The translations under genes were made by a program, and so were the position numbers. DNA of 64,000 nucleotides from an uncultured Poribacteria bacterium (GTDB taxonomy: Bacteria; Poribacteria; WGA-4E; WGA-3G), in assembly GCA_951813565.1 (NCBI GenBank), contig OX638351.1:2880001-2944000 (forward strand). The letters are read 5' to 3'. Of the stretch, positions 1 to 64,000 are shown piece by piece; positions within the stretch are counted from its first letter, which is position 1, and each line of letters begins with the position of its first letter. The notes under the pieces were generated by a model, which was not told the origin of the DNA, did no database searches, and worked only from the letters and a program-made list of their open reading frames with translations.

Positions 1-337
1 CGGATATGTCGGTTCATAATGGGCTATAAACATATTGCTCCGCTGGAGCAAAGAGAGTTTCCTTTTGCCTGTCGTGCGTTGATTTAGCAACATAAGTCGT
101 GAACCAATTTCTTATATCAACTCACGTTTGAAAAATTATCCAAACTATAGAATATTCAACAAACATCTTTCTAAGTTTTATCGTATAATTAACACGTCAT
201 ATATAGAAAGCAGGTTACTAAAATGCGTTGACCCGTCGCACCTTGGAAGCGCGAGGAATTGGGGGAACATCCACCTCTACCTATATTGGAACCTGCAGTT
301 GTTGTACTTGACGGTCTGTTTCACAATACTATTTCAG

Positions 338-1678
338 TTATTTAGGAGTAATCCGCAGAACTTGACCGTTTGCTCCACCAATAACGATGCTACCGTCTGT
401 AGGATGGACGGTTAGTGAGTATGCCCAACCGTTTAAGGCAGGAATTTCATCTGTAACCTCTACCAAATCTGGGTCAATGATACGGATACGCCCATCGGTA
501 CAGGAGGCAACAACCTTTGATCCGTCATTCAACCATGCCACGTCCAGTGGTGCTACCTTGAACCGTGCAAACTTTACCATACGACCAATAGTTGGCTGCC
601 AGAAGCGAACGGTACGGTCGTCACCTGCAGAGACTATCACGGGAAGCCTTGCCTCACCCGGACGCAGCGCAAGGTCATGCACGGGCAGCGTGTGATTGTT
701 CATACTTCGGATTAACTCCCCCGATGTCAAATCCCAAACGCGGACACTCTGATCTATCCCTGTGCTTACGAGCATATCTTTATCATTCAGGAAACAGAGA
801 GATGATACCCCTTTTGAATGCCCTTGCAGGTCTTGAATCGGAGTTCCGGTGTGTAAGTCCCAAAGAATAATGCGCCGGTCTAAGCTCGCTGATGCAAGGA
901 CTGATACATCTCGCCACGCCACTGCCGTGACTGAATCACGATGCTTTTTAAGAACACGGAGCGATTTTGCTTCAGGCCACGAAAAAATCTCTACGATACC
1001 CTCAATTGCAGGATTCCCGCCACCAACTGCCAACCTATCGCCGCTCGGCGAAAAAGCAAGATCGTGAACGTTTTTGGCTTGCACTTTAATCATCTTCTGT
1101 AGGTTGAGTGTTGGCCAATCGTAAACGTGCAACCCTGCTTGCGAACATGCCATGACAGATTTTCCATCATGAGAAAATGCAAGAGAGGTAATTGGTGGCA
1201 TGATGGGAGGTTGGTGGGGATTGCTATTGGCACTTGATGGTTTGTGCTGCGATTGATTTCCTTTCCAATTACCGTAGTTTGCTCCACCTTTAATCCACTT
1301 TCGGATAAGGTCAATCTGCTGCTCTGTTAAGGGGTTGGCTTCTTCTGACGGTGGCATTATACCGGTTTCACCTTCAGGTAAGGTAATACGTTGGTAGAGA
1401 AGGGAATCATCAGGTTCACCTGCGATAATTACCTCTCCGTTCCTGCTCTCCTCAATACCTTTCACCCTATCCAGTTGGACATCACCTTTCGGCTTCGTGA
1501 CGTTCCCATCGGAATCTGTCTTTGGCGCACTATGGCAACTGAAGCAACGATTCTGAAGGATAGGCAAAATCTGTTTCTCAAAATCAATTTCAGTTTTGGG
1601 ATCTGCCGAGATAGCAGGTGCCGCAGACATCAGGATAAATATAAAAGCTACTAAATTCAGACACCTTTCAAGATTCAT
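338..1678 (-). CDS. Secreted Planctomycete-type cytochrome c domain + WD40 repeat protein
   Basis: Signal peptide; 'IDFEKQILPILQNRCFSCHS' CxxCH domain ending 'LIRKWIKGGA'; GH/WD repeats in the C-terminal half. Confidence 0.85.
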   Translation of the reverse strand: MNLERCLNLVAFIFILMSAAPAISADPKTEIDFEKQILPILQNRCFSCHSAPKTDSDGNVTKPKGDVQLDRVKGIEESRNGEVIIAGEPDDSLLYQRITLPEGETGIMPPSEEANPLTEQQIDLIRKWIKGGANYGNWKGNQSQHKPSSANSNPHQPPIMPPITSLAFSHDGKSVMACSQAGLHVYDWPTLNLQKMIKVQAKNVHDLAFSPSGDRLAVGGGNPAIEGIVEIFSWPEAKSLRVLKKHRDSVTAVAWRDVSVLASASLDRRIILWDLHTGTPIQDLQGHSKGVSSLCFLNDKDMLVSTGIDQSVRVWDLTSGELIRSMNNHTLPVHDLALRPGEARLPVIVSAGDDRTVRFWQPTIGRMVKFARFKVAPLDVAWLNDGSKVVASCTDGRIRIIDPDLVEVTDEIPALNGWAYSLTVHPTDGSIVIGGANGQVLRITPK

Positions 1679-1697
1679 ACTAATTTCCTTTAACCTG

Positions 1698-3911
1698 CTA
1701 ATTATTATTCACAAATTCATTGCAGGTTAGCAAACTCCATACCATATCTTCAAGGACTGCTCGTTGTGAATTGGCGGATGTGTTGACATCAATGTGCTGT
1801 TTCCAAAACTGCTGCTCAGTATCCGTTGGCTGCCGACTTAACGCTGCGAGATAAAATTCATTCACAATTTCCATCGGGGATTTCCCATCCGACATCAGTT
1901 TATCAAGTCGACTATCCGGAACACCGATGCGGGCATTGAGAAGGTCGCCATTGAACAGGTGCAGTTTACGTTGAAGTCCATCCGTTGCTTCAGTAGAAGT
2001 CTCGCATGAAGTTTTACGTGAACATCTGCCAAGAATATCCAGTGCGTCGGATTCAGTATTCGGATTAAACAGAGAGATAGCACGGGTGCCTTCCGGTTCA
2101 TCACCATAAATATCAGGTACACCGAGCACATCTGATATAGCATCTGCCAACACCTCTGGCGCAAGCGGTTTTTGTAGTGCATGAGAATAGAAGCGATCAT
2201 CTGCCTTGTTTTGCGGAAGCGCATTTGAACTACGCGCGTAAGCCTCACTAAGCGCGATGCGCTTGAGCGTGCGACGCAGATCGTAGCCGTGCGCCACAAA
2301 ATCGTCCGCTAACGTTGTCAGCAATTCAGGATGCGTAGCAGGATTAGTAGACCGAAAATCGTCAACAGGTTCAACTAACCCACGCCCCATCATTGCCTTC
2401 CATAACCGATTGACAATCGCTTTGGCGAAATATGGGTTATCGGAACTTGTTAGCCAGTCCACCAATTCGAGACGACCATCAGCGACATCGGTAGGCAGAA
2501 ACCGATTGCCGGGAATCCGCGGCACTGCTTTTTCGCGTGTGGCTGGATGGAGAACCTCACCAGAAGGTTTTACTTTGACGATCTGATCGCCTTCTATTTT
2601 GGCAAAGATCGCTGCTAACCCGTGGTAATCGTCCTGTGTCCACTTGTCAAGTGGATGACTATGGCAATTGGCGCATCGCAGCCGTGCTCCCATGAAGAGT
2701 TCACTCATGAATTCTGCTTGTTCACGCGGACCATTGACGGTGCGGTAAAAATTCGCCGGACCAACTTCGTGAGAATCACCTATTGCCAAAATAACCGAGC
2801 GCGCCATTTGGTCATATCCAATACCGTCCCGAATCTGTAGGGAAAGCCATTGATGGTAGACAAACGCGCCTTGTGTGTTTCTATCACGTGCACCTATCCG
2901 CAGCAGTTTTGCTAATTGCAGTGTCCAGTACTCGTTAAATTCATTTGACTGAAGTAAGGTATCAACCAATGTTTCCCGTTTATCTGTATTTGAATCTGTG
3001 AGGAATCGGGTTGCTGCGTCTGGTGTGGGAATGCGTCCTGTGAGATCAAGCGTCACTCTACGTAGGAAAGTGGCATCATCAACAGTTGGTGACACAGGCA
3101 GCCGAAGCGTTGATAGCAATTTGAGGATTTCACTATCAATATTTGGAGGCGTGTGCGTTTCGCCACTTTTTTTGTTATTTTGTATGGGAACTTCGTTTAA
3201 AGGTGCAATGAGTTCAATCGGGACTACCTCCGTGAGATAGCGAGCAATAATGATGTGCCGACCACGGCGATGCAATTTGGCTACGGCAGTAGACGCATCA
3301 ATTTCAATCGCTGAACTGTCCTCTGGCGTAAAAACAGTCCATCGTGTTACATCTCTTTTCGTTCCATCTGAAAAATGAGCATCTGCGTGCAATTGAATGG
3401 GACTCTCAAGATTCGCTATCACCTGTTTTTGTGGTGATATTTCAACGCGTTCCAAACGACGCAGCGTTTCATAGGATGCACCTTGTTGGATCCAGTTGCG
3501 GAGTAATAACGCACCTTCCCCATTTTCGTCCAACACATGACCACCGCCATGGTTAGTTTGCGCTGTCGGTTTTAGAATCACAAGGCTCTCTTCTGGGTGC
3601 ATCAGATTGATACGCCTGCCCGCGAGTTGTCGAACAATTGCCTTATAGTCCGCTTGTAGGTTACCGCCAAAGAGCGATAACTTGAACTCTCCTCTACCAG
3701 CCGCTGAACCATGACATGCCCCCGAATTACACCCAAACTTTGTAAAAATCGGTATCAAGTCATTTTCAAAGTCAACACGGTCAGACGATTGTGATGCAGC
3801 AAAATTAGTCTGATCGTTGTTTGCAAAGGATACATTCTGGTAGATTTGACCGCACAAGAATAGTACGGCTGACAGCGCGAATAAGTTGAGAGTAAATCGG
3901 ATTACTTTCAT
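1698..3911 (-). CDS. DUF1549/DUF1553 (PSCyt2/PSD1) Planctomycete-type protein
   Basis: 'CNSGACHG', 'FLRRVTLDLTGRIPT', 'CANCHSHP', 'NPYFAKAIVNRLW...GRGLVEPVDDF' motifs. Confidence 0.9.
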   Translation of the reverse strand: MKVIRFTLNLFALSAVLFLCGQIYQNVSFANNDQTNFAASQSSDRVDFENDLIPIFTKFGCNSGACHGSAAGRGEFKLSLFGGNLQADYKAIVRQLAGRRINLMHPEESLVILKPTAQTNHGGGHVLDENGEGALLLRNWIQQGASYETLRRLERVEISPQKQVIANLESPIQLHADAHFSDGTKRDVTRWTVFTPEDSSAIEIDASTAVAKLHRRGRHIIIARYLTEVVPIELIAPLNEVPIQNNKKSGETHTPPNIDSEILKLLSTLRLPVSPTVDDATFLRRVTLDLTGRIPTPDAATRFLTDSNTDKRETLVDTLLQSNEFNEYWTLQLAKLLRIGARDRNTQGAFVYHQWLSLQIRDGIGYDQMARSVILAIGDSHEVGPANFYRTVNGPREQAEFMSELFMGARLRCANCHSHPLDKWTQDDYHGLAAIFAKIEGDQIVKVKPSGEVLHPATREKAVPRIPGNRFLPTDVADGRLELVDWLTSSDNPYFAKAIVNRLWKAMMGRGLVEPVDDFRSTNPATHPELLTTLADDFVAHGYDLRRTLKRIALSEAYARSSNALPQNKADDRFYSHALQKPLAPEVLADAISDVLGVPDIYGDEPEGTRAISLFNPNTESDALDILGRCSRKTSCETSTEATDGLQRKLHLFNGDLLNARIGVPDSRLDKLMSDGKSPMEIVNEFYLAALSRQPTDTEQQFWKQHIDVNTSANSQRAVLEDMVWSLLTCNEFVNNN

Positions 3912-3928
3912 TTTAACGCTCCATAAAT

Positions 3929-5329
3929 CTAAGCAATTAATTCTGAAACGACGTTTGCCCCATCAGGTGCGACGCGGACAGGGCGACCATCACTGGTATG
4001 CAGCTCCAAGCCAGGGTCAATACCGAGTAGTGTATAGATTGTCGCTGACAGATCCGAAGGTGTCACCGGACGTTCCTTTGGAAATTCGCCGAGCACATCG
4101 CTGCTGCCGACGATCTGTCCGCCTTGCACGCCGCCCCCAGCCAACATCACGCTGAACACGTTAGGCCAATGATCACGTCCACCTTGCGAGTTAATTTTCG
4201 GTGTGCGACCAAACTCACCCATAACTACCACAAGTGTTTCATTTAACATACGTCGGTCAGTAAGGTCTTGGATTAGCGCGCTCAGTGCCTTATCAAGTGA
4301 TGGTAGATGTGCATTTCGGTCTGTCGGGTAACGTTCTTTAAGTGTGAAGATATCCTGATGCGTGTCCCACCCTGCATGATTGACAGTTACGAATGGCACA
4401 CTTCTCTCAACAAGCCTTCGTGCCAACAAACAACTCAGTCCTATTCCGTTTACGCCACCTATGCCATATCGATGGCGCACCTCTTGAGGTTCCTCGGAAA
4501 GCGTGAATGCCGCTTTGGCTTCGGGCGATGTAATAAGATTGTAGGCGCGTTCCAACTCCGGGTCTGATACTGTTGATGCGCCAGCGTCTTTAGCACTACT
4601 AAATTCGTTAAGTGCGTTGACAAATTGTCTTCGTCGCGAAAGACGATCGATATCAATACCTTGATAAAAATCAAGGTCGCGCACCTTAAAGCCGCCATTA
4701 CTCCCCTTAAAGTCATCTTTATTAGGATTGCCACCAACAGAAAACGGACGTGTGGCACTTGGCAGATATCCGTTACCTGATACTTCACGGGTGAAGTTAG
4801 GAACTGCAATGTTGGGTGGCAAAGCAGTGGTCACAGCGTTATTTTCAGTAGCAGTAATCGGAGAGTCTTTGCTACTTTGAGACCTGATAAAAGCAAGCGT
4901 TGCACCAAAAGTCGGATACTCCAAAGCAGGTGTAGGTTTGTATCCTGTCATCAAATATTGGGTGCCGAGGCTGTGTTCCCCAAGTGGCGAGGTCATTGAG
5001 CGAATGATGGCGATTTTATCCATAATGGCTGCTGTTCGCCCCAAACATTCACTGATACGCACGCCTGTCACATTCGTGGGAATAGTCTTTAGGGGTCCGC
5101 GAACCTCTTGCGGAGCGTCCGGTTTTGGGTCAAAAGTTTCCAGATGACTGGGACCCCCATCAAGCCATATCAGGATACAGGATTTTGCTTTTGCTGTGAG
5201 TGGACTGTTGCTTGCAAAAGCGCGTTGCAGGTGGAAAAAATCGCCTAATCCTAATCCGAGTGCTGCCAATCCACCGACGCGTAGAAAATCACGGCGGCTA
5301 ATACCATCACATCGTTTTACTGCGTTCAT
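3929..5329 (-). CDS. DUF1501 family protein, Tat-exported
   Basis: 'SRRDFL' twin-arginine motif; 'GGPSHLETFDPKP', 'WDTH', 'GEFGRTP', 'GRDHWP'. Confidence 0.92.
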   Translation of the reverse strand: MNAVKRCDGISRRDFLRVGGLAALGLGLGDFFHLQRAFASNSPLTAKAKSCILIWLDGGPSHLETFDPKPDAPQEVRGPLKTIPTNVTGVRISECLGRTAAIMDKIAIIRSMTSPLGEHSLGTQYLMTGYKPTPALEYPTFGATLAFIRSQSSKDSPITATENNAVTTALPPNIAVPNFTREVSGNGYLPSATRPFSVGGNPNKDDFKGSNGGFKVRDLDFYQGIDIDRLSRRRQFVNALNEFSSAKDAGASTVSDPELERAYNLITSPEAKAAFTLSEEPQEVRHRYGIGGVNGIGLSCLLARRLVERSVPFVTVNHAGWDTHQDIFTLKERYPTDRNAHLPSLDKALSALIQDLTDRRMLNETLVVVMGEFGRTPKINSQGGRDHWPNVFSVMLAGGGVQGGQIVGSSDVLGEFPKERPVTPSDLSATIYTLLGIDPGLELHTSDGRPVRVAPDGANVVSELIA

Positions 5330-5474
5330 TTATTCTCCTCATACAATATATGCTTTGATTCACAAAACTCAAGATGCTCATTCGGTCAGACAAAGCCCTC
5401 CTACAAGAATGTGAATCGCTAATTTGACGCTTTTGGGACGGTATGTTGTTACCATCCCAAAAAGTTCCTGAGTC

Positions 5475-8400
5475 TTAATCTTCACCACGTCGCATCTGTT
5501 CACTACCGCTTTCCATAGGCTTATTTTCAGTCTCACTAATTCCGAGCCCAATTTTATCAATACCTGCCTCTTTTGCGATATCCATTACCTTGACGATCTG
5601 TTCGTGAGGCACATCTCGTTCTGATTGGATAATAAGCATAGATTTTTGTTCTTCAGGTAAGTTACGGAGGAACGTAAGCAATTCATCAAACTGTACAACG
5701 GTTCCATCTAAGTGTACAACGGATCCGTTTAATACAAACGTTCCGTTTAAGAGCATTTTACCAGCTTCTTCACCTTCAGCAGGATTTTTAATTTCGATAA
5801 CAGGATTTTTTAGGTTCAACCATTTTTCCAGCGTGGCAGGCTTCACCCCAATTGCCTCTCCGACAGCACCAAGTAAATGAGGGTCGGGACGGAGCATCGG
5901 TTGCGTGAAAGCAAAGTTATAAAGCACTTTTCCATCTTTGGCGATAATAACTGTCTGCGCGACACTTCTATTCAGTCCGTAGCTGCCAGGTCCTTCACGA
6001 CCGTCCAAAGAAATACCGAGTAAGACACCACTTGGAATATGCGGGACTAACTTACTGGCTTGATCCTTCAAGGTATCTGGTGTGTCCCCTAAAAACACAG
6101 CATTTATATGCATTTTCTGTTTAGATTTCTCGGCGATTTGAGCGAGTAAACGTGAAAAACCAACCAACCCACGCAAACCGAGACCGCTTTCGTCCTGTAG
6201 GAAGAGAACAAGTGTTTTTCCCTCTGCCTTGGCGATGACATCGTAAGTTTTGTCTTTAGTTTCACCGTTGATACCTGTAGCCATCAGAGGTGGGAGTTTT
6301 TCGCCGGGTTGCGGTCCAGAGAAAAGATCTTTTTTCTGAGTCTTCTTGAACTCAGCAGGATTTTTTACTTCAATACGATCCCTACGATATCGGTTACGTT
6401 CTTCAGCAGGTGGTAGGGCAATGTCTATTTCCAAATCCGGCTGCTGCTTTAGCAACATGCGGAGGGGCCTCATATCCTGAATCTTAATCGGGTTGTTGGA
6501 AAGCGCTAACCATGTAAGTTGTCTCAGTCCGCTGAGAGGCGTGATGTCGCGAATTTGGTTAGCTTGAAGTCCTAAATATGTCAGCTGTTTCAAGTTTGCG
6601 AGCGGTGTGATATCGCGAATTTGGTTAGCTTGGAGTCTTAAATCTGCTAGCTGTTTCAAGTTAGTAAGCGGTGTGATGTCGTGGATTTGATTTATACTAA
6701 GGTCTAACTCTGTCAACTGTTTCAAGTTTGCGAGCGGTGTAATGTTACTAATTTCATTCATAAAAATCCGTAAACTTTTAAGTTGTGTCAACCCAGTAAG
6801 CGGTGTGATGTCACGGATTAGGTTGTTGTAGAGTGATAACTGTGTAAGTTGTCTTAGTCCGCCGAGAGGCGTGATGTCGCGAATAAGTCCATTATTGTTT
6901 AACCTTAACTTTTTCAACTGCGCTAATCCAGCAAGTGGTTTGATATCTGTAATCCGATTTTCTGAAAGAGATAACTCCGTTAGCTGCGTCAATCCAGCGA
7001 GTGGCGTTATATCCTTGATTTGATTCTGACTATAATCCCCACGAATTATTAAAGTCTTTAACCCCGTTGCTTTTTCCAACCCTGTCAAGTCTCCTATGTT
7101 TTTTTTCAAAGCACGAAGTGTCTCTAATGTTTCCAACTTCTTTTTTGGAATTGGAGCACTTGGATCCAAACCGAGTGCATCCCGCACAACGGCGGCTAAG
7201 TTGGCATCAGGTATTGTTACATTCTCCTGTACGCCGCCGCGCTGCATCCGTTCACCTTCAGCAGGCGCTTCGTTCAGCCATTTCGCTACTGTTTCCGGTT
7301 TTTCCTGAATTACATCTGCTATGGCACCAAGGACATGTGGATCGGCAAAGAGCAAAGGTTGTGTGAAAGCAAAGTTATAAAAAACCTTACTTTCTTTAGC
7401 AATAATAACTGTCTGTGAAACATTGCGATTTAACCCATAACTCCCCGGTCCCTCCCGACCATCCGGAGAAATACCAACTAACACGTTCTCTGGCACATGC
7501 TGTGTAATTTGTTTCAACGCTGCGGGATCATCGCTGAGAAACACAACACTTATCTGTAGTTCTTGCTTAGATTCATTGGAGATTTTATCAACTATACGGG
7601 AAATATCGTACAACCCACGCAAACCTACACCACTTTCGTCTTGCAACAGAAGCACGAGCGGTTGTCCACCAGCTTTGGCAATAAAATCGAATGTTTTACC
7701 TTTTGCTGCACCGCTTATCCCGGTTGCCTTCAATGGTGGAAGTTTTTCGCCCGGTTGCGGTCCAGAAAATATCCGTTTTTCATCGGACGTACCGAAATCT
7801 GCTGGGTCAGCAACTTCTACTTGACGGCGATTTTCATATTGGCGTTCTCTGTGCATCATCTGAGCATCATCGTTGGTCTTCTTGAGAAGTTGTTCGCCTT
7901 CTTCCCAAGTGATACCCAGTTTTTTGAGTTTTTCCGCTGCCTTTTTCTTTGATATTCTCCCCTGCTTGAGTTCTGCGCGTAGATTCTCAAAATTTAGGGC
8001 GAGTAACCTTGCGTTAGATTCAGCAACCATTGTCATGTAGCGATTTAATTCTTTATCATTCAGCCACTTCTCCAACGCTGCGGGTTCTACTTCAATCGCT
8101 TGTGCGATGGCACCGAGGAGATGTGGATCAGTATAGAGCATCGGTTGTGTGAAAGCAAAATTGTGTAGTACTTTCCCATCTTTGGCAATAATAATTGTCT
8201 GTGCCACATTGCGGTTCAATCCATAACTCCCTGGTCCTTCACGTCCATCAGGAGATATCCCTGTTAATACCTTATTTGGAATCCCTTTTTTTAACATAGG
8301 TAGAGTATCAAGATCATCTGTAAGGAACACAACACCTATCTGGAGTCCTTGATTAGACACTTCGGTACCCGTTGCCGTGCTATTCCTTTTTTGGAAAGCA

Positions 8401-9803
8401 TTAATTTTAAGGAGCAACTGGGACACGCCAACAAGCCCTTTTACGCCGACGCCATTGGTATTTTGCAAGAACAATACAAGCGGTTTCCCATCCGCCTCAG
8501 CGGTGATATCAAATATCTGACCGTCAAGTTCGCCGTCAGTGCCGGTCACCATCAATGCCGGGAGTTTTTCTCCGGGTTGCGGTCCGGAGAACAAACGGTT
8601 TTCCTGTGATTTAGTAAACGCTGAAGGGTCCAAAACCTTTATGGATTTGTCTTCCTTGTATTCTTTCTTATCCTTCATTTCAGCAAGTTTTTTCTGCTCA
8701 CCACGTTTCTTTTCAACTTTTTCAACCGCTTTTTCCGATTCCTGTGGCGTCTGAGCGAATAGTGAAAGTTGAACAGTTCTCAGCGGAACCAGCTGTGCCA
8801 TCGCAAGCAAAGGGAGACAGGTTAGGAGTAAGGTTACTGCTACTACACGTAAACGTCGTCTTGGTTTTAAGTCAAGTTGTCTATTATTTTTCAAAATGGA
8901 GTTAATTCGAGATTCCAATTCTGACGGCTCATTTAACCCCAAAGTTAGAGGAATAGCCTGTTCTTTATGGTGAACCATATCTAACAAACACTGGGCATAA
9001 TTTTTCCTTGCACCTGTCAATTGGATGACCCAATCATCACAGATTCGTTCCCGGAGATGGACAAGTTTTCGGTTGAGAAAATAGTAAATTGGATGGAAAA
9101 AGAAAATAGCACCAACTATATGAGAAAAGAGATTAGTTAACCAGTCCAATCTTTGCACGTGCGCTAATTCGTGCGCTGCTACCAATTCAAACTGATCTAA
9201 ATTCATCTTTATCGGAATTAGAATGTAAGGTGATAACCAACCAAATGAGATAGGTGATACGACCCGATCTGAGAAGCAAACGGTGACTGGACGATCTATG
9301 TTCAGCTTTTGAGCCAAGCGTTTACAGACTGCCTGATATGAATCATCCGCTACTATTGCAGTACGGCGGAGTCGATGGATTCGATACAAACCAAAAGCAA
9401 CGCGAATCAACATAGCAAGTGTCCCAACAGCCCAAATACAAAGTATTAGATTGGTTGTAGTCCAATTAAAGGAAAACTGGCTTCCAGCAACCGTGTGTGC
9501 TTGGGATTGCATGCCGCTTTCAGTTGTCGTGATCTCCGGCAGGTCTACAGTTTGTGTCATTAAACCTGAAATTTCTACGGGTTGTGCTTTCATCAATTCA
9601 GGTGCCGTGCTACCGATTGAAATTGTTGGCACAAACTGATTCAGAGCAAATAGGATTGGCAAACTGAGTAGAAGCAGTAGCGAAAGCAGATGGGTTGTGC
9701 TGTTGGTGCGGCGAAAACGTCTGGTCACAAGCCATGTTAAACAGCCCAATAATCCCCATTGCCATGAACAGTTAAGTAAAGAAAGCAGGATTTGCTTAGT
9801 CAT
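5475..9803 (-). CDS. BlaR1/M56 peptidase-family sensor with three redoxin-like repeats, internalin-type LRRs and a C-terminal ExbD-like domain
   Basis: TM helices, 'AHELAH' zinc motif, 'RERICDD'; three copies of 'FSGPQPGEKLP...GREGPGSYGLNR'; 22-aa LRRs; 'IIQSERDVPHEQIVKVMDIAKEAGIDKIGL'. Confidence 0.85.
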   Translation of the reverse strand: MTKQILLSLLNCSWQWGLLGCLTWLVTRRFRRTNSTTHLLSLLLLLSLPILFALNQFVPTISIGSTAPELMKAQPVEISGLMTQTVDLPEITTTESGMQSQAHTVAGSQFSFNWTTTNLILCIWAVGTLAMLIRVAFGLYRIHRLRRTAIVADDSYQAVCKRLAQKLNIDRPVTVCFSDRVVSPISFGWLSPYILIPIKMNLDQFELVAAHELAHVQRLDWLTNLFSHIVGAIFFFHPIYYFLNRKLVHLRERICDDWVIQLTGARKNYAQCLLDMVHHKEQAIPLTLGLNEPSELESRINSILKNNRQLDLKPRRRLRVVAVTLLLTCLPLLAMAQLVPLRTVQLSLFAQTPQESEKAVEKVEKKRGEQKKLAEMKDKKEYKEDKSIKVLDPSAFTKSQENRLFSGPQPGEKLPALMVTGTDGELDGQIFDITAEADGKPLVLFLQNTNGVGVKGLVGVSQLLLKINAFQKRNSTATGTEVSNQGLQIGVVFLTDDLDTLPMLKKGIPNKVLTGISPDGREGPGSYGLNRNVAQTIIIAKDGKVLHNFAFTQPMLYTDPHLLGAIAQAIEVEPAALEKWLNDKELNRYMTMVAESNARLLALNFENLRAELKQGRISKKKAAEKLKKLGITWEEGEQLLKKTNDDAQMMHRERQYENRRQVEVADPADFGTSDEKRIFSGPQPGEKLPPLKATGISGAAKGKTFDFIAKAGGQPLVLLLQDESGVGLRGLYDISRIVDKISNESKQELQISVVFLSDDPAALKQITQHVPENVLVGISPDGREGPGSYGLNRNVSQTVIIAKESKVFYNFAFTQPLLFADPHVLGAIADVIQEKPETVAKWLNEAPAEGERMQRGGVQENVTIPDANLAAVVRDALGLDPSAPIPKKKLETLETLRALKKNIGDLTGLEKATGLKTLIIRGDYSQNQIKDITPLAGLTQLTELSLSENRITDIKPLAGLAQLKKLRLNNNGLIRDITPLGGLRQLTQLSLYNNLIRDITPLTGLTQLKSLRIFMNEISNITPLANLKQLTELDLSINQIHDITPLTNLKQLADLRLQANQIRDITPLANLKQLTYLGLQANQIRDITPLSGLRQLTWLALSNNPIKIQDMRPLRMLLKQQPDLEIDIALPPAEERNRYRRDRIEVKNPAEFKKTQKKDLFSGPQPGEKLPPLMATGINGETKDKTYDVIAKAEGKTLVLFLQDESGLGLRGLVGFSRLLAQIAEKSKQKMHINAVFLGDTPDTLKDQASKLVPHIPSGVLLGISLDGREGPGSYGLNRSVAQTVIIAKDGKVLYNFAFTQPMLRPDPHLLGAVGEAIGVKPATLEKWLNLKNPVIEIKNPAEGEEAGKMLLNGTFVLNGSVVHLDGTVVQFDELLTFLRNLPEEQKSMLIIQSERDVPHEQIVKVMDIAKEAGIDKIGLGISETENKPMESGSEQMRRGED
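6500..7020 (-). repeat. 66-bp tandem coding repeats (LRR units)
   Basis: Repeated 'NQIRDITPLANLKQLTxLxL' with near-identical DNA; boundaries approximate. Confidence 0.8.
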
Positions 9804-10206
9804 CGGTTACTCCTTTGGGTTGTTGAACTCCAGATATTTCTTCCGGCTGGTAGTCATTGATCAATTTTTGTAAACGGTCAAGTTCAGACGGAGTGGTTTG
9901 TCGAACCTCAAGTAGCGTGTTCACCAGTTTTTCTGCCGAATTGTCAAAGAGACGTTCCAATAAATCGTTAAGCATGGAATGTGTAATCTCTGTTTCTTTG
10001 ACCAAAGGCTGGTAAACGAATGTTCGACCATCCACTTGATGCGACAAAAAACCCTTCTTTTCAAGGCTTTTCATGGTGGTGGCGACAGTGGTATACGCGA
10101 GTTTCCTATCAATGTTTTCAAGAACATCATTGACTGTGGCGCGCGTCAGTTTCCACACCACTTTCATCACCTCAAGTTCTAAATGGTGTAATTTATTGTT
10201 TTTCAT
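9796..10206 (-). CDS. BlaI/MecI/CopY family repressor
   Basis: 'LELEVMKVVW', 'AYTTVATTMKSLEKKG'; overlaps the start of the M56 gene. Confidence 0.92.
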   Translation of the reverse strand: MKNNKLHHLELEVMKVVWKLTRATVNDVLENIDRKLAYTTVATTMKSLEKKGFLSHQVDGRTFVYQPLVKETEITHSMLNDLLERLFDNSAEKLVNTLLEVRQTTPSELDRLQKLINDYQPEEISGVQQPKGVTDD

Positions 10207-10247
10207 CTGATTTTCCTCATCTGGAGGTTATGGGTGAATACTTATAT

Positions 10248-10402
10248 AACCTAAGTTGCCACCTATTTGGCGAACGGTCTTGTGGGAGGGGTTTCTAACC
10301 CCGATTTATAACAGAAGACATACAGAATCAGCGAAAGATCCTTGTTTTTCACTAAAAAATAGTGCCAACCTGTTCAGAATTTTGTAGGTAGCAACTTAGG
10401 TT
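10248..10402. mobile_element. MITE-like element with an internal REP hairpin; second copy at 53291-53478
   Basis: TIRs AACCTAAGTTGCCACCTA / TAGGTAGCAACTTAGGTT; interior homologous to the second copy. Confidence 0.75.
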
Positions 10403-10546
10403 TATATAGTAAAACCTATAATTAATGGGACACTTCTGTAGCGTAAACTTTTAGTTTGCGTCTCATAGGGCACAAACTATAGTGAAACCTACAATTATTG
10501 ACACGCTATGTCCTAGTGGTAATTTCAAATATAGAATGTAAATGTA

Positions 10547-10572
10547 AGAGGCGCAATGAATTGCGCGACTAC
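10547..10572 (-). repeat. GTAG-type REP (GTAGTCGCGCAATTCATTGCGCCTCT)
   Basis: Identical copy at 49366-49391; variants near 15575 and 49302; interrupted copy at 57090. Confidence 0.8.
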
Positions 10573-10704
10573 AAACACTGCAAATCTAAAGAAAACTGTA
10601 TAGATAATTTCATATTTTATTATAAAAGTTTGTGCTACAACTTCTATTGCAAGATATATTCCAAAATAGATTTATCAAAGTGTCCCAATAATTTCAAAGT
10701 TCAC

Positions 10705-10818
10705 TATAGTAGAATCTTAAAACATGCAAACACTTCGATGCACAACCTATCTCGCCACCCACTGCTGACGAGGTTTCCTAACCTCGTCAATGTAAGAGTA
10801 ACTGTGGATTTTACCATA
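10705..10818. mobile_element. 114-bp IS630-type MITE carrying a REP hairpin
   Basis: TATAGTA...TACCATA ends; same length as and homologous to 53174-53287; internal CGAGGTTTCCTAACCTCG. Confidence 0.7.
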
Positions 10819-10835
10819 AATACTTCACCTTGAAT

Positions 10836-11642
10836 TCACTTTGTATCTGGAACTTCGGTTTTATATGATGCCTCTATATAACTACGGATTCGTTCAAATT
10901 GATGATGTTTTCGTGCTTCATCCAGTATAAACTTTTCAAATTCAGCAGACCGTTTCGGGTTGAACTGCCTGAACCTTCTAAACGCCTCTACATAGTTATC
11001 AGTATTCTCAAAAAACTTTTGTGCATCCAAAAACTGCGTATCAGCTTCTGAAGGTTTAGCGTATTTTTGCAATGTTTCGGTATCGCCATTAACTACTGCA
11101 TTCGCAATTTCCATAGATCTTCGTGTCCGCGGATTCGGGGATAAAGCATAAACTGCCGTTGCAAACTCGGCTAGGTATTCCATATTATCCGGATTTGAAA
11201 CGAATTTTAACCACGTCTGCATATAGTTTTCAACTTCGGTTTTTTCTCCGTGTCTTGCCACCATATGTTTTCGGAGTAAATCATAAGATTCAGGATTCTC
11301 TATATCATATTCCGTAGTGGCCACTGCCTCGTCTAATAATCCATCAGTAATTTCAAAATCTTTCCACGGGTCAGCAGGTCGCTTAGAAACTTCATCGGGT
11401 TTTGGGTCATCTAACCAGTCAGGTTTTACGTTATCCGCGTTATCTTCTGTGGCATCGCTTGCGTTTTCCTGTTGGGTGAGCTTCTCGGATAATTGCGTTT
11501 CTGCTTTAGCCGTTTCAGGCGATTCCGTATGAACTGCTCTATCCTCTGAAACCGTTTCAGGTGCGGGTGCTCTCATATAAACTGCTATACCCGCAGCGAT
11601 AATTGCGCAAACTATAAGTATTGCGAAAATATATGCTCTCAT
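10836..11642 (-). CDS. Membrane-anchored or secreted hypothetical protein
   Basis: N-terminal hydrophobic helix, acidic linker, GGAGG RBS, consensus promoter upstream. Confidence 0.75.
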   Translation of the reverse strand: MRAYIFAILIVCAIIAAGIAVYMRAPAPETVSEDRAVHTESPETAKAETQLSEKLTQQENASDATEDNADNVKPDWLDDPKPDEVSKRPADPWKDFEITDGLLDEAVATTEYDIENPESYDLLRKHMVARHGEKTEVENYMQTWLKFVSNPDNMEYLAEFATAVYALSPNPRTRRSMEIANAVVNGDTETLQKYAKPSEADTQFLDAQKFFENTDNYVEAFRRFRQFNPKRSAEFEKFILDEARKHHQFERIRSYIEASYKTEVPDTK

Positions 11643-11870
11643 TTATTTCTAACCTCCATGTGTTTAGATATAAATTCATACGCCTGATATGATACACCAC
11701 ACCAGACATATAAAATTGTTGTAATTAAGCTGTGGTAAATTCTAAAAATAAATAGACACTTTCTTCCCGCGATAGGCGGGGTTTCCTAACCTCTTATTAC
11801 AGACGGCCCCAGTACCTATTTGTATTTCAAAACTACATTAAAATACTATTTCTAAATACGGTATAATAGT

Positions 11871-11899
11871 ATTATACCCCCTGTAGATATATTTGTCAA
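11871..11899 (-). promoter_or_regulatory. Sigma-70 promoter
   Basis: Exact TTGACA-N17-TATAAT on the minus strand upstream of 11642. Confidence 0.8.
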
Positions 11900-11977
11900 G
11901 TTAAAATTGAAAAAAATTGCATTATTTTAAGAAAAATTAGGAAGAAATGTGTAATTTTGAGGAATTCGTCTCTTTTA

Positions 11978-12160
11978 TTAGCATTTTCCAATAGCCCGCA
12001 CAAAACTTTCCAGAAGTTCGATCGTTAACATCCCCAAACCCACGCTGGTCTGAGGATCTCTCCCCGATATGTAGATAAACCACTTCCGACAAGCAAAGAA
12101 GTTCTCTCTATTTCCGCCAATAGTGCTTGACGGACAAAATTGTTATTGTCCTTAGCAGAT
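11978..12160 (-). pseudogene. Decayed copy of the 3' end of the 13512-15464 gene
   Basis: Colinear similarity with 13512-13700 (shared CCCCGATATGTAGA, ATTTCCGC.AATAG.GCTTGACG) with indels. Confidence 0.7.
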
Positions 12161-12250
12161 GAATCCAACAAGTGGGCGGGGTCTGCAAATTTCAAAATAT
12201 CCGGTGACTATATTGACAAAGATGGAATGGGGGCGAGTGTGAGGAATACC

Positions 12251-12510
12251 CATAGGTGTCAACTTAAGAAACTATGTATCAGTTTTTAAGTATTGTCTGT
12301 TTGTGTTTCGTCTGAATCGCGGATTAGGCAGATTACGCGGATTTCACAGATTATTTGATTTGTGAATATCCACGTAGGATGGGAAAATCCTGAAAATCTT
12401 GTAATCCTGTAAATCCTGGTTCAGACAAATATCCAATCAAGTAATATCGGGCTTGAAAAGCCCTTACACAAGAGATAAATCAACAATTATTTCTTAAGTT
12501 GACACCTATG
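12251..12510. mobile_element. 260-bp MITE
   Basis: Perfect 21-bp TIR CATAGGTGTCAACTTAAGAAA; interior has AATCC-type short repeats and a REP-like hairpin. Confidence 0.8.
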
Positions 12511-12540
12511 TGATTATGCGAAAGCTAAGTTGAGGTCAGG

Positions 12541-13317
12541 TTATCTTGAAGCTTTAAGATCCCCCCAAGTCAGAGCTAGCTTATTGGCAGGCTTTACGTC
12601 AGCCCACCCTTTTGCATCCATGTTTTGGTTGATTTCGTCTTCACTTAGCGCTCGATTATAAACACCAAGTTCGTCAACGAGACCTATGAAGTAATAGGCA
12701 GCATTAGCAGGGAATAGCCTTGTTCCAAGTAGCCAAGCTGTAGGGGTCGGACCTGAGTAAACTTCTGCTTTGAGTTCCCCCTTTAAAGCTCCATCGACAT
12801 AAAGAAGATATTGGTCATCAAAAACAGCAGTGATATAATACCAATCACCGCGTGTTTCAAGAATCCCCCCAGGAGAATTCAAATCTCCGCCGCCAGGTGG
12901 CCATTGACCAACATTCATCCCGCCATCATTCCTCATATAAATATAGTTCTTAGTCGATCCACTCTTCTCACCGCCCTGCCATATGAAACTGGCAGACTGA
13001 TCCTTATTATTAATAAACATCGAAACTGTAAGTGGTGGATCTATATTCAAACTTTCGGGAACTCCGAAATCCACATAATCATCACCATCAAACTCCAGTG
13101 CCTGACCGACTTTACCTTCAACTACTTTGGGGTCGCCCTTCATGGTTCCATCATTTTTCCCAAATACGTCTTTAACAGTATCGCCATCTACATCAGCCTT
13201 ATCAAAAGTCCAGTAGCTAACCAAACCTTTAGTAATCACTTGAGCTTTCGCCATATTTGTACACATAAAAATAGTTGCAATAACAGCAAAAACTATGACC
13301 AACATTTTGTTAAACAT
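12541..13317 (-). CDS. Secreted LamG/concanavalin A-like protein with a C-terminal TWG tail
   Basis: 'GLVSYWTFD', 'DELGVYNRALS'; ends 'VKPANKLALTWGDLKASR'. Confidence 0.9.
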   Translation of the reverse strand: MFNKMLVIVFAVIATIFMCTNMAKAQVITKGLVSYWTFDKADVDGDTVKDVFGKNDGTMKGDPKVVEGKVGQALEFDGDDYVDFGVPESLNIDPPLTVSMFINNKDQSASFIWQGGEKSGSTKNYIYMRNDGGMNVGQWPPGGGDLNSPGGILETRGDWYYITAVFDDQYLLYVDGALKGELKAEVYSGPTPTAWLLGTRLFPANAAYYFIGLVDELGVYNRALSEDEINQNMDAKGWADVKPANKLALTWGDLKASR

Positions 13318-13511
13318 TTTGGACTCCTTTTTTTCCAGTATTGGTCGTTAGGACCGGGCAAAACCGGTTCCACAAATTTCATTAGAACCCTACATCTTTT
13401 TCCGAACTCACGTTAATATATATATGTATGTATGTCAAGTTAATTTTGAAAAAAGCAGAATTTGCGAAAATTCTGTAAAGAATTGTATAATTTGAGGAAC
13501 TCACTTTTTTA

Positions 13512-15464
13512 TTAAAATTTTCCGAAGACCCGTACAAATATTTCCATGAAATTTTGATCGTTCACATCTCCAATTGCTCGCTGGTCTATGTATCGCGCCC
13601 CGATATGTAGAAAAAGCTGCTTCCGATAGGCGAAAAAACTCTTTTCCATTTCCGCTAATAGCGCTTGACGAACAAAATCGTTATCATCCTTAAGTAGATC
13701 GTTGAACAAAAGAATCTGTCCACCACCTGTGATCTTGATCGTTTTTGTGAACTGGTACACGACCTTGAGGATAAGTGCAGGAGTCATATCACGGACATGT
13801 GCTTGTTCAATTTGGCGCAATCGGAGTTCACGCGAGACGTCCCTATCATCAATCCTCGCGTGTAGATTGAGGTATTCGAGTCGGTCTTCCGCCATCCGAA
13901 ATCCGTTACGAATGGTATATTTGAACATTGGGCTGATTTCCAGCGATTTGGAGGGTCGTAGCCGGTAAAGGGTTTTGAAAATGCCGACTTCGTAGTGTTC
14001 ATTATTACCGTCAAAATCAATATCGTATTGCAGCTTGGCACGAGCTGTGGTGACCATGCGGTCTATACCGTTATATTCCCATGTGATTTTGGCGGTGTTA
14101 ATCAGATCGTTCTGCATTAGCAGAGGGTCTTTGCGGCGTTTTTCGACTTCTGCCCCACCATCAACATAGAAAAACAGCAGGTCTCCTTCCGGCACCATCT
14201 CTTGGATTTCCGGTTGTGACCGATAGATTCTTTCATCTTGTCTGCCCAAAAATCCTGCATAATACCATGTTTCGTCAGGAATATTGTCCTTCACTAATTT
14301 GAGTTCATTTTCAAAAATAAGCGAAGATGCGCGTGGCAGTTCTTTTTTATAAACTATGTTAGCGAACGCTTTCCTGGAGGTTGGAATATTGCGGAATTTT
14401 AGGTTTTTCTCGACTTGGAGCCCAAGGTCCAGGTCAATTACGCTTTTTTCTCCGCTCATCGTTTGGTTCATGAAAAGCCGGACGCCTTCCAATCCGACAT
14501 CAAATTCGTAATTCGGATTCTGATCGTTTTCTTCTTCGTCCCGTATACCGTTGTTGTTTCGATCTGTTTCATCAAGGAAATCTTCATCAACATCAAACAG
14601 CAGAATATCGTCCTCGTAGTCGAAGGTGCCGTTGTTATTTTTATCAAGGTCACCAGGAATAATCAGGGATGGCGGGTCAGGAAATGTATTATCGGAGTAT
14701 CTGTCCTGGTCATCGTTATCTCCGACAGAGCGGGAGGCGTCAAATCGTGGACCGACGCGAAACGCCTCCGCTTGAAAGAGCGTATCCCCAACCGTTCGGA
14801 ATGCTTTGAACACGGTTGTCGTGGCATCAAAACGTGAGCCCAAGTTTTTCTGGAGTGCGTTTTTTGGCGTTACTGCTAATTCGGCTTTCAATCCATAATT
14901 GGCAAAATTGGTTTCCATATCGACTGCCCAAACAGGCGTTTCTCGGAAATACCAAGAGAGTCCTAACTGCGATTTACCGAATTTTGTTACTTCGCGTAAG
15001 CCGATGCCCGAACCTTCCGTTTGACCTTCTTGACCGTTCAGGCGATTGAGTGTGCCTGGAACCATTAAGATTGTCCAATCGCTGTGATTAGAACGCACCT
15101 CCCAGCGGACACCGTTTAGATCAATCTGATCGAATGTAAACTTTGTAAACGTTGTCGGCACTTCGCCAAGACTCAGGATATTTTTGACATTACCAGCAGT
15201 TTCCTCAATCACAAGGACGCTATGGAAGCCGCGCCGAAAGAGGCGGTCGAAATCAAAGTTATCTTGCCGGACTCGTTCTTCCTCTGTATCAGCGAGGAAG
15301 TTTCGTCTGTTTGTAAAATCGTATTCGACGCGTCCAGACAGGAACAATTTACCGAATAGACTGTATACATCCTCGGCTTCTGCGTGGAACACAAGAGAAC
15401 AGTTGAACAGTAAAAGGAGAACGCAAGGGATCAGGCACTTTCGGATGCCTGTGTTTCTGTCCAT
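13512..15464 (-). CDS. Putative outer-membrane beta-barrel protein with acidic DxD/NxNG Ca-binding-like loops
   Basis: Signal peptide (AEA); 'DLDKNNNGTFD', 'DRNNNGIRD'; amphipathic strands; terminal Phe. Confidence 0.65.
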   Translation of the reverse strand: MDRNTGIRKCLIPCVLLLLFNCSLVFHAEAEDVYSLFGKLFLSGRVEYDFTNRRNFLADTEEERVRQDNFDFDRLFRRGFHSVLVIEETAGNVKNILSLGEVPTTFTKFTFDQIDLNGVRWEVRSNHSDWTILMVPGTLNRLNGQEGQTEGSGIGLREVTKFGKSQLGLSWYFRETPVWAVDMETNFANYGLKAELAVTPKNALQKNLGSRFDATTTVFKAFRTVGDTLFQAEAFRVGPRFDASRSVGDNDDQDRYSDNTFPDPPSLIIPGDLDKNNNGTFDYEDDILLFDVDEDFLDETDRNNNGIRDEEENDQNPNYEFDVGLEGVRLFMNQTMSGEKSVIDLDLGLQVEKNLKFRNIPTSRKAFANIVYKKELPRASSLIFENELKLVKDNIPDETWYYAGFLGRQDERIYRSQPEIQEMVPEGDLLFFYVDGGAEVEKRRKDPLLMQNDLINTAKITWEYNGIDRMVTTARAKLQYDIDFDGNNEHYEVGIFKTLYRLRPSKSLEISPMFKYTIRNGFRMAEDRLEYLNLHARIDDRDVSRELRLRQIEQAHVRDMTPALILKVVYQFTKTIKITGGGQILLFNDLLKDDNDFVRQALLAEMEKSFFAYRKQLFLHIGARYIDQRAIGDVNDQNFMEIFVRVFGKF

Positions 15465-15670
15465 ATTTAATTTTCGCAGTCATCGGCTATAGGTTTTTAG
15501 TTCGTTAATTGTTGGGTTTCGCTTCGCTCTATCCAACAAAAATCCGAGAAAATCCGCCATTCAGGTAAATGTAAGAGGTGCAATGAATTGCGCGACTACG
15601 AATGCGTGAAATCAGGGTTGAAACCCCTCCCACAAGATGCGGACGGTACGCGGAGTGTGCCTGCTACTTT

Positions 15671-15805
15671 TATAGTGGATTCTACAATTAACCGGGCATT
15701 TGAGCTGTCCGAGGGAACTCCGATTCCCGACTAACAGTGGTTTCGTCGCGATTCGGAGATCGCTCCTACAGAATATATGTGAACTTATTTACATAATTTA
15801 CTATA
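15671..15805. mobile_element. IS630-type MITE with an internal REP doublet
   Basis: Right end reverse-complements to TATAGTAAATTATGTAAATAAGTTCACA, close to the IS630 TIR ending at 37495. Confidence 0.7.
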
Positions 15806-15935
15806 ATCTGTCAAAAACATCGCAGACAGCAGGAGGTAACCTATTCCTACTTAACAATGTGATTTGAAGCATATCACAAATCCAGCAAAATATCAAATTT
15901 CTAAATCCTATAATCCTGGTTCAGACAATCCGATA

Positions 15936-15982
15936 TTCAGACAGAAAAGGCGCGCTTTGTTAGCGCGCCTTTTCTGTCTGAA
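15936..15982. terminator. Intrinsic terminator after the aldehyde dehydrogenase gene
   Basis: Perfect 21-bp inverted repeat with a GC-rich core (GGCGCGCT/AGCGCGCC) and T tracts. Confidence 0.8.
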
Positions 15983-16000
15983 ATCAAGTTAATTTCACAC

Positions 16001-17419
16001 TTAACTGTCCAAATGGAAGATCGCCATCTTCAACTCAGTCATCTCTTCAATAGCGTATTTGGGACCCTCTTTACCCATACCGCTCTCTTTAACACCACCA
16101 TACGGCATTAAATCCGCACGCCACTGCGTGCCCCAGTTCACCATCAAATTACCAGATTCAACCTCACGTACAAACCGCATTGCCCAATCGACGTTCTGTG
16201 TAAAAATCGCAGCACTCAGTCCGTAGTTTGTATCGTTCGCGAGGGTGATTGCTTCGTCAATATCGTTGACACGCGTCACACCGACAGCCGGTCCGAACAC
16301 CTCATCACAAGAGATTTTCATCTCAGGTTTAACGTTAGCAAGGATAGCAGGCGTAACAAACTGATCTTGTTTTTCACCACCTGTAAGAAGTTCCGCACCG
16401 TCTGATACGGCTTCTTTAATCCATTCGGTAACACGGGTAGCATCCCCTTCTCGAATCATCGGTCCCATCCGAACCCCAGATTCCAACGGATTGCCGATAC
16501 CAATTTGGGAAACTTCCGCTTGGAACGCATCTAAGAAATCACCGTAGATTTTTTCATGTGCGATGACACGCTGCGTGGAAATACATACCTGTCCCGCATT
16601 GGAATAGCCGGACGCTGCCGCCGCACGTGCTACCTTCTCTGGATCCGCATCGGGCATAACGATAAGGGGTGAATTTGAACCGAGTTCCATTGTGACGCGT
16701 TTCAGCCCTGCGACCTTACAGATATGTTCACCAACATCACGGCTGCCAGTAAAAGTAATCTTTCGGATGCGACGATCCGCGCACAGCGTATCTCCGATTT
16801 CACCACCGGGCCCCGTCACACACTGAATCGCTTCTGGTGGCGTGCCTGCTTCTAAAAAAAGTTCTACCAATTTCAGTGCGGAGAGCGGTGTATCCGTTGC
16901 GGGTTTGATGATAATAGCATTTCCGCCAGCAATCGCAGGACCAGCTTTATGGCAAACAAGGTGCAATGGGAAGTTGAAAGGACTAATACCAGCAACAATA
17001 CCGCACGGTACACGTACCGTAAAACCGAGTCTGTTTTTTACACCGGGCGCGCCTTCAAGAGGGATCGTTTCACCAGTTAATCGTTTTGCTTCCTCTGCTG
17101 AGAGCGCAATAATTTCGGAAGCGCGCGTTGCTTCAACGGTCGCCTCAGCTAATATCTTCCCCTCTTCACGGGTGATAACTTCAGCAAGTTCTTCTGCTTT
17201 TTCGACCATCAAATCCGCGACTTTCCGCAAGATTTCATAACGTTCATAGCCGGTCAACCCCGCCATGATTTTTGCCCCGCGTTCTGCGGTTTGGATAGCA
17301 TTTTCAACGTCGTTCGCGTCCCCTTTCGGTACGGTATCAACAACTGAACCGTCAAAAGGACTCAGGACATCTATTTTATTAGATTTGTCAACCCATTCTC
17401 CACCAACGTGCATTCGCAT
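16001..17419 (-). CDS. Aldehyde dehydrogenase
   Basis: 'PFNFP', 'FTGS', 'MELGSNS', catalytic 'NAGQVCIS', 'EVFGP'. Confidence 0.95.
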   Translation of the reverse strand: MRMHVGGEWVDKSNKIDVLSPFDGSVVDTVPKGDANDVENAIQTAERGAKIMAGLTGYERYEILRKVADLMVEKAEELAEVITREEGKILAEATVEATRASEIIALSAEEAKRLTGETIPLEGAPGVKNRLGFTVRVPCGIVAGISPFNFPLHLVCHKAGPAIAGGNAIIIKPATDTPLSALKLVELFLEAGTPPEAIQCVTGPGGEIGDTLCADRRIRKITFTGSRDVGEHICKVAGLKRVTMELGSNSPLIVMPDADPEKVARAAAASGYSNAGQVCISTQRVIAHEKIYGDFLDAFQAEVSQIGIGNPLESGVRMGPMIREGDATRVTEWIKEAVSDGAELLTGGEKQDQFVTPAILANVKPEMKISCDEVFGPAVGVTRVNDIDEAITLANDTNYGLSAAIFTQNVDWAMRFVREVESGNLMVNWGTQWRADLMPYGGVKESGMGKEGPKYAIEEMTELKMAIFHLDS

Positions 17420-17467
17420 AGTGCGTTTTCTCCATTTCTATTTCAACACGCAATGTGCGTGCTAATT

Positions 17468-18235
17468 TTACTTTTTGGACTTTAGCAAACCCCAAGTGGT
17501 GGTTGCTTTTCCTGATGCCTCAACAGCGGCATAATCTGCTAAGCCTGTATCCATGACATCGTTGACTTGTGCTTCAGTAAGTGCTTTAGTGAAGAACCCC
17601 ACTTCATCAAAGAGTCCTGTTGCCGCTACATTGCCAGGGCGTGCACCTATCCAGATGGGGGATTGACTGGTATCCAGCGTTCCACCACTCGCCTTTTCAA
17701 CTTCCAGTTTTCCATCAATGAACATCTTAACACTTTTGCCATCATAAACTTTCGCGATATGATGCCACTTACCATCTGCCACGATAGTTTTACCCGGCAT
17801 ACGAGTCTCCACGCCCTTGACGTGCCACATGAACACCGGATAGTCAGCATCGTGAATCCATATATCAAGATGACGTACAAGATTGGGCTCGGGCCAAACC
17901 TCTCCATTTCGCCAAACGACATACTGCCATGAGGCTGCTTGTAACTTAATCCAGACGACGAATGTATAAGGATCGGAGTTGAAAACGTCATCATGGTCAA
18001 CACGGACGTAGCTGTCACCTTTGCCAGGGAATTCCAATGCACCACCGAATTTGCCATCACCTACCCACTTTAGAGTGCCTTTGATGTCCCCATCGTGTCC
18101 ACTGACGACATCTTTAACCACTTTTCCACCATTTTCTTCAAACAACCATGCACTTGCTAAATCCAGTTTCGCCGCATGAGCAGAAAAGACTGCCCCGATG
18201 ATAAGTATTGTCAAACACAAAATAGTCGTTTTCAT
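17468..18235 (-). CDS. Secreted LamG domain protein with a TWG tail
   Basis: Signal peptide; 'DGKWHHIA', 'FDEVGFF'; ends 'AVEASGKATTTWGLLKSKK'. Confidence 0.9.
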   Translation of the reverse strand: MKTTILCLTILIIGAVFSAHAAKLDLASAWLFEENGGKVVKDVVSGHDGDIKGTLKWVGDGKFGGALEFPGKGDSYVRVDHDDVFNSDPYTFVVWIKLQAASWQYVVWRNGEVWPEPNLVRHLDIWIHDADYPVFMWHVKGVETRMPGKTIVADGKWHHIAKVYDGKSVKMFIDGKLEVEKASGGTLDTSQSPIWIGARPGNVAATGLFDEVGFFTKALTEAQVNDVMDTGLADYAAVEASGKATTTWGLLKSKK

Positions 18236-18268
18236 TATGTTTTCCTCCTTGAGGTTGCAAATACGAGT

Positions 18269-19273
18269 TTAGACGCGACAATTATCAAGCGCGTCTTCAT
18301 CCAATTCAACGCCTAATCCGGGTTTGTCCGGTATAGTCGCATATCCATCAACAAGTGGAATAGTTGAAGGCGTAACAATGTCAAAGGCACGCAGTGCATT
18401 TAAGGTAATCGCTGGCATAGTCGCATTCCGCATGACTGCAGCAAGGTGCATCACGTAAGTAGTCGTGATGCCGAGACCAACAATCTGTATCCATACAGGA
18501 AGATGTGCAGCATCTGAAATAATTGCCTCACGTTTGGCATTGGCAGCGCGCGAGTCCGGGTAAGCGATAATAAACGAATCGTTCATTTTTCCCCGAATCG
18601 CTTCAACTGGATCCGGATTTCCAAAATGAATTGTTATCGGCATATCTGTGTGCCGTTTGATTTCTTGGTATCCTGCTATATCCGACTGTGGAATCGGTGT
18701 TTCAAACGATTCAATATTGTGGTCTTGAAGTTGTCTCGCAACTTCAAGCGTGCGTTCTGGAGTCTCAAAAGAGTCATTGGCATCTACGCGAAGTTGAAAA
18801 TCATCTGGTACGACCTCTGTGATTGCCTCTACCTGTTCACGCACTTCAAACCACGGACGTGCCTTGATTTTATGAAGCCGATAGCCCAGTGCGTATGCAT
18901 GCTTTGCTTCCGCAGCCCACTCATCTGGAGTCATATCTATAGACCAATATCCGAACGATGTTTTGTCATTAACCTTTTCACCTAAGAGTTGATGTACTGG
19001 CACACCGAGTGACTTGCCCATGATGTCATAAAATGCCTGCTGTAGTGGTGTCGGTGCCCAACCACTCATAAACTCAAACGGATTCCTACCGATATATCGC
19101 TGAACTGCTTCGTCCGATTGAAACGATCCATCGCCAATACCGATAATCCCAGCATCCGTATGCACCTTGTAAACATGGTCAATTTGATAAAGATTACGAC
19201 GCGTCATCAGTTCATAAATGCCATCATGGTAAGGCACTCTGACCTTGATAACTTCAATTTGGGTAATTTTCAT
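18269..19273 (-). CDS. Mandelate racemase/muconate lactonizing enzyme family protein
   Basis: 'HTDAGIIGIG', KxK motif, 'VDAN', 'FETP', 'PGLGVELD'. Confidence 0.9.
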   Translation of the reverse strand: MKITQIEVIKVRVPYHDGIYELMTRRNLYQIDHVYKVHTDAGIIGIGDGSFQSDEAVQRYIGRNPFEFMSGWAPTPLQQAFYDIMGKSLGVPVHQLLGEKVNDKTSFGYWSIDMTPDEWAAEAKHAYALGYRLHKIKARPWFEVREQVEAITEVVPDDFQLRVDANDSFETPERTLEVARQLQDHNIESFETPIPQSDIAGYQEIKRHTDMPITIHFGNPDPVEAIRGKMNDSFIIAYPDSRAANAKREAIISDAAHLPVWIQIVGLGITTTYVMHLAAVMRNATMPAITLNALRAFDIVTPSTIPLVDGYATIPDKPGLGVELDEDALDNCRV

Positions 19274-19323
19274 GATTCCCCTCCCGTATCCGAATAATGA
19301 TCTTGTGTTGATGTTATAAGTTG

Positions 19324-19776
19324 CTATTCATCACGTCTAATCCAACTGACAACATCTTCCGCTTCACCTGTTCCACCTTCTACGCCATCACTTCCAAATG
19401 AGATAAGGTCGTATCCGTATCGGTCATGCACACCCGGACGGATGTAAATGTATGGGTTGCCCCACGGGTCCTCTGTAATTGGGATTTGAATGTATGGGAC
19501 TAACCAATTTATAGGAAGTGGTGGTTCTTCAGGTTTTTCCCAAAGTGCTTTCAATCCCTGTTTAGTTGAAGGATAATCTCCATTGTCCTTGGCATACCTA
19601 TCAAGGGCGATGCCAAGCGTTTCAATGTCTTCAGCTGCACGTGTTTGTAATGCACGCCCTGCTTGTCCGAGCAACCGTGGTGCCAAAAGAACAGCAGCAA
19701 TCACACCAAGAACAACTACAACAACTAAAACTTGTATCAGTGTTAATCCAGATTGTTTAGAATCAATTTGTTTCAC
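19324..19776 (-). CDS. gspG: Type II secretion major pseudopilin GspG (atypical N-terminus)
   Basis: Prepilin site G|LTLIQ; 'YPSTKQGLKAL', 'DPWGNPYIY', 'SFGSDGVEGG'; GTG start after GGAG. Confidence 0.85.
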   Translation of the reverse strand: MKQIDSKQSGLTLIQVLVVVVVLGVIAAVLLAPRLLGQAGRALQTRAAEDIETLGIALDRYAKDNGDYPSTKQGLKALWEKPEEPPLPINWLVPYIQIPITEDPWGNPYIYIRPGVHDRYGYDLISFGSDGVEGGTGEAEDVVSWIRRDE

Positions 19777-19858
19777 AAATGCGTCTCCGCGCTTTCCAAT
19801 AATGAGAAAACTTTTGAATGTCTGCAAGAGTTTATCATATTTCCTTGATTATGTCAAA

Positions 19859-20485
19859 CTATTTCAATCTAACTTTCGGGTCGTCTTCATAGGCGGAATC
19901 TATTTGAACCAGACGTTCTAAAGTTACAGAAAACAATTCAAATAGTGACTTAAGCAATACTGTCTCTTTGATAACACCGACACATTGAAAACTCAACTCA
20001 TCAACGCCTTCGGGAAAATCAGTACCAAACCAACCTTCATCATCTTTTATCGTGAAGTGGATTCTCGGTTGTTTTTGGCACAACTCCTTTATCTTAGCAT
20101 CAGCGAGCAGCATATTGATTTTCTCAGGATTATTGCCTTTGATTACAAACTGGTCATCAAAAAAACGGTCACCTATCTCTATATCCTGCATACCAAAGAA
20201 TTTGCCAATTGAACTGAAAAAGCCTTGGCGATAGATTTTGAAATAAAGACTGTCTTTGTTAATGAAAGGTGCACGCATTCGGGTATATGTTGTTGATGTC
20301 GTTGTTGTTCCGGTAGAAGTTGTAACTGTGTAAGTATCAAGCAAAATTTGCCACTCACCGTGTTTGTAGAGGAGAACATCTTTGCCCCAAAAACCACCGT
20401 CAACATATTCACCGCCGATATCTGTTGCAATTTGTGACCAAATTTCGTCTTTGGAAGGACCGAAAATAGATTTGCGTTTTTTCAT
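19859..20485 (-). CDS. Conserved hypothetical protein (possibly DUF3137-like)
   Basis: GGAGG RBS before the ATG at 20485; 'DIEIGDRFFDDQFVIK'. Confidence 0.7.
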   Translation of the reverse strand: MKKRKSIFGPSKDEIWSQIATDIGGEYVDGGFWGKDVLLYKHGEWQILLDTYTVTTSTGTTTTSTTYTRMRAPFINKDSLYFKIYRQGFFSSIGKFFGMQDIEIGDRFFDDQFVIKGNNPEKINMLLADAKIKELCQKQPRIHFTIKDDEGWFGTDFPEGVDELSFQCVGVIKETVLLKSLFELFSVTLERLVQIDSAYEDDPKVRLK

Positions 20486-20504
20486 TTTTGCCTCCATATA
20501 AACG

Positions 20505-20759
20505 CTAAGAATTCTCTCTTTGGGAGTAGGTTTCCCATAATTCCTTTGGATTGTCAACTGTGAAATCAACGTTTCCACATTCTCCACAAACATTTGCTCT
20601 CAAAAGCTCCCTGTGACTCCCTTTGAAAACCAACGCATCAGGTTTTCTATCAATTTCAATTGCCAAATAATCATCATGCATTGTCTCAACACGATCAACA
20701 ACTGTCAAATTGGGCATGATATTCTCAGAATCGCACCGTGGACATTTCAGTGCAGCCAT
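20505..20759 (-). CDS. Small zinc-ribbon protein
   Basis: CPRC...CGECG; GGAG RBS; 84 aa. Confidence 0.75.
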   Translation of the reverse strand: MAALKCPRCDSENIMPNLTVVDRVETMHDDYLAIEIDRKPDALVFKGSHRELLRANVCGECGNVDFTVDNPKELWETYSQRENS

Positions 20760-20806
20760 GTGGTTGTCTCCTTGTCTCAATATTTGATTAACAGCATTTT
20801 TTGCAT

Positions 20807-21946
20807 TCAATTGATTGCATTGCTGGATGCGTCCTTTTTCCATCTTTCCAGCGGATGCTCGCGTGGTGTTAAGGGCATGGACACCCGACCCTTTTGCCGA
20901 TGCGATTCCCACGTTGCATGAATCATTTCAAGACAATCGCGACCGTCTCTACCACTTGCGAACGGTTCTCGGTCTTCTTCAATCGCTTCCATGAGATCGC
21001 GCAGCATGAGACGTTGCAAAAACAACCTTCTGGAACCTTGGTCCCGTTGATTCCCTTTCTCATCAATGTCTTCATCAGGCAGATGCACCGGTTCCCACGC
21101 TTGTGCGGGTGTTTGATGTTGTCCTCTATAGATGAACATTGTTGTGCCAACGCTCTCTCGGATAGCGATACGTCCTTCAGTGCCGATAATATCTATGCCG
21201 TAGGCGTTATCATTGGTTTGGGGTTGCGCAAGGAATTGCACATCTGCATGGATACCGTTCTTAAACCGAAAGGAGACATGACCACGTTCACCCAGCACCA
21301 GTCCAGAATCGCGGTCGTGAGGGTGTACTTCTTGTGTATGTTTGATGTCATCAAAGACTGATTCGCGTCCATCCATCTGCACGAGATGTGCGTGTGTCCA
21401 TTCCACATCACCACCAAAAAGTCGCACCCAATCGTAAAGATGTGTTCCCATTTCCATCAGTGAGTTGCCTGCTTTACGTCCGCCTTTGTCGGTTGCCTTC
21501 ATCAAGACAACATCCCCAATTTCCCCTTTTTCAATCAAGGAAAGGACATAACGATTGTAGAGACTAGCGCGTTTGATATGGTTAATGGCAAACTTGACGT
21601 GATACTTGTCGCAGGTTTCGACCATTTCATCGGCTTGAATGAGGTTGAGCGCAATCGGTTTTTCACAGAAGACATGGATACCGCGTTTTGCTGCTGCAAT
21701 CGTTGGAGGGTAGTGCATCGGTGCTTGTGTTGGCACAATAACGATATCCGGTTTTTGTTCATCAAGCATCTTTTCATAATCATCATAGATGGCTTTGACA
21801 CCGAATCGTTCACCCCATGCTTTCGCTCGTTCTGGGTTGATTTCTGCGCCTGCCACAAGTTCACAGTTTGTCTCTAACGCTGCTGCCTGGGCATGATGAC
21901 CCCCCATACCTCCCAAGCCAATAATCGCAATACGGTATTTTTTCAT
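20807..21946 (-). CDS. Gfo/Idh/MocA family oxidoreductase
   Basis: 'IAIIGLGGMG', 'FCEKP', 'EMGTH'; start moved to the ATG after GGAG. Confidence 0.92.
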   Translation of the reverse strand: MKKYRIAIIGLGGMGGHHAQAAALETNCELVAGAEINPERAKAWGERFGVKAIYDDYEKMLDEQKPDIVIVPTQAPMHYPPTIAAAKRGIHVFCEKPIALNLIQADEMVETCDKYHVKFAINHIKRASLYNRYVLSLIEKGEIGDVVLMKATDKGGRKAGNSLMEMGTHLYDWVRLFGGDVEWTHAHLVQMDGRESVFDDIKHTQEVHPHDRDSGLVLGERGHVSFRFKNGIHADVQFLAQPQTNDNAYGIDIIGTEGRIAIRESVGTTMFIYRGQHQTPAQAWEPVHLPDEDIDEKGNQRDQGSRRLFLQRLMLRDLMEAIEEDREPFASGRDGRDCLEMIHATWESHRQKGRVSMPLTPREHPLERWKKDASSNAIN

Positions 21947-22075
21947 GCATGTCTCCGAAGTTGACAAAAAATCCTCGTTTGCGATTATCATATCAACATC
22001 AGAACGATAGTGCAATAAAAAACGGTACGGTTGTAGCACCGTACCGAATTAATATCGTAGCATGGATTTGTAAAA

Positions 22076-23086
22076 TTACCGGCTTTTCACATTTGCCCAA
22101 GTTGTTGTCAACTTATTTGTATCTGGGGTAACATCGTAAACGCCTTCGGTATCTAAAGCGATGCTAGACACCCCTTTCAATTCCGTCAGAATATCTGTAA
22201 CATTTGTTCCATCAAGGTTTGCCCGTTGAATTTTACCCGTATGTATTATTTTCCCATTCTGCTTTTGTGTATCCCTTTCTACCCAGTACATTTTCTGTGA
22301 ACGGAGGTCTAATGCAATATTATTTGGAAAACTCAACTCTTCTAATAGGGTTTCAGTATTATCGCCATCAAATGATGTCCTTCTAATCTGGTTTAAGGAG
22401 ATGTGGGTCCAATACACCTTGCGGTTGTGTAGGTCAAGCGCAAGCCCGACGTGATGAATTATACTAATACCAAGTTTTTCGTAATTAGAACCGTCAAAGT
22501 TCACACGGGCGATATTATCATTTAAAGAGTCTACAAAATACATCTTACCCTCCTTCACATCAAGTCGGATATTCTCGGCATCAACTCTTGGTCCAAATAC
22601 GGCGCCCTCCACAGGCTTAATTATAATGTCCTCAATATTGGAACCGTCATTATCTGCCCGCGAAATTCCCCATGGTGCTATCCAATTACCCCAATATATT
22701 TTACTTGCATTGGTGTCTATGGCGATGCAGACGGGAGAATGTAGGCGTTTTTTCTGTTCTGCAATCTGTGCTTCGCGATTGAAAATCACTTCAATATTTG
22801 ACCCATCAAGGTTTGCACGGTATATTTTTGAGTGGTCAAAGTTATAGGTAACCCAGTCCATCTTACGGTTGCGTATGTCCAAGGCAATATCTCTCGGCGA
22901 CTCCAATTCTGTTAAGATGTCTTCCACATTGGACCCATCGAGGTTTGCCCGTCTGATTTTATCTGATTCTGTCCAATATATCTTGGCACTTCCTTGCCCG
23001 TAACTTAGACCATGGACAACAGTAGTCAGCAAAATCGTAACCAAAATAAATACAATCCATTTTTGCGCTAAAACCCGATTTTTCAT
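22076..23086 (-). CDS. Secreted YWTD (LDL-receptor class B) propeller protein, paralog 1
   Basis: 'KIYWT...RANLDGSN' repeats; tail 'KLTTTWANVKSR'. Confidence 0.9.
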   Translation of the reverse strand: MKNRVLAQKWIVFILVTILLTTVVHGLSYGQGSAKIYWTESDKIRRANLDGSNVEDILTELESPRDIALDIRNRKMDWVTYNFDHSKIYRANLDGSNIEVIFNREAQIAEQKKRLHSPVCIAIDTNASKIYWGNWIAPWGISRADNDGSNIEDIIIKPVEGAVFGPRVDAENIRLDVKEGKMYFVDSLNDNIARVNFDGSNYEKLGISIIHHVGLALDLHNRKVYWTHISLNQIRRTSFDGDNTETLLEELSFPNNIALDLRSQKMYWVERDTQKQNGKIIHTGKIQRANLDGTNVTDILTELKGVSSIALDTEGVYDVTPDTNKLTTTWANVKSR

Positions 23087-23158
23087 GTCAGTACTTCTGC
23101 TTTGTAAACACTACTGGCTTTTCATATTTGCCCAAGTCGTTGTCAACTTATCTGTATC
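22877..23158. repeat. 282-bp direct repeat, copy 1
   Basis: One mismatch versus 23897-24178; period 1020 bp. Confidence 0.9.
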
Positions 23159-24106
23159 AGGAGTAACATCGTAAACTCCCTCGGTGTCCAAAGCGATACC
23201 GCGAACAGTGTTTAATCCTGAAAAAATAGTTGTAACATTTGTTCCATCAAGGTTTGCACGCTGGATTTTACTCTTAATTGTTTTCCAATTCGTTTCTACC
23301 CAGTACATTTTCTGTGAACGGAGGTCTAATGCAATATCGGTTGGTCTGTTTAATTCGGTCAAAAGGGTTTCAACATTGTTACCATTAAGAAAGGACCGTT
23401 CAATTCTGTCAAGGAAGGGATCAGTCCAATATACGTGGCGATTGCGTAGGTCAAGTGCGAGTCCAAGTGGAGCAGGTGTAGTACCGAGTTCTTCATAATT
23501 AGATCCGTCAAGGTTTGCGCGCCCGATATTATCATTAAACGAATCTGCCCAATACATTTTCCCTGATTTCAGGTCAAGTTCAATGCTCTCAGCATCAACT
23601 ATTCGTCCAAATATAGCACCAGCACCATCCAAAGGTTTGATTTTTATATCTTCAATATTGGATCCGTCATTATCTGCCCGCGAAATTCCCCATAGCCCAC
23701 GCCAATTACCCCAATATATTTTACTTGCCTTGGTGTCTATAGCGATGCAGCCGGGAGAATGTAAATGTTTATTTTGTTTTACATTCTGTTCTTCCCGATT
23801 GAAAATTACTTCCATATTTGATCCATCAAGGTTTGCACGGGATATTTTGGGGGTGTCAGAGAAAGTTTTTACCCAATACATCTTTCGGTTATGCAGGTCC
23901 AAGGCAATATCTCTCGGCGACTCCAATTCTGTTAAGATGTCTTCCACATTGGACCCATCGAGGTTTGCCCGCCTGATTTTATCTGATTCTGTCCAATATA
24001 TCTTGGCACTTCCTTGCCCGTAACTTAGACCATGGACAACAGTAGTCAGCAAAATCGTAACCAAAATAAATACAATCCATTTTTGCGCTAAAACCCGATT
24101 TTTCAT
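23111..24106 (-). CDS. Secreted YWTD propeller protein, paralog 2
   Basis: N-terminal ~70 aa identical to paralog 1; tail 'KLTTTWANMKSQ'. Confidence 0.9.
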   Translation of the reverse strand: MKNRVLAQKWIVFILVTILLTTVVHGLSYGQGSAKIYWTESDKIRRANLDGSNVEDILTELESPRDIALDLHNRKMYWVKTFSDTPKISRANLDGSNMEVIFNREEQNVKQNKHLHSPGCIAIDTKASKIYWGNWRGLWGISRADNDGSNIEDIKIKPLDGAGAIFGRIVDAESIELDLKSGKMYWADSFNDNIGRANLDGSNYEELGTTPAPLGLALDLRNRHVYWTDPFLDRIERSFLNGNNVETLLTELNRPTDIALDLRSQKMYWVETNWKTIKSKIQRANLDGTNVTTIFSGLNTVRGIALDTEGVYDVTPDTDKLTTTWANMKSQ

Positions 24107-24178
24107 GTCAGTACTTCTGCTTTGTAAACACTACTGGCTTTTCATATTTGCCCAAGTCGTTGTCAACTTATCTGTATC
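23897..24178. repeat. 282-bp direct repeat, copy 2
   Basis: Matches 22877-23158. Confidence 0.9.
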
Positions 24179-25222
24179 GGAAGAAACATCGTAAAATCCG
24201 TTAGGGTCCAAAGCGATATCCGATGGATAATCCAATCCCGTAAGAATATCTCGGACATTGGAACCATCAAGGTTTGCACGTTGCATCTTGCCTATATCTG
24301 TATCCAAATCTATATCTATCCAGTACATCTTACGTGCTCGTATATCTAAGACAATGTCGGATGGAAAACGTAATCCTGTGACGAGTTCTTCAACCTTATT
24401 ACCATTAAGAAATGCGCGCTGAATTTTCCCTGTAACAGTGTTTGTCCAGTACATCTGACGCGCGCTCATGTCCAATGCTAAACCGTATGCTGTACGCATA
24501 TCCGTAACAAGGTCCTCAGCGTCAGAACCGTCAAAGTTTGCACGTTGGATTTTACGACCGTATGCGTCAGTCCAGTAAATTTTACCTGCTTCTAAATCCA
24601 ATTCAATACTCAGGGGCTGAAGCCACTGTTTAAACTTAATTTCAAAAGGCAAAATCCGTTCTTTAATAATAATATCTTCAATATCAGATCCGTCAAAGTT
24701 CGCACGCTGAAATATATCTAAGTGTCCGTTTCCCCAATATATTTTGTTTGCATCGGAATCTATGGCAATGCAGTTTGGGTCAATTAACTGTTCGTGCGTT
24801 AGATTAATCGGGGCTCCATCTTTTGGGGTCGCCGTGCCCTCACATTTCCAATTGCGGCATCGAATACTCATCCCTCCTCCTCCAGGTGGTAGATCATATC
24901 CTGTGACGATGTTTTCGACATTCGAACCATCAAGGTTCGAACGTTGGATTTTAGCTGTGTAGTTTTCCGACCAATATATCTTACGGTTGCGTAAATCCAA
25001 AGCAAAATCTACTATCGGTGGTATATCCGTTAAAACGTTCTCAGCGGAGGACCCGTTAAGGTTAGCACGTCTAATTTTACCCTTTTTGGTGTCTGAATCA
25101 AATTCTGTCCAGTATATCTTTCCTCTTCCCTGTCCGTAACTGGGACTTTGGACAGTAGATATGAGCAAAAACACTACCAAAATAAATGCAATTCGCTTTA
25201 GTGTTGAGATCAGATTATTCAT
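24131..25222 (-). CDS. Secreted YWTD propeller protein, paralog 3
   Basis: YWTD repeats; start moved to MNNLIS after GGAG; tail shared with paralog 2. Confidence 0.88.
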   Translation of the reverse strand: MNNLISTLKRIAFILVVFLLISTVQSPSYGQGRGKIYWTEFDSDTKKGKIRRANLNGSSAENVLTDIPPIVDFALDLRNRKIYWSENYTAKIQRSNLDGSNVENIVTGYDLPPGGGGMSIRCRNWKCEGTATPKDGAPINLTHEQLIDPNCIAIDSDANKIYWGNGHLDIFQRANFDGSDIEDIIIKERILPFEIKFKQWLQPLSIELDLEAGKIYWTDAYGRKIQRANFDGSDAEDLVTDMRTAYGLALDMSARQMYWTNTVTGKIQRAFLNGNKVEELVTGLRFPSDIVLDIRARKMYWIDIDLDTDIGKMQRANLDGSNVRDILTGLDYPSDIALDPNGFYDVSSDTDKLTTTWANMKSQ

Positions 25223-25268
25223 ATCATTGACTCCTAATATGTGAGAGTTTGCAACTTCGTCAACCTTC

Positions 25269-27551
25269 TCATTTCCTGATAAGCATTTTGCGTGTGGCAG
25301 AGAAGTCGCCAGCATTGATAGTATAGAGATAAATGCCACTACTGACCGCCTCGCCCTCATCATTGTGTCCATCCCAGTGCACTGCTTGCGCTTGTGAGGA
25401 ATAATCCCCGGCTGACATGATTCCCGGTGAAAGAGATCGCACCAACTTGCCGGTTGGGGTATAGATACGAATTGTTACATCACTCTTGTCCGCAAGTTTG
25501 AATGGAATCCATGTTTCTGGGTTGAATGGGTTAGGGAAGTTCTGTAGCAGTTGGTTTTTCTTTATCTGTCCGAGTGTGACATATTTTTTGCCTTTAGGTT
25601 CAACAGGATAGGGTAGAAAAGAAAGCAGTTCTTTTATATCCCAAACCATGTATTGACCACTCCTATCAGGCGATAACAGAACAGAACCATCTTTACTGAG
25701 AACAGATATTCCTGGAAAAGGTGTATGTTTGACAGGCCTGTTTCTTTGCCAGTCCCAGATTTGGAAGTTATTGTCTTGATTTGCAAAGAGATAACGACCA
25801 TCTGGGCTAAATTGCACCGGGTCATCTCCATCAAACGCAGTTAAATGTTGTAACCCATTTAACAGAACTTTCCAAATGTGGATTTCTCTACCTCCGTAAG
25901 CTGCTAACACTATTGAACCATCTCCTCCTATAGAAAAGGCAGGTGATGAATAAATTCTTGGAACTTGTGATACATATTGAAGGATAAATGTCTCGTGTTC
26001 GCGTTTCCAAAGTGCAATCCAGTATTTATATGTATTGTTTTTCCCAGTGCGACAGGAAGCTGCCAAATATTTATCATTTTCACTGAAGGCAATATCTTGA
26101 AAGTCGGGTGAATCATTTTCAATTTTTGTGTTGACTTTCTGGATTTTATCGGGATTATTTGTGTCTAAAAACAACAGATCATTCCAATCATTCACCACTG
26201 CGAGCCATTTTCCAGAGGGGCTAAAGGCGATTTCCAGAGCACCTGAAACGTAATGCGGAAATTGAATTTTCACTCTACCGCTCTGAATGTCGCGTAGCTC
26301 AACCCATGGATCCTTGCCAACAGCGAATGTTTTATTATCTGGAGAGATCGCTAAACCATCAAATGCATAGCCTTCGGAGGGAACAAGTGCTTGCATTTGC
26401 TGTGAAGTTACATCCCATGTCTTAATGAATGACCATGATACTGTAACTAAGGATTTTCCATCAGGACTCAATGCAACATCATAAATGAACCGGTTTCTGA
26501 CATAGTCTGCCCACACATCGTGCTCTCGATTATTAGCGATATCCCACACTACATCACCATCCCAATATTCTAAGATTGCTGTTTTCTCATTTGGAGAAAG
26601 TATAATTGATTCTAAAAAACGAAAATCAGTGCTGAAAGTATCTGTTTTTTCTCCAGACATAACATCCCAGACGCGCACTTTGTCATCCCAACCAGTATAG
26701 GGAGTAGCCCCAGACCGATGCAATCCAGCTGTACTTGTGCCAACATACAGGCGTTGACTATCTGGACTGAATACCACATTTGAAATCCTACCAATACCAC
26801 TTGTCCGATGCCATAACTTTTGGCGTGTTTCAACATCCCATAGATGTACTAAGGTTGAATCGTATTCAAATGCTGCTACCATCTTACCATTAGGACTGAG
26901 AGCCATATCTTCAATCCTGTCAAGATTCTGTTCAGCAAAATTTCCTTGTAAGATCTGCGTTTCGACATTCCACAACTCAAGATTATGCTGTGAGGCAACG
27001 ATAAGATGTTCGTCATCAGGAGTAAAAACCATAGAACGAAGAGATGGAAAATTCTCACGTGGCAGTTTTCCAACAGATTCTCCAGTTTTCCAATTCCAAA
27101 AATGTATCCCACTTGGTAAATAGGTCGCTAATATAGGCTGTGTAGGACTAAATGCTGCGTCATTATCATCAATAATTGATGCTATCTTCCATTGCGAAAT
27201 AAGTTGTTGGTGATTGACATCCCAGATATTCACGATGGTCATTTTCGGATCAAAGGAGTGATTCAGAATAGCTAAATGATCAGTATTTGGACTGATTACT
27301 ACATCACTGTAAACTGTTCTTTCACCAAATTCTTCCATTACCTCATTTGTAGTGAAATCAACAATCTGAATGTGTGTAGGAACAACGCGTAAGATCGTTT
27401 CATTGTTCAGAAGCGCATGTTTTTCAGGCAGCGGCTGCCCAATCGTAGCAATAGGTTCAATCGCAAATGCAATATGTGGTATGCAGAAAATGCAAATTAG
27501 TGCGATATGAATCTTCGGGCTTTGTCTAAAATGGGTGGTAAGTGATTTCAT
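25269..27551 (-). CDS. Secreted WD40 propeller protein with a C-terminal FlgD-Ig/T9SS-type-A-like domain
   Basis: 'FSPD...WD' repeats; 'LLQNFPNPFNPETWIPF...WDG...SSGIYLY...TRKMLIRK'. Confidence 0.88.
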   Translation of the reverse strand: MKSLTTHFRQSPKIHIALICIFCIPHIAFAIEPIATIGQPLPEKHALLNNETILRVVPTHIQIVDFTTNEVMEEFGERTVYSDVVISPNTDHLAILNHSFDPKMTIVNIWDVNHQQLISQWKIASIIDDNDAAFSPTQPILATYLPSGIHFWNWKTGESVGKLPRENFPSLRSMVFTPDDEHLIVASQHNLELWNVETQILQGNFAEQNLDRIEDMALSPNGKMVAAFEYDSTLVHLWDVETRQKLWHRTSGIGRISNVVFSPDSQRLYVGTSTAGLHRSGATPYTGWDDKVRVWDVMSGEKTDTFSTDFRFLESIILSPNEKTAILEYWDGDVVWDIANNREHDVWADYVRNRFIYDVALSPDGKSLVTVSWSFIKTWDVTSQQMQALVPSEGYAFDGLAISPDNKTFAVGKDPWVELRDIQSGRVKIQFPHYVSGALEIAFSPSGKWLAVVNDWNDLLFLDTNNPDKIQKVNTKIENDSPDFQDIAFSENDKYLAASCRTGKNNTYKYWIALWKREHETFILQYVSQVPRIYSSPAFSIGGDGSIVLAAYGGREIHIWKVLLNGLQHLTAFDGDDPVQFSPDGRYLFANQDNNFQIWDWQRNRPVKHTPFPGISVLSKDGSVLLSPDRSGQYMVWDIKELLSFLPYPVEPKGKKYVTLGQIKKNQLLQNFPNPFNPETWIPFKLADKSDVTIRIYTPTGKLVRSLSPGIMSAGDYSSQAQAVHWDGHNDEGEAVSSGIYLYTINAGDFSATRKMLIRK

Positions 27552-27647
27552 GACAAGTCTCCTATTTCTTATAGATGAACATTTTCACTGTCCAAAGATC
27601 GTTTACATTGAAAATTCACTGAATTATATTATTCTCATGGTTGACAT

Positions 27648-30600
27648 TTAGAAACCTATCATCGCTCGCACATACGTTATATTACTAATCGTATTCTGGA
27701 ATAAGTGAGTGGTTCTACGGTGACCCGCGAGAATGACGATATAGAAGCCGCGCCACTCACCTTGATTGATAGCTTGAATTTCCAAAATACGAGTTCGCAA
27801 GTCAGGACGGTATAGGATTGGAACGCTGACGTCAGATGAGAAATTTCGCAAGTAGTTCTTGAAGTTATTATCCCGGTTCGTAAACTTCCTATATTGGAAT
27901 CCTCCAAGGATATTTACGCTCGGGGCAAACTGGTAATCAAGCCGGACACCGAGTATATCCTCTCGACTTCGACGATTGAATCGCAAATATTCAAACGGTT
28001 GGTCGTCGGTTGGGAGAAACAATACTGGGTTGAGCATTTTTGGAATTTCATCTGCCGTTCGGTCAAAAGCTCGGTCCCAGACATACTTAACCATAGGTGT
28101 TAGTGCGAAATCTTCAGCATATCTGTTAACAAATGGGAGATTCCCCAGTGGTATTTCGTAACTCGCCTTCAGAATGGTTAATTGATTACGAATGTTTCGT
28201 TCGGCGTAACGGCGTTTTTTCCAGTTTGCATCGTCATAGATTAAACCGGTGTCAGTTGGGTCATGCGCATTAATTCCATGATCAGGATAGAACGGATATT
28301 CTCGTCTTTGCCCGGAGGTCCGAACCTGTTCAATGGGCACCATAAAGTCAACGCGTTCATCAGGTTCAAAGTTCTGCGATGCCGGGTCGTATTCAACATC
28401 CGTGAAAAGTGCCCTTTCTTTATCCTGTTCAAACTGTTTTTGCATGACAACCAGACATTTAGCTTCGAGTGTCAAGTTTGGTACTGCAGTATAAAGCCAT
28501 TGGAGCGTTGTTGTATTTGAACGTGCGTTGTAGAAATCAAGTTCATCATTAATGTGAATCGGTTCCAATTCTCCAACAGGCAATATAATTGTGTAATCCG
28601 GAATATCGTCCTGCACACGGACAAATTGATTTTGGAAGAGAATGCTGCCAAAATCGGGAATGTCGCGCTTATAAGTGACATATATGTATTTGGAGTTATT
28701 CTTACGCCTGCTTGAAATTTCGCTTTCGTTTAACCAACCAACTTGGACAGACAAGTTAGCAAGCACGTCATATTCCGCTTTGAGGTGATACCCTTGACGG
28801 TCTATCCCATATTCGTATTGTGGTTCAAAATCATCTTCAATAGTATCAATAGTACCGTTATTATTCAGATCAAGAAGATTGTTAAAAACAGGTGGGTCAG
28901 CATAAAAAATAAGAAAATCTTCTTGAAAGTCTAATATCCCATTCTGATCTCGGTCATCAGCACGTGGAATAACCCCGTCAAAGTCGTCATCATCGGGCCA
29001 ATCATCGCCATCATCGTCATCTTCAATGAGTATGTAATTGAAAGCGTCCCATGGAACAAGTTCTTCAAGCATTTCGTCATCCAAAGCTCTATTGAATATG
29101 CCTTTTTCAAGTTTGAAAATTTCACCGCGGTCTGGTTGTGCACCGAAATTCATGTAGTTGGTTGTGTAGCCTGGATCAATATGATACAAAACACCTTCTA
29201 AGTGGAGTTTTTCAAAGCGTGACTCAAGTTGGACGAACCATGCTTTTTCTCTGCCAAGTTTTCCGTTGCCATCTTCATCTGTTCCGTCCCCGCCTAAAAA
29301 AACTTCAAATCGTTCGCCTTCGGTTTCCGAATAAGTCGGGATGCCATTTGTGTCTACAGGCAGTCCAGTCCTGCGATCAATAGAAACACCGGATAGTTCT
29401 TCACCATTGGGGGTTTTAACAGTGGTTTGGGTTCGACTAAATCCTACTTTATCTTTCGGGATTGTAGGATACTGTTTGTATTTACCGTTTATAGAGTATT
29501 GTACCCTGACGCGAACATTACCGATAGTCCCTTCAAGGTCAATTCCGTAGAGTGTTGCAGCACGTGCAGCACCATAACGGTATCGGACTTTCCGAGGTCT
29601 CCCTTCACCTTTCCATTCACTGGGGTTGTCTTTAAGTTTTTTCCTGTTTTGGATGTAATCTGGAGATTGCCCGTAATTCCCCGGCGCCTCAATTATGTCG
29701 CGATACGGCATCTGAATGTGGCCATCTTCAGTTTTAATCCACTCTTGTAATTCGGGATTTGACGATGCTTTATTTGCTTCACTGAAACCAATTACAGCAA
29801 TGTTGTAATCACCAGCAACAATCATGTCAAGGACGATAGATTTGACTGTTCTTGGGTCAATGTTAATCTTTTCATCAGTAAGAATAAGGTCAAATTTCAT
29901 TTTATTGAAACCTTCGACTATTTTCCACTTTCCGTCAACAGAATTACGTATCTCGGATGGACCTCCAGCGTGATCAATTGGGACAACTTGGTTGGCATAA
30001 ACTTCAAATTGGCGAGTCTGCTCAGGTAGCAGGGCAGGTTCAATGCCTTCTTCTATGTCTTGAGGGATTAATTCTTCAAGTTCTTGTGTAACGATGGTAA
30101 TCTTCATACTTTTAAAAGCTGCACCGACACCACCTTGGATATTATCGCTATGTACGTCAGGATCATAAGCCTCGAAATCAGTGAATGCACTCGTGTGATT
30201 GTCCTCAGGTGAGTCATCACGGAAAACAATAGAGATTGTTTCAGGCGGTGTATTGGGCACGGTCCCCATTAGCGAATTTATCAGGCGTTCCGGATGTTCT
30301 TTATGCAAATTTACATAAGTATATCCGACTCGGAAATTTTCACCTAAAAGCCCCTGACCGCGAAAGCCGATGAGTCGTGCGTTTTCAATGTTCCTGACGC
30401 CGCTAATTTGGTTCAACCCGTTTCGTCGTCCAAGTTCCAGTCCGAGTCTTTCATTTTGCGCAGGAGCATCTGTTATCCTAACAGGGTTAGAAATACGTGA
30501 GTGAATGAGCGTAAAGAGATGGTGCTCTTGGGCAAAAGAAATATCCCATCGAAGCCCATCAAACTCAGTTTTGTATATAATATATCGGTTTGGAAACAGG

Positions 30601-31004
30601 GAGTCGGGTTTGAATCTTAGATGATCGCCAATAACAAACTCAGTATGTCTGCCGAGAAAGGTCTCTTCAACCAAGATTGTCCGGTCCAGTTGCGCTGTGA
30701 AGCGTAGACTATCAAGCTGACCTCCCCAACCAACAATTAATTTACCATTCTTGTCAAATTCTTTCCGGTCAATATATTTGCTGAGTTCGTTACCTTCCAC
30801 AATTCCTTTACCATACAAATCATAGAAGACTTGTGGTTCTTCTTCTAATTGGAATCTATCAGAGAATTTTTCCTCCGATTCAATTGCAGGTAAGAGGGGT
30901 TCATACGGTCCGAGGCTATCCGCGCCACAACCATAGAACATAGACGCGCTAAGGATGCAAGTCGCTACAAGCAGAGGATAAATCGCTCGTTTTAACTTGT
31001 TCAT
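27648..31004 (-). CDS. Large putative outer-membrane (lipo)protein related to 13512-15464
   Basis: Lipobox-like 'FYGC'; 'DDRDQNGILDFQEDFL', 'DLNNNGTID'; terminal Phe. Confidence 0.7.
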   Translation of the reverse strand: MNKLKRAIYPLLVATCILSASMFYGCGADSLGPYEPLLPAIESEEKFSDRFQLEEEPQVFYDLYGKGIVEGNELSKYIDRKEFDKNGKLIVGWGGQLDSLRFTAQLDRTILVEETFLGRHTEFVIGDHLRFKPDSLFPNRYIIYKTEFDGLRWDISFAQEHHLFTLIHSRISNPVRITDAPAQNERLGLELGRRNGLNQISGVRNIENARLIGFRGQGLLGENFRVGYTYVNLHKEHPERLINSLMGTVPNTPPETISIVFRDDSPEDNHTSAFTDFEAYDPDVHSDNIQGGVGAAFKSMKITIVTQELEELIPQDIEEGIEPALLPEQTRQFEVYANQVVPIDHAGGPSEIRNSVDGKWKIVEGFNKMKFDLILTDEKINIDPRTVKSIVLDMIVAGDYNIAVIGFSEANKASSNPELQEWIKTEDGHIQMPYRDIIEAPGNYGQSPDYIQNRKKLKDNPSEWKGEGRPRKVRYRYGAARAATLYGIDLEGTIGNVRVRVQYSINGKYKQYPTIPKDKVGFSRTQTTVKTPNGEELSGVSIDRRTGLPVDTNGIPTYSETEGERFEVFLGGDGTDEDGNGKLGREKAWFVQLESRFEKLHLEGVLYHIDPGYTTNYMNFGAQPDRGEIFKLEKGIFNRALDDEMLEELVPWDAFNYILIEDDDDGDDWPDDDDFDGVIPRADDRDQNGILDFQEDFLIFYADPPVFNNLLDLNNNGTIDTIEDDFEPQYEYGIDRQGYHLKAEYDVLANLSVQVGWLNESEISSRRKNNSKYIYVTYKRDIPDFGSILFQNQFVRVQDDIPDYTIILPVGELEPIHINDELDFYNARSNTTTLQWLYTAVPNLTLEAKCLVVMQKQFEQDKERALFTDVEYDPASQNFEPDERVDFMVPIEQVRTSGQRREYPFYPDHGINAHDPTDTGLIYDDANWKKRRYAERNIRNQLTILKASYEIPLGNLPFVNRYAEDFALTPMVKYVWDRAFDRTADEIPKMLNPVLFLPTDDQPFEYLRFNRRSREDILGVRLDYQFAPSVNILGGFQYRKFTNRDNNFKNYLRNFSSDVSVPILYRPDLRTRILEIQAINQGEWRGFYIVILAGHRRTTHLFQNTISNITYVRAMIGF

Positions 31005-31110
31005 TAGCTTTGTCCCTCCTTAGCAACGAAGAACTGGGATGTGTCAAAAATTGTGTTGATTTCGTAGGGCAAATTTTCAGTTTGTGGATTTCAGCGCCAA
31101 TTACCAGTTC

Positions 31111-33447
31111 TCATTTCTGAATTAGCATTTTGCGTGTGGCAGAGAAATCCCTGGCATTGATGGTATAGAGATAAACACCACTGCTCACAGGTTCGCCTTT
31201 GTCATTGCGTCCATCCCAATGCACTGCTTGCGATTGTGAGGAATAATCCCCCGCAGACAAGATTCCAGGGGATAGTGAGCGGACTAACTTACCTGTTGGG
31301 GTATAGATGCGGATTGTGACATGGCTTTCATCCACAAGTTGGAACGGAATCCAAGTTTCTGGATTGAATGGGTTGGGGAAGTTTTGTCGCAACTGATTCC
31401 GTTTGATTTGTCCGAGTGTAACAAACTGCTTGCCTTTAGGTTCAACAGGATAAGGTAAGGAAGAAAATAAGTTTTTGGCATCCCAGATAAGGTATCGACC
31501 CATTTCGTCCTTGGATACTAAAATTGATCCATCTTGACTAATACCACGATAATCTGGAATTGACGGATATTTTATCGGTCTACTTGTTTGCCAATCCCAT
31601 ATCTGAAGTTCGCGATATCGATCAGTAAAGAGATACCTATTATCAGGACTGAAATGTATCGGCTCGGCTGCAGCCATCAGTGTATTTACAAGATGAGCAT
31701 TCTGAGGTAGAATTTTCCATATTCGGGTTTCTGAATTTTTTGATGATGCTGCCAACACCGTTGAGCCATCATCTGGAGAGGCAAAGGCAAGTGAGGAATA
31801 TGAAGAACCGCTGTGTTCTGGAGTCTCCCATTTGTATTGAAATTCGAAATTGTCCCCTTTGCGTTTCCATAATAGTATCCAGTACTGATAGTTATTACGT
31901 GCCCCTGTCCGGGCAGAAGCAGCCATAAATTCATCATTTTCACTGAAAGCAACCTGATAGAAATCATTAGGCCAATTAAGTTGGAAATTTATGCGGACTC
32001 TGTGAATTTCCTTTGGATTACCCACGTCAAAAAGAAACAGATATCCCCATTCATTCACTCCTGCAAGCCATTTTCCAGAGGAACTGAAGGAAGCATGATC
32101 AAGAAGACCAAAGTGATCTCGGTATTGCGCTTCAACGTTACCGGTTTGAATATCTGCCACTTCAACCCAAGGATATTTGCTATAAGCAATTCGTTTGCTA
32201 TCTGGAGAAATGGCAACACCTTTTTCAAAAAAATAAAATCCAGAAATCAAAAAACGTATATGTTGTGAGGGAATATCCCAGACTTTAATAAAATTGGAAT
32301 CAACAGTGACCATTGTTTGACCGTCAGGACTTAGCTTAGGTACCCCACCCACAAAATCAGTGAATACTTTCAACTGCTGTCTGGTTTCGGTTTTCCAGAG
32401 TTCAATAACGCCTCCCCACCAAAAACTCCCGTCATATTGAAGAAGCATGGTTTTTCCGTCTGGTGATAATATCATCTGTTGCAATGCCATAAAATCGTTT
32501 CCGAATGTGTCAATTTGTTGACCTGATTTAACATCCCATATATATACATTTTTATCCGCAGCATATAGGTGTTGACTGTTTGCACTAAATACCACATCTG
32601 AAATTCTGGTTTCATCAATCGGTTCTCTCCATAACAGTTGTCTTGTCGCGATATCCCACATATACACAAGGTCCGATTTGCTTTCAAATGAAGCGAGGTA
32701 TATTCCATCTGGACTGATAGCCAATCCATCAACCCAATTACCTGTATGTCCCTCAAAATGTCCTACCAATTGACGTGCTTCAACATCCCATAACTCTATA
32801 TCTGGCCGTTTGGATGCGACGATGAGGTGCTTTCCGTCTGGAGTAAACACCATATCATCATTCGTTTCAGGTCTTGAACAATACTTAGCAATACCGTTCC
32901 CGTTTAATTCCTTAACCACATAACAAGGTTCGCGCTTGCGTCGATTGCCTGCCATTGTTCCAACAAGTTCTCCGGTTTGCCAATTCCATAAATGAATCTC
33001 ATTATTATAGGTGGTGGCAAACAAGAGATGAGTGGGGCTAAATGCTGCTATCTCCGTTCTGTGTCCTATTTCCCATTCGGATATTTGTTCTTGTGTATTG
33101 ACATCCCAAATGTTTACGGTAGTTGATTTTGAAGCAGAAGAGTAGTCCAGGGTGGCTAAATGTGTAGCATTTGGACTAAACACAATATCGCTACCTCTGG
33201 TGCGGTTACCGAACTCGTCAATTATTTTTCCCGTTTCACGGTCAACAATCTGGAAATTTGGACCTAAATATGGAACACGCAAAATGGTCTGATCAGTGAG
33301 AAAGGCGTGTTTTTCTGGAGGTCGCTGCCCAAGCGTGGCGATAGGTTCAATCGCTTGCACCAAACAGGGAACACAAGCAATGCAAATCAGAGCAACATAG
33401 AAATGAAGGTTTTGTCTGAAATGAGCAATAAGTGTTTTCATGTTCAT
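31111..33447 (-). CDS. Secreted WD40 + FlgD-Ig/T9SS-like domain protein
   Basis: Paralog of 25269-27551. Confidence 0.88.
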   Translation of the reverse strand: MNMKTLIAHFRQNLHFYVALICIACVPCLVQAIEPIATLGQRPPEKHAFLTDQTILRVPYLGPNFQIVDRETGKIIDEFGNRTRGSDIVFSPNATHLATLDYSSASKSTTVNIWDVNTQEQISEWEIGHRTEIAAFSPTHLLFATTYNNEIHLWNWQTGELVGTMAGNRRKREPCYVVKELNGNGIAKYCSRPETNDDMVFTPDGKHLIVASKRPDIELWDVEARQLVGHFEGHTGNWVDGLAISPDGIYLASFESKSDLVYMWDIATRQLLWREPIDETRISDVVFSANSQHLYAADKNVYIWDVKSGQQIDTFGNDFMALQQMILSPDGKTMLLQYDGSFWWGGVIELWKTETRQQLKVFTDFVGGVPKLSPDGQTMVTVDSNFIKVWDIPSQHIRFLISGFYFFEKGVAISPDSKRIAYSKYPWVEVADIQTGNVEAQYRDHFGLLDHASFSSSGKWLAGVNEWGYLFLFDVGNPKEIHRVRINFQLNWPNDFYQVAFSENDEFMAASARTGARNNYQYWILLWKRKGDNFEFQYKWETPEHSGSSYSSLAFASPDDGSTVLAASSKNSETRIWKILPQNAHLVNTLMAAAEPIHFSPDNRYLFTDRYRELQIWDWQTSRPIKYPSIPDYRGISQDGSILVSKDEMGRYLIWDAKNLFSSLPYPVEPKGKQFVTLGQIKRNQLRQNFPNPFNPETWIPFQLVDESHVTIRIYTPTGKLVRSLSPGILSAGDYSSQSQAVHWDGRNDKGEPVSSGVYLYTINARDFSATRKMLIQK

Positions 33448-33552
33448 GTGTATCTCCAAATTTGTAGATTAACATCTAACACAATCCAATTTCATCTGCT
33501 GAGAAGCTTGGCTGAAAAGAGTTCTTTGTTGTTACATGTATTGATAACAGGC

Positions 33553-33567
33553 GCAATTTTTGTGCCA
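33553..33567 (-). promoter_or_regulatory. Sigma-54 promoter
   Basis: TGGCACAAAAATTGC (GG-N10-GC), correctly oriented. Confidence 0.75.
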
Positions 33568-33766
33568 AAGACAATTGACGGGAGAAGCGCAGAAATACAA
33601 TGCAAGGAAGGATTGAATACGAATAGCCTGCACAAGAACGTGCAACGGCACCTGACATTGCACAATTTTGGGCATCCACTGACCACCCGCCAATTCTCAA
33701 TCAACCAAACGGGTGATGTTGCAACCATTGAGTGCAAAGATGTATTGGTACGCTGCCAAATCCATC

Positions 33767-36056
33767 TCATTTCCGAATTAGCATTTTGCGTGTAGCGGAG
33801 AAGTCACCTGTATTGATGGTATAGAGATAAACACCACTGCTCACCGGTTCGCCTTTATCATTGCGTCCATCCCAAGGCACTGCTTGCGATTGTGAGGAAT
33901 AATCCCCCGCAGACAAGATTCCAGGGGATAGTGAGCGGACTAACTTACCTGTTGGGGTATAGATGCGAATTGTGACATGGCGCTCATCTGCGAGTCTGAA
34001 CGGAATCCAAGTTTCTGGATTGAATGGGTTAGGAAAGTTTTGTAGCAGCTGGTTACGCTTTATTTGTCCGAGTGTAACGAACTTCTTACCTTTAGGTTCA
34101 ACAGCGGTAGGTTGAGGTTGTGGAGGTAAGAGTTTTGTTGCATCCCATATCTGAATTTGTCCCGAATCATCGTAAGATGCCAGAACAGCGCCATTCTGAC
34201 TGAGGTCAAAATATTCGGATATCGGCTGGTGGTCAATTTGTGTATTTGTCTGCCAGTTCCAGATTTGAAGGATGCGATCTTGTTCACCTAATAGATACCA
34301 ACCATCTGGGCTAAAGTGTACTGGAAAACCTACTTCTAAAGTTGTCGCAAGTTGTGGATTATCTGGTAGTAGTTCCCAAATTTGGATTTCTTCTCGTCTG
34401 GGAACTGCCAAAACTATTGAACCATTTGCGTCAGATACAAACGCTGCTCTTGAATATGAAAAACTATCAAGTTTAGGTGCCTGCCATGTATATTGAAAGT
34501 GGAAAATATCTCCCTCGCGTTTCCATAATAATATCCAATATTGCCAACCTTGATTGTTGTACGTGCGTGTTGAAGCTGCCAAATATTCGTCATTTTCACT
34601 GAAGGTAAAATATGAGCTGATGTCAATATCAGGTGCATCGCCCGTAGAAACTATCTGATTCATTTCTGGATTTTCAACATTGAAGAGTTGGATATTGCTA
34701 TGCCTCCTTACTGCCACCCATTTACCAGATGAACTGAATGTAATGTCAGTAATTCCTTGGTGGTACTTAAATTGCGTAACAACTTTCCCTGTCTGTAGAT
34801 CGCGCACCTCAATCCAAGGGTCCCGACCAACCGCCAGTTTTTGCCCGTCAGGAGAGATGGAAAATTCTCGGAATAGGCTATTTTCAACAGAAGTGAATAG
34901 ACGCATCTGTTGTGAAGAGATGTCCCATGCCTTTATTGAGTTTCGAGATACAGAGACTAAGGACCTACCGTCAGGTGTTAAAGCATTATCCCAGCCACTG
35001 ATATAATCAGTCCACACTTTCAACTGCTTCCTTTTTTCAACATCCCATAATACAACAGCATCTTGATAATGCAGGATCGCTGTTTTCCCGTTTGGCGATA
35101 GCGTCATTGACTTTAACGACCGAAACTCGCTACCGAATGTATCAATCTGTTGTCCTGATTTGACATCCCAGACGCGCACCTGATCGTCCCATCCTCGCCA
35201 ACCACCCTTGCCATTTCCTTGTAACGCACTTGTCCGGTTCGCAACATATAAATGTCTACTGTTCAGAACTAAATGCTATAGCAACAACATGCCCCGTGCC
35301 ACCTCCTTTGTGCCATAACATCTGTTGCGTATTAAAATCCCATGCATAAAATGAACCTGAATTTAACGTGTACATTGCAATGGTCGTGTCATCAGGACTG
35401 ATGACTAATGCTTCAGCACTGCTAACGTTTTCCCCTACAAACTGTGCCTCTAAGCTGCGTGTTTCAATGTTCCATAACTCAAGCTTAGAATTGTTTGCAG
35501 CAACAATGAGATGACGACCGTCTTTACTAAAAACCATTGCCCGATCTGATGGCAAATCCTCACGTATCAACTTTCCAATAGTTTCCCCATTTTGCCAGTT
35601 CCATAGATGTATTTCACGAGCGATAGCAGTCGCAAATATAGGTTGTGTAGGACTAAACGCTGTTTCATCATCAGATATGCGAGCTGCTATCTCCCATCGG
35701 GCTATAAGTTGCCTGTTATTGACATCCCAGATGTTTACGGTGGTCATCAATGAATTTATCGTGCGATTCAAAATTGCTAAATGTTCCGCAGTCGGACTAA
35801 ATACTACACTGCTATAACGCGTCCGCTCACCGAATTCGTCTGTGACCGCACCTGTTTTGACATTTATGACCTGAATATGTGTTGGTACAACGCGTACAAT
35901 CGTTTCATTGTTAAGAAACGCGTGCTGTTCTGGAATCGGTTGTCCAATTGTGCCAATAGGTTCAATACCAAATGTAACAGGCGGAATCCCTGCAATGCTA
36001 ATAAGGATAAGAAAAGCCAGCAAGTTTTGTTTAAAAAGGGCGGTAAATGTTTTCAT
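33767..36056 (-). pseudogene. Frameshifted WD40 + FlgD-Ig paralog
   Basis: One extra base at 35262-35263; removing it gives FSSDSRHLYVANRT...GWDDQVRVWD, colinear with the 760-aa paralog. Confidence 0.85.
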
Positions 36057-36585
36057 GATGTCTACAAATTACTTTGATGTCTGATTTCGTATCGGATGAA
36101 TCTAACTGTCTATTTGAAGAATTCAGCGTTTAAGCTCTCCCCACATAGTTGTAAGTTTCCCCACTGGCTCAACAGAAAGTGCAGAAACATCTGCCCAAGT
36201 CAAACCATAAGCGGCATTAGGTATTTCAACGAGGCGTCGCATTTTAGAAGTGTGTCGAGAAATAGTATATAGGACGCTTGACCGAGTTTCATGGTAATAG
36301 GAAAAAAATGCGATATAATTATCATCAGGTGACCACGCTACACGATACGTTCGATATGAACCATTTGGATTTAACCTACGATGATTGGTGCTATTCGCCT
36401 TGGCAACGTAAACACCCCCATCACCTGCTGCTGAACCGTATGCAATATGCTTACCATCGTGTGAAAAGCTAAAGAAAGCACCGGGTGTGCCGAGGAATGC
36501 GGCACCTTTGTGAAATAGATTATACTCTTTGGGCCTTCTTGGTTTTGGAATATCAACCTCCCAATATTTTGTCCGACTCGTATTA

Positions 36586-37493
36586 TAGTAAATCCCGTAA
36601 TTACTTATACACTTTTATAATATCATCAATAGAGGTCTCAGCGTTGTATTGACGTATCCGCTTGATGTTGGCGAAATCCTTCTCAATCGGGTTCAACTCC
36701 GGTGAATACGGCGGTAAAAACAACAAACTCGCACCGCAATCCCGGATCAATGCCGCCGTCTGTGAACCTTTGTGGAAAGACGCATTATCCATAATCACAA
36801 CATGGCTATCGTCAAGCAATGGACACAACATTTCCGAAAGCCAACTGTTGAAGGCGACCGCGTCGCAACTGCCCTCGAAAAGCACAGGTGCTGTGAAACA
36901 TCCATCAAGCCTTGCAGCAATCAGCGTCGTGGTGGTATACCGATGGCTTGGCACTTTATCTTCAACACGGACACCTTTCGGGGCATAAGCATACCGACGG
37001 AAAGTGGTTTCAGTGAAACCACTTTCGTCAAGATAAACCGGTGTTTTGCCATGCGCCTGTGTCTCTTGTTGAAGTGCCGAAAGATACTCTTGGCGTTTTA
37101 TCGGACACTGTTCTTTGTAGGTCGTGGTCTTTTTTTTCGCGTGATATTGAGTTTTGAGAAGGCATAAAAGATGCCATTTGTTGAAACACCGAAGTGTTTA
37201 GCACGTTCGGCGAGTGTGGAATCTGGGAAATCGGCAACATGTTGCTGAAGTGCGTCATAATCAATATCTCGGGGCCCTTTGGGTCCCGGTTTTTCACAGG
37301 CGAAGGGGTCTTCTGCTTCCAACCAGTTATAGATCGTTCTTCTTGAGACACGAAAAGTGCGTTCTGCGGCGGCTTTACTGCCACCATTATTGATGAAATC
37401 AAGCACGCGTTTGCGTAAATCTGTTGAATATGCCATAATTATAAAGGCTAGCATAAATCCCAGAAAATGTAAACTTATTTTCAATATCTACTA
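36586..37493 (-). mobile_element. IS630-family insertion sequence (908 bp)
   Basis: TA duplication at 36584-36585 and 37494-37495; imperfect TIRs TAGTA...TACA; transposase inside. Confidence 0.93.
36601..37436 (-). CDS. IS630 transposase (HTH + DDE) joined by a -1 shift at an A8 run
   Basis: 'MAYSTDLRKRV'; A8 at 37130-37137; the -1 frame gives 'YLDESGF', 'MDNASFH', 'YSPELNPIE'. Confidence 0.9.
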
Positions 37494-37970
37494 TAAAATC
37501 CATATAAAAAATCGAACGTGAATCTGGTGCCCATACGAGCCGTCGTAGACGTCGTTGATGGGATGTTAATTGGCGGACTTCTCCACTTTGAACGGAGATA
37601 AGAAAGATTTCAGAAATCCCAGGGCTAAGGCCGAGATACGCAATCCACTTTCCATCAGGAGACCATGCGAAATCCCAATATAGTTGAACATCAAGTCTTA
37701 TTTCTTTGATACGCTTACCAGTTCCTGTTTCACATATCTCAAGTACCTGTCCCGGTCGCCACACGGCTAAATATCGACCATCATGTGATGGTCGGGCGGC
37801 AGGTGCGTCAAACAACTTGGTGGGTTTGGTTCCGTTAGTCTTGATTGCATAGACACCGTCGCCTCCGATAGTATAGATTATATAGTCTTTTGCCCAAGAT
37901 AAATTGGCAATGAGTAAACAACCGATTACAGACCAAAATATAACTGTTAGAAGGATTCTTTTTGAAGATT

Positions 37971-38852
37971 TCATTTTTTAAGTTGTCCCCATGTAGTTGT
38001 GAGTTTGACTTGTGCATTAACTGCAAGCGGGATAGTAGTCTTTGCGCCATTTTTACCCATCAGATGATACCCATTTTCCGATGAATCTAAGAACATCCGC
38101 TCCCTACTCGGTTCATCAAAATGCCATAACGCGACAGTCTTTCCATCATTTCTAAACTTTTCTTCAGGTAAAAATCTCTTTTTGTCAATGTCGTAACGAG
38201 CATCAGTTGAAATGCGTACCTCATCAATATATCCTGTAAAGGAATGCCAAAAGAAGCCACCTAAATTGGGTGGTTGAATTTGCTTCCCAAAACCACCGAG
38301 CGTAAAGTCCTTTGGACGCCAGAATTTTGATAAATCATCTCCAATAATTGTTCCTTGTCCCATCGTTTTGACAACTTCATTAACGATGGTCGACGTCCGT
38401 TTTCCTTTTGCCTGAAAAGCGATGTGATGCCACTGATTCAAACTGAGGGTGATCGGAAAAAACGGTGTTACTGCATCCCCACCCCATCCGGCAACATGTG
38501 CATCGGTTATTAGGAGCAGGTCCCCTTTCTTCCAATCAATACGATTCTTTACGAACTGATATCCGGCATAATCATCGCTTACAACGCGCATTCGCACTTG
38601 TTGACTGAGGATGATTGCGGTAATATTGTCGTCAGGGGGCTTTGTCGGATAAACCCACGCTTCAACGGTGAATTCATCTGTGTCTGCAGGTAAAAGTATA
38701 CCAAATGTTTCAAAGTCCAATTCAGCGTAATCATCTACACCGTCAAGAACTAAATAGTTGCCACCTGCCGGCGAAGGTGGTGCTGCTTTGGCACGGAACG
38801 GAATCATCAATGTAAGAAATAGTACACATGTAAATATACGTAGATATATCAT
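37971..38852 (-). CDS. Secreted LamG domain protein with a TWG tail
   Basis: 'FTVEAWV', 'WHHIA', 'IDEVRIS'; ends 'AVNAQVKLTTTWGQLKK'. Confidence 0.88.
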   Translation of the reverse strand: MIYLRIFTCVLFLTLMIPFRAKAAPPSPAGGNYLVLDGVDDYAELDFETFGILLPADTDEFTVEAWVYPTKPPDDNITAIILSQQVRMRVVSDDYAGYQFVKNRIDWKKGDLLLITDAHVAGWGGDAVTPFFPITLSLNQWHHIAFQAKGKRTSTIVNEVVKTMGQGTIIGDDLSKFWRPKDFTLGGFGKQIQPPNLGGFFWHSFTGYIDEVRISTDARYDIDKKRFLPEEKFRNDGKTVALWHFDEPSRERMFLDSSENGYHLMGKNGAKTTIPLAVNAQVKLTTTWGQLKK

Positions 38853-39250
38853 TTATTTTCCTCCTTTTTGTCTGTAATCGTGTAAAACTGGACTGTATCA
38901 ATATGGCCCGTCCCCGTCGTTGTAGGTTTGATGATTTTGATAGCGTCTGTCTCAGCAATAAGAAAAATTTCATACGGAAACCTAATTCCCCCTGGTATTT
39001 TCTTCTTCGGTTCCCATCGATTGCGTTTGTCACGCACATAAATCTCAATGTTTTGGGTCTTTCCCCTGCCGAGCAGCACAATTTTGCGCACATCTGCTTT
39101 TTCTGGCATAGAAAAAATCATCCCGTAGAATACCGCCTTTTCGTCAACTGGCTGCTCAATCAAGACATATTCCTGTTCTGTAAAAAGTGCAGCGCAGCCG
39201 ATAACCGGTAAATAGATCGGTATAAAGAGTAGGTATTTCCATCTAATCAT
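38849..39250 (-). CDS. Small putative lipoprotein
   Basis: Lipobox-like 'VIGC'; 4-bp overlap with the next gene. Confidence 0.7.
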   Translation of the reverse strand: MIRWKYLLFIPIYLPVIGCAALFTEQEYVLIEQPVDEKAVFYGMIFSMPEKADVRKIVLLGRGKTQNIEIYVRDKRNRWEPKKKIPGGIRFPYEIFLIAETDAIKIIKPTTTGTGHIDTVQFYTITDKKEENK

Positions 39251-39320
39251 AATTCACCCTCTGCTATATAGTTTTTTAATAAGAGGAACGATTTCGTAGT
39301 TCTATACTTGGCAACACAGC

Positions 39321-39335
39321 GCAATTTTTATGCCA
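39321..39335 (-). promoter_or_regulatory. Sigma-54 promoter
   Basis: TGGCATAAAAATTGC, 70 bp upstream of the first gene of the operon. Confidence 0.75.
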
Positions 39336-39587
39336 AAGATAATGTTATGGTAAAACAGGCTAAATCAGGATTTTTTGCCAATTCGTATAACAGAGTATCA
39401 GGTTACTGTTCAATTTCTGGACAAGTATGTTTAAAAAGTAGTCTTAACTTCAGATCGGGTGCGTCAGAATTTCTTGACGCACGTTGATTTTTCAAGTATA
39501 CTTGAGCAGCGTAATAGATATTGTCTTCGGAAGAGAAACCTCGTTATCTTATCGCTAAGTCTCAGTAACTTGATAACTGGAGGTTGG

Positions 39588-42020
39588 ATGTTGAAACAGA
39601 TTTTTTCTATAGTAACCCTCATTGGAATCATTTTGGTTGGGGATACTTTGGCACAGTTGACACAAGACAAGGAGGAGTCTATGGTTGAACGTTGGGGAAT
39701 ATATGAATTGACACTGAATGGACAAAATACGGAAAACCCGTTTATTGAGGTAGAATTAACAGCAGAATTTAAACGCTGTGATATAAAAGGGGGTCGCACT
39801 TTTGAACCACACGGGTTCTACGATGGAGACGGAATATACAAAATCCGATTCATGCCTGATGAAGTCGGGGAATGGACCTATACTACAAAAAGCAACAGCG
39901 CTGAACTCAACGGCAAAACGGGGCAGTTTACATGCATTGAACCGTCCGATAAAAACCACGGACCGGTACAAGTGCATAAGGATTTCTACCTAAAATATGC
40001 TGACGGTACGCCGTATCATCAGTTTGGAACGACGTGCTACGCATGGACACATCAGGGAGAGGCGATGGAGGAACAGACCCTCAAAACCCTCGCTAAAGCC
40101 CCCTTCAACAAGATGCGAATGTGTATCTTTCCGAAGGATTACGTCTACAACAAAAATGAACCTGTCTACTACCCGTATGAAGGAAAACCACTAAAAGATT
40201 GGGATTTCACAAAATTCAACCCCGAATTCTGGCAGCATTTTGAGCAACGCGTACAAGACCTATTAGACCTTGGTATTGAAGCGGATATTATCCTTTTCCA
40301 CACCTATGATCGATGGGATTTTGAGAATATGGATGCTGAAAGCGATGATCGGTATATCCGTTATGCCGTTGCGCGCTTGGCGGCTTTCCGTAATGTTTGG
40401 TGGTCACTGGCAAATGAATATGACATTATGCCTGCGAAAGAGGAATCTGATTGGGATCGGTTTTTCCAGATTATCCGTGACCATGACCCGTATCAGCGCT
40501 TACGTGGAATTCACAACTGCAGAGGTTGGTATGACCACAGTAAACCTTGGGTGACGCATACCAGTATCCAAACTTCTAATATGGCACAAGGTATCCGTTA
40601 TCGCACCCAATACGGCAAACCTGTTATCTACGATGAATGTCGTTATGAAGGGGATATTCCACACGGATGGGGAAATATCACCGCACGGCAGATGGTGCAA
40701 CACTTTTGGGCAGGAACTGTTTCAGGGTGCTACGTCGGACATGGCGAAACATACAAACATCCTGAAGACCTGCTGTGGTGGGCGAAAGGTGGTGTCCTAC
40801 GCGGTGAAAGTCCACCTCGGATAGCATTTCTCAAAGATTTCATGGCAGATGCACCACCATTTGATACGCTTGAACCGGTTGGGGATGACGCGGGGCGATA
40901 CGTCCTCGCTAAACAGGGAGAATACTACCTTGTTTACACTACCGAACCGCAAACGATAACAGTCCAACTGCCCGGAGACCGACCTTATAAAATTGATGGT
41001 GTTGATACGTGGAACATGAAGGTCCTACCTATCGGCACTGCACAACCAGGCGAATATACGTTCGCTTCCCCGCAAAGTGATTTTGCATACCGTTTTACGC
41101 CTTACGCACCGGGTGAGAAAATCCGTCCTGAAGCAAAAGCATCCGCTGATGTTCTGCAAGGCAGCGCACCGCTAACAGTTGCTTTCTCGGCTGCAGGCGA
41201 TTTAACACAGCACTGGGATTTCGGTGATGGCACAACATCCGATGAATCGAATCCAACACACATCTATGAAAAACTTGGGCAATACACAGCCACGCTTCAG
41301 GTTACCGACGCTGAAGGCATATCGTCAACGACAGCGCTGACAATTAATGTGTTACCAGCCGTTCCCGCTAATATAGGGACTCACACAGAATTTCCTGGTT
41401 CACGCGATGATCTCATTATTCTCTGTTATGACCCATTTTATAGCAGCGAACTTGAAACACGTGGTGGCGCAAAATTCACTGAAGATGGACAGATGAATCT
41501 AACCGGTGGCTCGTTCGTAGTTAAGAATGAGAATGGGACGCTACTTGCTGCCTGCCAGCAAAGCAATCAATTAACGATTGAATGTCTTGTTACCACAGAT
41601 AACCTCAATCAGAGCGGTCCAGCACGTATCATCTCATTTTCAAAGGATGTTACCCATCGGAACTTTACCCTCGGACAAGATGGTAATCGCTTTGCTGTTA
41701 GGATCCGCACACCGCGAACTGGTACAAATGGCATGGGCGGCGAATTCTCTTTCGGTAAAATTGAATCGGGGAAACCAACGCATGTTATCGTGAGTTATTT
41801 TGCTGGGAACGTCTACTGCTATGTTGACGGAGAGTTAGTCCACTCTGGCAGCGGAATACAGGGTGACTTCAGCAATTGGGAGTTATACCCACTCCTTTTC
41901 GGTGACGAAGCAAGTGGTGGTAGAAATTGGGAAGGCAAACTGAGTCACGTGGCGATTTATAGTCGTTTTGTTGGTTTGGAAGAAGCTGCGCATAAGTTTA
42001 AGATTATTCAAGGTGAATGA
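39588..42020 (+). CDS. DUF5060/DUF4038/DUF5605 glycoside hydrolase-like protein with PKD and LamG domains
   Basis: 'GFYDGDG', 'WWSLANEYD', 'YDECRYEG', PKD 'WDFGDG'; GGAGG RBS; TTGACG-N17-TATACT upstream. Confidence 0.85.
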   Translation: MLKQIFSIVTLIGIILVGDTLAQLTQDKEESMVERWGIYELTLNGQNTENPFIEVELTAEFKRCDIKGGRTFEPHGFYDGDGIYKIRFMPDEVGEWTYTTKSNSAELNGKTGQFTCIEPSDKNHGPVQVHKDFYLKYADGTPYHQFGTTCYAWTHQGEAMEEQTLKTLAKAPFNKMRMCIFPKDYVYNKNEPVYYPYEGKPLKDWDFTKFNPEFWQHFEQRVQDLLDLGIEADIILFHTYDRWDFENMDAESDDRYIRYAVARLAAFRNVWWSLANEYDIMPAKEESDWDRFFQIIRDHDPYQRLRGIHNCRGWYDHSKPWVTHTSIQTSNMAQGIRYRTQYGKPVIYDECRYEGDIPHGWGNITARQMVQHFWAGTVSGCYVGHGETYKHPEDLLWWAKGGVLRGESPPRIAFLKDFMADAPPFDTLEPVGDDAGRYVLAKQGEYYLVYTTEPQTITVQLPGDRPYKIDGVDTWNMKVLPIGTAQPGEYTFASPQSDFAYRFTPYAPGEKIRPEAKASADVLQGSAPLTVAFSAAGDLTQHWDFGDGTTSDESNPTHIYEKLGQYTATLQVTDAEGISSTTALTINVLPAVPANIGTHTEFPGSRDDLIILCYDPFYSSELETRGGAKFTEDGQMNLTGGSFVVKNENGTLLAACQQSNQLTIECLVTTDNLNQSGPARIISFSKDVTHRNFTLGQDGNRFAVRIRTPRTGTNGMGGEFSFGKIESGKPTHVIVSYFAGNVYCYVDGELVHSGSGIQGDFSNWELYPLLFGDEASGGRNWEGKLSHVAIYSRFVGLEEAAHKFKIIQGE

Positions 42021-42090
42021 AATCTTTGCAATGTAGGGTGAGGTGTCTGGACCTGGCCATCTACCTATACCGATGCGCTACATTTGAATT

Positions 42091-43062
42091 TTAATCTGAA
42101 TCGAAAAGTGATTGCTGGACGGCATTATTGTGTCCTGCAATCTCAATAGACTCATCTGTTTTAGTGGAAATACATTTAACAATCTGTTCTGCGCCATTAA
42201 CTGGATTCAGACAATTCCCTCCTAACGCGATCAGCTCCGCGTTTCCACGTGGTGAATTGTCAAGGAGACTCGGATCAAGGACAAAAAGCGGTAGATCCAT
42301 GTCTAAAGTGGTTTTGGCAGCACTGAAGGTCCCACTCATTTTACCCTTTTCGTCTCGTTCAGTACCAGATTCAATCACTACAACTGCTTTAGAGAGTGCA
42401 CATACAAGTTTATTCCGAATCATTGCGTTGCTTGCTAACCACTTCACAGCGGGGTCAAATTGTGACACCACCAGTACATCTCGTTTCCAGTCAAATTCCT
42501 TAAATGACTTTTTCTGCTGCAATTCCTTGATGCCGTAAGGCAGCACTATTGTTGTTGTCCCTTCTACTTCTAACGCTCCTAAATGTGCTTCGGAATCTAC
42601 CCCTTTAGCGTATCCAGAGACAACATTTATACCTTTGTTCGCAAGATCACCAGCCAACTTTCTTGCAACGCTACTTCCTTTATCGGACACATTTCGTGCT
42701 CCAACAATTGCAACACTATCAAACATAAGACGTTTTCTTTGACCTTTAGTGAACAATACAGGAGAGATTTCAAGAAGATTAGGTGGAAAATCGGAATGCC
42801 CTGGATATATAATTTCAATTCCCAAATTTTTAAGTTGCTCATACTCCTCCAACACCTTCTCTCTATCCTCGTCGCGAATTTTACCGTTCAAAATTTTCGC
42901 CAATCCTGGAAATTGTGTTGAAAGGTCGTTTTGGTTACGCGGCAACATTTCAGGGTCAAGTTGCTGTGTTTCCAACATCTTGGCAATTGATGTGAGAGAT
43001 TTCGGACCAATACCCCGTGTCTTAAAGAGACGGAACCAAAAATAATCTCTGTTAATACTCAT
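42091..43062 (-). CDS. DprA/Smf-like protein
   Basis: 'VAIVGAR', 'VVSGYAKGVD...AH', 'RNKLVCALS...VIES...SGT'. Confidence 0.88.
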   Translation of the reverse strand: MSINRDYFWFRLFKTRGIGPKSLTSIAKMLETQQLDPEMLPRNQNDLSTQFPGLAKILNGKIRDEDREKVLEEYEQLKNLGIEIIYPGHSDFPPNLLEISPVLFTKGQRKRLMFDSVAIVGARNVSDKGSSVARKLAGDLANKGINVVSGYAKGVDSEAHLGALEVEGTTTIVLPYGIKELQQKKSFKEFDWKRDVLVVSQFDPAVKWLASNAMIRNKLVCALSKAVVVIESGTERDEKGKMSGTFSAAKTTLDMDLPLFVLDPSLLDNSPRGNAELIALGGNCLNPVNGAEQIVKCISTKTDESIEIAGHNNAVQQSLFDSD

Positions 43063-43703
43063 CTTTTCGTCCTTGTGTAGGTAAGCGTTAAAACAAGTAC
43101 ACGGGATATATTGCCTTGTTTCTGAAGAACATGAGTAATTTCGGTCAAGGTTTCACCAGATCTATAGATATCATCAAACAGAAGAACACAAGAATATGTC
43201 CTGTTTTTCGTATGAACAGCAAATGCCGCTTGTAGTTGTTCTTTTCTGCTATCTTCGCTCTCAATGCTTTTATGTTGTTTAGTTTCTTTTATCTTGATTA
43301 AATAGTCAACAGGTACCGGCAAACCCAGAATTTTACCCATTTTCACTGCAATTTCGATCACTGGTTGAAAATATCGATCTTGATCTGATGGTGGAGTCGG
43401 GATAATTGCTTTAACATAATCATAGACATAATGGTCATTAACCTTGAATTTCTTTTTGACAAATTTTGACGCAACTTCTGCTATAGGTTGAATGTTGGTA
43501 CGGTCATTAGTTTTTTTCGCATCATGATTTTTCAACCTATAAACCAATTCGCCAAGTTCTGTCCGAGTTGTGTCGAATTTCCCATCACCCAAGTGACGAC
43601 TTGAGATCGTATGGATATCCAAAGCCCAACCAGACCTCCAATTGCCGCGAATTTCTTGTGGATTGATACTTGACTTTTGGTCGGAACTATGAGTAGCCTC
43701 CAT
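43059..43703 (-). CDS. ComF-like type I phosphoribosyltransferase
   Basis: PRPP loop 'LLFDDIYRSGETL'; ATGA overlap with the DprA-like gene. Confidence 0.85.
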   Translation of the reverse strand: MEATHSSDQKSSINPQEIRGNWRSGWALDIHTISSRHLGDGKFDTTRTELGELVYRLKNHDAKKTNDRTNIQPIAEVASKFVKKKFKVNDHYVYDYVKAIIPTPPSDQDRYFQPVIEIAVKMGKILGLPVPVDYLIKIKETKQHKSIESEDSRKEQLQAAFAVHTKNRTYSCVLLFDDIYRSGETLTEITHVLQKQGNISRVLVLTLTYTRTKR

Positions 43704-43824
43704 AGATTAGTTTCTTTTTAGTTCGGTTTCACGCATAACCCTGAATATTTTTAAGAATACTCTAAAATTCATTTAGTGTCAAGGTTTTGTAAATCAAGCA
43801 GTTGTAATCACGATACAAGGTAAA

Positions 43825-44091
43825 CTATGCTTTTTTGTCTCTGCCGTGGTAAGGCTTTAGTTCTTGCCACTTGTTTTCATACCAAACCTCAAAACGAGTG
43901 ACCTCTATCCAATGGAGGAACATGGAAATAGTTTGTCTAAGCATGTCGTAATAAACCCATATTGAGTTTCCCCATTTCTTGATGTTCTTTGGATCTGCTT
44001 TGGCAATATTAAATCGGGTATTACTTTCTCGGAAAACTTTTGCCCTTGTGCCGGTTTTTGCCCATTTTTGTTCGTACACGCTATATAACAT
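43825..44091 (-). CDS. Small hypothetical protein
   Basis: Open frame co-oriented upstream of the PRTase; start uncertain. Confidence 0.45.
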   Translation of the reverse strand: MLYSVYEQKWAKTGTRAKVFRESNTRFNIAKADPKNIKKWGNSIWVYYDMLRQTISMFLHWIEVTRFEVWYENKWQELKPYHGRDKKA

Positions 44092-44335
44092 GTTAACGTT
44101 TATTTTCTCATAATGGTATAAAAATTTCAGATAATTGACCAATACAAAGCATTACTCTGCTATGTAATTACGTTCTTATAGGATGGTGAACGAAAATTCA
44201 AGATTTCTATACTGGACATCAAGAAGATTTTTGTTAAACTGCGGACAATTTTAAGCGTCTAATTAAGAAACTCATATCTGAAATGTGTACTCATAACAAT
44301 TCTTTCTCCCATTTTAGTTGGAGTGTGTAACCCGC

Positions 44336-47300
44336 ATGCGAAAAATAATGAAAAAATCAGATGAAAGCGATCCTCCCTCAATAGTTTGTAAACGCAAATG
44401 TTTGTCCACTCCTACAGTAGCATATATCTTGTTACTGATACCTCTACTTCTGATTATCGGCTGTGGTCCATTAGGAATAACTGACCCGCAATCCGATACG
44501 CCCTACGCAGATTCCCGCCCAAATTCAAAACCGAAAAAGACATGGCCAGTGAAACGCACGCTTATCAGCAACGAAGTCAACTGTATCGCTGCCGATTCAG
44601 ACAATGTATGGATTGCAACAGCGAGAGGAGTTTCTCGCTGGGAACGCACACAAGACAGATGGCTCCACTACACAATGGAAGACGGATTAGCAAATGATAT
44701 GGTCAACGCTGTTGCGGTTGATGGAAAATGGGTTTGGTTTGCAACAGATGAAGGTGTGAGTCGATACGACAGCGAAACCGACACCTTTTCAACTTTTCGT
44801 AGCATAGACGGACTCGCAAGTGATCAGGTTTCCTCCATCGCTGTGGATGGGAACTACGTCTGGTTCGGAACATCTGACGGACTGAACCGATATGATAAAA
44901 CGATTGACAGTTGGGCAGTCCGCACGAGAAAAGATGGCTTAGTTAGCAGGATAATTACAACAATCGCTGTCGAGCCTGAGTATGTCTGGGTCGGCACTGA
45001 CAGAGAAATAAACCCTGATCCGCACGGATGGGATGAAGATCCGAGATTCAGCAAAGGTGGTGTGAGTCGGTATCACCGAGACACCGATTCTTGGAATAAC
45101 TATACAAGATCAGATGGTTTGATAGACAATGAAATCGCCACCATTGCTGTGGATGATGACAGTGTTTGGTTTGGCACACAACATAGAGGTGTTAGTCAAT
45201 ACAATCAGGTTGACCAAACTTTCGTGAAAACGTTCACCAAAACCGATCTGCTGAAAAGCAATTTCATCTCCTCTATCCGTGCTGACGGGTTTCAGGTTTG
45301 GTTTGGGACTGCCAATGCGGGCGTGCATCGCTTCATCAAACCTGTCAATACTTGGGTACATTATACTAAAGTAGACGGGTTGGCGAGTAATAATGTGAGC
45401 TGGATTACCACACAAGGTAATGATGTTTGGTTTGCAAGTAAAGAAGATGGCGTGAGCCGTTTTGATAAGGTAACCGGTAAATGGACAATTTACAAGCAAG
45501 CGGATTTTCTGGCGGATAACGATGTTCGGGATATAGCACGTGATGCCGATGGAAACCTCTGGATAGCAACAGTCGCTGGAGTCTCGGTTTACACTCCCGA
45601 AACGCGTAGTTGGGAGGTTATCTCTAAAGAAGATGGACTGCCAACCCCTTACGTCATGGCAGTAGATATAGTGTCACAATCGTCTGAATCTAAATTGAGC
45701 AAGTTAAGCAAAATATCAAAGGGACAGATATGGATCGGCACAGCGCGAGGACTCGGTTCATGCACACACTTTGGTGGTCAGTGGACATTCCACCGTCCCG
45801 CTCAAGGGGAAGCCTTTGTAACAGTAGTCGCTACTGGCAGGGGTTCAGACAATATCATTGACGCAGGACAGATATGGCTTGGAACGAATTTAGGTCCTGC
45901 AATGTATGACACAAACTCTCAAGAATGGACACAACTAACGTTACCAGATGCCCCCAAGAATCCGCTTATATTGTCTCTTCTTATTCATGATGAAAATGTC
46001 TGGTTCAGTGGTGTAGAAGGTGTTTGGCGATATTCAGTTGTGGATAAACAGATGCATCAAGTTACTGAAGGACTAAAAAACCCTTACGTTAACGTGCTGC
46101 TTGCTGTAGACAACGTGCTTTGGGCGGGGACCCAGGAAGGTCTCGCAAAATATGGCAACAAACAACAGCGTTGGACACTTGTTTCCTTTGAGGATGAATC
46201 GAAAGAACAATCACCATCTCCAAGTATCACAGCACTTGCATATCAAGAAGGCGTGCTTTGGGTTGGAACACCGCAAGGATTAGGAAGTTACACGATAGCA
46301 ACTGAAAAGTGGAATCCTCCCAAAAAATCACACAATATTCGCGACATTATGTGTGATGAAGATGGCAAACTTTGGTTAGCAACCTCTACAGGTCTCGTTG
46401 AATATCACATATCAAGTGGTGAAAAGGTGACACACCTATCCCGTCCGGTGCGGGAACCCTTACTTGAAACGAGGATTTCACACATCAAATTTGATGGGGA
46501 TTACATCTGGTTTTCTAACTGGAGGACTTCGCGAAACGGCGGAATTCTAAGGTTTCACCGTCCAACAAAAACTTGGCAGCGTTTCACACGATTAGATATT
46601 TTTCAGTCTACTCAGAAAAAAACGATGACAGTGTTGCGTTGGACTTATATAGATAAAGATGCTGTTTGGTTCACAACAGACTACGGTGTGCTTCGCTACG
46701 ATAAATCAAGGGATACATGGCAACATTTTACAATGAAAGACGGGCTTTCTGTGGACGATTTGGACAAGATTGCTGTCAGTGAAAAGAGTGTATGGGTAGT
46801 TCCGATGATGGGTATGGAGTTGAACCGTTACGATAAAGCAACTGACACATGGGAGATTATCACCCAACCTGAAAGGAGAGAACATAGGGAAAGCTTAAGA
46901 GGATTTGCTGTTGATGGACCGGAGGTATGGTTCGGTTCAGGAGACGCTCTCACGCGCTACAATGATGATACTAAAGAGTGGAAGGAATATAGACCGGCAG
47001 ATGGTTTGGCAGGCAGGGGTGCCGAATGGATTACAATTGACAAAGATTTCGTCTGGGTTGCGCGATCCGAATGGGATAGAGGCAGCAATCGTCCATTGTC
47101 ACGATACGATAAGAAAACAAAGAAATGGGCGACGTTCTCCACAAATGACGTGCTTGCTGCAAAAAACATTAAACGTATTATCGCAACAGAGAACGATGTT
47201 TGGATACAATACAGACCTTGGGATAACGTTGTAACCCGATATGATAGGCGCAATAAGGAATGGACTACCATCACCTCTGGTCGTGGAACGCTTGAACTTG

Positions 47301-48550
47301 CTGCAGATGATGACTATCTCTGGTTAGCCGCACCGAATGAGGGGCTGCGGCGGTTTCATTTTTCTTCAGGCACTTGGACAACATTCAAAGATGTCAAAGG
47401 ATTGCTGCATAATCATGTTGGCGAGTATGGACTTGCAGTCGATGAAGATTATGTATGGGTTGGAACAATACGTGGGCTTTCTCGTTATGACAAACATCGG
47501 GAATCCTGGATGCCTCTTGCGCCTTTGCCGACTCTTTCAGGACGTACCGTCCGCACAGTGGATACAGATGAGCGTTTCGTGTGGGTTGGAACGGATAGGG
47601 GGTTGTCTCGATATGATAAGGATTTGGGCACGTGGAAAAACTATAAACAGACGGGTGGATCCGAGGAAATAGCAACGCACAATGGACACTGGCATCGCCA
47701 TAGACCCAAATCACGCGGTATGCTCTCCGATAATGCTGTGAGTTCTATCGTTGCTGATGAACAATATGTGTGGGTAGGCACCCGAGACGGTGCGAACCGA
47801 TTTGATAAAATCGCACTTCGATGGGACCAATACAAAACTGAACATGGTTTACCCGCTAACAATGTGACATCTGTCAGCACCGATGGAAACAACATCTGGG
47901 TTGGTACACATTCTGGGATAGGAAAGTATCCGCGAACCGCTGATGACCTCAATGCTTGGATTGCTTATACTTCTGGGACTGAAATTCAACCTTCTGCTGT
48001 GTCTAAGGAGTTTGCTGAGTCATTGGTTACCGATGAAATATGGTGTATCACAGCGAGTAAAAGACATGTCTGGGTTGGCACACGCCGAGGCGTGAGTAAA
48101 TACGATATTGGTCGGGACATCTGGAAAACAATCACAGCAGTAGATGGTCTTGCCAGCGATGAGGTCAGTTGTATCGCCGTTGATGGTGAACGCATCTGGT
48201 TTGGTAGTGATCGCGGGGTAACGTTTTACAATGAAAAAACAGAAGATTGGCGCGCCTATACAACCAAGGACGGTCTCGCAAGTGACAAGATTACGACTAT
48301 CGGTGTTGATGGGACTGATGTATGGATCGGCACTTACAACGCTGGGATCAGTCGGTACGACCAACTGAAAAATAGCTGGGCAACTTACACACGAGAAGAT
48401 GGCTTGGCACATAACGGCATACTTTCTATGGCAATCGGTAGTACGTACGTATGGTTTGGTACCTATCGCGGATTGAGCCGTTTTGATAAACGCACAGGCA
48501 TTTGGACAACCTTCACAGAGGCTTACGGTCCAGAGGACATTTTAAGATAG
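44336..48550 (+). CDS. Large lipoprotein made of Reg_prop-type beta-propeller repeats
   Basis: Lipobox 'IIGC'; many 'YTxxDGLxxNxVxxIAVDxxxVWFGTxxGLSRYD' units; start uncertain. Confidence 0.85.
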   Translation: MRKIMKKSDESDPPSIVCKRKCLSTPTVAYILLLIPLLLIIGCGPLGITDPQSDTPYADSRPNSKPKKTWPVKRTLISNEVNCIAADSDNVWIATARGVSRWERTQDRWLHYTMEDGLANDMVNAVAVDGKWVWFATDEGVSRYDSETDTFSTFRSIDGLASDQVSSIAVDGNYVWFGTSDGLNRYDKTIDSWAVRTRKDGLVSRIITTIAVEPEYVWVGTDREINPDPHGWDEDPRFSKGGVSRYHRDTDSWNNYTRSDGLIDNEIATIAVDDDSVWFGTQHRGVSQYNQVDQTFVKTFTKTDLLKSNFISSIRADGFQVWFGTANAGVHRFIKPVNTWVHYTKVDGLASNNVSWITTQGNDVWFASKEDGVSRFDKVTGKWTIYKQADFLADNDVRDIARDADGNLWIATVAGVSVYTPETRSWEVISKEDGLPTPYVMAVDIVSQSSESKLSKLSKISKGQIWIGTARGLGSCTHFGGQWTFHRPAQGEAFVTVVATGRGSDNIIDAGQIWLGTNLGPAMYDTNSQEWTQLTLPDAPKNPLILSLLIHDENVWFSGVEGVWRYSVVDKQMHQVTEGLKNPYVNVLLAVDNVLWAGTQEGLAKYGNKQQRWTLVSFEDESKEQSPSPSITALAYQEGVLWVGTPQGLGSYTIATEKWNPPKKSHNIRDIMCDEDGKLWLATSTGLVEYHISSGEKVTHLSRPVREPLLETRISHIKFDGDYIWFSNWRTSRNGGILRFHRPTKTWQRFTRLDIFQSTQKKTMTVLRWTYIDKDAVWFTTDYGVLRYDKSRDTWQHFTMKDGLSVDDLDKIAVSEKSVWVVPMMGMELNRYDKATDTWEIITQPERREHRESLRGFAVDGPEVWFGSGDALTRYNDDTKEWKEYRPADGLAGRGAEWITIDKDFVWVARSEWDRGSNRPLSRYDKKTKKWATFSTNDVLAAKNIKRIIATENDVWIQYRPWDNVVTRYDRRNKEWTTITSGRGTLELAADDDYLWLAAPNEGLRRFHFSSGTWTTFKDVKGLLHNHVGEYGLAVDEDYVWVGTIRGLSRYDKHRESWMPLAPLPTLSGRTVRTVDTDERFVWVGTDRGLSRYDKDLGTWKNYKQTGGSEEIATHNGHWHRHRPKSRGMLSDNAVSSIVADEQYVWVGTRDGANRFDKIALRWDQYKTEHGLPANNVTSVSTDGNNIWVGTHSGIGKYPRTADDLNAWIAYTSGTEIQPSAVSKEFAESLVTDEIWCITASKRHVWVGTRRGVSKYDIGRDIWKTITAVDGLASDEVSCIAVDGERIWFGSDRGVTFYNEKTEDWRAYTTKDGLASDKITTIGVDGTDVWIGTYNAGISRYDQLKNSWATYTREDGLAHNGILSMAIGSTYVWFGTYRGLSRFDKRTGIWTTFTEAYGPEDILR

Positions 48551-48584
48551 CCAATAGTGTCAGTCTATTTAGTGTATTATATCT

Positions 48585-49490
48585 TTTGTAGGAGGGCTTT
48601 CTAAGCCCGATTTTATAGGGTGAGACTTACAAAGGTTTCCACACCTCCTGGTAGGCGCGTTTTGTAAACGCGCCGTTTATGGTGTCTTAAGTCAGTCTGG
48701 GTTGGACTCGGCGCGTTTACATGGAGATTAAGAAAATATTTCGGTAATTCTAATTTTTCCCAAACCCGGTAGGTGCGTTTTCCCAACCGCACTGGATCTT
48801 TCTCCAAAATTACCGAATTAATAAATTAATCTTCATCAAAGCGCGCCTACCGCTTGCGTATTTTACACGTAAGGTGGGTGTGTAAATATTTTAGCATTAA
48901 CCATGTTGCTTTTCTTGTAGGAGGGCTTTGTCCGCCCGATAAATTCAAATCAACGATGAATAGACTTGTAGTATTCATCGGGGTTGAAAACCCGCCAAAT
49001 GCCAAAAAGCGCATTTGGCGTTGATTTGGCAGCATGCCGGACGGGGAATGCCAAATGGTATTCATACCCGGTGAATGCCTAAAGACGAATGCGCCAAATC
49101 AACGGTCCGAATGCGCTTTGGCATTCCCCGTATGGCATTCGCCATGATTCATACCGTTGATTTCTTGATTTGGCGCATGCTGCGTTGATTTGGCTAAATG
49201 CCAAAGCGCATTTAGCGTTGATTCACTCCCACAAGAGGATATATCGATATATCCTAAAATTGACACCTATGGGTAGAGCGAAGCGAAACCCAACGATATA
49301 GGAGGCGCAATGAATCGCTCGACTACAAACGTTTCGCGAGCTGGAGCTTGTTCCTACAGGAAGAAAGAGGCGCAATGAATTGCGCGACTACAAACGCTGA
49401 TACTCTTAAAATCCGCGCCATCTGCGTAACCCGCGCTAATCCGTGATTCAGACAAAATTGAATTTCGCTTACGCTCTACCTAACCTACGA
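48585..49490. repeat. Dense cluster of GTAG-REP hairpins, MITE ends and nested micro-elements
   Basis: GTAGGAGGGCTTT, GTAGGCGCG, GGTAGGTGCG, GGGTAGAGCGAAGCGAAACCC and others. Confidence 0.8.
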
Positions 49491-49511
49491 ACTGCTTAGA
49501 CCAAGAAAAAT

Positions 49512-51257
49512 ATGTCTTTAGTAACAATAAACCGTGTAACAAAACGTTATGACCCAGACTTAATTCTGGACGATATTTCAGCCGCAATTGCGCCTGGAGA
49601 CCGAATTGGGTTAATTGGCCGTAACGGATGTGGAAAAACAACGTTACTTAAAATTATAGGCGGTATGCTCACCGATTTCAAAGGGAATGTCGTTCTGGCA
49701 AAGGGGCGACGTATGGGATACTTAAGCCAAGAACCGGAGTTGGAACATGACTGCACGTTACGCCAGGAAATGCTTAAGGTTTTTGAAGAACGGCTTGCCC
49801 TTGAAGATAAAATGCTCATGCTTGCAGAGGAGATGGAAAAACAAGAAACGCCACACTTCTTAGCGCAGTACGCGCGCATTCAGGAAAAGCATGAACAACT
49901 CGGCGGTTACGACTATGAACATCGGATAAATCGCGTACTTGGTGGTTTAGGTTTTATCGAACAGGACTTCAATTTACCGGTCAGCGTCCTGAGTGGCGGC
50001 CAAAAGAGTAGGGCGACGTTAGCAAAACTGCTCCTTGAAGAACCAGACTTGTTGCTTCTTGACGAACCGACGAATCACCTTGACATCAACGGAATTGAAT
50101 GGCTGGAAAATTATCTCAATACCGAATATAACGGTGGAGTCCTCGTTGTTTCTCACGATAGATTTTTTTTGGATAAAGTCGTTCGAAAGGTGTGGGAACT
50201 CACTGAAAATAAAATAAATATCTATCGAGGCAACTATTCCAAGTTCTTGGAAATTAAAAATGTTGAGCGACTCGTTGACCAACGCGCATTCAAAATACAA
50301 CAGGCGTTTATTGCACAGGAAGATAAGTTCATTGAGCGTAATATAGCCGGACAGCGGACTCGCGAAGCACAGGGAAGACGGAAAAAACTGGAACGGTTGG
50401 AAAAAGTTGAAAAACCGAAACCCGATGCGCCAACGTTGAAACTCAACTTCACACGAGGAACACGCGGTGGAGATGATATTCTACGTTGTCAAAACGTTAG
50501 CAAACAGTTTGGCGATAAGGTGTTATTCAAAAACCTGAGTTTTGACATCTACCGTGGTGATGTTGTCGGGATCATGGGACCGAACGGTACCGGAAAAACG
50601 ACACTTTTCCGAATGATTTTGGGGCAGGAACAACCCACGCAAGGCGACCTTTGGGTCGGTCCCGGCCTTAAACTTGGATATTATACGCAAGAATTGGAAG
50701 GGCTCAATCTGGATAATGAAATCATGCACGAAGTCTGGGCACTTTGTCCAGAGCAGACACAGCAGCAGGTTAGGAGTTTTTTAGCAAAATTCCTCTTTCG
50801 CGGGGATGACGTGTTTAAACAGATTGGAATCTTGAGTGGAGGTGAACAGAGCCGCGTTCAACTTGCGAAACTGCTATTGGAAAACGCTAATGTGCTTCTA
50901 CTTGATGAACCAACAAATCATCTGGATATTCCAGCACGCGAGGCACTCGAAAAAGCACTCGCCAGCTATCCCGCCACACAATTTATTATCTCTCATGACC
51001 GCTACCTTTTGAATAGTTTAGCGACTAAACTACTAATTTTTGACATCACAAAAGAGGGAACAGAAACACGCTTTTTCGAAGGCACCTATGCCGAATATGA
51101 AGCAGAGCAACAGAGACAAGTTGTTGATACAGAGCAGGAACACCAAGAGAATCAGCAATCTGAAAGTGTTCAAAACAGGACAACACCGAAACGAAATAAG
51201 TCAAAATCTAAGCGAAAACGGAAAATGAAGGCACAACGTTTGGTTGGAAGCAATTAA
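49512..51257 (+). CDS. ABC-F family ATPase
   Basis: Two ABC cassettes (GRNGCGKT, GPNGTGKT, LSGG, LDEPTNHLD); no TM segments. Confidence 0.95.
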   Translation: MSLVTINRVTKRYDPDLILDDISAAIAPGDRIGLIGRNGCGKTTLLKIIGGMLTDFKGNVVLAKGRRMGYLSQEPELEHDCTLRQEMLKVFEERLALEDKMLMLAEEMEKQETPHFLAQYARIQEKHEQLGGYDYEHRINRVLGGLGFIEQDFNLPVSVLSGGQKSRATLAKLLLEEPDLLLLDEPTNHLDINGIEWLENYLNTEYNGGVLVVSHDRFFLDKVVRKVWELTENKINIYRGNYSKFLEIKNVERLVDQRAFKIQQAFIAQEDKFIERNIAGQRTREAQGRRKKLERLEKVEKPKPDAPTLKLNFTRGTRGGDDILRCQNVSKQFGDKVLFKNLSFDIYRGDVVGIMGPNGTGKTTLFRMILGQEQPTQGDLWVGPGLKLGYYTQELEGLNLDNEIMHEVWALCPEQTQQQVRSFLAKFLFRGDDVFKQIGILSGGEQSRVQLAKLLLENANVLLLDEPTNHLDIPAREALEKALASYPATQFIISHDRYLLNSLATKLLIFDITKEGTETRFFEGTYAEYEAEQQRQVVDTEQEHQENQQSESVQNRTTPKRNKSKSKRKRKMKAQRLVGSN

Positions 51258-51301
51258 ATTCGGTAATTTTCTATAAAATTCCTCTTTTTCACACTTTTAA
51301 T

Positions 51302-51346
51302 TTGACATTCGTGAAAAATTAATATATAATTTATGTCGTATACGAC
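51302..51346 (+). promoter_or_regulatory. Sigma-70 promoter with a palindromic operator
   Basis: Exact TTGACA-N17-TATAAT, then GTCGTATACGAC at 51335-51346. Confidence 0.8.
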
Positions 51347-51379
51347 GGAATATACCTCTGACATAGGACGTATTTGAAA

Positions 51380-52258
51380 ATGTCTAAAAACCATGAGTTT
51401 AATCAAGAAATTGATGTTGTCATGCGTGTGATGCGTCATGCGCAAGCGGCAGTCAAATCAAGGTTTATACAGGAAGTTGTCCCCAGTCGCCTGACAATTG
51501 TCCAGTTCAATGCATTACAACATCTTCATTGGTATGGTCGAGAATCAGGCATGTCCGTCAGTGAGTTAGGTGAGCATTTAGGCCTTGCCCACAATACAGT
51601 CTCAGGCTTAGTCAGTCGGCTTGAGAAACATGGTTGGGTTGTCCGTCGTAAATGTGATAAAGATCGGAGGCGCGCCCGCATTCAACTAACACCGCAATCT
51701 GAACAACTTTTCCGAGAACGGGTGAAACACGCTACAGACTTTTGGCAACACACCTTTGGTCAACTTTCCACTGCAGATCAGGAAAACCTGATTGGGAGTC
51801 TAAAAAAGCTGAAACAGGTGATGGCAAAACCGGTGTGGCCAAGTTATGCACAGTTACACCCACGCGATGCGGACCATTTACGAGAAAAGTTTGAAACGGA
51901 ACTTGACGAACTTGCGCAAGCAAAACTAAAACTCGTCGGAATACGTTTAATTCTCGCCCGAATCGCGGAAAAACGGAATGAACACGAACTTGCTGCGTAC
52001 CTGAACCAAGCTGCCTCCGAAGAGATTCGACATACAAACCAGTTGTTCACACTACTCGGTCATGGTGAACATTTTGACAGACTTCTCTCGGCACTTATTG
52101 ATGAAGACCAGATTGTCTATGAGGAGTTGTTAACCTTACTTGATAATGCCCCATGTACAGAGGATGATGAAGAATTAAACCTGCTTCAACAAATGCTTCA
52201 AGATAGCCACAGATATAGACGATGGTTTCGCGATGTTCACAAGCAAACAAATCGGTGA
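51380..52258 (+). CDS. MarR regulator with a C-terminal ferritin/rubrerythrin-like domain
   Basis: 'HNTVSGLVSRLEKHGWV...DRR'; helical C-terminus with 'EEIRH'. Confidence 0.8.
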   Translation: MSKNHEFNQEIDVVMRVMRHAQAAVKSRFIQEVVPSRLTIVQFNALQHLHWYGRESGMSVSELGEHLGLAHNTVSGLVSRLEKHGWVVRRKCDKDRRRARIQLTPQSEQLFRERVKHATDFWQHTFGQLSTADQENLIGSLKKLKQVMAKPVWPSYAQLHPRDADHLREKFETELDELAQAKLKLVGIRLILARIAEKRNEHELAAYLNQAASEEIRHTNQLFTLLGHGEHFDRLLSALIDEDQIVYEELLTLLDNAPCTEDDEELNLLQQMLQDSHRYRRWFRDVHKQTNR

Positions 52259-52321
52259 CTTCTATTCTATCAACGGCGGTCTGAGTTTCAGTTTCCGGCC
52301 GATGACACTTAAGAGGAGAAC

Positions 52322-52936
52322 ATGCAGTCCCAAAGCCCCGAAAGTATTCCTCCAGCATGTAATGATGATGCCCAACTGATAGAACAATTTCAGAGCGGCG
52401 ATACGGATGTGTTTAATACACTCTTTACTCGCTACCAGAAACGCACTTATCGGTTAGTTCAGCGTTTTGTTCCTAATCATGAAGATGCCCTTGATATTAC
52501 GCAAGATGCGTTTATTCGCGCTTACCAAGGGCTGAGTGATTTTAAGAGCCAGTGCCAGTTCTATAGTTGGCTTTACCGAATTACAGTCAATCTCTGCATT
52601 GATTTTTTACGGAAAAAAGCGCGCTCGGAAGTGATGGTATACGAATCCGACGAATCGGATGAATTGCCGATGGCAAATTTCCCCGATTTACGTTCAGATT
52701 CTCCTGCCAAAGCTGCTGAGAATAAAGAACTCAGAGTCCAGATTCGGAAGGCGATTCGTCAGTTGCCGCCGAAGCAACGGCAAATTTTTATCCTGCGTCA
52801 CTGGGACGGATTATCCCTAAAAGATATTGCAACTGCGGTTGGCAGATCGGATGGAACAGTCAAAGCCCACCTGTTCCATGCACATCGTAATCTCCGCAAA
52901 CATCTACGTTCTTACCTGAAGGAATCAGATGTTTAA
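52322..52936 (+). CDS. ECF sigma factor
   Basis: 'DALDITQDAFIRAY', 'FYSWLYRITVN', 'GTVKAHLFHA'. Confidence 0.93.
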   Translation: MQSQSPESIPPACNDDAQLIEQFQSGDTDVFNTLFTRYQKRTYRLVQRFVPNHEDALDITQDAFIRAYQGLSDFKSQCQFYSWLYRITVNLCIDFLRKKARSEVMVYESDESDELPMANFPDLRSDSPAKAAENKELRVQIRKAIRQLPPKQRQIFILRHWDGLSLKDIATAVGRSDGTVKAHLFHAHRNLRKHLRSYLKESDV

Positions 52937-52971
52937 ATTGTTAGGATAAAAAGACATTTGTCCTCATTCTC

Positions 52972-53008
52972 CTAACCTTCCATGTTAATCCAAGATATGG
53001 AAGGTTAG
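52972..53008 (+). terminator. Hairpin downstream of the ECF sigma gene
   Basis: CTAACCTTCCAT / ATGGAAGGTTAG; weak U tract. Confidence 0.45.
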
Positions 53009-53137
53009 AAGAAGTCTATTCGCTTTTCCCTCCTTAAATTTATAGTGTTGTCCAGATTCTGAACCACAACTATTATTATTTGGACAGTTGACCCATCTAT
53101 CATAAGCAAGAATTACGATTGTTCTGCGATCCCGCGT

Positions 53138-53152
53138 TGGCACGAAATTTGC
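53138..53152 (+). promoter_or_regulatory. Sigma-54 promoter
   Basis: TGGCACGAAATTTGC. Confidence 0.78.
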
Positions 53153-53173
53153 TCTACCTTATAGCAATTAGTT

Positions 53174-53287
53174 TATAGTAAAATCCGAAAATATGTTTAC
53201 ATTTCAATGAACAACAATCCCGACACACTCGCGTTGGCGAGGTTTCCTAACCTCGCTAATGTTCAGGTAATTGTGGGTTTTACTATA
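53174..53287. mobile_element. 114-bp IS630-type MITE
   Basis: Left end TATAGTAAAATCCGAAAATATGTTTACA resembles the IS630 TIR; right end TTTTACTATA. Confidence 0.78.
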
Positions 53288-53290
53288 ATA

Positions 53291-53478
53291 AATCCAAGTT
53301 GCTACCTATTTCGTAAATTCTCTTGTAGGAGGGGTTTCTAACCCCGACAAATGCCAAAAAGCGCATTTGGCGTTGATTTGGATTTATAACAAAAGACATC
53401 CAGAATCAACGAAAAACCCTTGTTTTTTTAGGAAAACATCGTCTTTTGTTCAAAATTTTGCAAGTAGCAACTTGAGTT
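53291..53478. mobile_element. MITE homologous to 10248-10402, with a 33-bp insertion
   Basis: CAAGTTGCTAC / GTAGCAACTTG TIR core. Confidence 0.75.
53348..53380 (+). mobile_element. 33-bp micro-element
   Basis: Identical to 48996-49028; flanked by GA/GA; empty site in the paralogous repeat near 10300. Confidence 0.75.
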
Positions 53479-53482
53479 ATAA

Positions 53483-53708
53483 TAACGTGAATTTGATAAT
53501 TAGACCCAATGTAGATGTCCGTTGGGTAGAGCGAGCGAAACCCAACAATTCAACCGTCTTGGAAGTAATTTAAAGTTGGGTTTCACTCACTTTTCTGTTA
53601 TTTCGGCATCAAATGGAGAAAAAATCTCTCTTTTATGTCCGATTTTTTGTTTATTCCGTTCTACCCAACGGACAGTGGATATTGAATTTTATTATCAAAC
53701 TCACGTTA
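53483..53708. mobile_element. MITE with an internal REP pair
   Basis: TIRs TAACGTGAATTTGATAAT / ATTATCAAACTCACGTTA. Confidence 0.75.
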
Positions 53709-53733
53709 TAATAGCCATTTCAAGGAGATAAAA

Positions 53734-54702
53734 GTGAAACATATTCATACAGTGTTTGGGATAACGTTACTATTCAGTTTATTCCTGCTTGCTATAAACG
53801 CTTGGGGAGAACCATATATTTCTTTCTATTCTAACCGCACAGGGAATAGGGACATCTACATCATTGATACGAATGGTGAGAATCTCCGCAACCTCACAAA
53901 TCACCCCGCAAGCGATTGTTGTGCAACGTGGGCGCCAGATGGCCGATCTTTCGCTTTTATGTCGAGACGGGATGGAAAAGGTAATATCTATATCATGAAA
54001 GTTGGTGAAACTGAAGCGCGTCGATTGACAAACCATCCGGAGCAAGATTCGGCTCCTGCTTGGTCACCTGATGGGAAATGGATTGCTTTTCAATCCAATA
54101 GAACAGGGAAAAGTCAAATCTACAAAATAGATATCAATGGTAAGAATCTACAGCGGTTGACAAACCAGGGAAATAATTACACCCCGGCATGGTCTCCAGA
54201 CGGGAAATTAATTGCATTCTATTCTGATCAGAATGAATGGGGTGATGTCTATGTGATGGATTCAGACGGAAAAGGTGTCAGACGCATTAAAAACGAACAT
54301 GGTGGTGGGTCTCGGTCTCCTGCTTGGTCTCCTGATGGGAAACAAATTGCCTTTGATATTTCCAGACAAGGAAACGGTATCTTCATTATGGATGTAGATG
54401 GAGGAAATTCCCGCCGCATGTCACCGCCTTTGAATTGGAGCTACAATCCTGCGTGGTCTCCTGATGATAAGTGGATTGCCTACGAGGCAGAAATTGAAAA
54501 TCCTTGGGGAAACCCCAATGTGGATAAAAATATATATATTGTCTCTGTCAAGAGTGGCAAGCGGCTACAAATCACACACCATCCTGGGCAAAATGGTGAG
54601 CCTGCATGGGTCCCCGAAGGTTTTTTCTCCGTTTCCCCTACTGCAAACACTAAAACGACACTTTGGGGTAGATTAAAGCAAACTGAACCTGTGGCGCAGT
54701 AA
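53734..54702 (+). CDS. Secreted TolB-like (PD40) propeller protein with a TWG-like tail
   Basis: 'PAWSPDGK' repeats; 'SVSPTANTKTTLWGRLK'. Confidence 0.88.
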   Translation: MKHIHTVFGITLLFSLFLLAINAWGEPYISFYSNRTGNRDIYIIDTNGENLRNLTNHPASDCCATWAPDGRSFAFMSRRDGKGNIYIMKVGETEARRLTNHPEQDSAPAWSPDGKWIAFQSNRTGKSQIYKIDINGKNLQRLTNQGNNYTPAWSPDGKLIAFYSDQNEWGDVYVMDSDGKGVRRIKNEHGGGSRSPAWSPDGKQIAFDISRQGNGIFIMDVDGGNSRRMSPPLNWSYNPAWSPDDKWIAYEAEIENPWGNPNVDKNIYIVSVKSGKRLQITHHPGQNGEPAWVPEGFFSVSPTANTKTTLWGRLKQTEPVAQ

Positions 54703-55019
54703 GATCGATCTTATATCAATTGATCCCACTTTGTAAGCGCGCTTACTGTCCTGATAAATAACCCACATGTGTCAATTAACGGTACTCCACCCCGGTAGAT
54801 GCGGTTTCCTAACCGCATCGGGCTTATGCAAGTGCTGTTAGCCTCAGTTTTCTGTTTTTACACCACTGTTTGAAGGATGCTAAAGATGGAAGGTTTTCGT
54901 GTCCGATACGGAGCGGTTAGGAACCACTCCTACCGGGCCTAGGGTTGAGCGTGTTGTGTTTTTTAAATTGATGCCTATGGTTTGCAAAAATGCAGCACAT
55001 ATACAAACGAAATTGTCGG

Positions 55020-56015
55020 CTACGTTTCCACGGTCTCTTCTGTTGCAAAGAGTGCTTCAACGAAATCAGCACCTGCGAAATCACGTAAGTCATCAAGTTT
55101 TTCACCAATTCCGATTAATTTGACAGGAGCACCGAGTTCGGCTTTTACCGCTAACACTATCCCGCCTTTAGCTGTGCCATCCAGTTTTGTAATTGCTACA
55201 CCTGTAATCGGTACAGCTTCGTTGAAAATTTTTGCTTGCATCAGTGCGTTTTGTCCCACTGTGCCGTCAATGACAAGTAACACCTCGTGAGGCGCGCCTG
55301 TATGTGCTTGCTCCATCACCCGTCCGATTTTTGATAGTTCATCCATCAACGGTTTTTTGGTATGGAGTCTGCCTGCTGTATCCACAATCAGCACATCGGT
55401 TTCTCTATTTTTTGCAGCGTGAACTGCATCAAAAATCACCGAAGCGGGTTCAGCTTTTTCCCCACCACGAATTATTTCTGCTCCCGCGCGTTCGCACCAA
55501 ATTGCCAATTGATCTTCTGCAGCAGCACGAAATGTATCGCCTGCGGCAACAAGAACACGGTTACCATCAGCCTTGAATCGACTTGCGAGTTTACCGATAG
55601 TTGTCGTTTTTCCTGCCCCGTTAACACCGAGGACTAAAATCGTATAAGGCGGTTCACCTTCAAACTCCAACGGAACGTCTTCACCGAGTAGATTAAGAAT
55701 TTCCTCTTTTATGACTGTTTCCAATTCGGAAGAATCACCCAACCCTCTTGCTTTCACAGTCTCTCTAACGTTGTCCATTAGCGTCAGCGTCGTGTCAACC
55801 CCCACGTCTGCTTGGATTAAAATTTCTTCGATCTCCTCCATTAGTTCTTCGTCAATTTTTCTACCAACACGAAGTAGCCCCGACAGCTGAGAGAGAAAAC
55901 GGTTTCGCGTTTTCGCCAAACCAGACTTGAGGCGATTAAACCAATTCTCTTTTTCCTCTGTAGCCTCCGGTTCAACGGGGTTTTTATCACCACCTTTAAA
56001 TAAGTTCCTGAGCAT
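55020..56015 (-). CDS. ftsY: Signal recognition particle receptor
   Basis: 'GVNGAGKTTT', 'DTFRAAA', 'DTAGR', 'TKLDGTAKGG'. Confidence 0.97.
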   Translation of the reverse strand: MLRNLFKGGDKNPVEPEATEEKENWFNRLKSGLAKTRNRFLSQLSGLLRVGRKIDEELMEEIEEILIQADVGVDTTLTLMDNVRETVKARGLGDSSELETVIKEEILNLLGEDVPLEFEGEPPYTILVLGVNGAGKTTTIGKLASRFKADGNRVLVAAGDTFRAAAEDQLAIWCERAGAEIIRGGEKAEPASVIFDAVHAAKNRETDVLIVDTAGRLHTKKPLMDELSKIGRVMEQAHTGAPHEVLLVIDGTVGQNALMQAKIFNEAVPITGVAITKLDGTAKGGIVLAVKAELGAPVKLIGIGEKLDDLRDFAGADFVEALFATEETVET

Positions 56016-56291
56016 CCATTTCTCCTTTATTCAAATGACCTATTTTTTACACATTATCTGGCTATGTTTGGTTTGAATGTATCCATATCATATAATACAG
56101 TAACAGATGTCTGAATGACAAATAAAAATAGATGTACCTGGTAATCGACTTACGGTTATGATATTGAAATGTAAAACAATTTGTAGCCTTTGACGTTGTA
56201 GTTCAAAACTCAGATACAGAATATAAATTATCTATTGCTATAATTGCCTTTTTGTAGTATATTAAAGGCATGTTAAATGAGGAGGCTTACA

Positions 56292-56879
56292 ATGAAAAGC
56301 AGAAGACTTGATAGTTCATTTCTGAGCGCGTTTTTCGGTATTGCTATTGTGCTAATTCCTTGCATGATCTTGACTTCCTGTGTGGAGGAACAGCAATTAG
56401 AGGAACTTGTTCAGGAAACGAATAAGGAAGAAATAGAGCAGGAGATTGTTGAACCTGAAGAACCGGTTGTCGCACTTCCGGGGCTCCCTGAAGATGTCGC
56501 AGGTTATGAACGTTGGCTTAAATTAAACGCCGAACCAATTCCGCCGGTAGCAGGCGGTGATCCACACAACGGCACAAAGAATGTATATGTTAACCAAGCA
56601 CGGGATACTATTGCACCTGATGGCGAGCAACAATTCCCATATCCTGATGGAAGCATAGTCGTAAAAGAAGCATTCCGACCAAATAAGGACTATGTGGGAC
56701 TCATCGCAATTATGCGCAAAAAAGCAGGAACTGATCCAGACCATAATGATTGGGAGTTCATTGAATATACCCGAAACGACCCTGATGCCGATTTTAACGT
56801 TATAGCCTCCGGCAGAATATGTTGGAGTTGTCATGCCAGAGTCGAAGACATAGACTATGTTTTTACGGAACTTGACTGA
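56292..56879 (+). CDS. Cytochrome P460/c'-beta family lipoprotein
   Basis: Lipobox 'LTSC'; 'YPDGSIVVKE'; C-terminal 'CWSCH...DYVF'. Confidence 0.8.
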   Translation: MKSRRLDSSFLSAFFGIAIVLIPCMILTSCVEEQQLEELVQETNKEEIEQEIVEPEEPVVALPGLPEDVAGYERWLKLNAEPIPPVAGGDPHNGTKNVYVNQARDTIAPDGEQQFPYPDGSIVVKEAFRPNKDYVGLIAIMRKKAGTDPDHNDWEFIEYTRNDPDADFNVIASGRICWSCHARVEDIDYVFTELD

Positions 56880-56882
56880 TAT

Positions 56883-57006
56883 CATAGTGAATTATAAAGA
56901 TAAATTGACATGTTGCCGCTACATACAGCGGGAATTCCATTTTGGTAGGCGAGGTTTCCTAACCTCGCTTGTTCAGAGTGTCTCGTTAATTCTAAAATCT
57001 ACTACA
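56883..57006. mobile_element. Degenerate IS630-type MITE with a REP
   Basis: CATAGTGAA...TCTACTACA ends; GTAGGCGAGGTTTCCTAACCTCGC inside. Confidence 0.55.
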
Positions 57007-57012
57007 AATAAG

Positions 57013-57265
57013 GGTGTGCATAAATATTTGGCGCATCAACACAGACAGGGACAGACGCCATGTGCCGCTTGATTTATAGAAATGCGTTTGTAGTCGCGCA
57101 ATTCATTGCCAAATCAACGCAGCATGCGCCAAATCAACGGTCCGAATGCCTTATGGCATTCCCCGTGTGGCATGCTGCGCCTCTTTGAACTTGTGGGCGG
57201 AAACCCACGGCGTATGCGGACTACCTTTAAGCGCATATTTAACATCGGAATTATTTATGCACACC
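57013..57265. mobile_element. MITE containing an interrupted REP
   Basis: Perfect 14-bp TIR GGTGTGCATAAATA. Confidence 0.7.
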
Positions 57266-57374
57266 TCTCACTATAAATAAGGAGTCTTGAAAAAACACGA
57301 AGATTGCTAGAGTGTATCTCATAAATCCGATTTTTGGGTTTTACTCGTTATTTGCACTGAAGTTCACTTGTATT

Positions 57375-57447
57375 GTAGGGGCGGGTCCCTGTGCCCGCCC
57401 GTTGTTTCGATCCTGAGACATGGCGAGGCACAGAGACCTCGCCCTAC
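57375..57447. repeat. GTAG REP doublet
   Basis: GTAGGGGCGGGTCCCTGTGCCCGCCC ... GGCGAGGCACAGAGACCTCGCCCTAC, inside a TATCTCATAAAT/ATTTATGAGATA inverted repeat. Confidence 0.75.
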
Positions 57448-57483
57448 AAGTAATTTATGAGATAGGTTGTAATAAAAAGGAGA

Positions 57484-58707
57484 ATGCTTTTGAAGATATA
57501 TCACAATAGATTTGCAATACACTTACACTACAATACTGTGCTGCGAAAATGCTTTCGTGTGTTGTTCATTTTTGCCTTGATGGTTAATTTCTCTTTGGTT
57601 CTTTTTTTGGCAAATTCTGCTGAGGCGCGTCCTGAGTTTGCAGCTGAATTAGATAAGGACTGTAATTTCTGTCACATTGACCCAGCAGGTGGAGGACCCC
57701 GAAATCGCATCGGTGAGATTTTTGAAGAGAACTATTTTGAGTTCCCCGAAGATTTTGACATGGATGCTGTTACAGAAGAAGCAAAGGAGGTCGTCAAGCA
57801 ACTTACTACCTCACTTGATCTCCAGACAGCTTTTATTAAAACAACCCATGTAGATGAAGAGGAAGGCACGGTCGCTGGGTGTAACTCATGTCATACCTCA
57901 GTTGACAGGTTCCTCCTTATGCAAGCTGAGGTAACATTCAATGCCCAAGCATCAGAACGCGTTCGGTTAACCCTTTCTAACAACGTTGGTACTACACTCA
58001 ACGCTTTTGCAACAGTAGATGCTATTCCAAAACATCTCTACGTTAAAGTCGGACAATTTCGCCTACCGTTCGGTATCAAACAGAAAGATCATAATATCCT
58101 TGTCCGGGAAGGTTATGGGCTTGGTTCTAACAAGCGAGACGTTGGACTTGAACTCGGTGGGAGTTTAGGAAAAGTGTTCTACAACGGTGCATTTTTCAAC
58201 GCTGGTAATGCGACTGCGAAGGGAGCACTCGGCACTGTCGGAGGACAACTCGGTCCAATTCGTGCAGGTGTCTCATGCATTTTTGAGCAACCTGGCGAAG
58301 AATGGGAACGTTTGATCGGCGCATTCGTGACTGCCTCTTACGGCGGTTTGAGTTTAGAAGGCGAATTCAACTTTGAAAATAATGGAGAGGTCGCATCTTT
58401 TGCCACCGATGCTGTTGACTCCAAAGGATACTATTTCGGTGCAAAGTACCGTGTCCTACCACAGTTTACTGTTGCAGGACGCTACGGTTTGTTTGATCCG
58501 GATAGAACTGTTTTAGGCGATGCTGGCAAGCGGTTGACATTCATCGCGCAATATAATTTTATGGAAAATGGCGCAATTTCGTTGTTCTATTGGGCGAACC
58601 TGCCTAATGCTGACCGGCAACCTGATGAAAAAATAACAAGTAAGGGGACGTTAAGACAACTTGAAGGGACAAATCAGGTTATTTTAATGTCACGATTCTG
58701 GTTTTAG
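57484..58707 (+). CDS. Cytochrome c-porin fusion with two CxxCH motifs
   Basis: AEA signal site; 'RPEFA...CNFCH', 'CNSCH'; porin-like 'VGQFRLPFG', 'RDVG'; terminal 'FWF'. Confidence 0.75.
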   Translation: MLLKIYHNRFAIHLHYNTVLRKCFRVLFIFALMVNFSLVLFLANSAEARPEFAAELDKDCNFCHIDPAGGGPRNRIGEIFEENYFEFPEDFDMDAVTEEAKEVVKQLTTSLDLQTAFIKTTHVDEEEGTVAGCNSCHTSVDRFLLMQAEVTFNAQASERVRLTLSNNVGTTLNAFATVDAIPKHLYVKVGQFRLPFGIKQKDHNILVREGYGLGSNKRDVGLELGGSLGKVFYNGAFFNAGNATAKGALGTVGGQLGPIRAGVSCIFEQPGEEWERLIGAFVTASYGGLSLEGEFNFENNGEVASFATDAVDSKGYYFGAKYRVLPQFTVAGRYGLFDPDRTVLGDAGKRLTFIAQYNFMENGAISLFYWANLPNADRQPDEKITSKGTLRQLEGTNQVILMSRFWF

Positions 58708-59003
58708 GTTGTTAGCAATTTCTATATGTTTAGAAGATGGTGTGTTTATTTTAACACATGACAAAACGTTTACGCTGGTTCTTCTTAAGATTCTGTTTAG
58801 AACCGTGGAACGTTAATATGGAACAGAATATATTTACTTTTGAAGACTATAATAAAGGCAACATGTGTTGTGAGGTAGCGTAAGGAACTGATACATGTTG
58901 CCTAAACACCTTGATTTAAGCGTCCTGCCGTGTTTGTGATAAAGGAGAATAAAGTTCAAAAAACTAAATAATTTTTGAATAGCGTTGATAACAACGCAAA
59001 TTT

Positions 59004-59018
59004 TGGCACGAAAATTGC
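59004..59018 (+). promoter_or_regulatory. Sigma-54 promoter
   Basis: TGGCACGAAAATTGC, 72 bp before the ATG. Confidence 0.78.
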
Positions 59019-59090
59019 TCAATTCCTAACAAACGATAAAATGACCTTCAGATTTGGACGAAATTAACAAACTTTAGGAGACATTTTACG

Positions 59091-62000
59091 ATGGAATCAA
59101 AAAAACTTTTAATTGGAATTGTCGCATTTCTTTCTTTACTCGTTTTAATTATCGGTTCGCTCTATATTAATAGTTTAATATCAGGAGCAAAAACGCGTGT
59201 CATCGTCAAATCTATTACGCCGAAAGGCGAAAAAGTTTCGCCATGGGCTGATTTTACGTTTACGTTTTCGGAACCATTAGTTGATAATTCACTGATTAAT
59301 ACTGAATTGCCGGATCGTGCAGTTCAATTCACTCCTACTGTTAAGGGAACGGCGCGTTGGATAGCGCGCGACACAGTCCGCTTCTATTTAGAGAGTCCCT
59401 TAGCCCCCTCCGCAAGTTACACCGTGGAACTCGCCTCTAAATTACGACAAAGCTCACTTGGCTTTGCCATTACCGGTGATCGAAAATTTACTTTCGCAAC
59501 AGAACCTTTCCACATACAAAGCAGACGCCTTGAATTTAAATATACTAAAACACACGCAAAGGCTGTTGGAAGCATAACCTTTAATTATCCTGTTAACATC
59601 GCTGATTTGCGCGCTAATCTATCTATCCGACTTCAAGAGAATATTGAGATTCCCTATACGCTTCAACCGCAAAATGGTGTTGCCAGAGAAATTAAATTAG
59701 AAACTGAAGAAATACCGCGCCTGCTTGGAAACCAAAACCTAAAAGTCCGAATTGAGAAAGGGTTCAAATGCACTGGTGGACAAATCGGGTTAAAAGAAGC
59801 AAGCATTAGATCAATGACCTTGACAGGACGTGGCACGCTCGGTGTTACCTATGCAAATGTACGAGAGAGTTCCGGAAGACCTCATATAAAACTCCGGTTT
59901 AGTTCTCCTATTCCTGTTGACACAGTGCAACCGTATATTCATATTAAACCTGAATTAAATACCCAAATTATCACTCGCTACGGTGAGCTTGAAATTCATG
60001 GTGATTTCAAGCGGCGAAGTAAATACGAAGTCACGGTACAGGAAGGCTTGACAGCACCCGACGGTTCTGTGTTAAGGAAACCATATTCTGTTCGACTTAC
60101 GATTCCAGATGTCCGCCCTCAGGTTCGTTTTGTTGGAAAAGGTTTTTTCCTAACCCGAAATCAGAATATGAACCTCGGCTTGGCAACGACTAATGTGCAT
60201 AACGTGAAAGTCCAAATTGAAAAGGTCTTCGGTAACAACCTTGTTTACGCATCTAAAGTAAGAAACTGGGGTTCTTGGACAGAAAATTTAGGTAAGCCAA
60301 TTCATTCCGGCACGCTTGCGATTACCTCAAAGTTGAATGAAGAGGTAACAACACCTATTGATTTAGGGCAATATCTTAACGATAAACACGTAGGCATCTT
60401 TAAAGTAAATGTTCAAGGCAATAATGATTATTGGCTTCGTGCAACACAATGGGTGATGTTGACGGACATCGGCACCGTTGCTAAAAGATCAGGGGATGAG
60501 TTATGGGTTTGGGTCAATTCTCTCTCCGACTTAAAACCTATTTCACAAGCAACAGTAAAACTGATTAGTGATAACAATCAAACACTACTGAGTGGAAAAA
60601 CAAATTGGCAAGGCTTCATCAAGTTTTCCGCTGTAGCACAAAAAACTGATGGTTTTACTCCGTTTATGTTGACAGTGGAGAAAGGGAACGACCTTTCGTT
60701 CATTCAGTTCAACCGACATCAACTTTCCACTGGTGACTTCAACGTCGGCGGTTCAGCCTATTTAGCGACAGGATATGAGGCTTTTCTCTATACGAGTCGC
60801 GGGGTTTACCGTCCTGGCGAAAAAGTCTCGCTCGCTGCAATTGTGCGTGGAAAGCGAAATACAACGCCGCCTTCGCTTCCAACAAACATACAGATATTAG
60901 CACCTGACGGTCGAGTTATCAATGACTTTAAACAAAATACGGATAGACGTGGTGGTTGTGAGGTGACAATCCCTTTACCCGCTTACGCACAGACAGGTAG
61001 CTATATCGCTAAAATGAATGTTGCTGGTAAAGAGATTGGACGTGTCCCGTTTCAGGTAGAAGAGTTTATGCCTGACCGAATGAAAGTCACCGTTGCAGCA
61101 GAAAAATCTGAATATGATTTAGGTGCTGAGGTCGTAATGGATGTGTCGGCAGTGAACCTCTTTGGACCACCTGCTGCTAATCGAAAAGTCAAGGCAGCTT
61201 ATGCGCTTGAGGCTGTGCCTTATGTCCCAACTGATAAGTGGCGTTCATTCCACTTTGCAAGTGCTATACCGTTTGAGAAACAGCGAATTACTTTGGAAGA
61301 AACCAAGACAGATGCTGAGGGTAAGGTACAATATAAAATCCTCTTACCGGAAACTGTCAAGGCGCCTTCTCAGTTAAATGCGGTTCTAACAGCAACAGTG
61401 AGCGAACCCGGCGGTAGAGCCGTTACGGCTGCACACCGCGTAGTTGTTCATCCGTATTCGCATTATATTGGTATCAAACGTTCAAGTAGCGGGCGTATCA
61501 AACGCAATCAAGATGTTTCCTTTAACTATATTGCTCTGGATAAGAACGGAAATGCGATAGCAGGCAGAGATTTAGGACTCACTGTTTATAAAGTTCACTG
61601 GAACACTATACTACGCCGGAACGCTCGAGGTCGTTATGAATACGTGTCAGATGACCAGCTCACTACCTTAGAATCGCATCAACTTATTTCAACAGCAGAG
61701 ATCGGGACATTCACTTTTACGCCTTCCGAATACGGGCAATATCGTATACACATAGAAGATATCGCTTCTGGTGCTAAAACAGAGCTTAAAGTAGAAACTA
61801 CTGGTTGGGGAAACGTTCCTTTGTCAATGGAAAATCCGAACCTGCTTGAGATGACATTAGATAAACCCGCATACCAACCTGGGGAAACTGCGAAACTTCA
61901 GATTAAAGCACCATTTCCCGGCAAATTAATATTGACAATGGAACGGGAAAAGATTTTAAGTTACCGAACTGTTAACTTAAGAGGGAATACCGCCAGTTTA

Positions 62001-64000
62001 AATATTCCAATTCAATATAATTATAAACCGAACATTTATCTTTCTGGGACTTTGATTCGGTCGACAGATTCATTAGAAGAACACGCCCCGGCGCGTGCTT
62101 TCGGTATCATCCCACTGAAGCTGGACGCTAAACCCAACCGTCTCAATATTGAGTTTGATGTCCCAGAAGAAATTCGACCAAATAGCGATGTAAACGTCAA
62201 GTTTCGTGTGCGCGGTAGACAAAGCGCGTTCTCACATGTTACCATTGCTGCAGTGGATGAGGGGATACTTCAGTTAACCGATTTTCAAGCACCTGATCCG
62301 CACCGTTACTTCTACCGTCAGCGTGGGTTGAAAACACGCGCTTATGATCTTTACTCCGCGATTTTGCCTGAAATTGATGCTGTTTTGGGTGACTCCAGCC
62401 CGGGCGGAGATGCGGCAAGTCTTGCAAACGGACGGGGTAAACGGCTTAACACTGCCAGCGTCATGCGTGTGAAACCGGTATCGCTTTGGTCAGGTATTCT
62501 GAGAACAGATCGTTACGGGAGAGGAACAGCAAGTTTTCATATCCCGCAGTTCAACGGCACATTACGGTTGATGGCTGTCGCTTTTTCCAATGAATATTAC
62601 GGTTCTGCAGAGAAGTTTACAGTAGTACGTGAACCGGTAGTTTTAACGCCGACGTTTCCGCGTTTCCTCTCTGGAGGAGATCATATCCAATTTCCTATAA
62701 GCGTCCACAATGGTACTGGCAAAGATGGTAAATTCGATGTAGAAATTCAAGCGACAGGCGACGTTCAATTCTTCTCTTCAGGTCCAGTAGCGGAAGGTGA
62801 AGTCCAAGAACATCTTGTCAAAAAACAGGTGCAAATCGCTGCTGGCGGTGAGGAACAACTTATATTTGAACTGCTTGCCCACGATTCAATAGGTAAAGCC
62901 ACCTTTAAGTTGTCCGCTGTTGGGAACGACGAAAGCACACAGTTGACCGTCCAACTTCCACTCCGCTCAGCTGCGCCTCCAGTAACTGAAACAGGGCATG
63001 GAACAGTCAGTGTAGGTAATGCTGCAGATTTCGTTTTACCTTCGAATTTTATAGCCGAGTCCTCTGAATTTGCTCTTACCGTATCGCCGTTCCCCGCGAT
63101 TGAATTTGCCGGTGGAATTCGCTACCTGCTTAAGTACCCTTATGGGTGTCTTGAGCAAACCACAAGTAAAGTATTTCCGTTGCTCTATTATAGCGATGTT
63201 GCACGTGTTGTTGACCCAGAACTTGCCTCTGATGATCGAATTGACCACTACATCACTGCCGGTATCAACAAACTTGAAGGTATGCTCACGCCCCAACAGC
63301 ATTTCTCATATTGGCCGGGTGGAAGTTATATCAACCACTGGAGTAGTGTATATGCTTCACACTTTTTGGTTGAAGCGCGGAAGGCAGGCTACGAAGTCTC
63401 TGATCGTGTTTACAACGGATTGCTTAACGGGTTAAGGAATCAGGCAAAACAGATATCAAGCACGCAAAAGTCCGTTAATGATTCCAATAAATACAAAGTT
63501 GAACGAGCAGTTTATGCATGCTATGTGTTAGCAGCAGCGGGAGAACCTGAAAAAGGTGTAATGCACTATTTTAAAAATAATCTCCTTAGTAGTCTTACAA
63601 ACTACAGTCAGTTTCAATTGGCGGGTGCCTTCGCACTCAGTGGCGACTTAGAAACAGCGCTCTCTATGCTACCTATTTCTATTCCATCTCAAAATGGTGG
63701 AAACCGCCAATCCGGTCATAACTTCAATTCACCTACCCGATCACAGGCTATTATTCTTGACGTGCTGGCGGAAGTCAACGAAAACCATCCGTCAATTCCG
63801 ATGCTTGTTAGCAACCTTAGTAACGCTGCGTCTAAAAGAAAACGGTGGGGCACAACCCAAGAGAATGCGTTTGCTTTCCTTGCCCTCGGTAAAATCCTGA
63901 AAAAGCAAATGGATGGCAACTATACGGGTAGAATTACCCTTAATGGGACGCATCTTGCTGATTTCGATTCAACAACACCTTCAATTCGGTTAGCAAATAA
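59091..64000 (+). CDS. Bacterial alpha-2-macroglobulin (truncated by the window end; absent from the ORF track)
   Basis: AGGAG RBS; N-terminal TM helix; 'SRGVYRPGE', 'FQVEEFMPDR', thioester motif 'YPYGCLEQ' near 63135-63158 in frame with the start. Confidence 0.93.
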   Translation, partial: MESKKLLIGIVAFLSLLVLIIGSLYINSLISGAKTRVIVKSITPKGEKVSPWADFTFTFSEPLVDNSLINTELPDRAVQFTPTVKGTARWIARDTVRFYLESPLAPSASYTVELASKLRQSSLGFAITGDRKFTFATEPFHIQSRRLEFKYTKTHAKAVGSITFNYPVNIADLRANLSIRLQENIEIPYTLQPQNGVAREIKLETEEIPRLLGNQNLKVRIEKGFKCTGGQIGLKEASIRSMTLTGRGTLGVTYANVRESSGRPHIKLRFSSPIPVDTVQPYIHIKPELNTQIITRYGELEIHGDFKRRSKYEVTVQEGLTAPDGSVLRKPYSVRLTIPDVRPQVRFVGKGFFLTRNQNMNLGLATTNVHNVKVQIEKVFGNNLVYASKVRNWGSWTENLGKPIHSGTLAITSKLNEEVTTPIDLGQYLNDKHVGIFKVNVQGNNDYWLRATQWVMLTDIGTVAKRSGDELWVWVNSLSDLKPISQATVKLISDNNQTLLSGKTNWQGFIKFSAVAQKTDGFTPFMLTVEKGNDLSFIQFNRHQLSTGDFNVGGSAYLATGYEAFLYTSRGVYRPGEKVSLAAIVRGKRNTTPPSLPTNIQILAPDGRVINDFKQNTDRRGGCEVTIPLPAYAQTGSYIAKMNVAGKEIGRVPFQVEEFMPDRMKVTVAAEKSEYDLGAEVVMDVSAVNLFGPPAANRKVKAAYALEAVPYVPTDKWRSFHFASAIPFEKQRITLEETKTDAEGKVQYKILLPETVKAPSQLNAVLTATVSEPGGRAVTAAHRVVVHPYSHYIGIKRSSSGRIKRNQDVSFNYIALDKNGNAIAGRDLGLTVYKVHWNTILRRNARGRYEYVSDDQLTTLESHQLISTAEIGTFTFTPSEYGQYRIHIEDIASGAKTELKVETTGWGNVPLSMENPNLLEMTLDKPAYQPGETAKLQIKAPFPGKLILTMEREKILSYRTVNLRGNTASLNIPIQYNYKPNIYLSGTLIRSTDSLEEHAPARAFGIIPLKLDAKPNRLNIEFDVPEEIRPNSDVNVKFRVRGRQSAFSHVTIAAVDEGILQLTDFQAPDPHRYFYRQRGLKTRAYDLYSAILPEIDAVLGDSSPGGDAASLANGRGKRLNTASVMRVKPVSLWSGILRTDRYGRGTASFHIPQFNGTLRLMAVAFSNEYYGSAEKFTVVREPVVLTPTFPRFLSGGDHIQFPISVHNGTGKDGKFDVEIQATGDVQFFSSGPVAEGEVQEHLVKKQVQIAAGGEEQLIFELLAHDSIGKATFKLSAVGNDESTQLTVQLPLRSAAPPVTETGHGTVSVGNAADFVLPSNFIAESSEFALTVSPFPAIEFAGGIRYLLKYPYGCLEQTTSKVFPLLYYSDVARVVDPELASDDRIDHYITAGINKLEGMLTPQQHFSYWPGGSYINHWSSVYASHFLVEARKAGYEVSDRVYNGLLNGLRNQAKQISSTQKSVNDSNKYKVERAVYACYVLAAAGEPEKGVMHYFKNNLLSSLTNYSQFQLAGAFALSGDLETALSMLPISIPSQNGGNRQSGHNFNSPTRSQAIILDVLAEVNENHPSIPMLVSNLSNAASKRKRWGTTQENAFAFLALGKILKKQMDGNYTGRITLNGTHLADFDSTTPSIRLAN

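Follow-up and report, generated by a model that had tools for sequence, protein, structure and literature searches.

Why should secreted proteins of several different folds, encoded on one 64,000-nt stretch of DNA from an uncultured Poribacteria bacterium (the window; contig OX638351.1), all end in the same short peptide? The initial annotation found this tail on 11 proteins and read it as a portable signal for a secretion machine or surface scaffold, a claim that is supported here, with the machine narrowed to a T9SS-like system. The tail is portable and C-terminal, and its carriers begin with a signal peptide; judging from sequence, it probably serves as a new kind of miniature label for export or surface anchoring, in the slot usually taken by a much larger T9SS domain.

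Tail-bearing genes of the window

All 11 tails were found where they had first been placed, and the division of their carriers into three LamG, three YWTD, two TolB-like and three WD40 proteins is matched by Pfam and NCBIfam domain calls. The signal peptides claimed for them are visible by eye, with the right start taken, as signal-peptide-like N-termini on 11/11 carriers; in two broken genes this start sits in the upstream piece. The secreted LamG proteins lie on the minus strand at 12541..13317 (tail ~12541-12603; assigned to the 90% cluster "LamG protein of Ca. Poribacteria"), 17468..18235 (tail ~17468-17530) and 37971..38852 (tail ~37971-38027). The same strand encodes a secreted YWTD/LDL-receptor-B propeller at 22076..23086 (tail ~22076-22138), its tandem paralogue at 23111..24106 (tail ~23111-23173) and another secreted YWTD propeller at 24131..25222 (tail ~24131-24193), the start at 25222 being inferred. 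One secreted TolB-like (PD40) propeller is on the plus strand (53734..54702) with a divergent tail at ~54625-54702; the other TolB-like gene, at 36123..37974 on the minus strand (tail ~36123-36179), is split, as annotated, by an IS630-family element at ~36580-37497, which has 11 blastn matches in the genome.

The three WD40 genes, also on the minus strand, had been described as carrying a tail variant directly before a FlgD-Ig/T9SS-like domain, and FlgD_ig/Por_Secre_tail is indeed called in all three. In the first (25269..27551) a W-to-L variant at ~25557-25610 abuts a type A T9SS domain (CTD) at 25269-25556, and in the second (31111..33459), for which there is an AlphaFold model, the variant at ~31399-31452 is followed by a type A CTD at 31111-31398. 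The third (33767..36056) has its variant at ~34055-34108 before the CTD, and its reported frameshift corresponds to a frame change near 35265.

The tail across the genome

A hidden Markov model of the tail gave 168 matches at 15 bits or more among the 123,786 six-frame segments of the genome, while reversed sequences gave none at that level and three at 12 bits or more; this difference indicates that the matches are not due to chance. Most tails (161/168) are found no more than 12 aa from the stop, four are 90-95 aa from it, directly before a type A CTD, and three have 16-39 extra residues after the motif, so that use both alone and together with a T9SS-like domain, as originally claimed, is observed. 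The consensus (n = 168) reads L46-[APS]-V82-[EDS]-P66-x-G45-K88-L65-[TA]-T70-T62-W98-G74-x-[LI]86-K97, with a V-to-W spacing of 10 residues in 144/165 tails and a median net charge of +2 over the last 20 aa. The claim that the tail has no TM helix, unlike LPxTG and PEP-CTERM signals, agrees with a top 15-residue Kyte-Doolittle mean of at most 1.39 in the last 40 aa of the 161 terminal carriers.

The motif had been taken to be common in Poribacteria proteins, and it is present in 151/151 Poribacteria genomes searched; it is conserved in several phyla, and 143 of the best 150 matches in a genome-library search are terminal. Profile and sequence searches returned no Pfam, NCBIfam or PDB entry that fits it: at E<=0.1 in NCBIfam and E<=0.01 in Pfam, 0/6 window tails matched an entry, and the PDB sequence search gave no meaningful match for either profile used. 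An ESM Atlas search with one tail yielded three unnamed matches, all under 0.9, and no description of the tail was located in a search of mostly open-access literature. The motif was found to be neither frequent in cytoplasmic proteins or at internal positions, nor an integral strand of each fold, nor a known family.

Carrier proteins

By a hydrophobicity rule of our own, a signal-peptide-like start is present on 148/160 tail carriers and on 1219/4088 other genes, and a TM helix occurs in none of these 148 carriers. A lipobox is found in 3/148 of them, as compared to 204/1219 other signal-peptide genes, a complementary distribution which speaks for a sorting signal. The carriers form 38 sequence clusters with several unrelated folds (lectins, propellers, ankyrin, FG-GAP and Fn3) and are mostly non-catalytic carbohydrate-binding modules. 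Among the LamG-like genes of the genome 70/76 have the tail, the six without it being four larger proteins, one that lacks a signal peptide, and a short, apparently frameshifted paralogue. Tail-less homologues of carriers also exist as lipoproteins (cluster 4) and as CTD proteins (clusters 2 and 7). Some carriers are named PEP-CTERM proteins by NCBI; however, among 120 homologues of one such carrier, all of them close relatives, the last 35 aa contain a [VI]PEP motif in 0/120 and the tail in 114/120.

With few exceptions, passengers are small lectins or propellers of a single domain (median 266 aa): only 2/145 tail-only carriers exceed 500 aa, and 1/27 of the CTD proteins over 300 aa is shorter than 450 aa. 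Four proteins of the genome hold tail and CTD in tandem; one tandem keeps the Trp, which is lost in the three WD40 copies. The xVE linker is absent from the other CTD proteins of the genome, which counts against a sorting signal. AlphaFold gave no confident packing of tail and CTD (shallow alignment of 31 rows, 77% identity), and in neither of the two models made does the confidently predicted part include the tail.

The cousin tail and the Fn3-tail protein

Krumholzibacteria/Eisenbacteria-type genomes contain multiple copies of a shorter cousin of the tail, xPVExx[TS]WGx[IV]KxxYR; the cousin also occurs as a single copy on an Fn3 protein, including that of cultured Rhodothermus marinus (WP_012842694.1, Rhom172_0158). 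P-V-E emerged in the cousin (55/50/52%) though it was absent from the search pattern, a point in favor of a signal, and the cousin is predicted to be a 6-residue helix on a flexible linker. Of the 597 homologues of the Fn3-tail protein, the 120 nearest all share its last 10 residues, at overall identities to the query of 54-99%, which suggests a tight protein-binding site. Four Pfam families were hit by this protein family, each matching only 1/90 members, and in the neighborhood of its gene a maf-like gene (named by eye) is adjacent at 16/32 loci; none of its neighbors at the 32 loci was recognised as a T9SS gene.

In 67/76 longer homologues the Fn3-like domain ends 60-115 aa from the C-terminus, and 62 of the 67 list PF18962, the type A CTD family; in the Poribacteria genome it is the tail that comes straight after the Fn3 domain, in two giant carriers (E-values of the domain 1.7e-6 and 3.9e-6). 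CTD and tail thus appear to be swapped behind the same Fn3 domain, which fits an export signal better than a docking peptide.

Occurrence with T9SS machinery

The genome encodes an SprA-like protein of 2167 aa (E 9e-46), a PorV orthologue (UFBoot 97), 16 PorV-family matches, one GldK-like FGE-sulfatase protein below cut-off, and three PorU-like C25 proteins that retain GHG and Cys and score 371-419.9 against a curated cut-off of 420. GldM was not found in this genome, nor in 80 others (30 Poribacteria and 50 cousin-tail genomes) in a search with a positive control; the absence of the motor is judged from GldM alone, where a canonical T9SS has a PorLM/GldLM motor and a PorKN ring. The SprA and PorU homologues are divergent; an SprA-like protein is present in 101/101 Poribacteria, always below the curated cut-off, and SprA in 48/50 cousin-tail genomes, the two exceptions being chance-like matches (one in a 15-aa frame, one not at the stop).

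Across 301 Bacteroidota-side genomes the Fn3-tail protein occurs in 0/64 without SprA, in 1/73 with both SprA and GldM, and in 106/164 with SprA and without GldM, leaving 58 that lack it. As these profiles follow lineages, they contain few independent events. Together with the other evidence, phylogenetic profiling, as proposed for the cognate machinery, points to a T9SS-like machine that has SprA, PorV and PorU and no detectable GldM motor. A loose pattern was also searched in the 301 genomes, with 17 matches in its reversed control: of 20 places fetched outside the Fn3-tail family, 19 proved not to be tails at the end of a genuine reading frame and one was a family member (genome G354); in two further matches, in GldM-positive genomes (G286, G394), the Lys is followed immediately by a stop.

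A dedicated reader of the tail was sought among PorV-like genes, which adjoin CTD genes at 4/14 (background 2.4%) and tail genes at 3/14 (background 12%), the latter enrichment not being clear; no shuttle barrel is genetically linked to tail genes in the PorV-like gene neighborhoods of this genome. Tail-bearing genomes often have many PorV-family paralogues. A tail-specific clade in FastTree was without IQ-TREE support (backbone 12-46) in a tree of 134 sequences that holds only part of the paralogues for most genomes, and no PorV paralogue tracks the tail, which again counts against a signal. A GWxTD protein was rejected as reader, being absent in 3/3 Poribacteria and present in 2/2 tail-negative genomes. 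Complex prediction for three chains of genome G356 (Fn3-tail protein, PorV orthologue and operon PorV-like barrel) gave no answer, with a score of 0.00 outside the calibrated range.

A probable peptide-sized sorting signal

On balance, the tail is probably a peptide-sized sorting signal of a motor-less T9SS. Following Sec export through the N-terminal signal peptide, the short WGx[LI]K helix would be read in place of the 45-100-residue beta-sheet CTD, either by the SprA-like pore or by one of roughly 14 PorV-family barrels; the small passenger would then pass the outer membrane, and the x|[APS]V linker may be cleaved by a sortase of the PorU type, with the protein released or surface-attached. 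Large cargo would retain the full CTD. In the tandems, where two signals would be redundant if both export, a point against this reading, the tail would serve as linker and no more, in keeping with the missing Trp of the three WD40 copies. More broadly, and on the doubtful side, a widespread motor-less T9SS of Poribacteria, Krumholzibacteria, Eisenbacteria, Latescibacteria, Ignavibacteria and Rhodothermales might read a ~10-residue linear peptide where others read a folded domain. The single-copy Fn3-TWGSIKAMFR protein would then be a core subunit not described before, and its peptide would have been recruited to address surface lectins, up to hundreds of them.

Signals that combine a short C-terminal motif with a TM helix and a basic cluster are known from PEP-CTERM/exosortase, LPxTG/sortase and GlyGly-CTERM/rhombosortase. 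The tail shares with them a short conserved motif on many unrelated exported proteins and basic residues, but differs in having no TM helix and, in the homologues of the one carrier above, no PEP motif. It is closer to the T9SS type A CTD (TIGR04183/PF18962; PorV shuttle, PorU sortase), which is likewise a portable C-terminal element without TM helix on proteins with a Sec signal peptide, follows the same Fn3-like domain and occurs with SprA, PorV and PorU. However, that CTD is a seven-stranded beta-sandwich of ~100 aa, whereas the tail has ~10-18 residues and is predicted to be a short helix; type A models do not match it, and it is found almost only where GldM is undetected. Compared by eye, the tail linker (L-[APS]-V-[EDS]; [ST]-P-V-E in the cousin) may resemble the cleavage motif of the CTD, which has a small residue at +1 and for which PMC11969387 gives a Prevotella consensus of PT/GI with a conserved aliphatic residue at +2; Pro at +1 (26%) is not among the PorU-site residues listed there, which argues against a signal.

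Also against it, the known T9SS signals described in PMC11969387 and PMC12618676 are folded beta-sheets, none shorter than 43 aa. The short type A CTDs of Prevotella intermedia (43-55 aa, three-stranded), as described in PMC11969387, are a precedent for shrunken signals, but they keep motifs B, D and E, and the tail has neither these motifs nor a folded sheet of at least ~43 aa. Type B and C CTDs (PMC12618676, PMC10202324) are a precedent for several signal classes per cell, each with a dedicated PorP/SprF shuttle; they are 100-235 aa long, and no shuttle is linked to the tail genes.

An unlikely but substantial alternative is that the tail docks, in the manner of dockerin and cohesin, onto part of the T9SS or onto a surface scaffold that is itself exported through a CTD, and is not an export signal; the Fn3-tail protein would be the original ligand (e.g., an accessory subunit or placeholder), and Poribacteria would have re-used its peptide to display ~160 lectin modules. 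The invariant 10-mer, the tail-CTD tandems, the helix on a flexible linker and the mostly non-catalytic carriers are consistent with docking. A scaffold candidate is an uncharacterised ~1000-aa CTD-like protein, found with its own PorV-like barrel in this genome and several other tail-bearing lineages, but this barrel has paralogues in tail-less genomes too. No second signal for export across the outer membrane is recognisable in tail-only proteins, which would still have to get out by some route, and the slot swap favors a signal.

It is improbable that the tail is an amphipathic basic helix which binds membrane or LPS directly, or retains proteins in the periplasm, with no dedicated protein reader. 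Trp, Leu/Ile and Lys on a short, positively charged helix would suit such a role, as would the replacement of a lipid anchor by the tail in some homologues; lipid binding, however, leaves the identical 10-mer, the fixed V-to-W spacing and the restriction to SprA-bearing genomes unexplained. Slightly more improbable is that the tail addresses a type II secretion system or other machine and that the T9SS link is a coincidence of lineage. A GspG gene in the window, three secretin genes in the genome and the lineage-confounded profiles point that way, but 2/5 tested Fn3-tail genomes (G356, G316) have no secretin match and the tail occupies the CTD slot. Hardly credible is a tail without any function in sorting, either left over from the expansion of paralogues or forming an integral strand of the folds: although 73/168 carriers fall in one LamG cluster and 31/168 in one TolB-like cluster, and 77/160 tail genes adjoin another, this is largely refuted by the fold diversity of the 38 clusters, and the lack of the tail from the confidently predicted part of either model and its conservation across phyla speak against it as well.

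Implications for T9SS and Poribacteria

Kamke et al. 2014 (PMC3909097) describe CTD domains in Poribacteria and no Por structural genes; if the tail is a sorting signal, the question left there would be answered. In the publications consulted, T9SS signals are described as folded domains and secretion as requiring the GldLM motor, and a peptide-sized signal of SprA systems without detectable GldM would revise both points. The tail would be the shortest T9SS signal among the published ones compared and a candidate tag for protein display. As Rhodothermus marinus, which is in culture, has a single-copy carrier, tests do not depend on growing Poribacteria. For this dominant sponge symbiont, a sorting role would imply a likely surface location for ~160 lectin-like and eukaryote-like proteins per genome.

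The tail in the window and the genome

All 11 tail motifs reported in the window by the initial annotation are present, its domain calls for the 11 proteins hold, and both the IS insertion in one tail gene and the frameshift in one are borne out. The genome containing the window (G000) is a single contig (C1) of 5.43 Mb, and one of the window's proteins belongs to a 90% cluster that bears the name Ca. Poribacteria. An HMM built up from the 11 window tails, with position ignored, yielded 168 matches at ≥15 bits among 123,786 six-frame segments, and none at that threshold in the reversed sequence used as a control. A stop codon lies within 12 aa in 161 of the 168; four immediately precede a type A C-terminal domain (CTD) of a type IX secretion system (T9SS), and three have short extensions past the tail. 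Spacing from Val to Trp is 10 in 144/165. By regular expression, the tail is terminal in 139 and internal in 12 signal-peptide genes, with 12 terminal and 12 internal matches in the remaining genes, for which no signal peptide was called. The 168 tails are a lower bound, as degenerate terminal tails exist under a 12-bit threshold (G000:C1:475203-476036, 1410775-1411824, 3657225-3658661 and 5111807-5112829).

NCBIfam and Pfam gave no match for six window tails, the tail profile matched nothing meaningful in the PDB, and a literature search found no description; the tail is real and undescribed in the sources searched. Some carriers are named PEP-CTERM proteins by NCBI, although the tail is unlike either PEP-CTERM or LPxTG.

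Carrier proteins

Carriers number 160 among the 4248 genes of a crude gene set, and 8 tail matches lie beyond that set. A signal peptide is called by our own rule in 148/160 carriers versus 1219/4088 other genes; a further TM helix was found in 0 of these 148, and a lipobox in 3, versus 204 of the 1219. Wrong starts and fragments are among the 12 carriers failing the rule, and one exception may be accounted for by a split gene (G000:C1:3348581-3349411), where a stop cuts a gene in two and the later half is the carrier, which lacks a signal peptide. Carrier bodies form 38 clusters, including LamG (73) and TolB-like (31) proteins; Pfam matches among 28 representatives scanned are mostly carbohydrate-binding modules, with ankyrin, FG-GAP and an LTD/Ig giant also present. 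Tail-only carriers have a median length of 266 aa versus 836 aa for CTD proteins, and among the tail-less homologues of carriers are both lipoproteins and CTD proteins. The three WD40 proteins in which the tail directly precedes a CTD, and their relatives, have another residue in place of the Trp; the Trp is retained in the corresponding FG-GAP protein.

Distribution and the Fn3-tail protein

The tail profile matches in 151/151 Poribacteria genomes, with 26-347 first-look candidates per genome, up to 54 of which were scored; among the best 150 of 514 library matches, 143 are terminal. A shorter cousin tail (xPVExx[TS]WGx[IV]KxxYR), sought with a search pattern, occurs at at least 127 loci from Eisenbacteria, Krumholzibacteria, Latescibacteria and others, and a stop ends 126 of the 127 matches listed. 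Outside the search pattern, T/S stands right before the Trp in 91% and P-V-E at 55/50/52% of the matches listed. Alignment of the two profiles gave a probability of 93% (E 3.5e-7), a similarity to which the pattern itself contributes in part. Among 50 genomes from the listed loci, 42 have 11-78 copies by a strict pattern and 8 have 0-2; the reversed control has 0 matches.

Most low-count genomes encode one ~135-aa protein consisting of a signal peptide, one Fn3 sandwich and TWGSIKAMFR. Out of 597 homologues, the nearest 120 share invariant final 10 residues, and more remote ones show slight variation there; family members come from Rhodothermus marinus, R. bifroesti, Rhodocaloribacter litoris and Cyclonatronum proteinivorum. 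The predicted model has a pLDDT of about 90 in the Fn3 domain and 58-66 in the tail, with a helix at residues 128-133. In 67/76 longer homologues the Fn3-like domain ends 60-115 aa before the C-terminus, and PF18962 (a CTD family) is listed for 62/76; in G000 the same domain directly precedes the tail in 1563-aa and 1416-aa carriers. Either a CTD or the tail can therefore stand behind one domain.

T9SS machinery

G000 encodes a SprA-like (pore) protein scoring 155.7 bits against a cut-off of 200, three PorU-like (sortase) proteins that retain His and Cys, a PorV orthologue among 16 PorV-family (shuttle barrel) matches in about 14 genes, and 32 CTD-profile matches; the motor protein GldM was not found there. 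SprA-like proteins occur in 101/101 Poribacteria, every one under cut-off, and in 48/50 cousin genomes, where the two lacking one look like chance matches; GldM was found in 0/80 Poribacteria and cousin genomes. Four of the G000 PorV-family genes lie ≤2 genes from a CTD gene, resembling the pairing of type B CTDs with PorP/SprF, and about 120 bp upstream of the PorV orthologue (L354, G000:C1:4556641-4557840), on its strand, is a TolB-like gene that bears the tail.

Across 301 genomes of one Bacteroidota-side phylum (≤13 candidates scored per genome), the full-length Fn3-tail protein occurs in 0/64 genomes without SprA, 1/73 with SprA and GldM, and 106/164 with SprA but without GldM, a table which is not a statistical test because the groups follow lineages. 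An independent pattern scan agrees with it, and it fits the SprA distribution given by Liu et al. 2025 (PMC12611786), where SprA is described as FCB-specific and absent from Chlorobiota. Only one genome of the 301 (L397, G354:C28) combines GldM with the Fn3-tail protein. PorV-family matches number 3-19 in 16 genomes with the Fn3-tail protein versus 2-9 in 16 without.

Other genes

One secreted protein of ~1000 aa (L353:1358-5571, G000:C1:849339-853573; relatives in L358-L377) is uncharacterised, bears a divergent CTD and is single-copy in G000. The gene directly after it encodes its own PorV-family barrel, and in several other lineages a GWxTD gene comes next. Pfam gave no match and its Atlas clusters are unnamed. 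The pair is possibly an extra module of a motor-less T9SS. Among the tail genes of the window are secreted proteins of 655 aa (13512-15479, minus strand) and 1123 aa (27648-31019, minus strand), both without a Pfam match and with a C-terminal Phe as in outer-membrane barrels. The window also holds a standalone T2SS pseudopilin GspG (19324-19848, minus strand), three tandem ~1000-aa secretin genes lying elsewhere in G000; a 1443-aa BlaR1/M56-LRR-ExbD fusion behind a short BlaI-type repressor-like gene, recognised by eye (5475-10227, minus strand); a multi-propeller protein of 1410 aa for which there is a PorZ-N-like match (44318-48550, plus strand); and a bacterial alpha-2-macroglobulin extending past the window end (59040-64000, plus strand).

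Proposed function

The position of the tail, its carriers, its slot behind the Fn3-like domain and its co-occurrence with the T9SS are shown, and the tail is somewhat more probably than otherwise a peptide-sized T9SS sorting signal, a reading favoured over all rivals. Against it, a reader of the tail was not found, four G000 proteins bear tail and CTD together, the xVE linker is missing from the other G000 CTD proteins, and known T9SS signals are folded. A docking peptide is the leading alternative, a real but distinctly smaller possibility; a lipid-binding helix is unlikely, an address for another secretion machine slightly more so, and a mere remnant highly improbable. As a sorting signal, the tail would work like the T9SS CTD, although its length, fold and motifs set it apart from that class; by analogy with CTDs, as described in PMC12618676, PMC10202324 and PMC11969387, it would be recognised, its carrier translocated and the tail cleaved.

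Follow-up and report, generated by a model that had tools for sequence, protein, structure and literature searches.

A self-nesting hairpin unit of 34–36 nt in the REP palindromes of a Poribacteria genus, and its possible dependence on RAYT

To our knowledge, how bacterial repeats of fewer than 40 bases move has yet to be explained, and there is hardly any in vivo demonstration of RAYT acting on natural cargo. The SDRs of Nostocaceae described by Elhai and colleagues in 2008 are reportedly 21–27 nt long and self-nesting, with compensatory stems, and their mover is said to be unknown. Precise insertion into REP palindromes is a habit of those IS110/IS1111 elements that target REPs. Passages of PMC4390886 place the insertion of SDR5 between bases 3 and 4 of HIP1, and passages of PMC5861425 report SDRs, among HIP1-rich genomes, only from Nostocaceae. 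For TnpA-REP of E. coli, extracts from PMC3333891 give cut sites at CC|TAC within the inverted REP (consensus CC|T) and allow for degradation of ends by host nucleases, while extracts from PMC8266576 report RAYT cuts at C|T, at C|A and, with a GTGG guide, at C|C. Excerpts from the GTAG/CGTC REP and REPIN literature describe the REPIN excision product as a hairpin with a single-stranded tail.

Here we describe a hairpin unit (family 1), first noticed in a 64,000-nt stretch of Poribacteria contig OX638351.1 (the window, from whose first base positions are counted), which is a non-coding, non-autonomous, structure-conserved element with hundreds of insertions within one Poribacteria genus and ranks among the smallest mobile-looking DNAs. 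We found no description of it in a literature search for which subscription journals were mostly outside coverage. The unit consists of C-hairpin-G-TTGATT and a ragged end of one or two bases (consensus 5'-C-[9-10 bp stem, C-W-N-N-(N)-G-C loop]-G-TTGATT-Y(N)-3', 34–36 nt), its tag being AATCAAC/GTTGATT. A second family, of 28 nt, consists of CAT plus a hairpin, and the two families of the genus share an AATCA head and an ATGC/GCAT core. Other copies are far from few: about 570 family-1 units occur in the genome that contains the window (G000; 574 in the position counts), and the 33-mer noticed at 48996 and 53348, which is indeed identical at both positions, has 59 exact copies genome-wide. A search with the hairpin-plus-tail pattern gave 318 matches, against none in a reversed-sequence control. 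Of 36 further genus genomes, 34 contain family 1, with copy numbers across the genus of 0 to 318, and none of 24 genomes from other families does; in the other families of the order the relaxed pattern gave background only. An Rfam search with the unit returned nothing at the gathering score, and only two sub-threshold miRNA matches.

The preliminary description had proposed a structure-recognised element, below MITE size, with covarying stems, and a structure-conserved element of that small size is supported: the stems covary, the unit nests in REPs and in itself, copies are many, and filled and empty paralogues exist. In 416 units, stem pairs 3, 4, 5 and 8 are 92–97% Watson–Crick, as against shuffled means of 41–79%; covariation is weaker among the 112 distinct stems, yet above the shuffle maxima, and pair 2 tolerates A.G. 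Only eight of 550 units lie within ORFs of at least 150 aa, though such ORFs cover 78% of the genome, and 483 of 574 are no more than 45 nt from a REP tag or another unit, compared with 32% of random non-coding sites. Replichore bias is absent (445 vs 494 of 939).

Three loci in the window had been flagged. The nested stack at 48994–49225 is exactly 232 bp long, as first described, and resolves into seven pieces of two families, namely six family-1 units (one inverted) and a 28-bp family-2 unit; as a whole it is unique. Measured against empty sites, the units at 48994 and 53346, originally given as 33 bp, are 35 bp long, and the nested unit at 57110, originally given as 67 bp, is 69 bp (34 + 35). 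The features are as follows.

48978–48993, plus strand: left part of the host GTGG/GTAG-type REP, in inverted orientation; its form rejoined with 49226–49238 occurs uninterrupted in 8 exact copies genome-wide
48994–49028, plus strand: family-1 unit U1, 35 bp, TG end; stem closed by the C at 48993
49029–49192 (49029–49042 and 49173–49192), plus strand: family-1 unit U2, 34 bp, split in the loop; 7 exact rejoined copies
49043–49172 (49043–49068 and 49165–49172), plus strand: bulged family-1 unit U3, split at the tail foot; one target G missing
49069–49164 (49069–49083 and 49147–49164), plus strand: bulged family-1 unit U4, C start, TC end; the family-2 unit replaces 4 of its bases
49084–49146 (49084–49094 and 49130–49146), minus strand: family-2 unit, 28 bp, split in the loop; 8 exact rejoined copies
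49095–49129, minus strand: bulged family-1 unit U6, 35 bp, inverted, within the family-2 loop
49193–49225, plus strand: family-1 unit U5, 33 bp, CA end; probably the earliest insertion at this REP site
49226–49238, plus strand: right part of the host REP
53290–53480, no strand assigned: MITE-like module of about 190 bp carrying a REP and the next unit; its terminal repeat matches an IS982-family element of G000
53346–53380, plus strand: 35-bp family-1 unit, cleanly inserted at C^G, 3' foot of a GTAG REP
57110–57178, minus strand: two nested family-1 units at C^G of a GTAG REP, the outer one 34 bp long and holding in its loop a bulged one of 35 bp (57130–57164)

Within the stack, the G lost from the target at U3 is present in 73 uninterrupted copies of that junction, the uninterrupted junctions of U4 (5 copies) all give the 4-base gap, and the CA end of U5 is the class found at its REP type. 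The sequences at 10300, 10547, 49366 and 15611, put forward as empty sites, do belong to the same repeat families, and are paralogous copies rather than empty alleles of these loci; the REP at 15611, taken for the intact form of the one split at 48994, differs from it. At two or more of the three loci the unit did not insert locally but was brought in within a block already formed: the 53346 unit hitchhikes on an IS982-derived MITE (three filled copies genome-wide, with an empty version at about 10250–10410), and the 57110 unit has multiplied as a copied block (nine identical copies, flanks included, in the genome), the REP step that it invades being interrupted in 93 of the 235 copies of that REP. 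Comparison with relatives yielded no orthologous empty allele: four relatives are without the entire block of about 550 bp at the 53346 locus; the genes flanking 48994 are not adjacent in five of five relatives, and the 57110 spacer is unalignable in five of five (by alignment only). Joints in the four read runs, which consist of contigs breaking at repeats, could derive from paralogous copies. The genes around these loci are unremarkable (beta-propeller, ABC ATPase, MarR, ECF sigma, PD40 protein, SRP54-type GTPase, P460 cytochrome, porin).

Rules of insertion were sought in 83 clean filled/empty junction classes (374 copies), in which the empty forms are paralogues rather than true pre-insertion alleles and which may descend from few events. 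The left end of the unit is precise and the right end ragged by 1–2 nt. No target duplication is seen, and in 65 of the 83 classes the unit replaces one target base; the two-base duplication first suggested fits only 84 of 424 simple units, in which the first two bases match the two after the unit, and the GC/GC and GA/GA flanks arose by chance. The left neighbour is CC or GG in 75 of the 83 classes. Counted once each, 26 of the 32 different left contexts have one of these two pairs at their end, as do 123 of 731 nearby positions (17%). Clean C^G insertion forms the largest class (33 classes, 227 of the 374 copies); C|T steps account for 23 classes, including 12 at CC|TAC (26 copies in five REP contexts and several genomes). 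Targets are GTAG/GTGG REP palindromes and also the unit's own loop, tail foot and left junction. Many present copies stem from later multiplication of REP arrays and IS-derived MITEs that carried the unit.

How might such a unit move? We rate at slightly under even the chance that it does so as single-stranded DNA exploiting REP breaks made by RAYT, and is a parasite of the REP/RAYT system. The unit would travel in single-stranded form, using breaks in REPs left by RAYT (TnpA-REP), the HUH transposase associated with REPs; its hairpin foot would be joined to the 3'-OH of the target, and the far junction would be sealed less exactly, with the enzyme-bearing base lost and 1–2 nt of donor flank carried along. 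Insertion would rebuild CCC^G at the left junction, and tandem runs would therefore extend from the left side. In favour of this route stand the junction rules above (CC or GG on the left, one base lost) and the closeness of the units to REP tags or to one another; in addition, the RAYT genes here are flanked by the same REP families that the units invade, and the step shared by the 12 CC|TAC classes is the one cut in vitro by the E. coli RAYT according to extracts from PMC3333891. Against it, C^G, the largest class, is not among the cut sites in the extracts from PMC3333891 and PMC8266576. Since five classes follow GG without a C at the step, a strict model in which every cut lies 3' of C, which fitted the early tables, fails, having been broken by the GG|T, GG|A and GG|G classes of the added genomes. 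We also know of no loss of a target base in HUH strand transfer, a further point against RAYT. When the same REP steps were scanned for inserts of other kinds, the output was noisy and, among the matches listed, gave no support for general RAYT hotspots.

The genomic distribution of RAYT is likewise mixed. Copy number correlates with that of one REP family (Spearman 0.53 over 36 genus genomes), with a median of 25 copies in the 23 genomes with RAYT and of 5 in the 13 without, related genomes not being independent in these comparisons; in both unit-free genomes that REP family is near background and no RAYT exceeds the cut-off. The profiling of co-occurring enzyme genes proposed at the outset thus links copy number to REP and RAYT presence and not to reverse transcriptase, and hitchhiking would produce the REP/RAYT correlation equally well. 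No RAYT exceeds the cut-off in G063 (216 relaxed-pattern matches) or in G014 (45 copies), and RAYTs are also present in other families without the unit. Nor does any RAYT seen have the unit as its cognate palindrome: a unit lies within about 1.7 kb of only three of 23 RAYT loci. One unit is upstream of the RAYT gene L010 (G000:C1:242023–242493). A more specific form of the RAYT reading, which we regard as possible and rather doubtful, is that there exists a class of sub-40-nt single-stranded DNA hyperparasites, in which an AATCA-tagged folded 34–36-mer is spliced in at RAYT nicks of REPs, replacing the nicked base, with the target rebuilt and arrays polar. If so, the AATCA head and ATGC/GCAT core of the two families would be a general recognition signal, and a first mechanism for SDR-like elements would be in hand.

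The unit may instead need no dedicated enzyme. Gene conversion, or switching of templates during replication, at REP hairpins that are stalled or broken would copy it in with the help of 1–5 bases of microhomology, and most copies would then have spread as cargo only. The ragged right end and small target loss would be natural outcomes, tail-hairpin-tail and tailless chimaeric units show recombination through the palindromic stem, 149 of 574 units belong to blocks present at least twice, and the 53346 and 57110 copies are themselves copied blocks. We nevertheless consider this unlikely, as the same exact left end and 34–36-nt length recur at 32 left contexts sharing little homology, and stem pairing is kept while sequence changes, as expected if a protein reads the fold. 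Should that protein be unrecognised or lost, the unit would be the minimal end of an autonomous element missing from the searched genomes; the range of copy number across the genus would fit, as would the lack of any unit-like terminus among 26 multi-copy gene families examined in G000, which also discounts IS ends as a source. We think this improbable, given that no longer element with these ends was seen and that the matches in viral contigs look like chance (two of 120 with four of five outer stem pairs, neither with the family loop).

Movement through RNA, entertained in the preliminary description, is disfavoured. A small RNA decay product of tag plus hairpin, with ragged 5' leader and blunt 3' stem, would be reverse-transcribed onto a broken DNA end, and primed cDNA synthesis could give one precise and one ragged end, small deletions and no duplication; G000 even has a CRISPR-linked reverse transcriptase and a Drt4 one. 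Yet 20 of the 36 genus genomes have no RVT_1 match, among them G006 (306 copies), G012 (118), G034 (80) and the single-contig G017 (44); median copy number is 16.5 with reverse transcriptase and 23 without; the units have no mRNA-strand bias (131 vs 109), and G.T mismatches in stems (51 vs 36) favour neither strand. This route too seems improbable, if anything the more so.

Integron integrases act on folded single strands, and the attC box consensus is a paired RYYYAAC/GTTRRRY. Least probable of all is a site-specific recombinase, which would be either an IS607 serine recombinase working at a GG/CC core or the 200-aa tyrosine recombinase found throughout the genus, working on the folded single strand as integron integrases do. 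In its favour, the unit's C-hairpin-GTT... reads like an attC bottom strand after cutting, and in one REP family the insertions that follow GG and those that follow CC lie on either side of the same two base pairs; a short tyrosine recombinase is common across the genus, and three IS607 genes are present in G000. Against it, we found no common core at both unit junctions, the tyrosine recombinase scores 38 bits against an integron-integrase cut-off of 265, no unit lies beside it in G000, a similar short one exists in unit-free G025, and IS607 ends are unlike the unit.

Several other candidates gained no support. Mobile short tyrosine recombinases had no unit-like ends at 20 loci of other genomes. 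In G000 and four other high-copy genomes (92–96% complete), where controls gave matches, there was no IS110 gene (PF02371, 0 of 1, G000; PF01548, 0 of 5); Ku was absent from five genomes, and an IS91-type Y2 transposase gave no matches in five, its control being equally blank. A CRISPR-repeat origin is contradicted by the three arrays of G000, which have other repeats, and by a repeat-like motif with at most four scattered matches in each of 60 genomes.

Family 1 offers dozens of filled/empty junction classes, a minimal substrate, and a candidate enzyme with its cognate REPs in one genome, and oligonucleotides plus a single purified protein would therefore suffice to test the question. If RAYT were found to join such cargo at CC|T, a very small, duplication-free DNA insertion unit would be defined and the mosaic spacers of these symbiont genomes explained.

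Among described elements, family 1 is, compared by description, like SDR1–8 of Nostocaceae in being a very small dispersed repeat that nests and inserts precisely at a fixed step of a palindromic target; however, at 34–36 nt it is longer than the roughly 30 nt below which SDRs fall (family 2, at 28 nt, is not), and it differs from SDR5, which targets HIP1, in its GTAG REP targets, its Poribacteria host and the replacement of one target base. IS-family MITEs are similarly non-autonomous and dispersed, and one unit is physically carried within a MITE, but the unit is several-fold shorter, with no IS-matching terminal inverted repeats and no target duplication. It shares precise insertion into REP palindromes with REP-targeting IS110/IS1111 elements, unlike which it has no duplicated core and, in the five genomes searched, no accompanying IS110 gene; from integron attC sites and cassettes it differs in its left flanks, which are CC or GG rather than an inverse core, and in having as its only tyrosine recombinase the low-scoring one above. 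The GTAG/CGTC REPs, BIMEs and REPINs, as presented in extracts from PMC3733652, PMC3116915, PMC3333891 and PMC8266576, likewise have an unpaired tag beside a short imperfect hairpin, and such REPs are also intergenic and present in hundreds of copies, whereas the unit has an 8–9-nt tag, (CA)AATCAAC, with no terminal GTAG or CGTC, and, instead of forming a doublet, inserts into REPs as a single hairpin. In REPIN–RAYT terms, the RAYT genes here are flanked by GTAG REPs, the unit not being the cognate flanking repeat, and one major target step, CC|TAC, coincides in site with that of the E. coli RAYT as given in those extracts.

The repeat at issue is a unit of 34-36 nt with the layout C-[stem-loop]-G-TTGATT-Y(N), where the preceding base, nearly always C, closes the stem and the end is ragged by one or two bases. 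The identical 33-mer first noticed at 48996 and 53348 is indeed present at both positions; the genome that contains the window (G000), a single contig of 5.43 Mb, holds 59 exact copies of it. The hairpin-plus-tail pattern gave 318 matches there and none in a reversed control, and looser patterns raised the number to 574-648. ORFs of at least 150 aa cover 78% of the genome, yet contain just 8 of 550 units. Comparison with empty paralogues upheld the small size and the nesting described in the preliminary description, but moved the boundaries:

48994-49028, unit of 35 bp (not 33 bp)
53346-53380, unit of 35 bp (not 33 bp)
57110-57178, nested unit of 69 bp (not 67 bp)

The proposed covariation of the stems is borne out: in 416 units, Watson-Crick pairing reaches 92-97% at stem pairs 3, 4, 5 and 8, compared with means of 41-79% after shuffling, and among 112 distinct stems it still exceeds the shuffle maxima, in a test that held only the inner motif fixed and whose shuffles take no account of relatedness. 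Stem pair 2 tolerates A.G. The 232-bp tract at 48994-49225 had been read as a stack of nested units, and it resolves without remainder into six copies (U1, U2, U3, U4, an inverted U6, and U5) plus, from a second family, one unit of 28 bp. When the two halves are rejoined, intact matches exist elsewhere in the genome for U2 (7 copies), for the second-family unit (8) and for the host REP, the palindromic repeat thus invaded (8). The second family consists of CAT and a hairpin similar to that of the first, inserts after ..AAT and, where an empty site was found, replaces four bases; on the tag strand both families start with AATCA. The invariant TTGATT of all units (e.g. 57110-57116) points outward, and is similar to the -35 hexamer of promoters. 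Symmetric tail-hairpin-tail forms, and tailless hairpins linking two REP halves, were also seen (G000:C1:4893908 and 1460155), and are probably recombinants between oppositely oriented units.

A 2-bp target duplication, suggested at the outset, is rejected: of 424 simple units, only 84 show it. To define the junctions, we sought empty sites through exact 10-nt flanks in G000 together with extracted loci and 1.6 Mb of four relatives (7.7 Mb, 892 units), excluding units with another unit's tail as left flank and those without an empty match. Of 93 junction classes, two tandem classes and eight with a left mismatch were set aside, leaving 83 (374 copies), for which the empty sites are paralogues and any one class may derive from one event. 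With the closing C counted into the unit, CC stands at the end of the left flank in 64 classes and GG in 11; among distinct left contexts, 26 of 32 have one of these ends, compared with 17% of nearby positions. A single target base is replaced in 65 of the 83 classes. In 33 (227 copies) the replaced base is C and the unit ends TG before G, so that the junction reads as a clean insertion between C and G (C^G); the remaining 50 change the target sequence. One such change, CC-TAC to CC-C[unit]C-AC, recurs in 12 classes, five REP contexts and several genomes. In tandem runs the site-specific end is on the last unit and all preceding units end TG, which suggests that runs grow at the regenerated left junction.

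Many units have multiplied inside copied blocks, and copy number therefore overstates insertion events: 149 of 574 units lie within blocks that occur at least twice. The 57110 block, flanks included, has nine identical copies, and the 53346 unit lies inside a 190-bp module, present in three filled copies, with a terminal repeat matching an IS982-family element; the entire block around it is missing in four relatives. Taken together, the evidence leaves us in very little doubt that the repeat is a genuine insertion unit and that both repeated insertion and block copying have spread it. Spacers in the window are mosaics of MITEs that carry REPs. A second MITE-like module (53473-53706; 97% copy at G000:C1:925524) has ends matching another IS982-family element of the genome, and the stretches at 48860-48880 and 57000-57030 are like the terminal repeat of its ISKra4-family element (about 20 copies), which suggests further MITEs.

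Within the genus, 34 of the 36 other genomes have the pattern (range 0-306 copies), and none of 24 genomes from other families does; a relaxed pattern gave only background levels outside the genus. In a scan of species representatives, 115 of the 116 loci among the matches listed were titled Candidatus Poribacteria, the other 'uncultured bacterium'. HUH transposase, reverse transcriptase (RT) and recombinase genes had been put forward as possible companions; copy number follows the presence of RAYTs (REP-associated HUH/Y1 transposases), but not that of RTs. Median copies are 25 with and 5 without a RAYT, copy number correlates with that of one GTAG REP family (rho 0.53, n=36 genus genomes), and in the two unit-free genomes that REP is almost absent and no RAYT scores above the cut-off. 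Such tracking is equally anticipated from hitchhiking.

G000 has 10 Y1 transposase matches (three are RAYTs above the cut-off, one of these with a stop), two RT genes, three IS607 recombinases and one short tyrosine recombinase; neither IS110 nor Ku had a match there. Across the genus each RAYT gene has a GTAG REP family of its own on its flanks (loci L176-L198), giving many natural RAYT/REP pairs. The sole tyrosine recombinase (L142:1444-2067; G000:C1:4771411-4771926) has 207 aa and no N-terminal domain. Similar matches of ~200 aa occur in most genus genomes, families f2 and f3 showing ~304-aa XerC/D-like proteins instead; the members of a short tyrosine recombinase family from several genus genomes (L212-L231; 206-279 aa) mostly start MKGTRPL, and three lie near Y1/RAYT genes and REP arrays. 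G000 also has CRISPR arrays at G000:C1:1198128-1201311, 2830674-2832379 and 3992476-3996451, two near cas1 genes, one of which adjoins an RT; no cas1 gene turned up beside the array at 2830674. Locus L012 (1066-2598) is a Drt4 antiviral RT.

How might the unit be placed? Our best guess, held tentatively and with slightly less than even confidence, is that a RAYT would break the REP, that single-stranded unit DNA would be joined there at an exact first junction, and that repair would close the second. In the published sections cited here, TnpA-REP of E. coli cuts at CC|TAC in inverted REPs (consensus CC|T: PMC3333891), and cleavage at C|A and, depending on the guide, at C|C is also reported (PMC8266576); 23 of the 83 junction classes lie at C|T steps. 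Against this route, the C^G class, and also five GG classes that lack a C, differ from the cut sites in those sections, no RAYT seen has the unit as its cognate repeat, and two other genomes (G063 and G014) are rich in units without a RAYT above the cut-off. Placement by enzyme-free template switching seems unlikely, and a mover that is an unknown or lost protein rather less likely again. An RNA/cDNA route is a shade more doubtful still, as the search for RT drew a blank in 20 of the 36 genus genomes (one of them that with 306 copies), units are not more numerous where an RT is present, and unit orientation has no mRNA-strand bias. Movement by a site-specific recombinase, for which the genes listed for G000 would be the candidates, we consider the least probable.

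Derivation from a CRISPR repeat was considered and rejected, the unit failing the CRISPR-repeat test. Tests for Rfam membership, for IS110 derivatives and for integron attC sites likewise did not place it, and no description of this element was found in the literature searched. Unlike MITEs, it has neither MITE ends nor a target duplication and, unlike REPs as characterized in the relevant parts of PMC3733652 and PMC3116915, it has no REP tag. Compared by description only, from parts of the published accounts (PMC4390886, PMC5861425), it is like the SDRs of Nostocaceae in being tiny, dispersed and precisely placed in palindromes.
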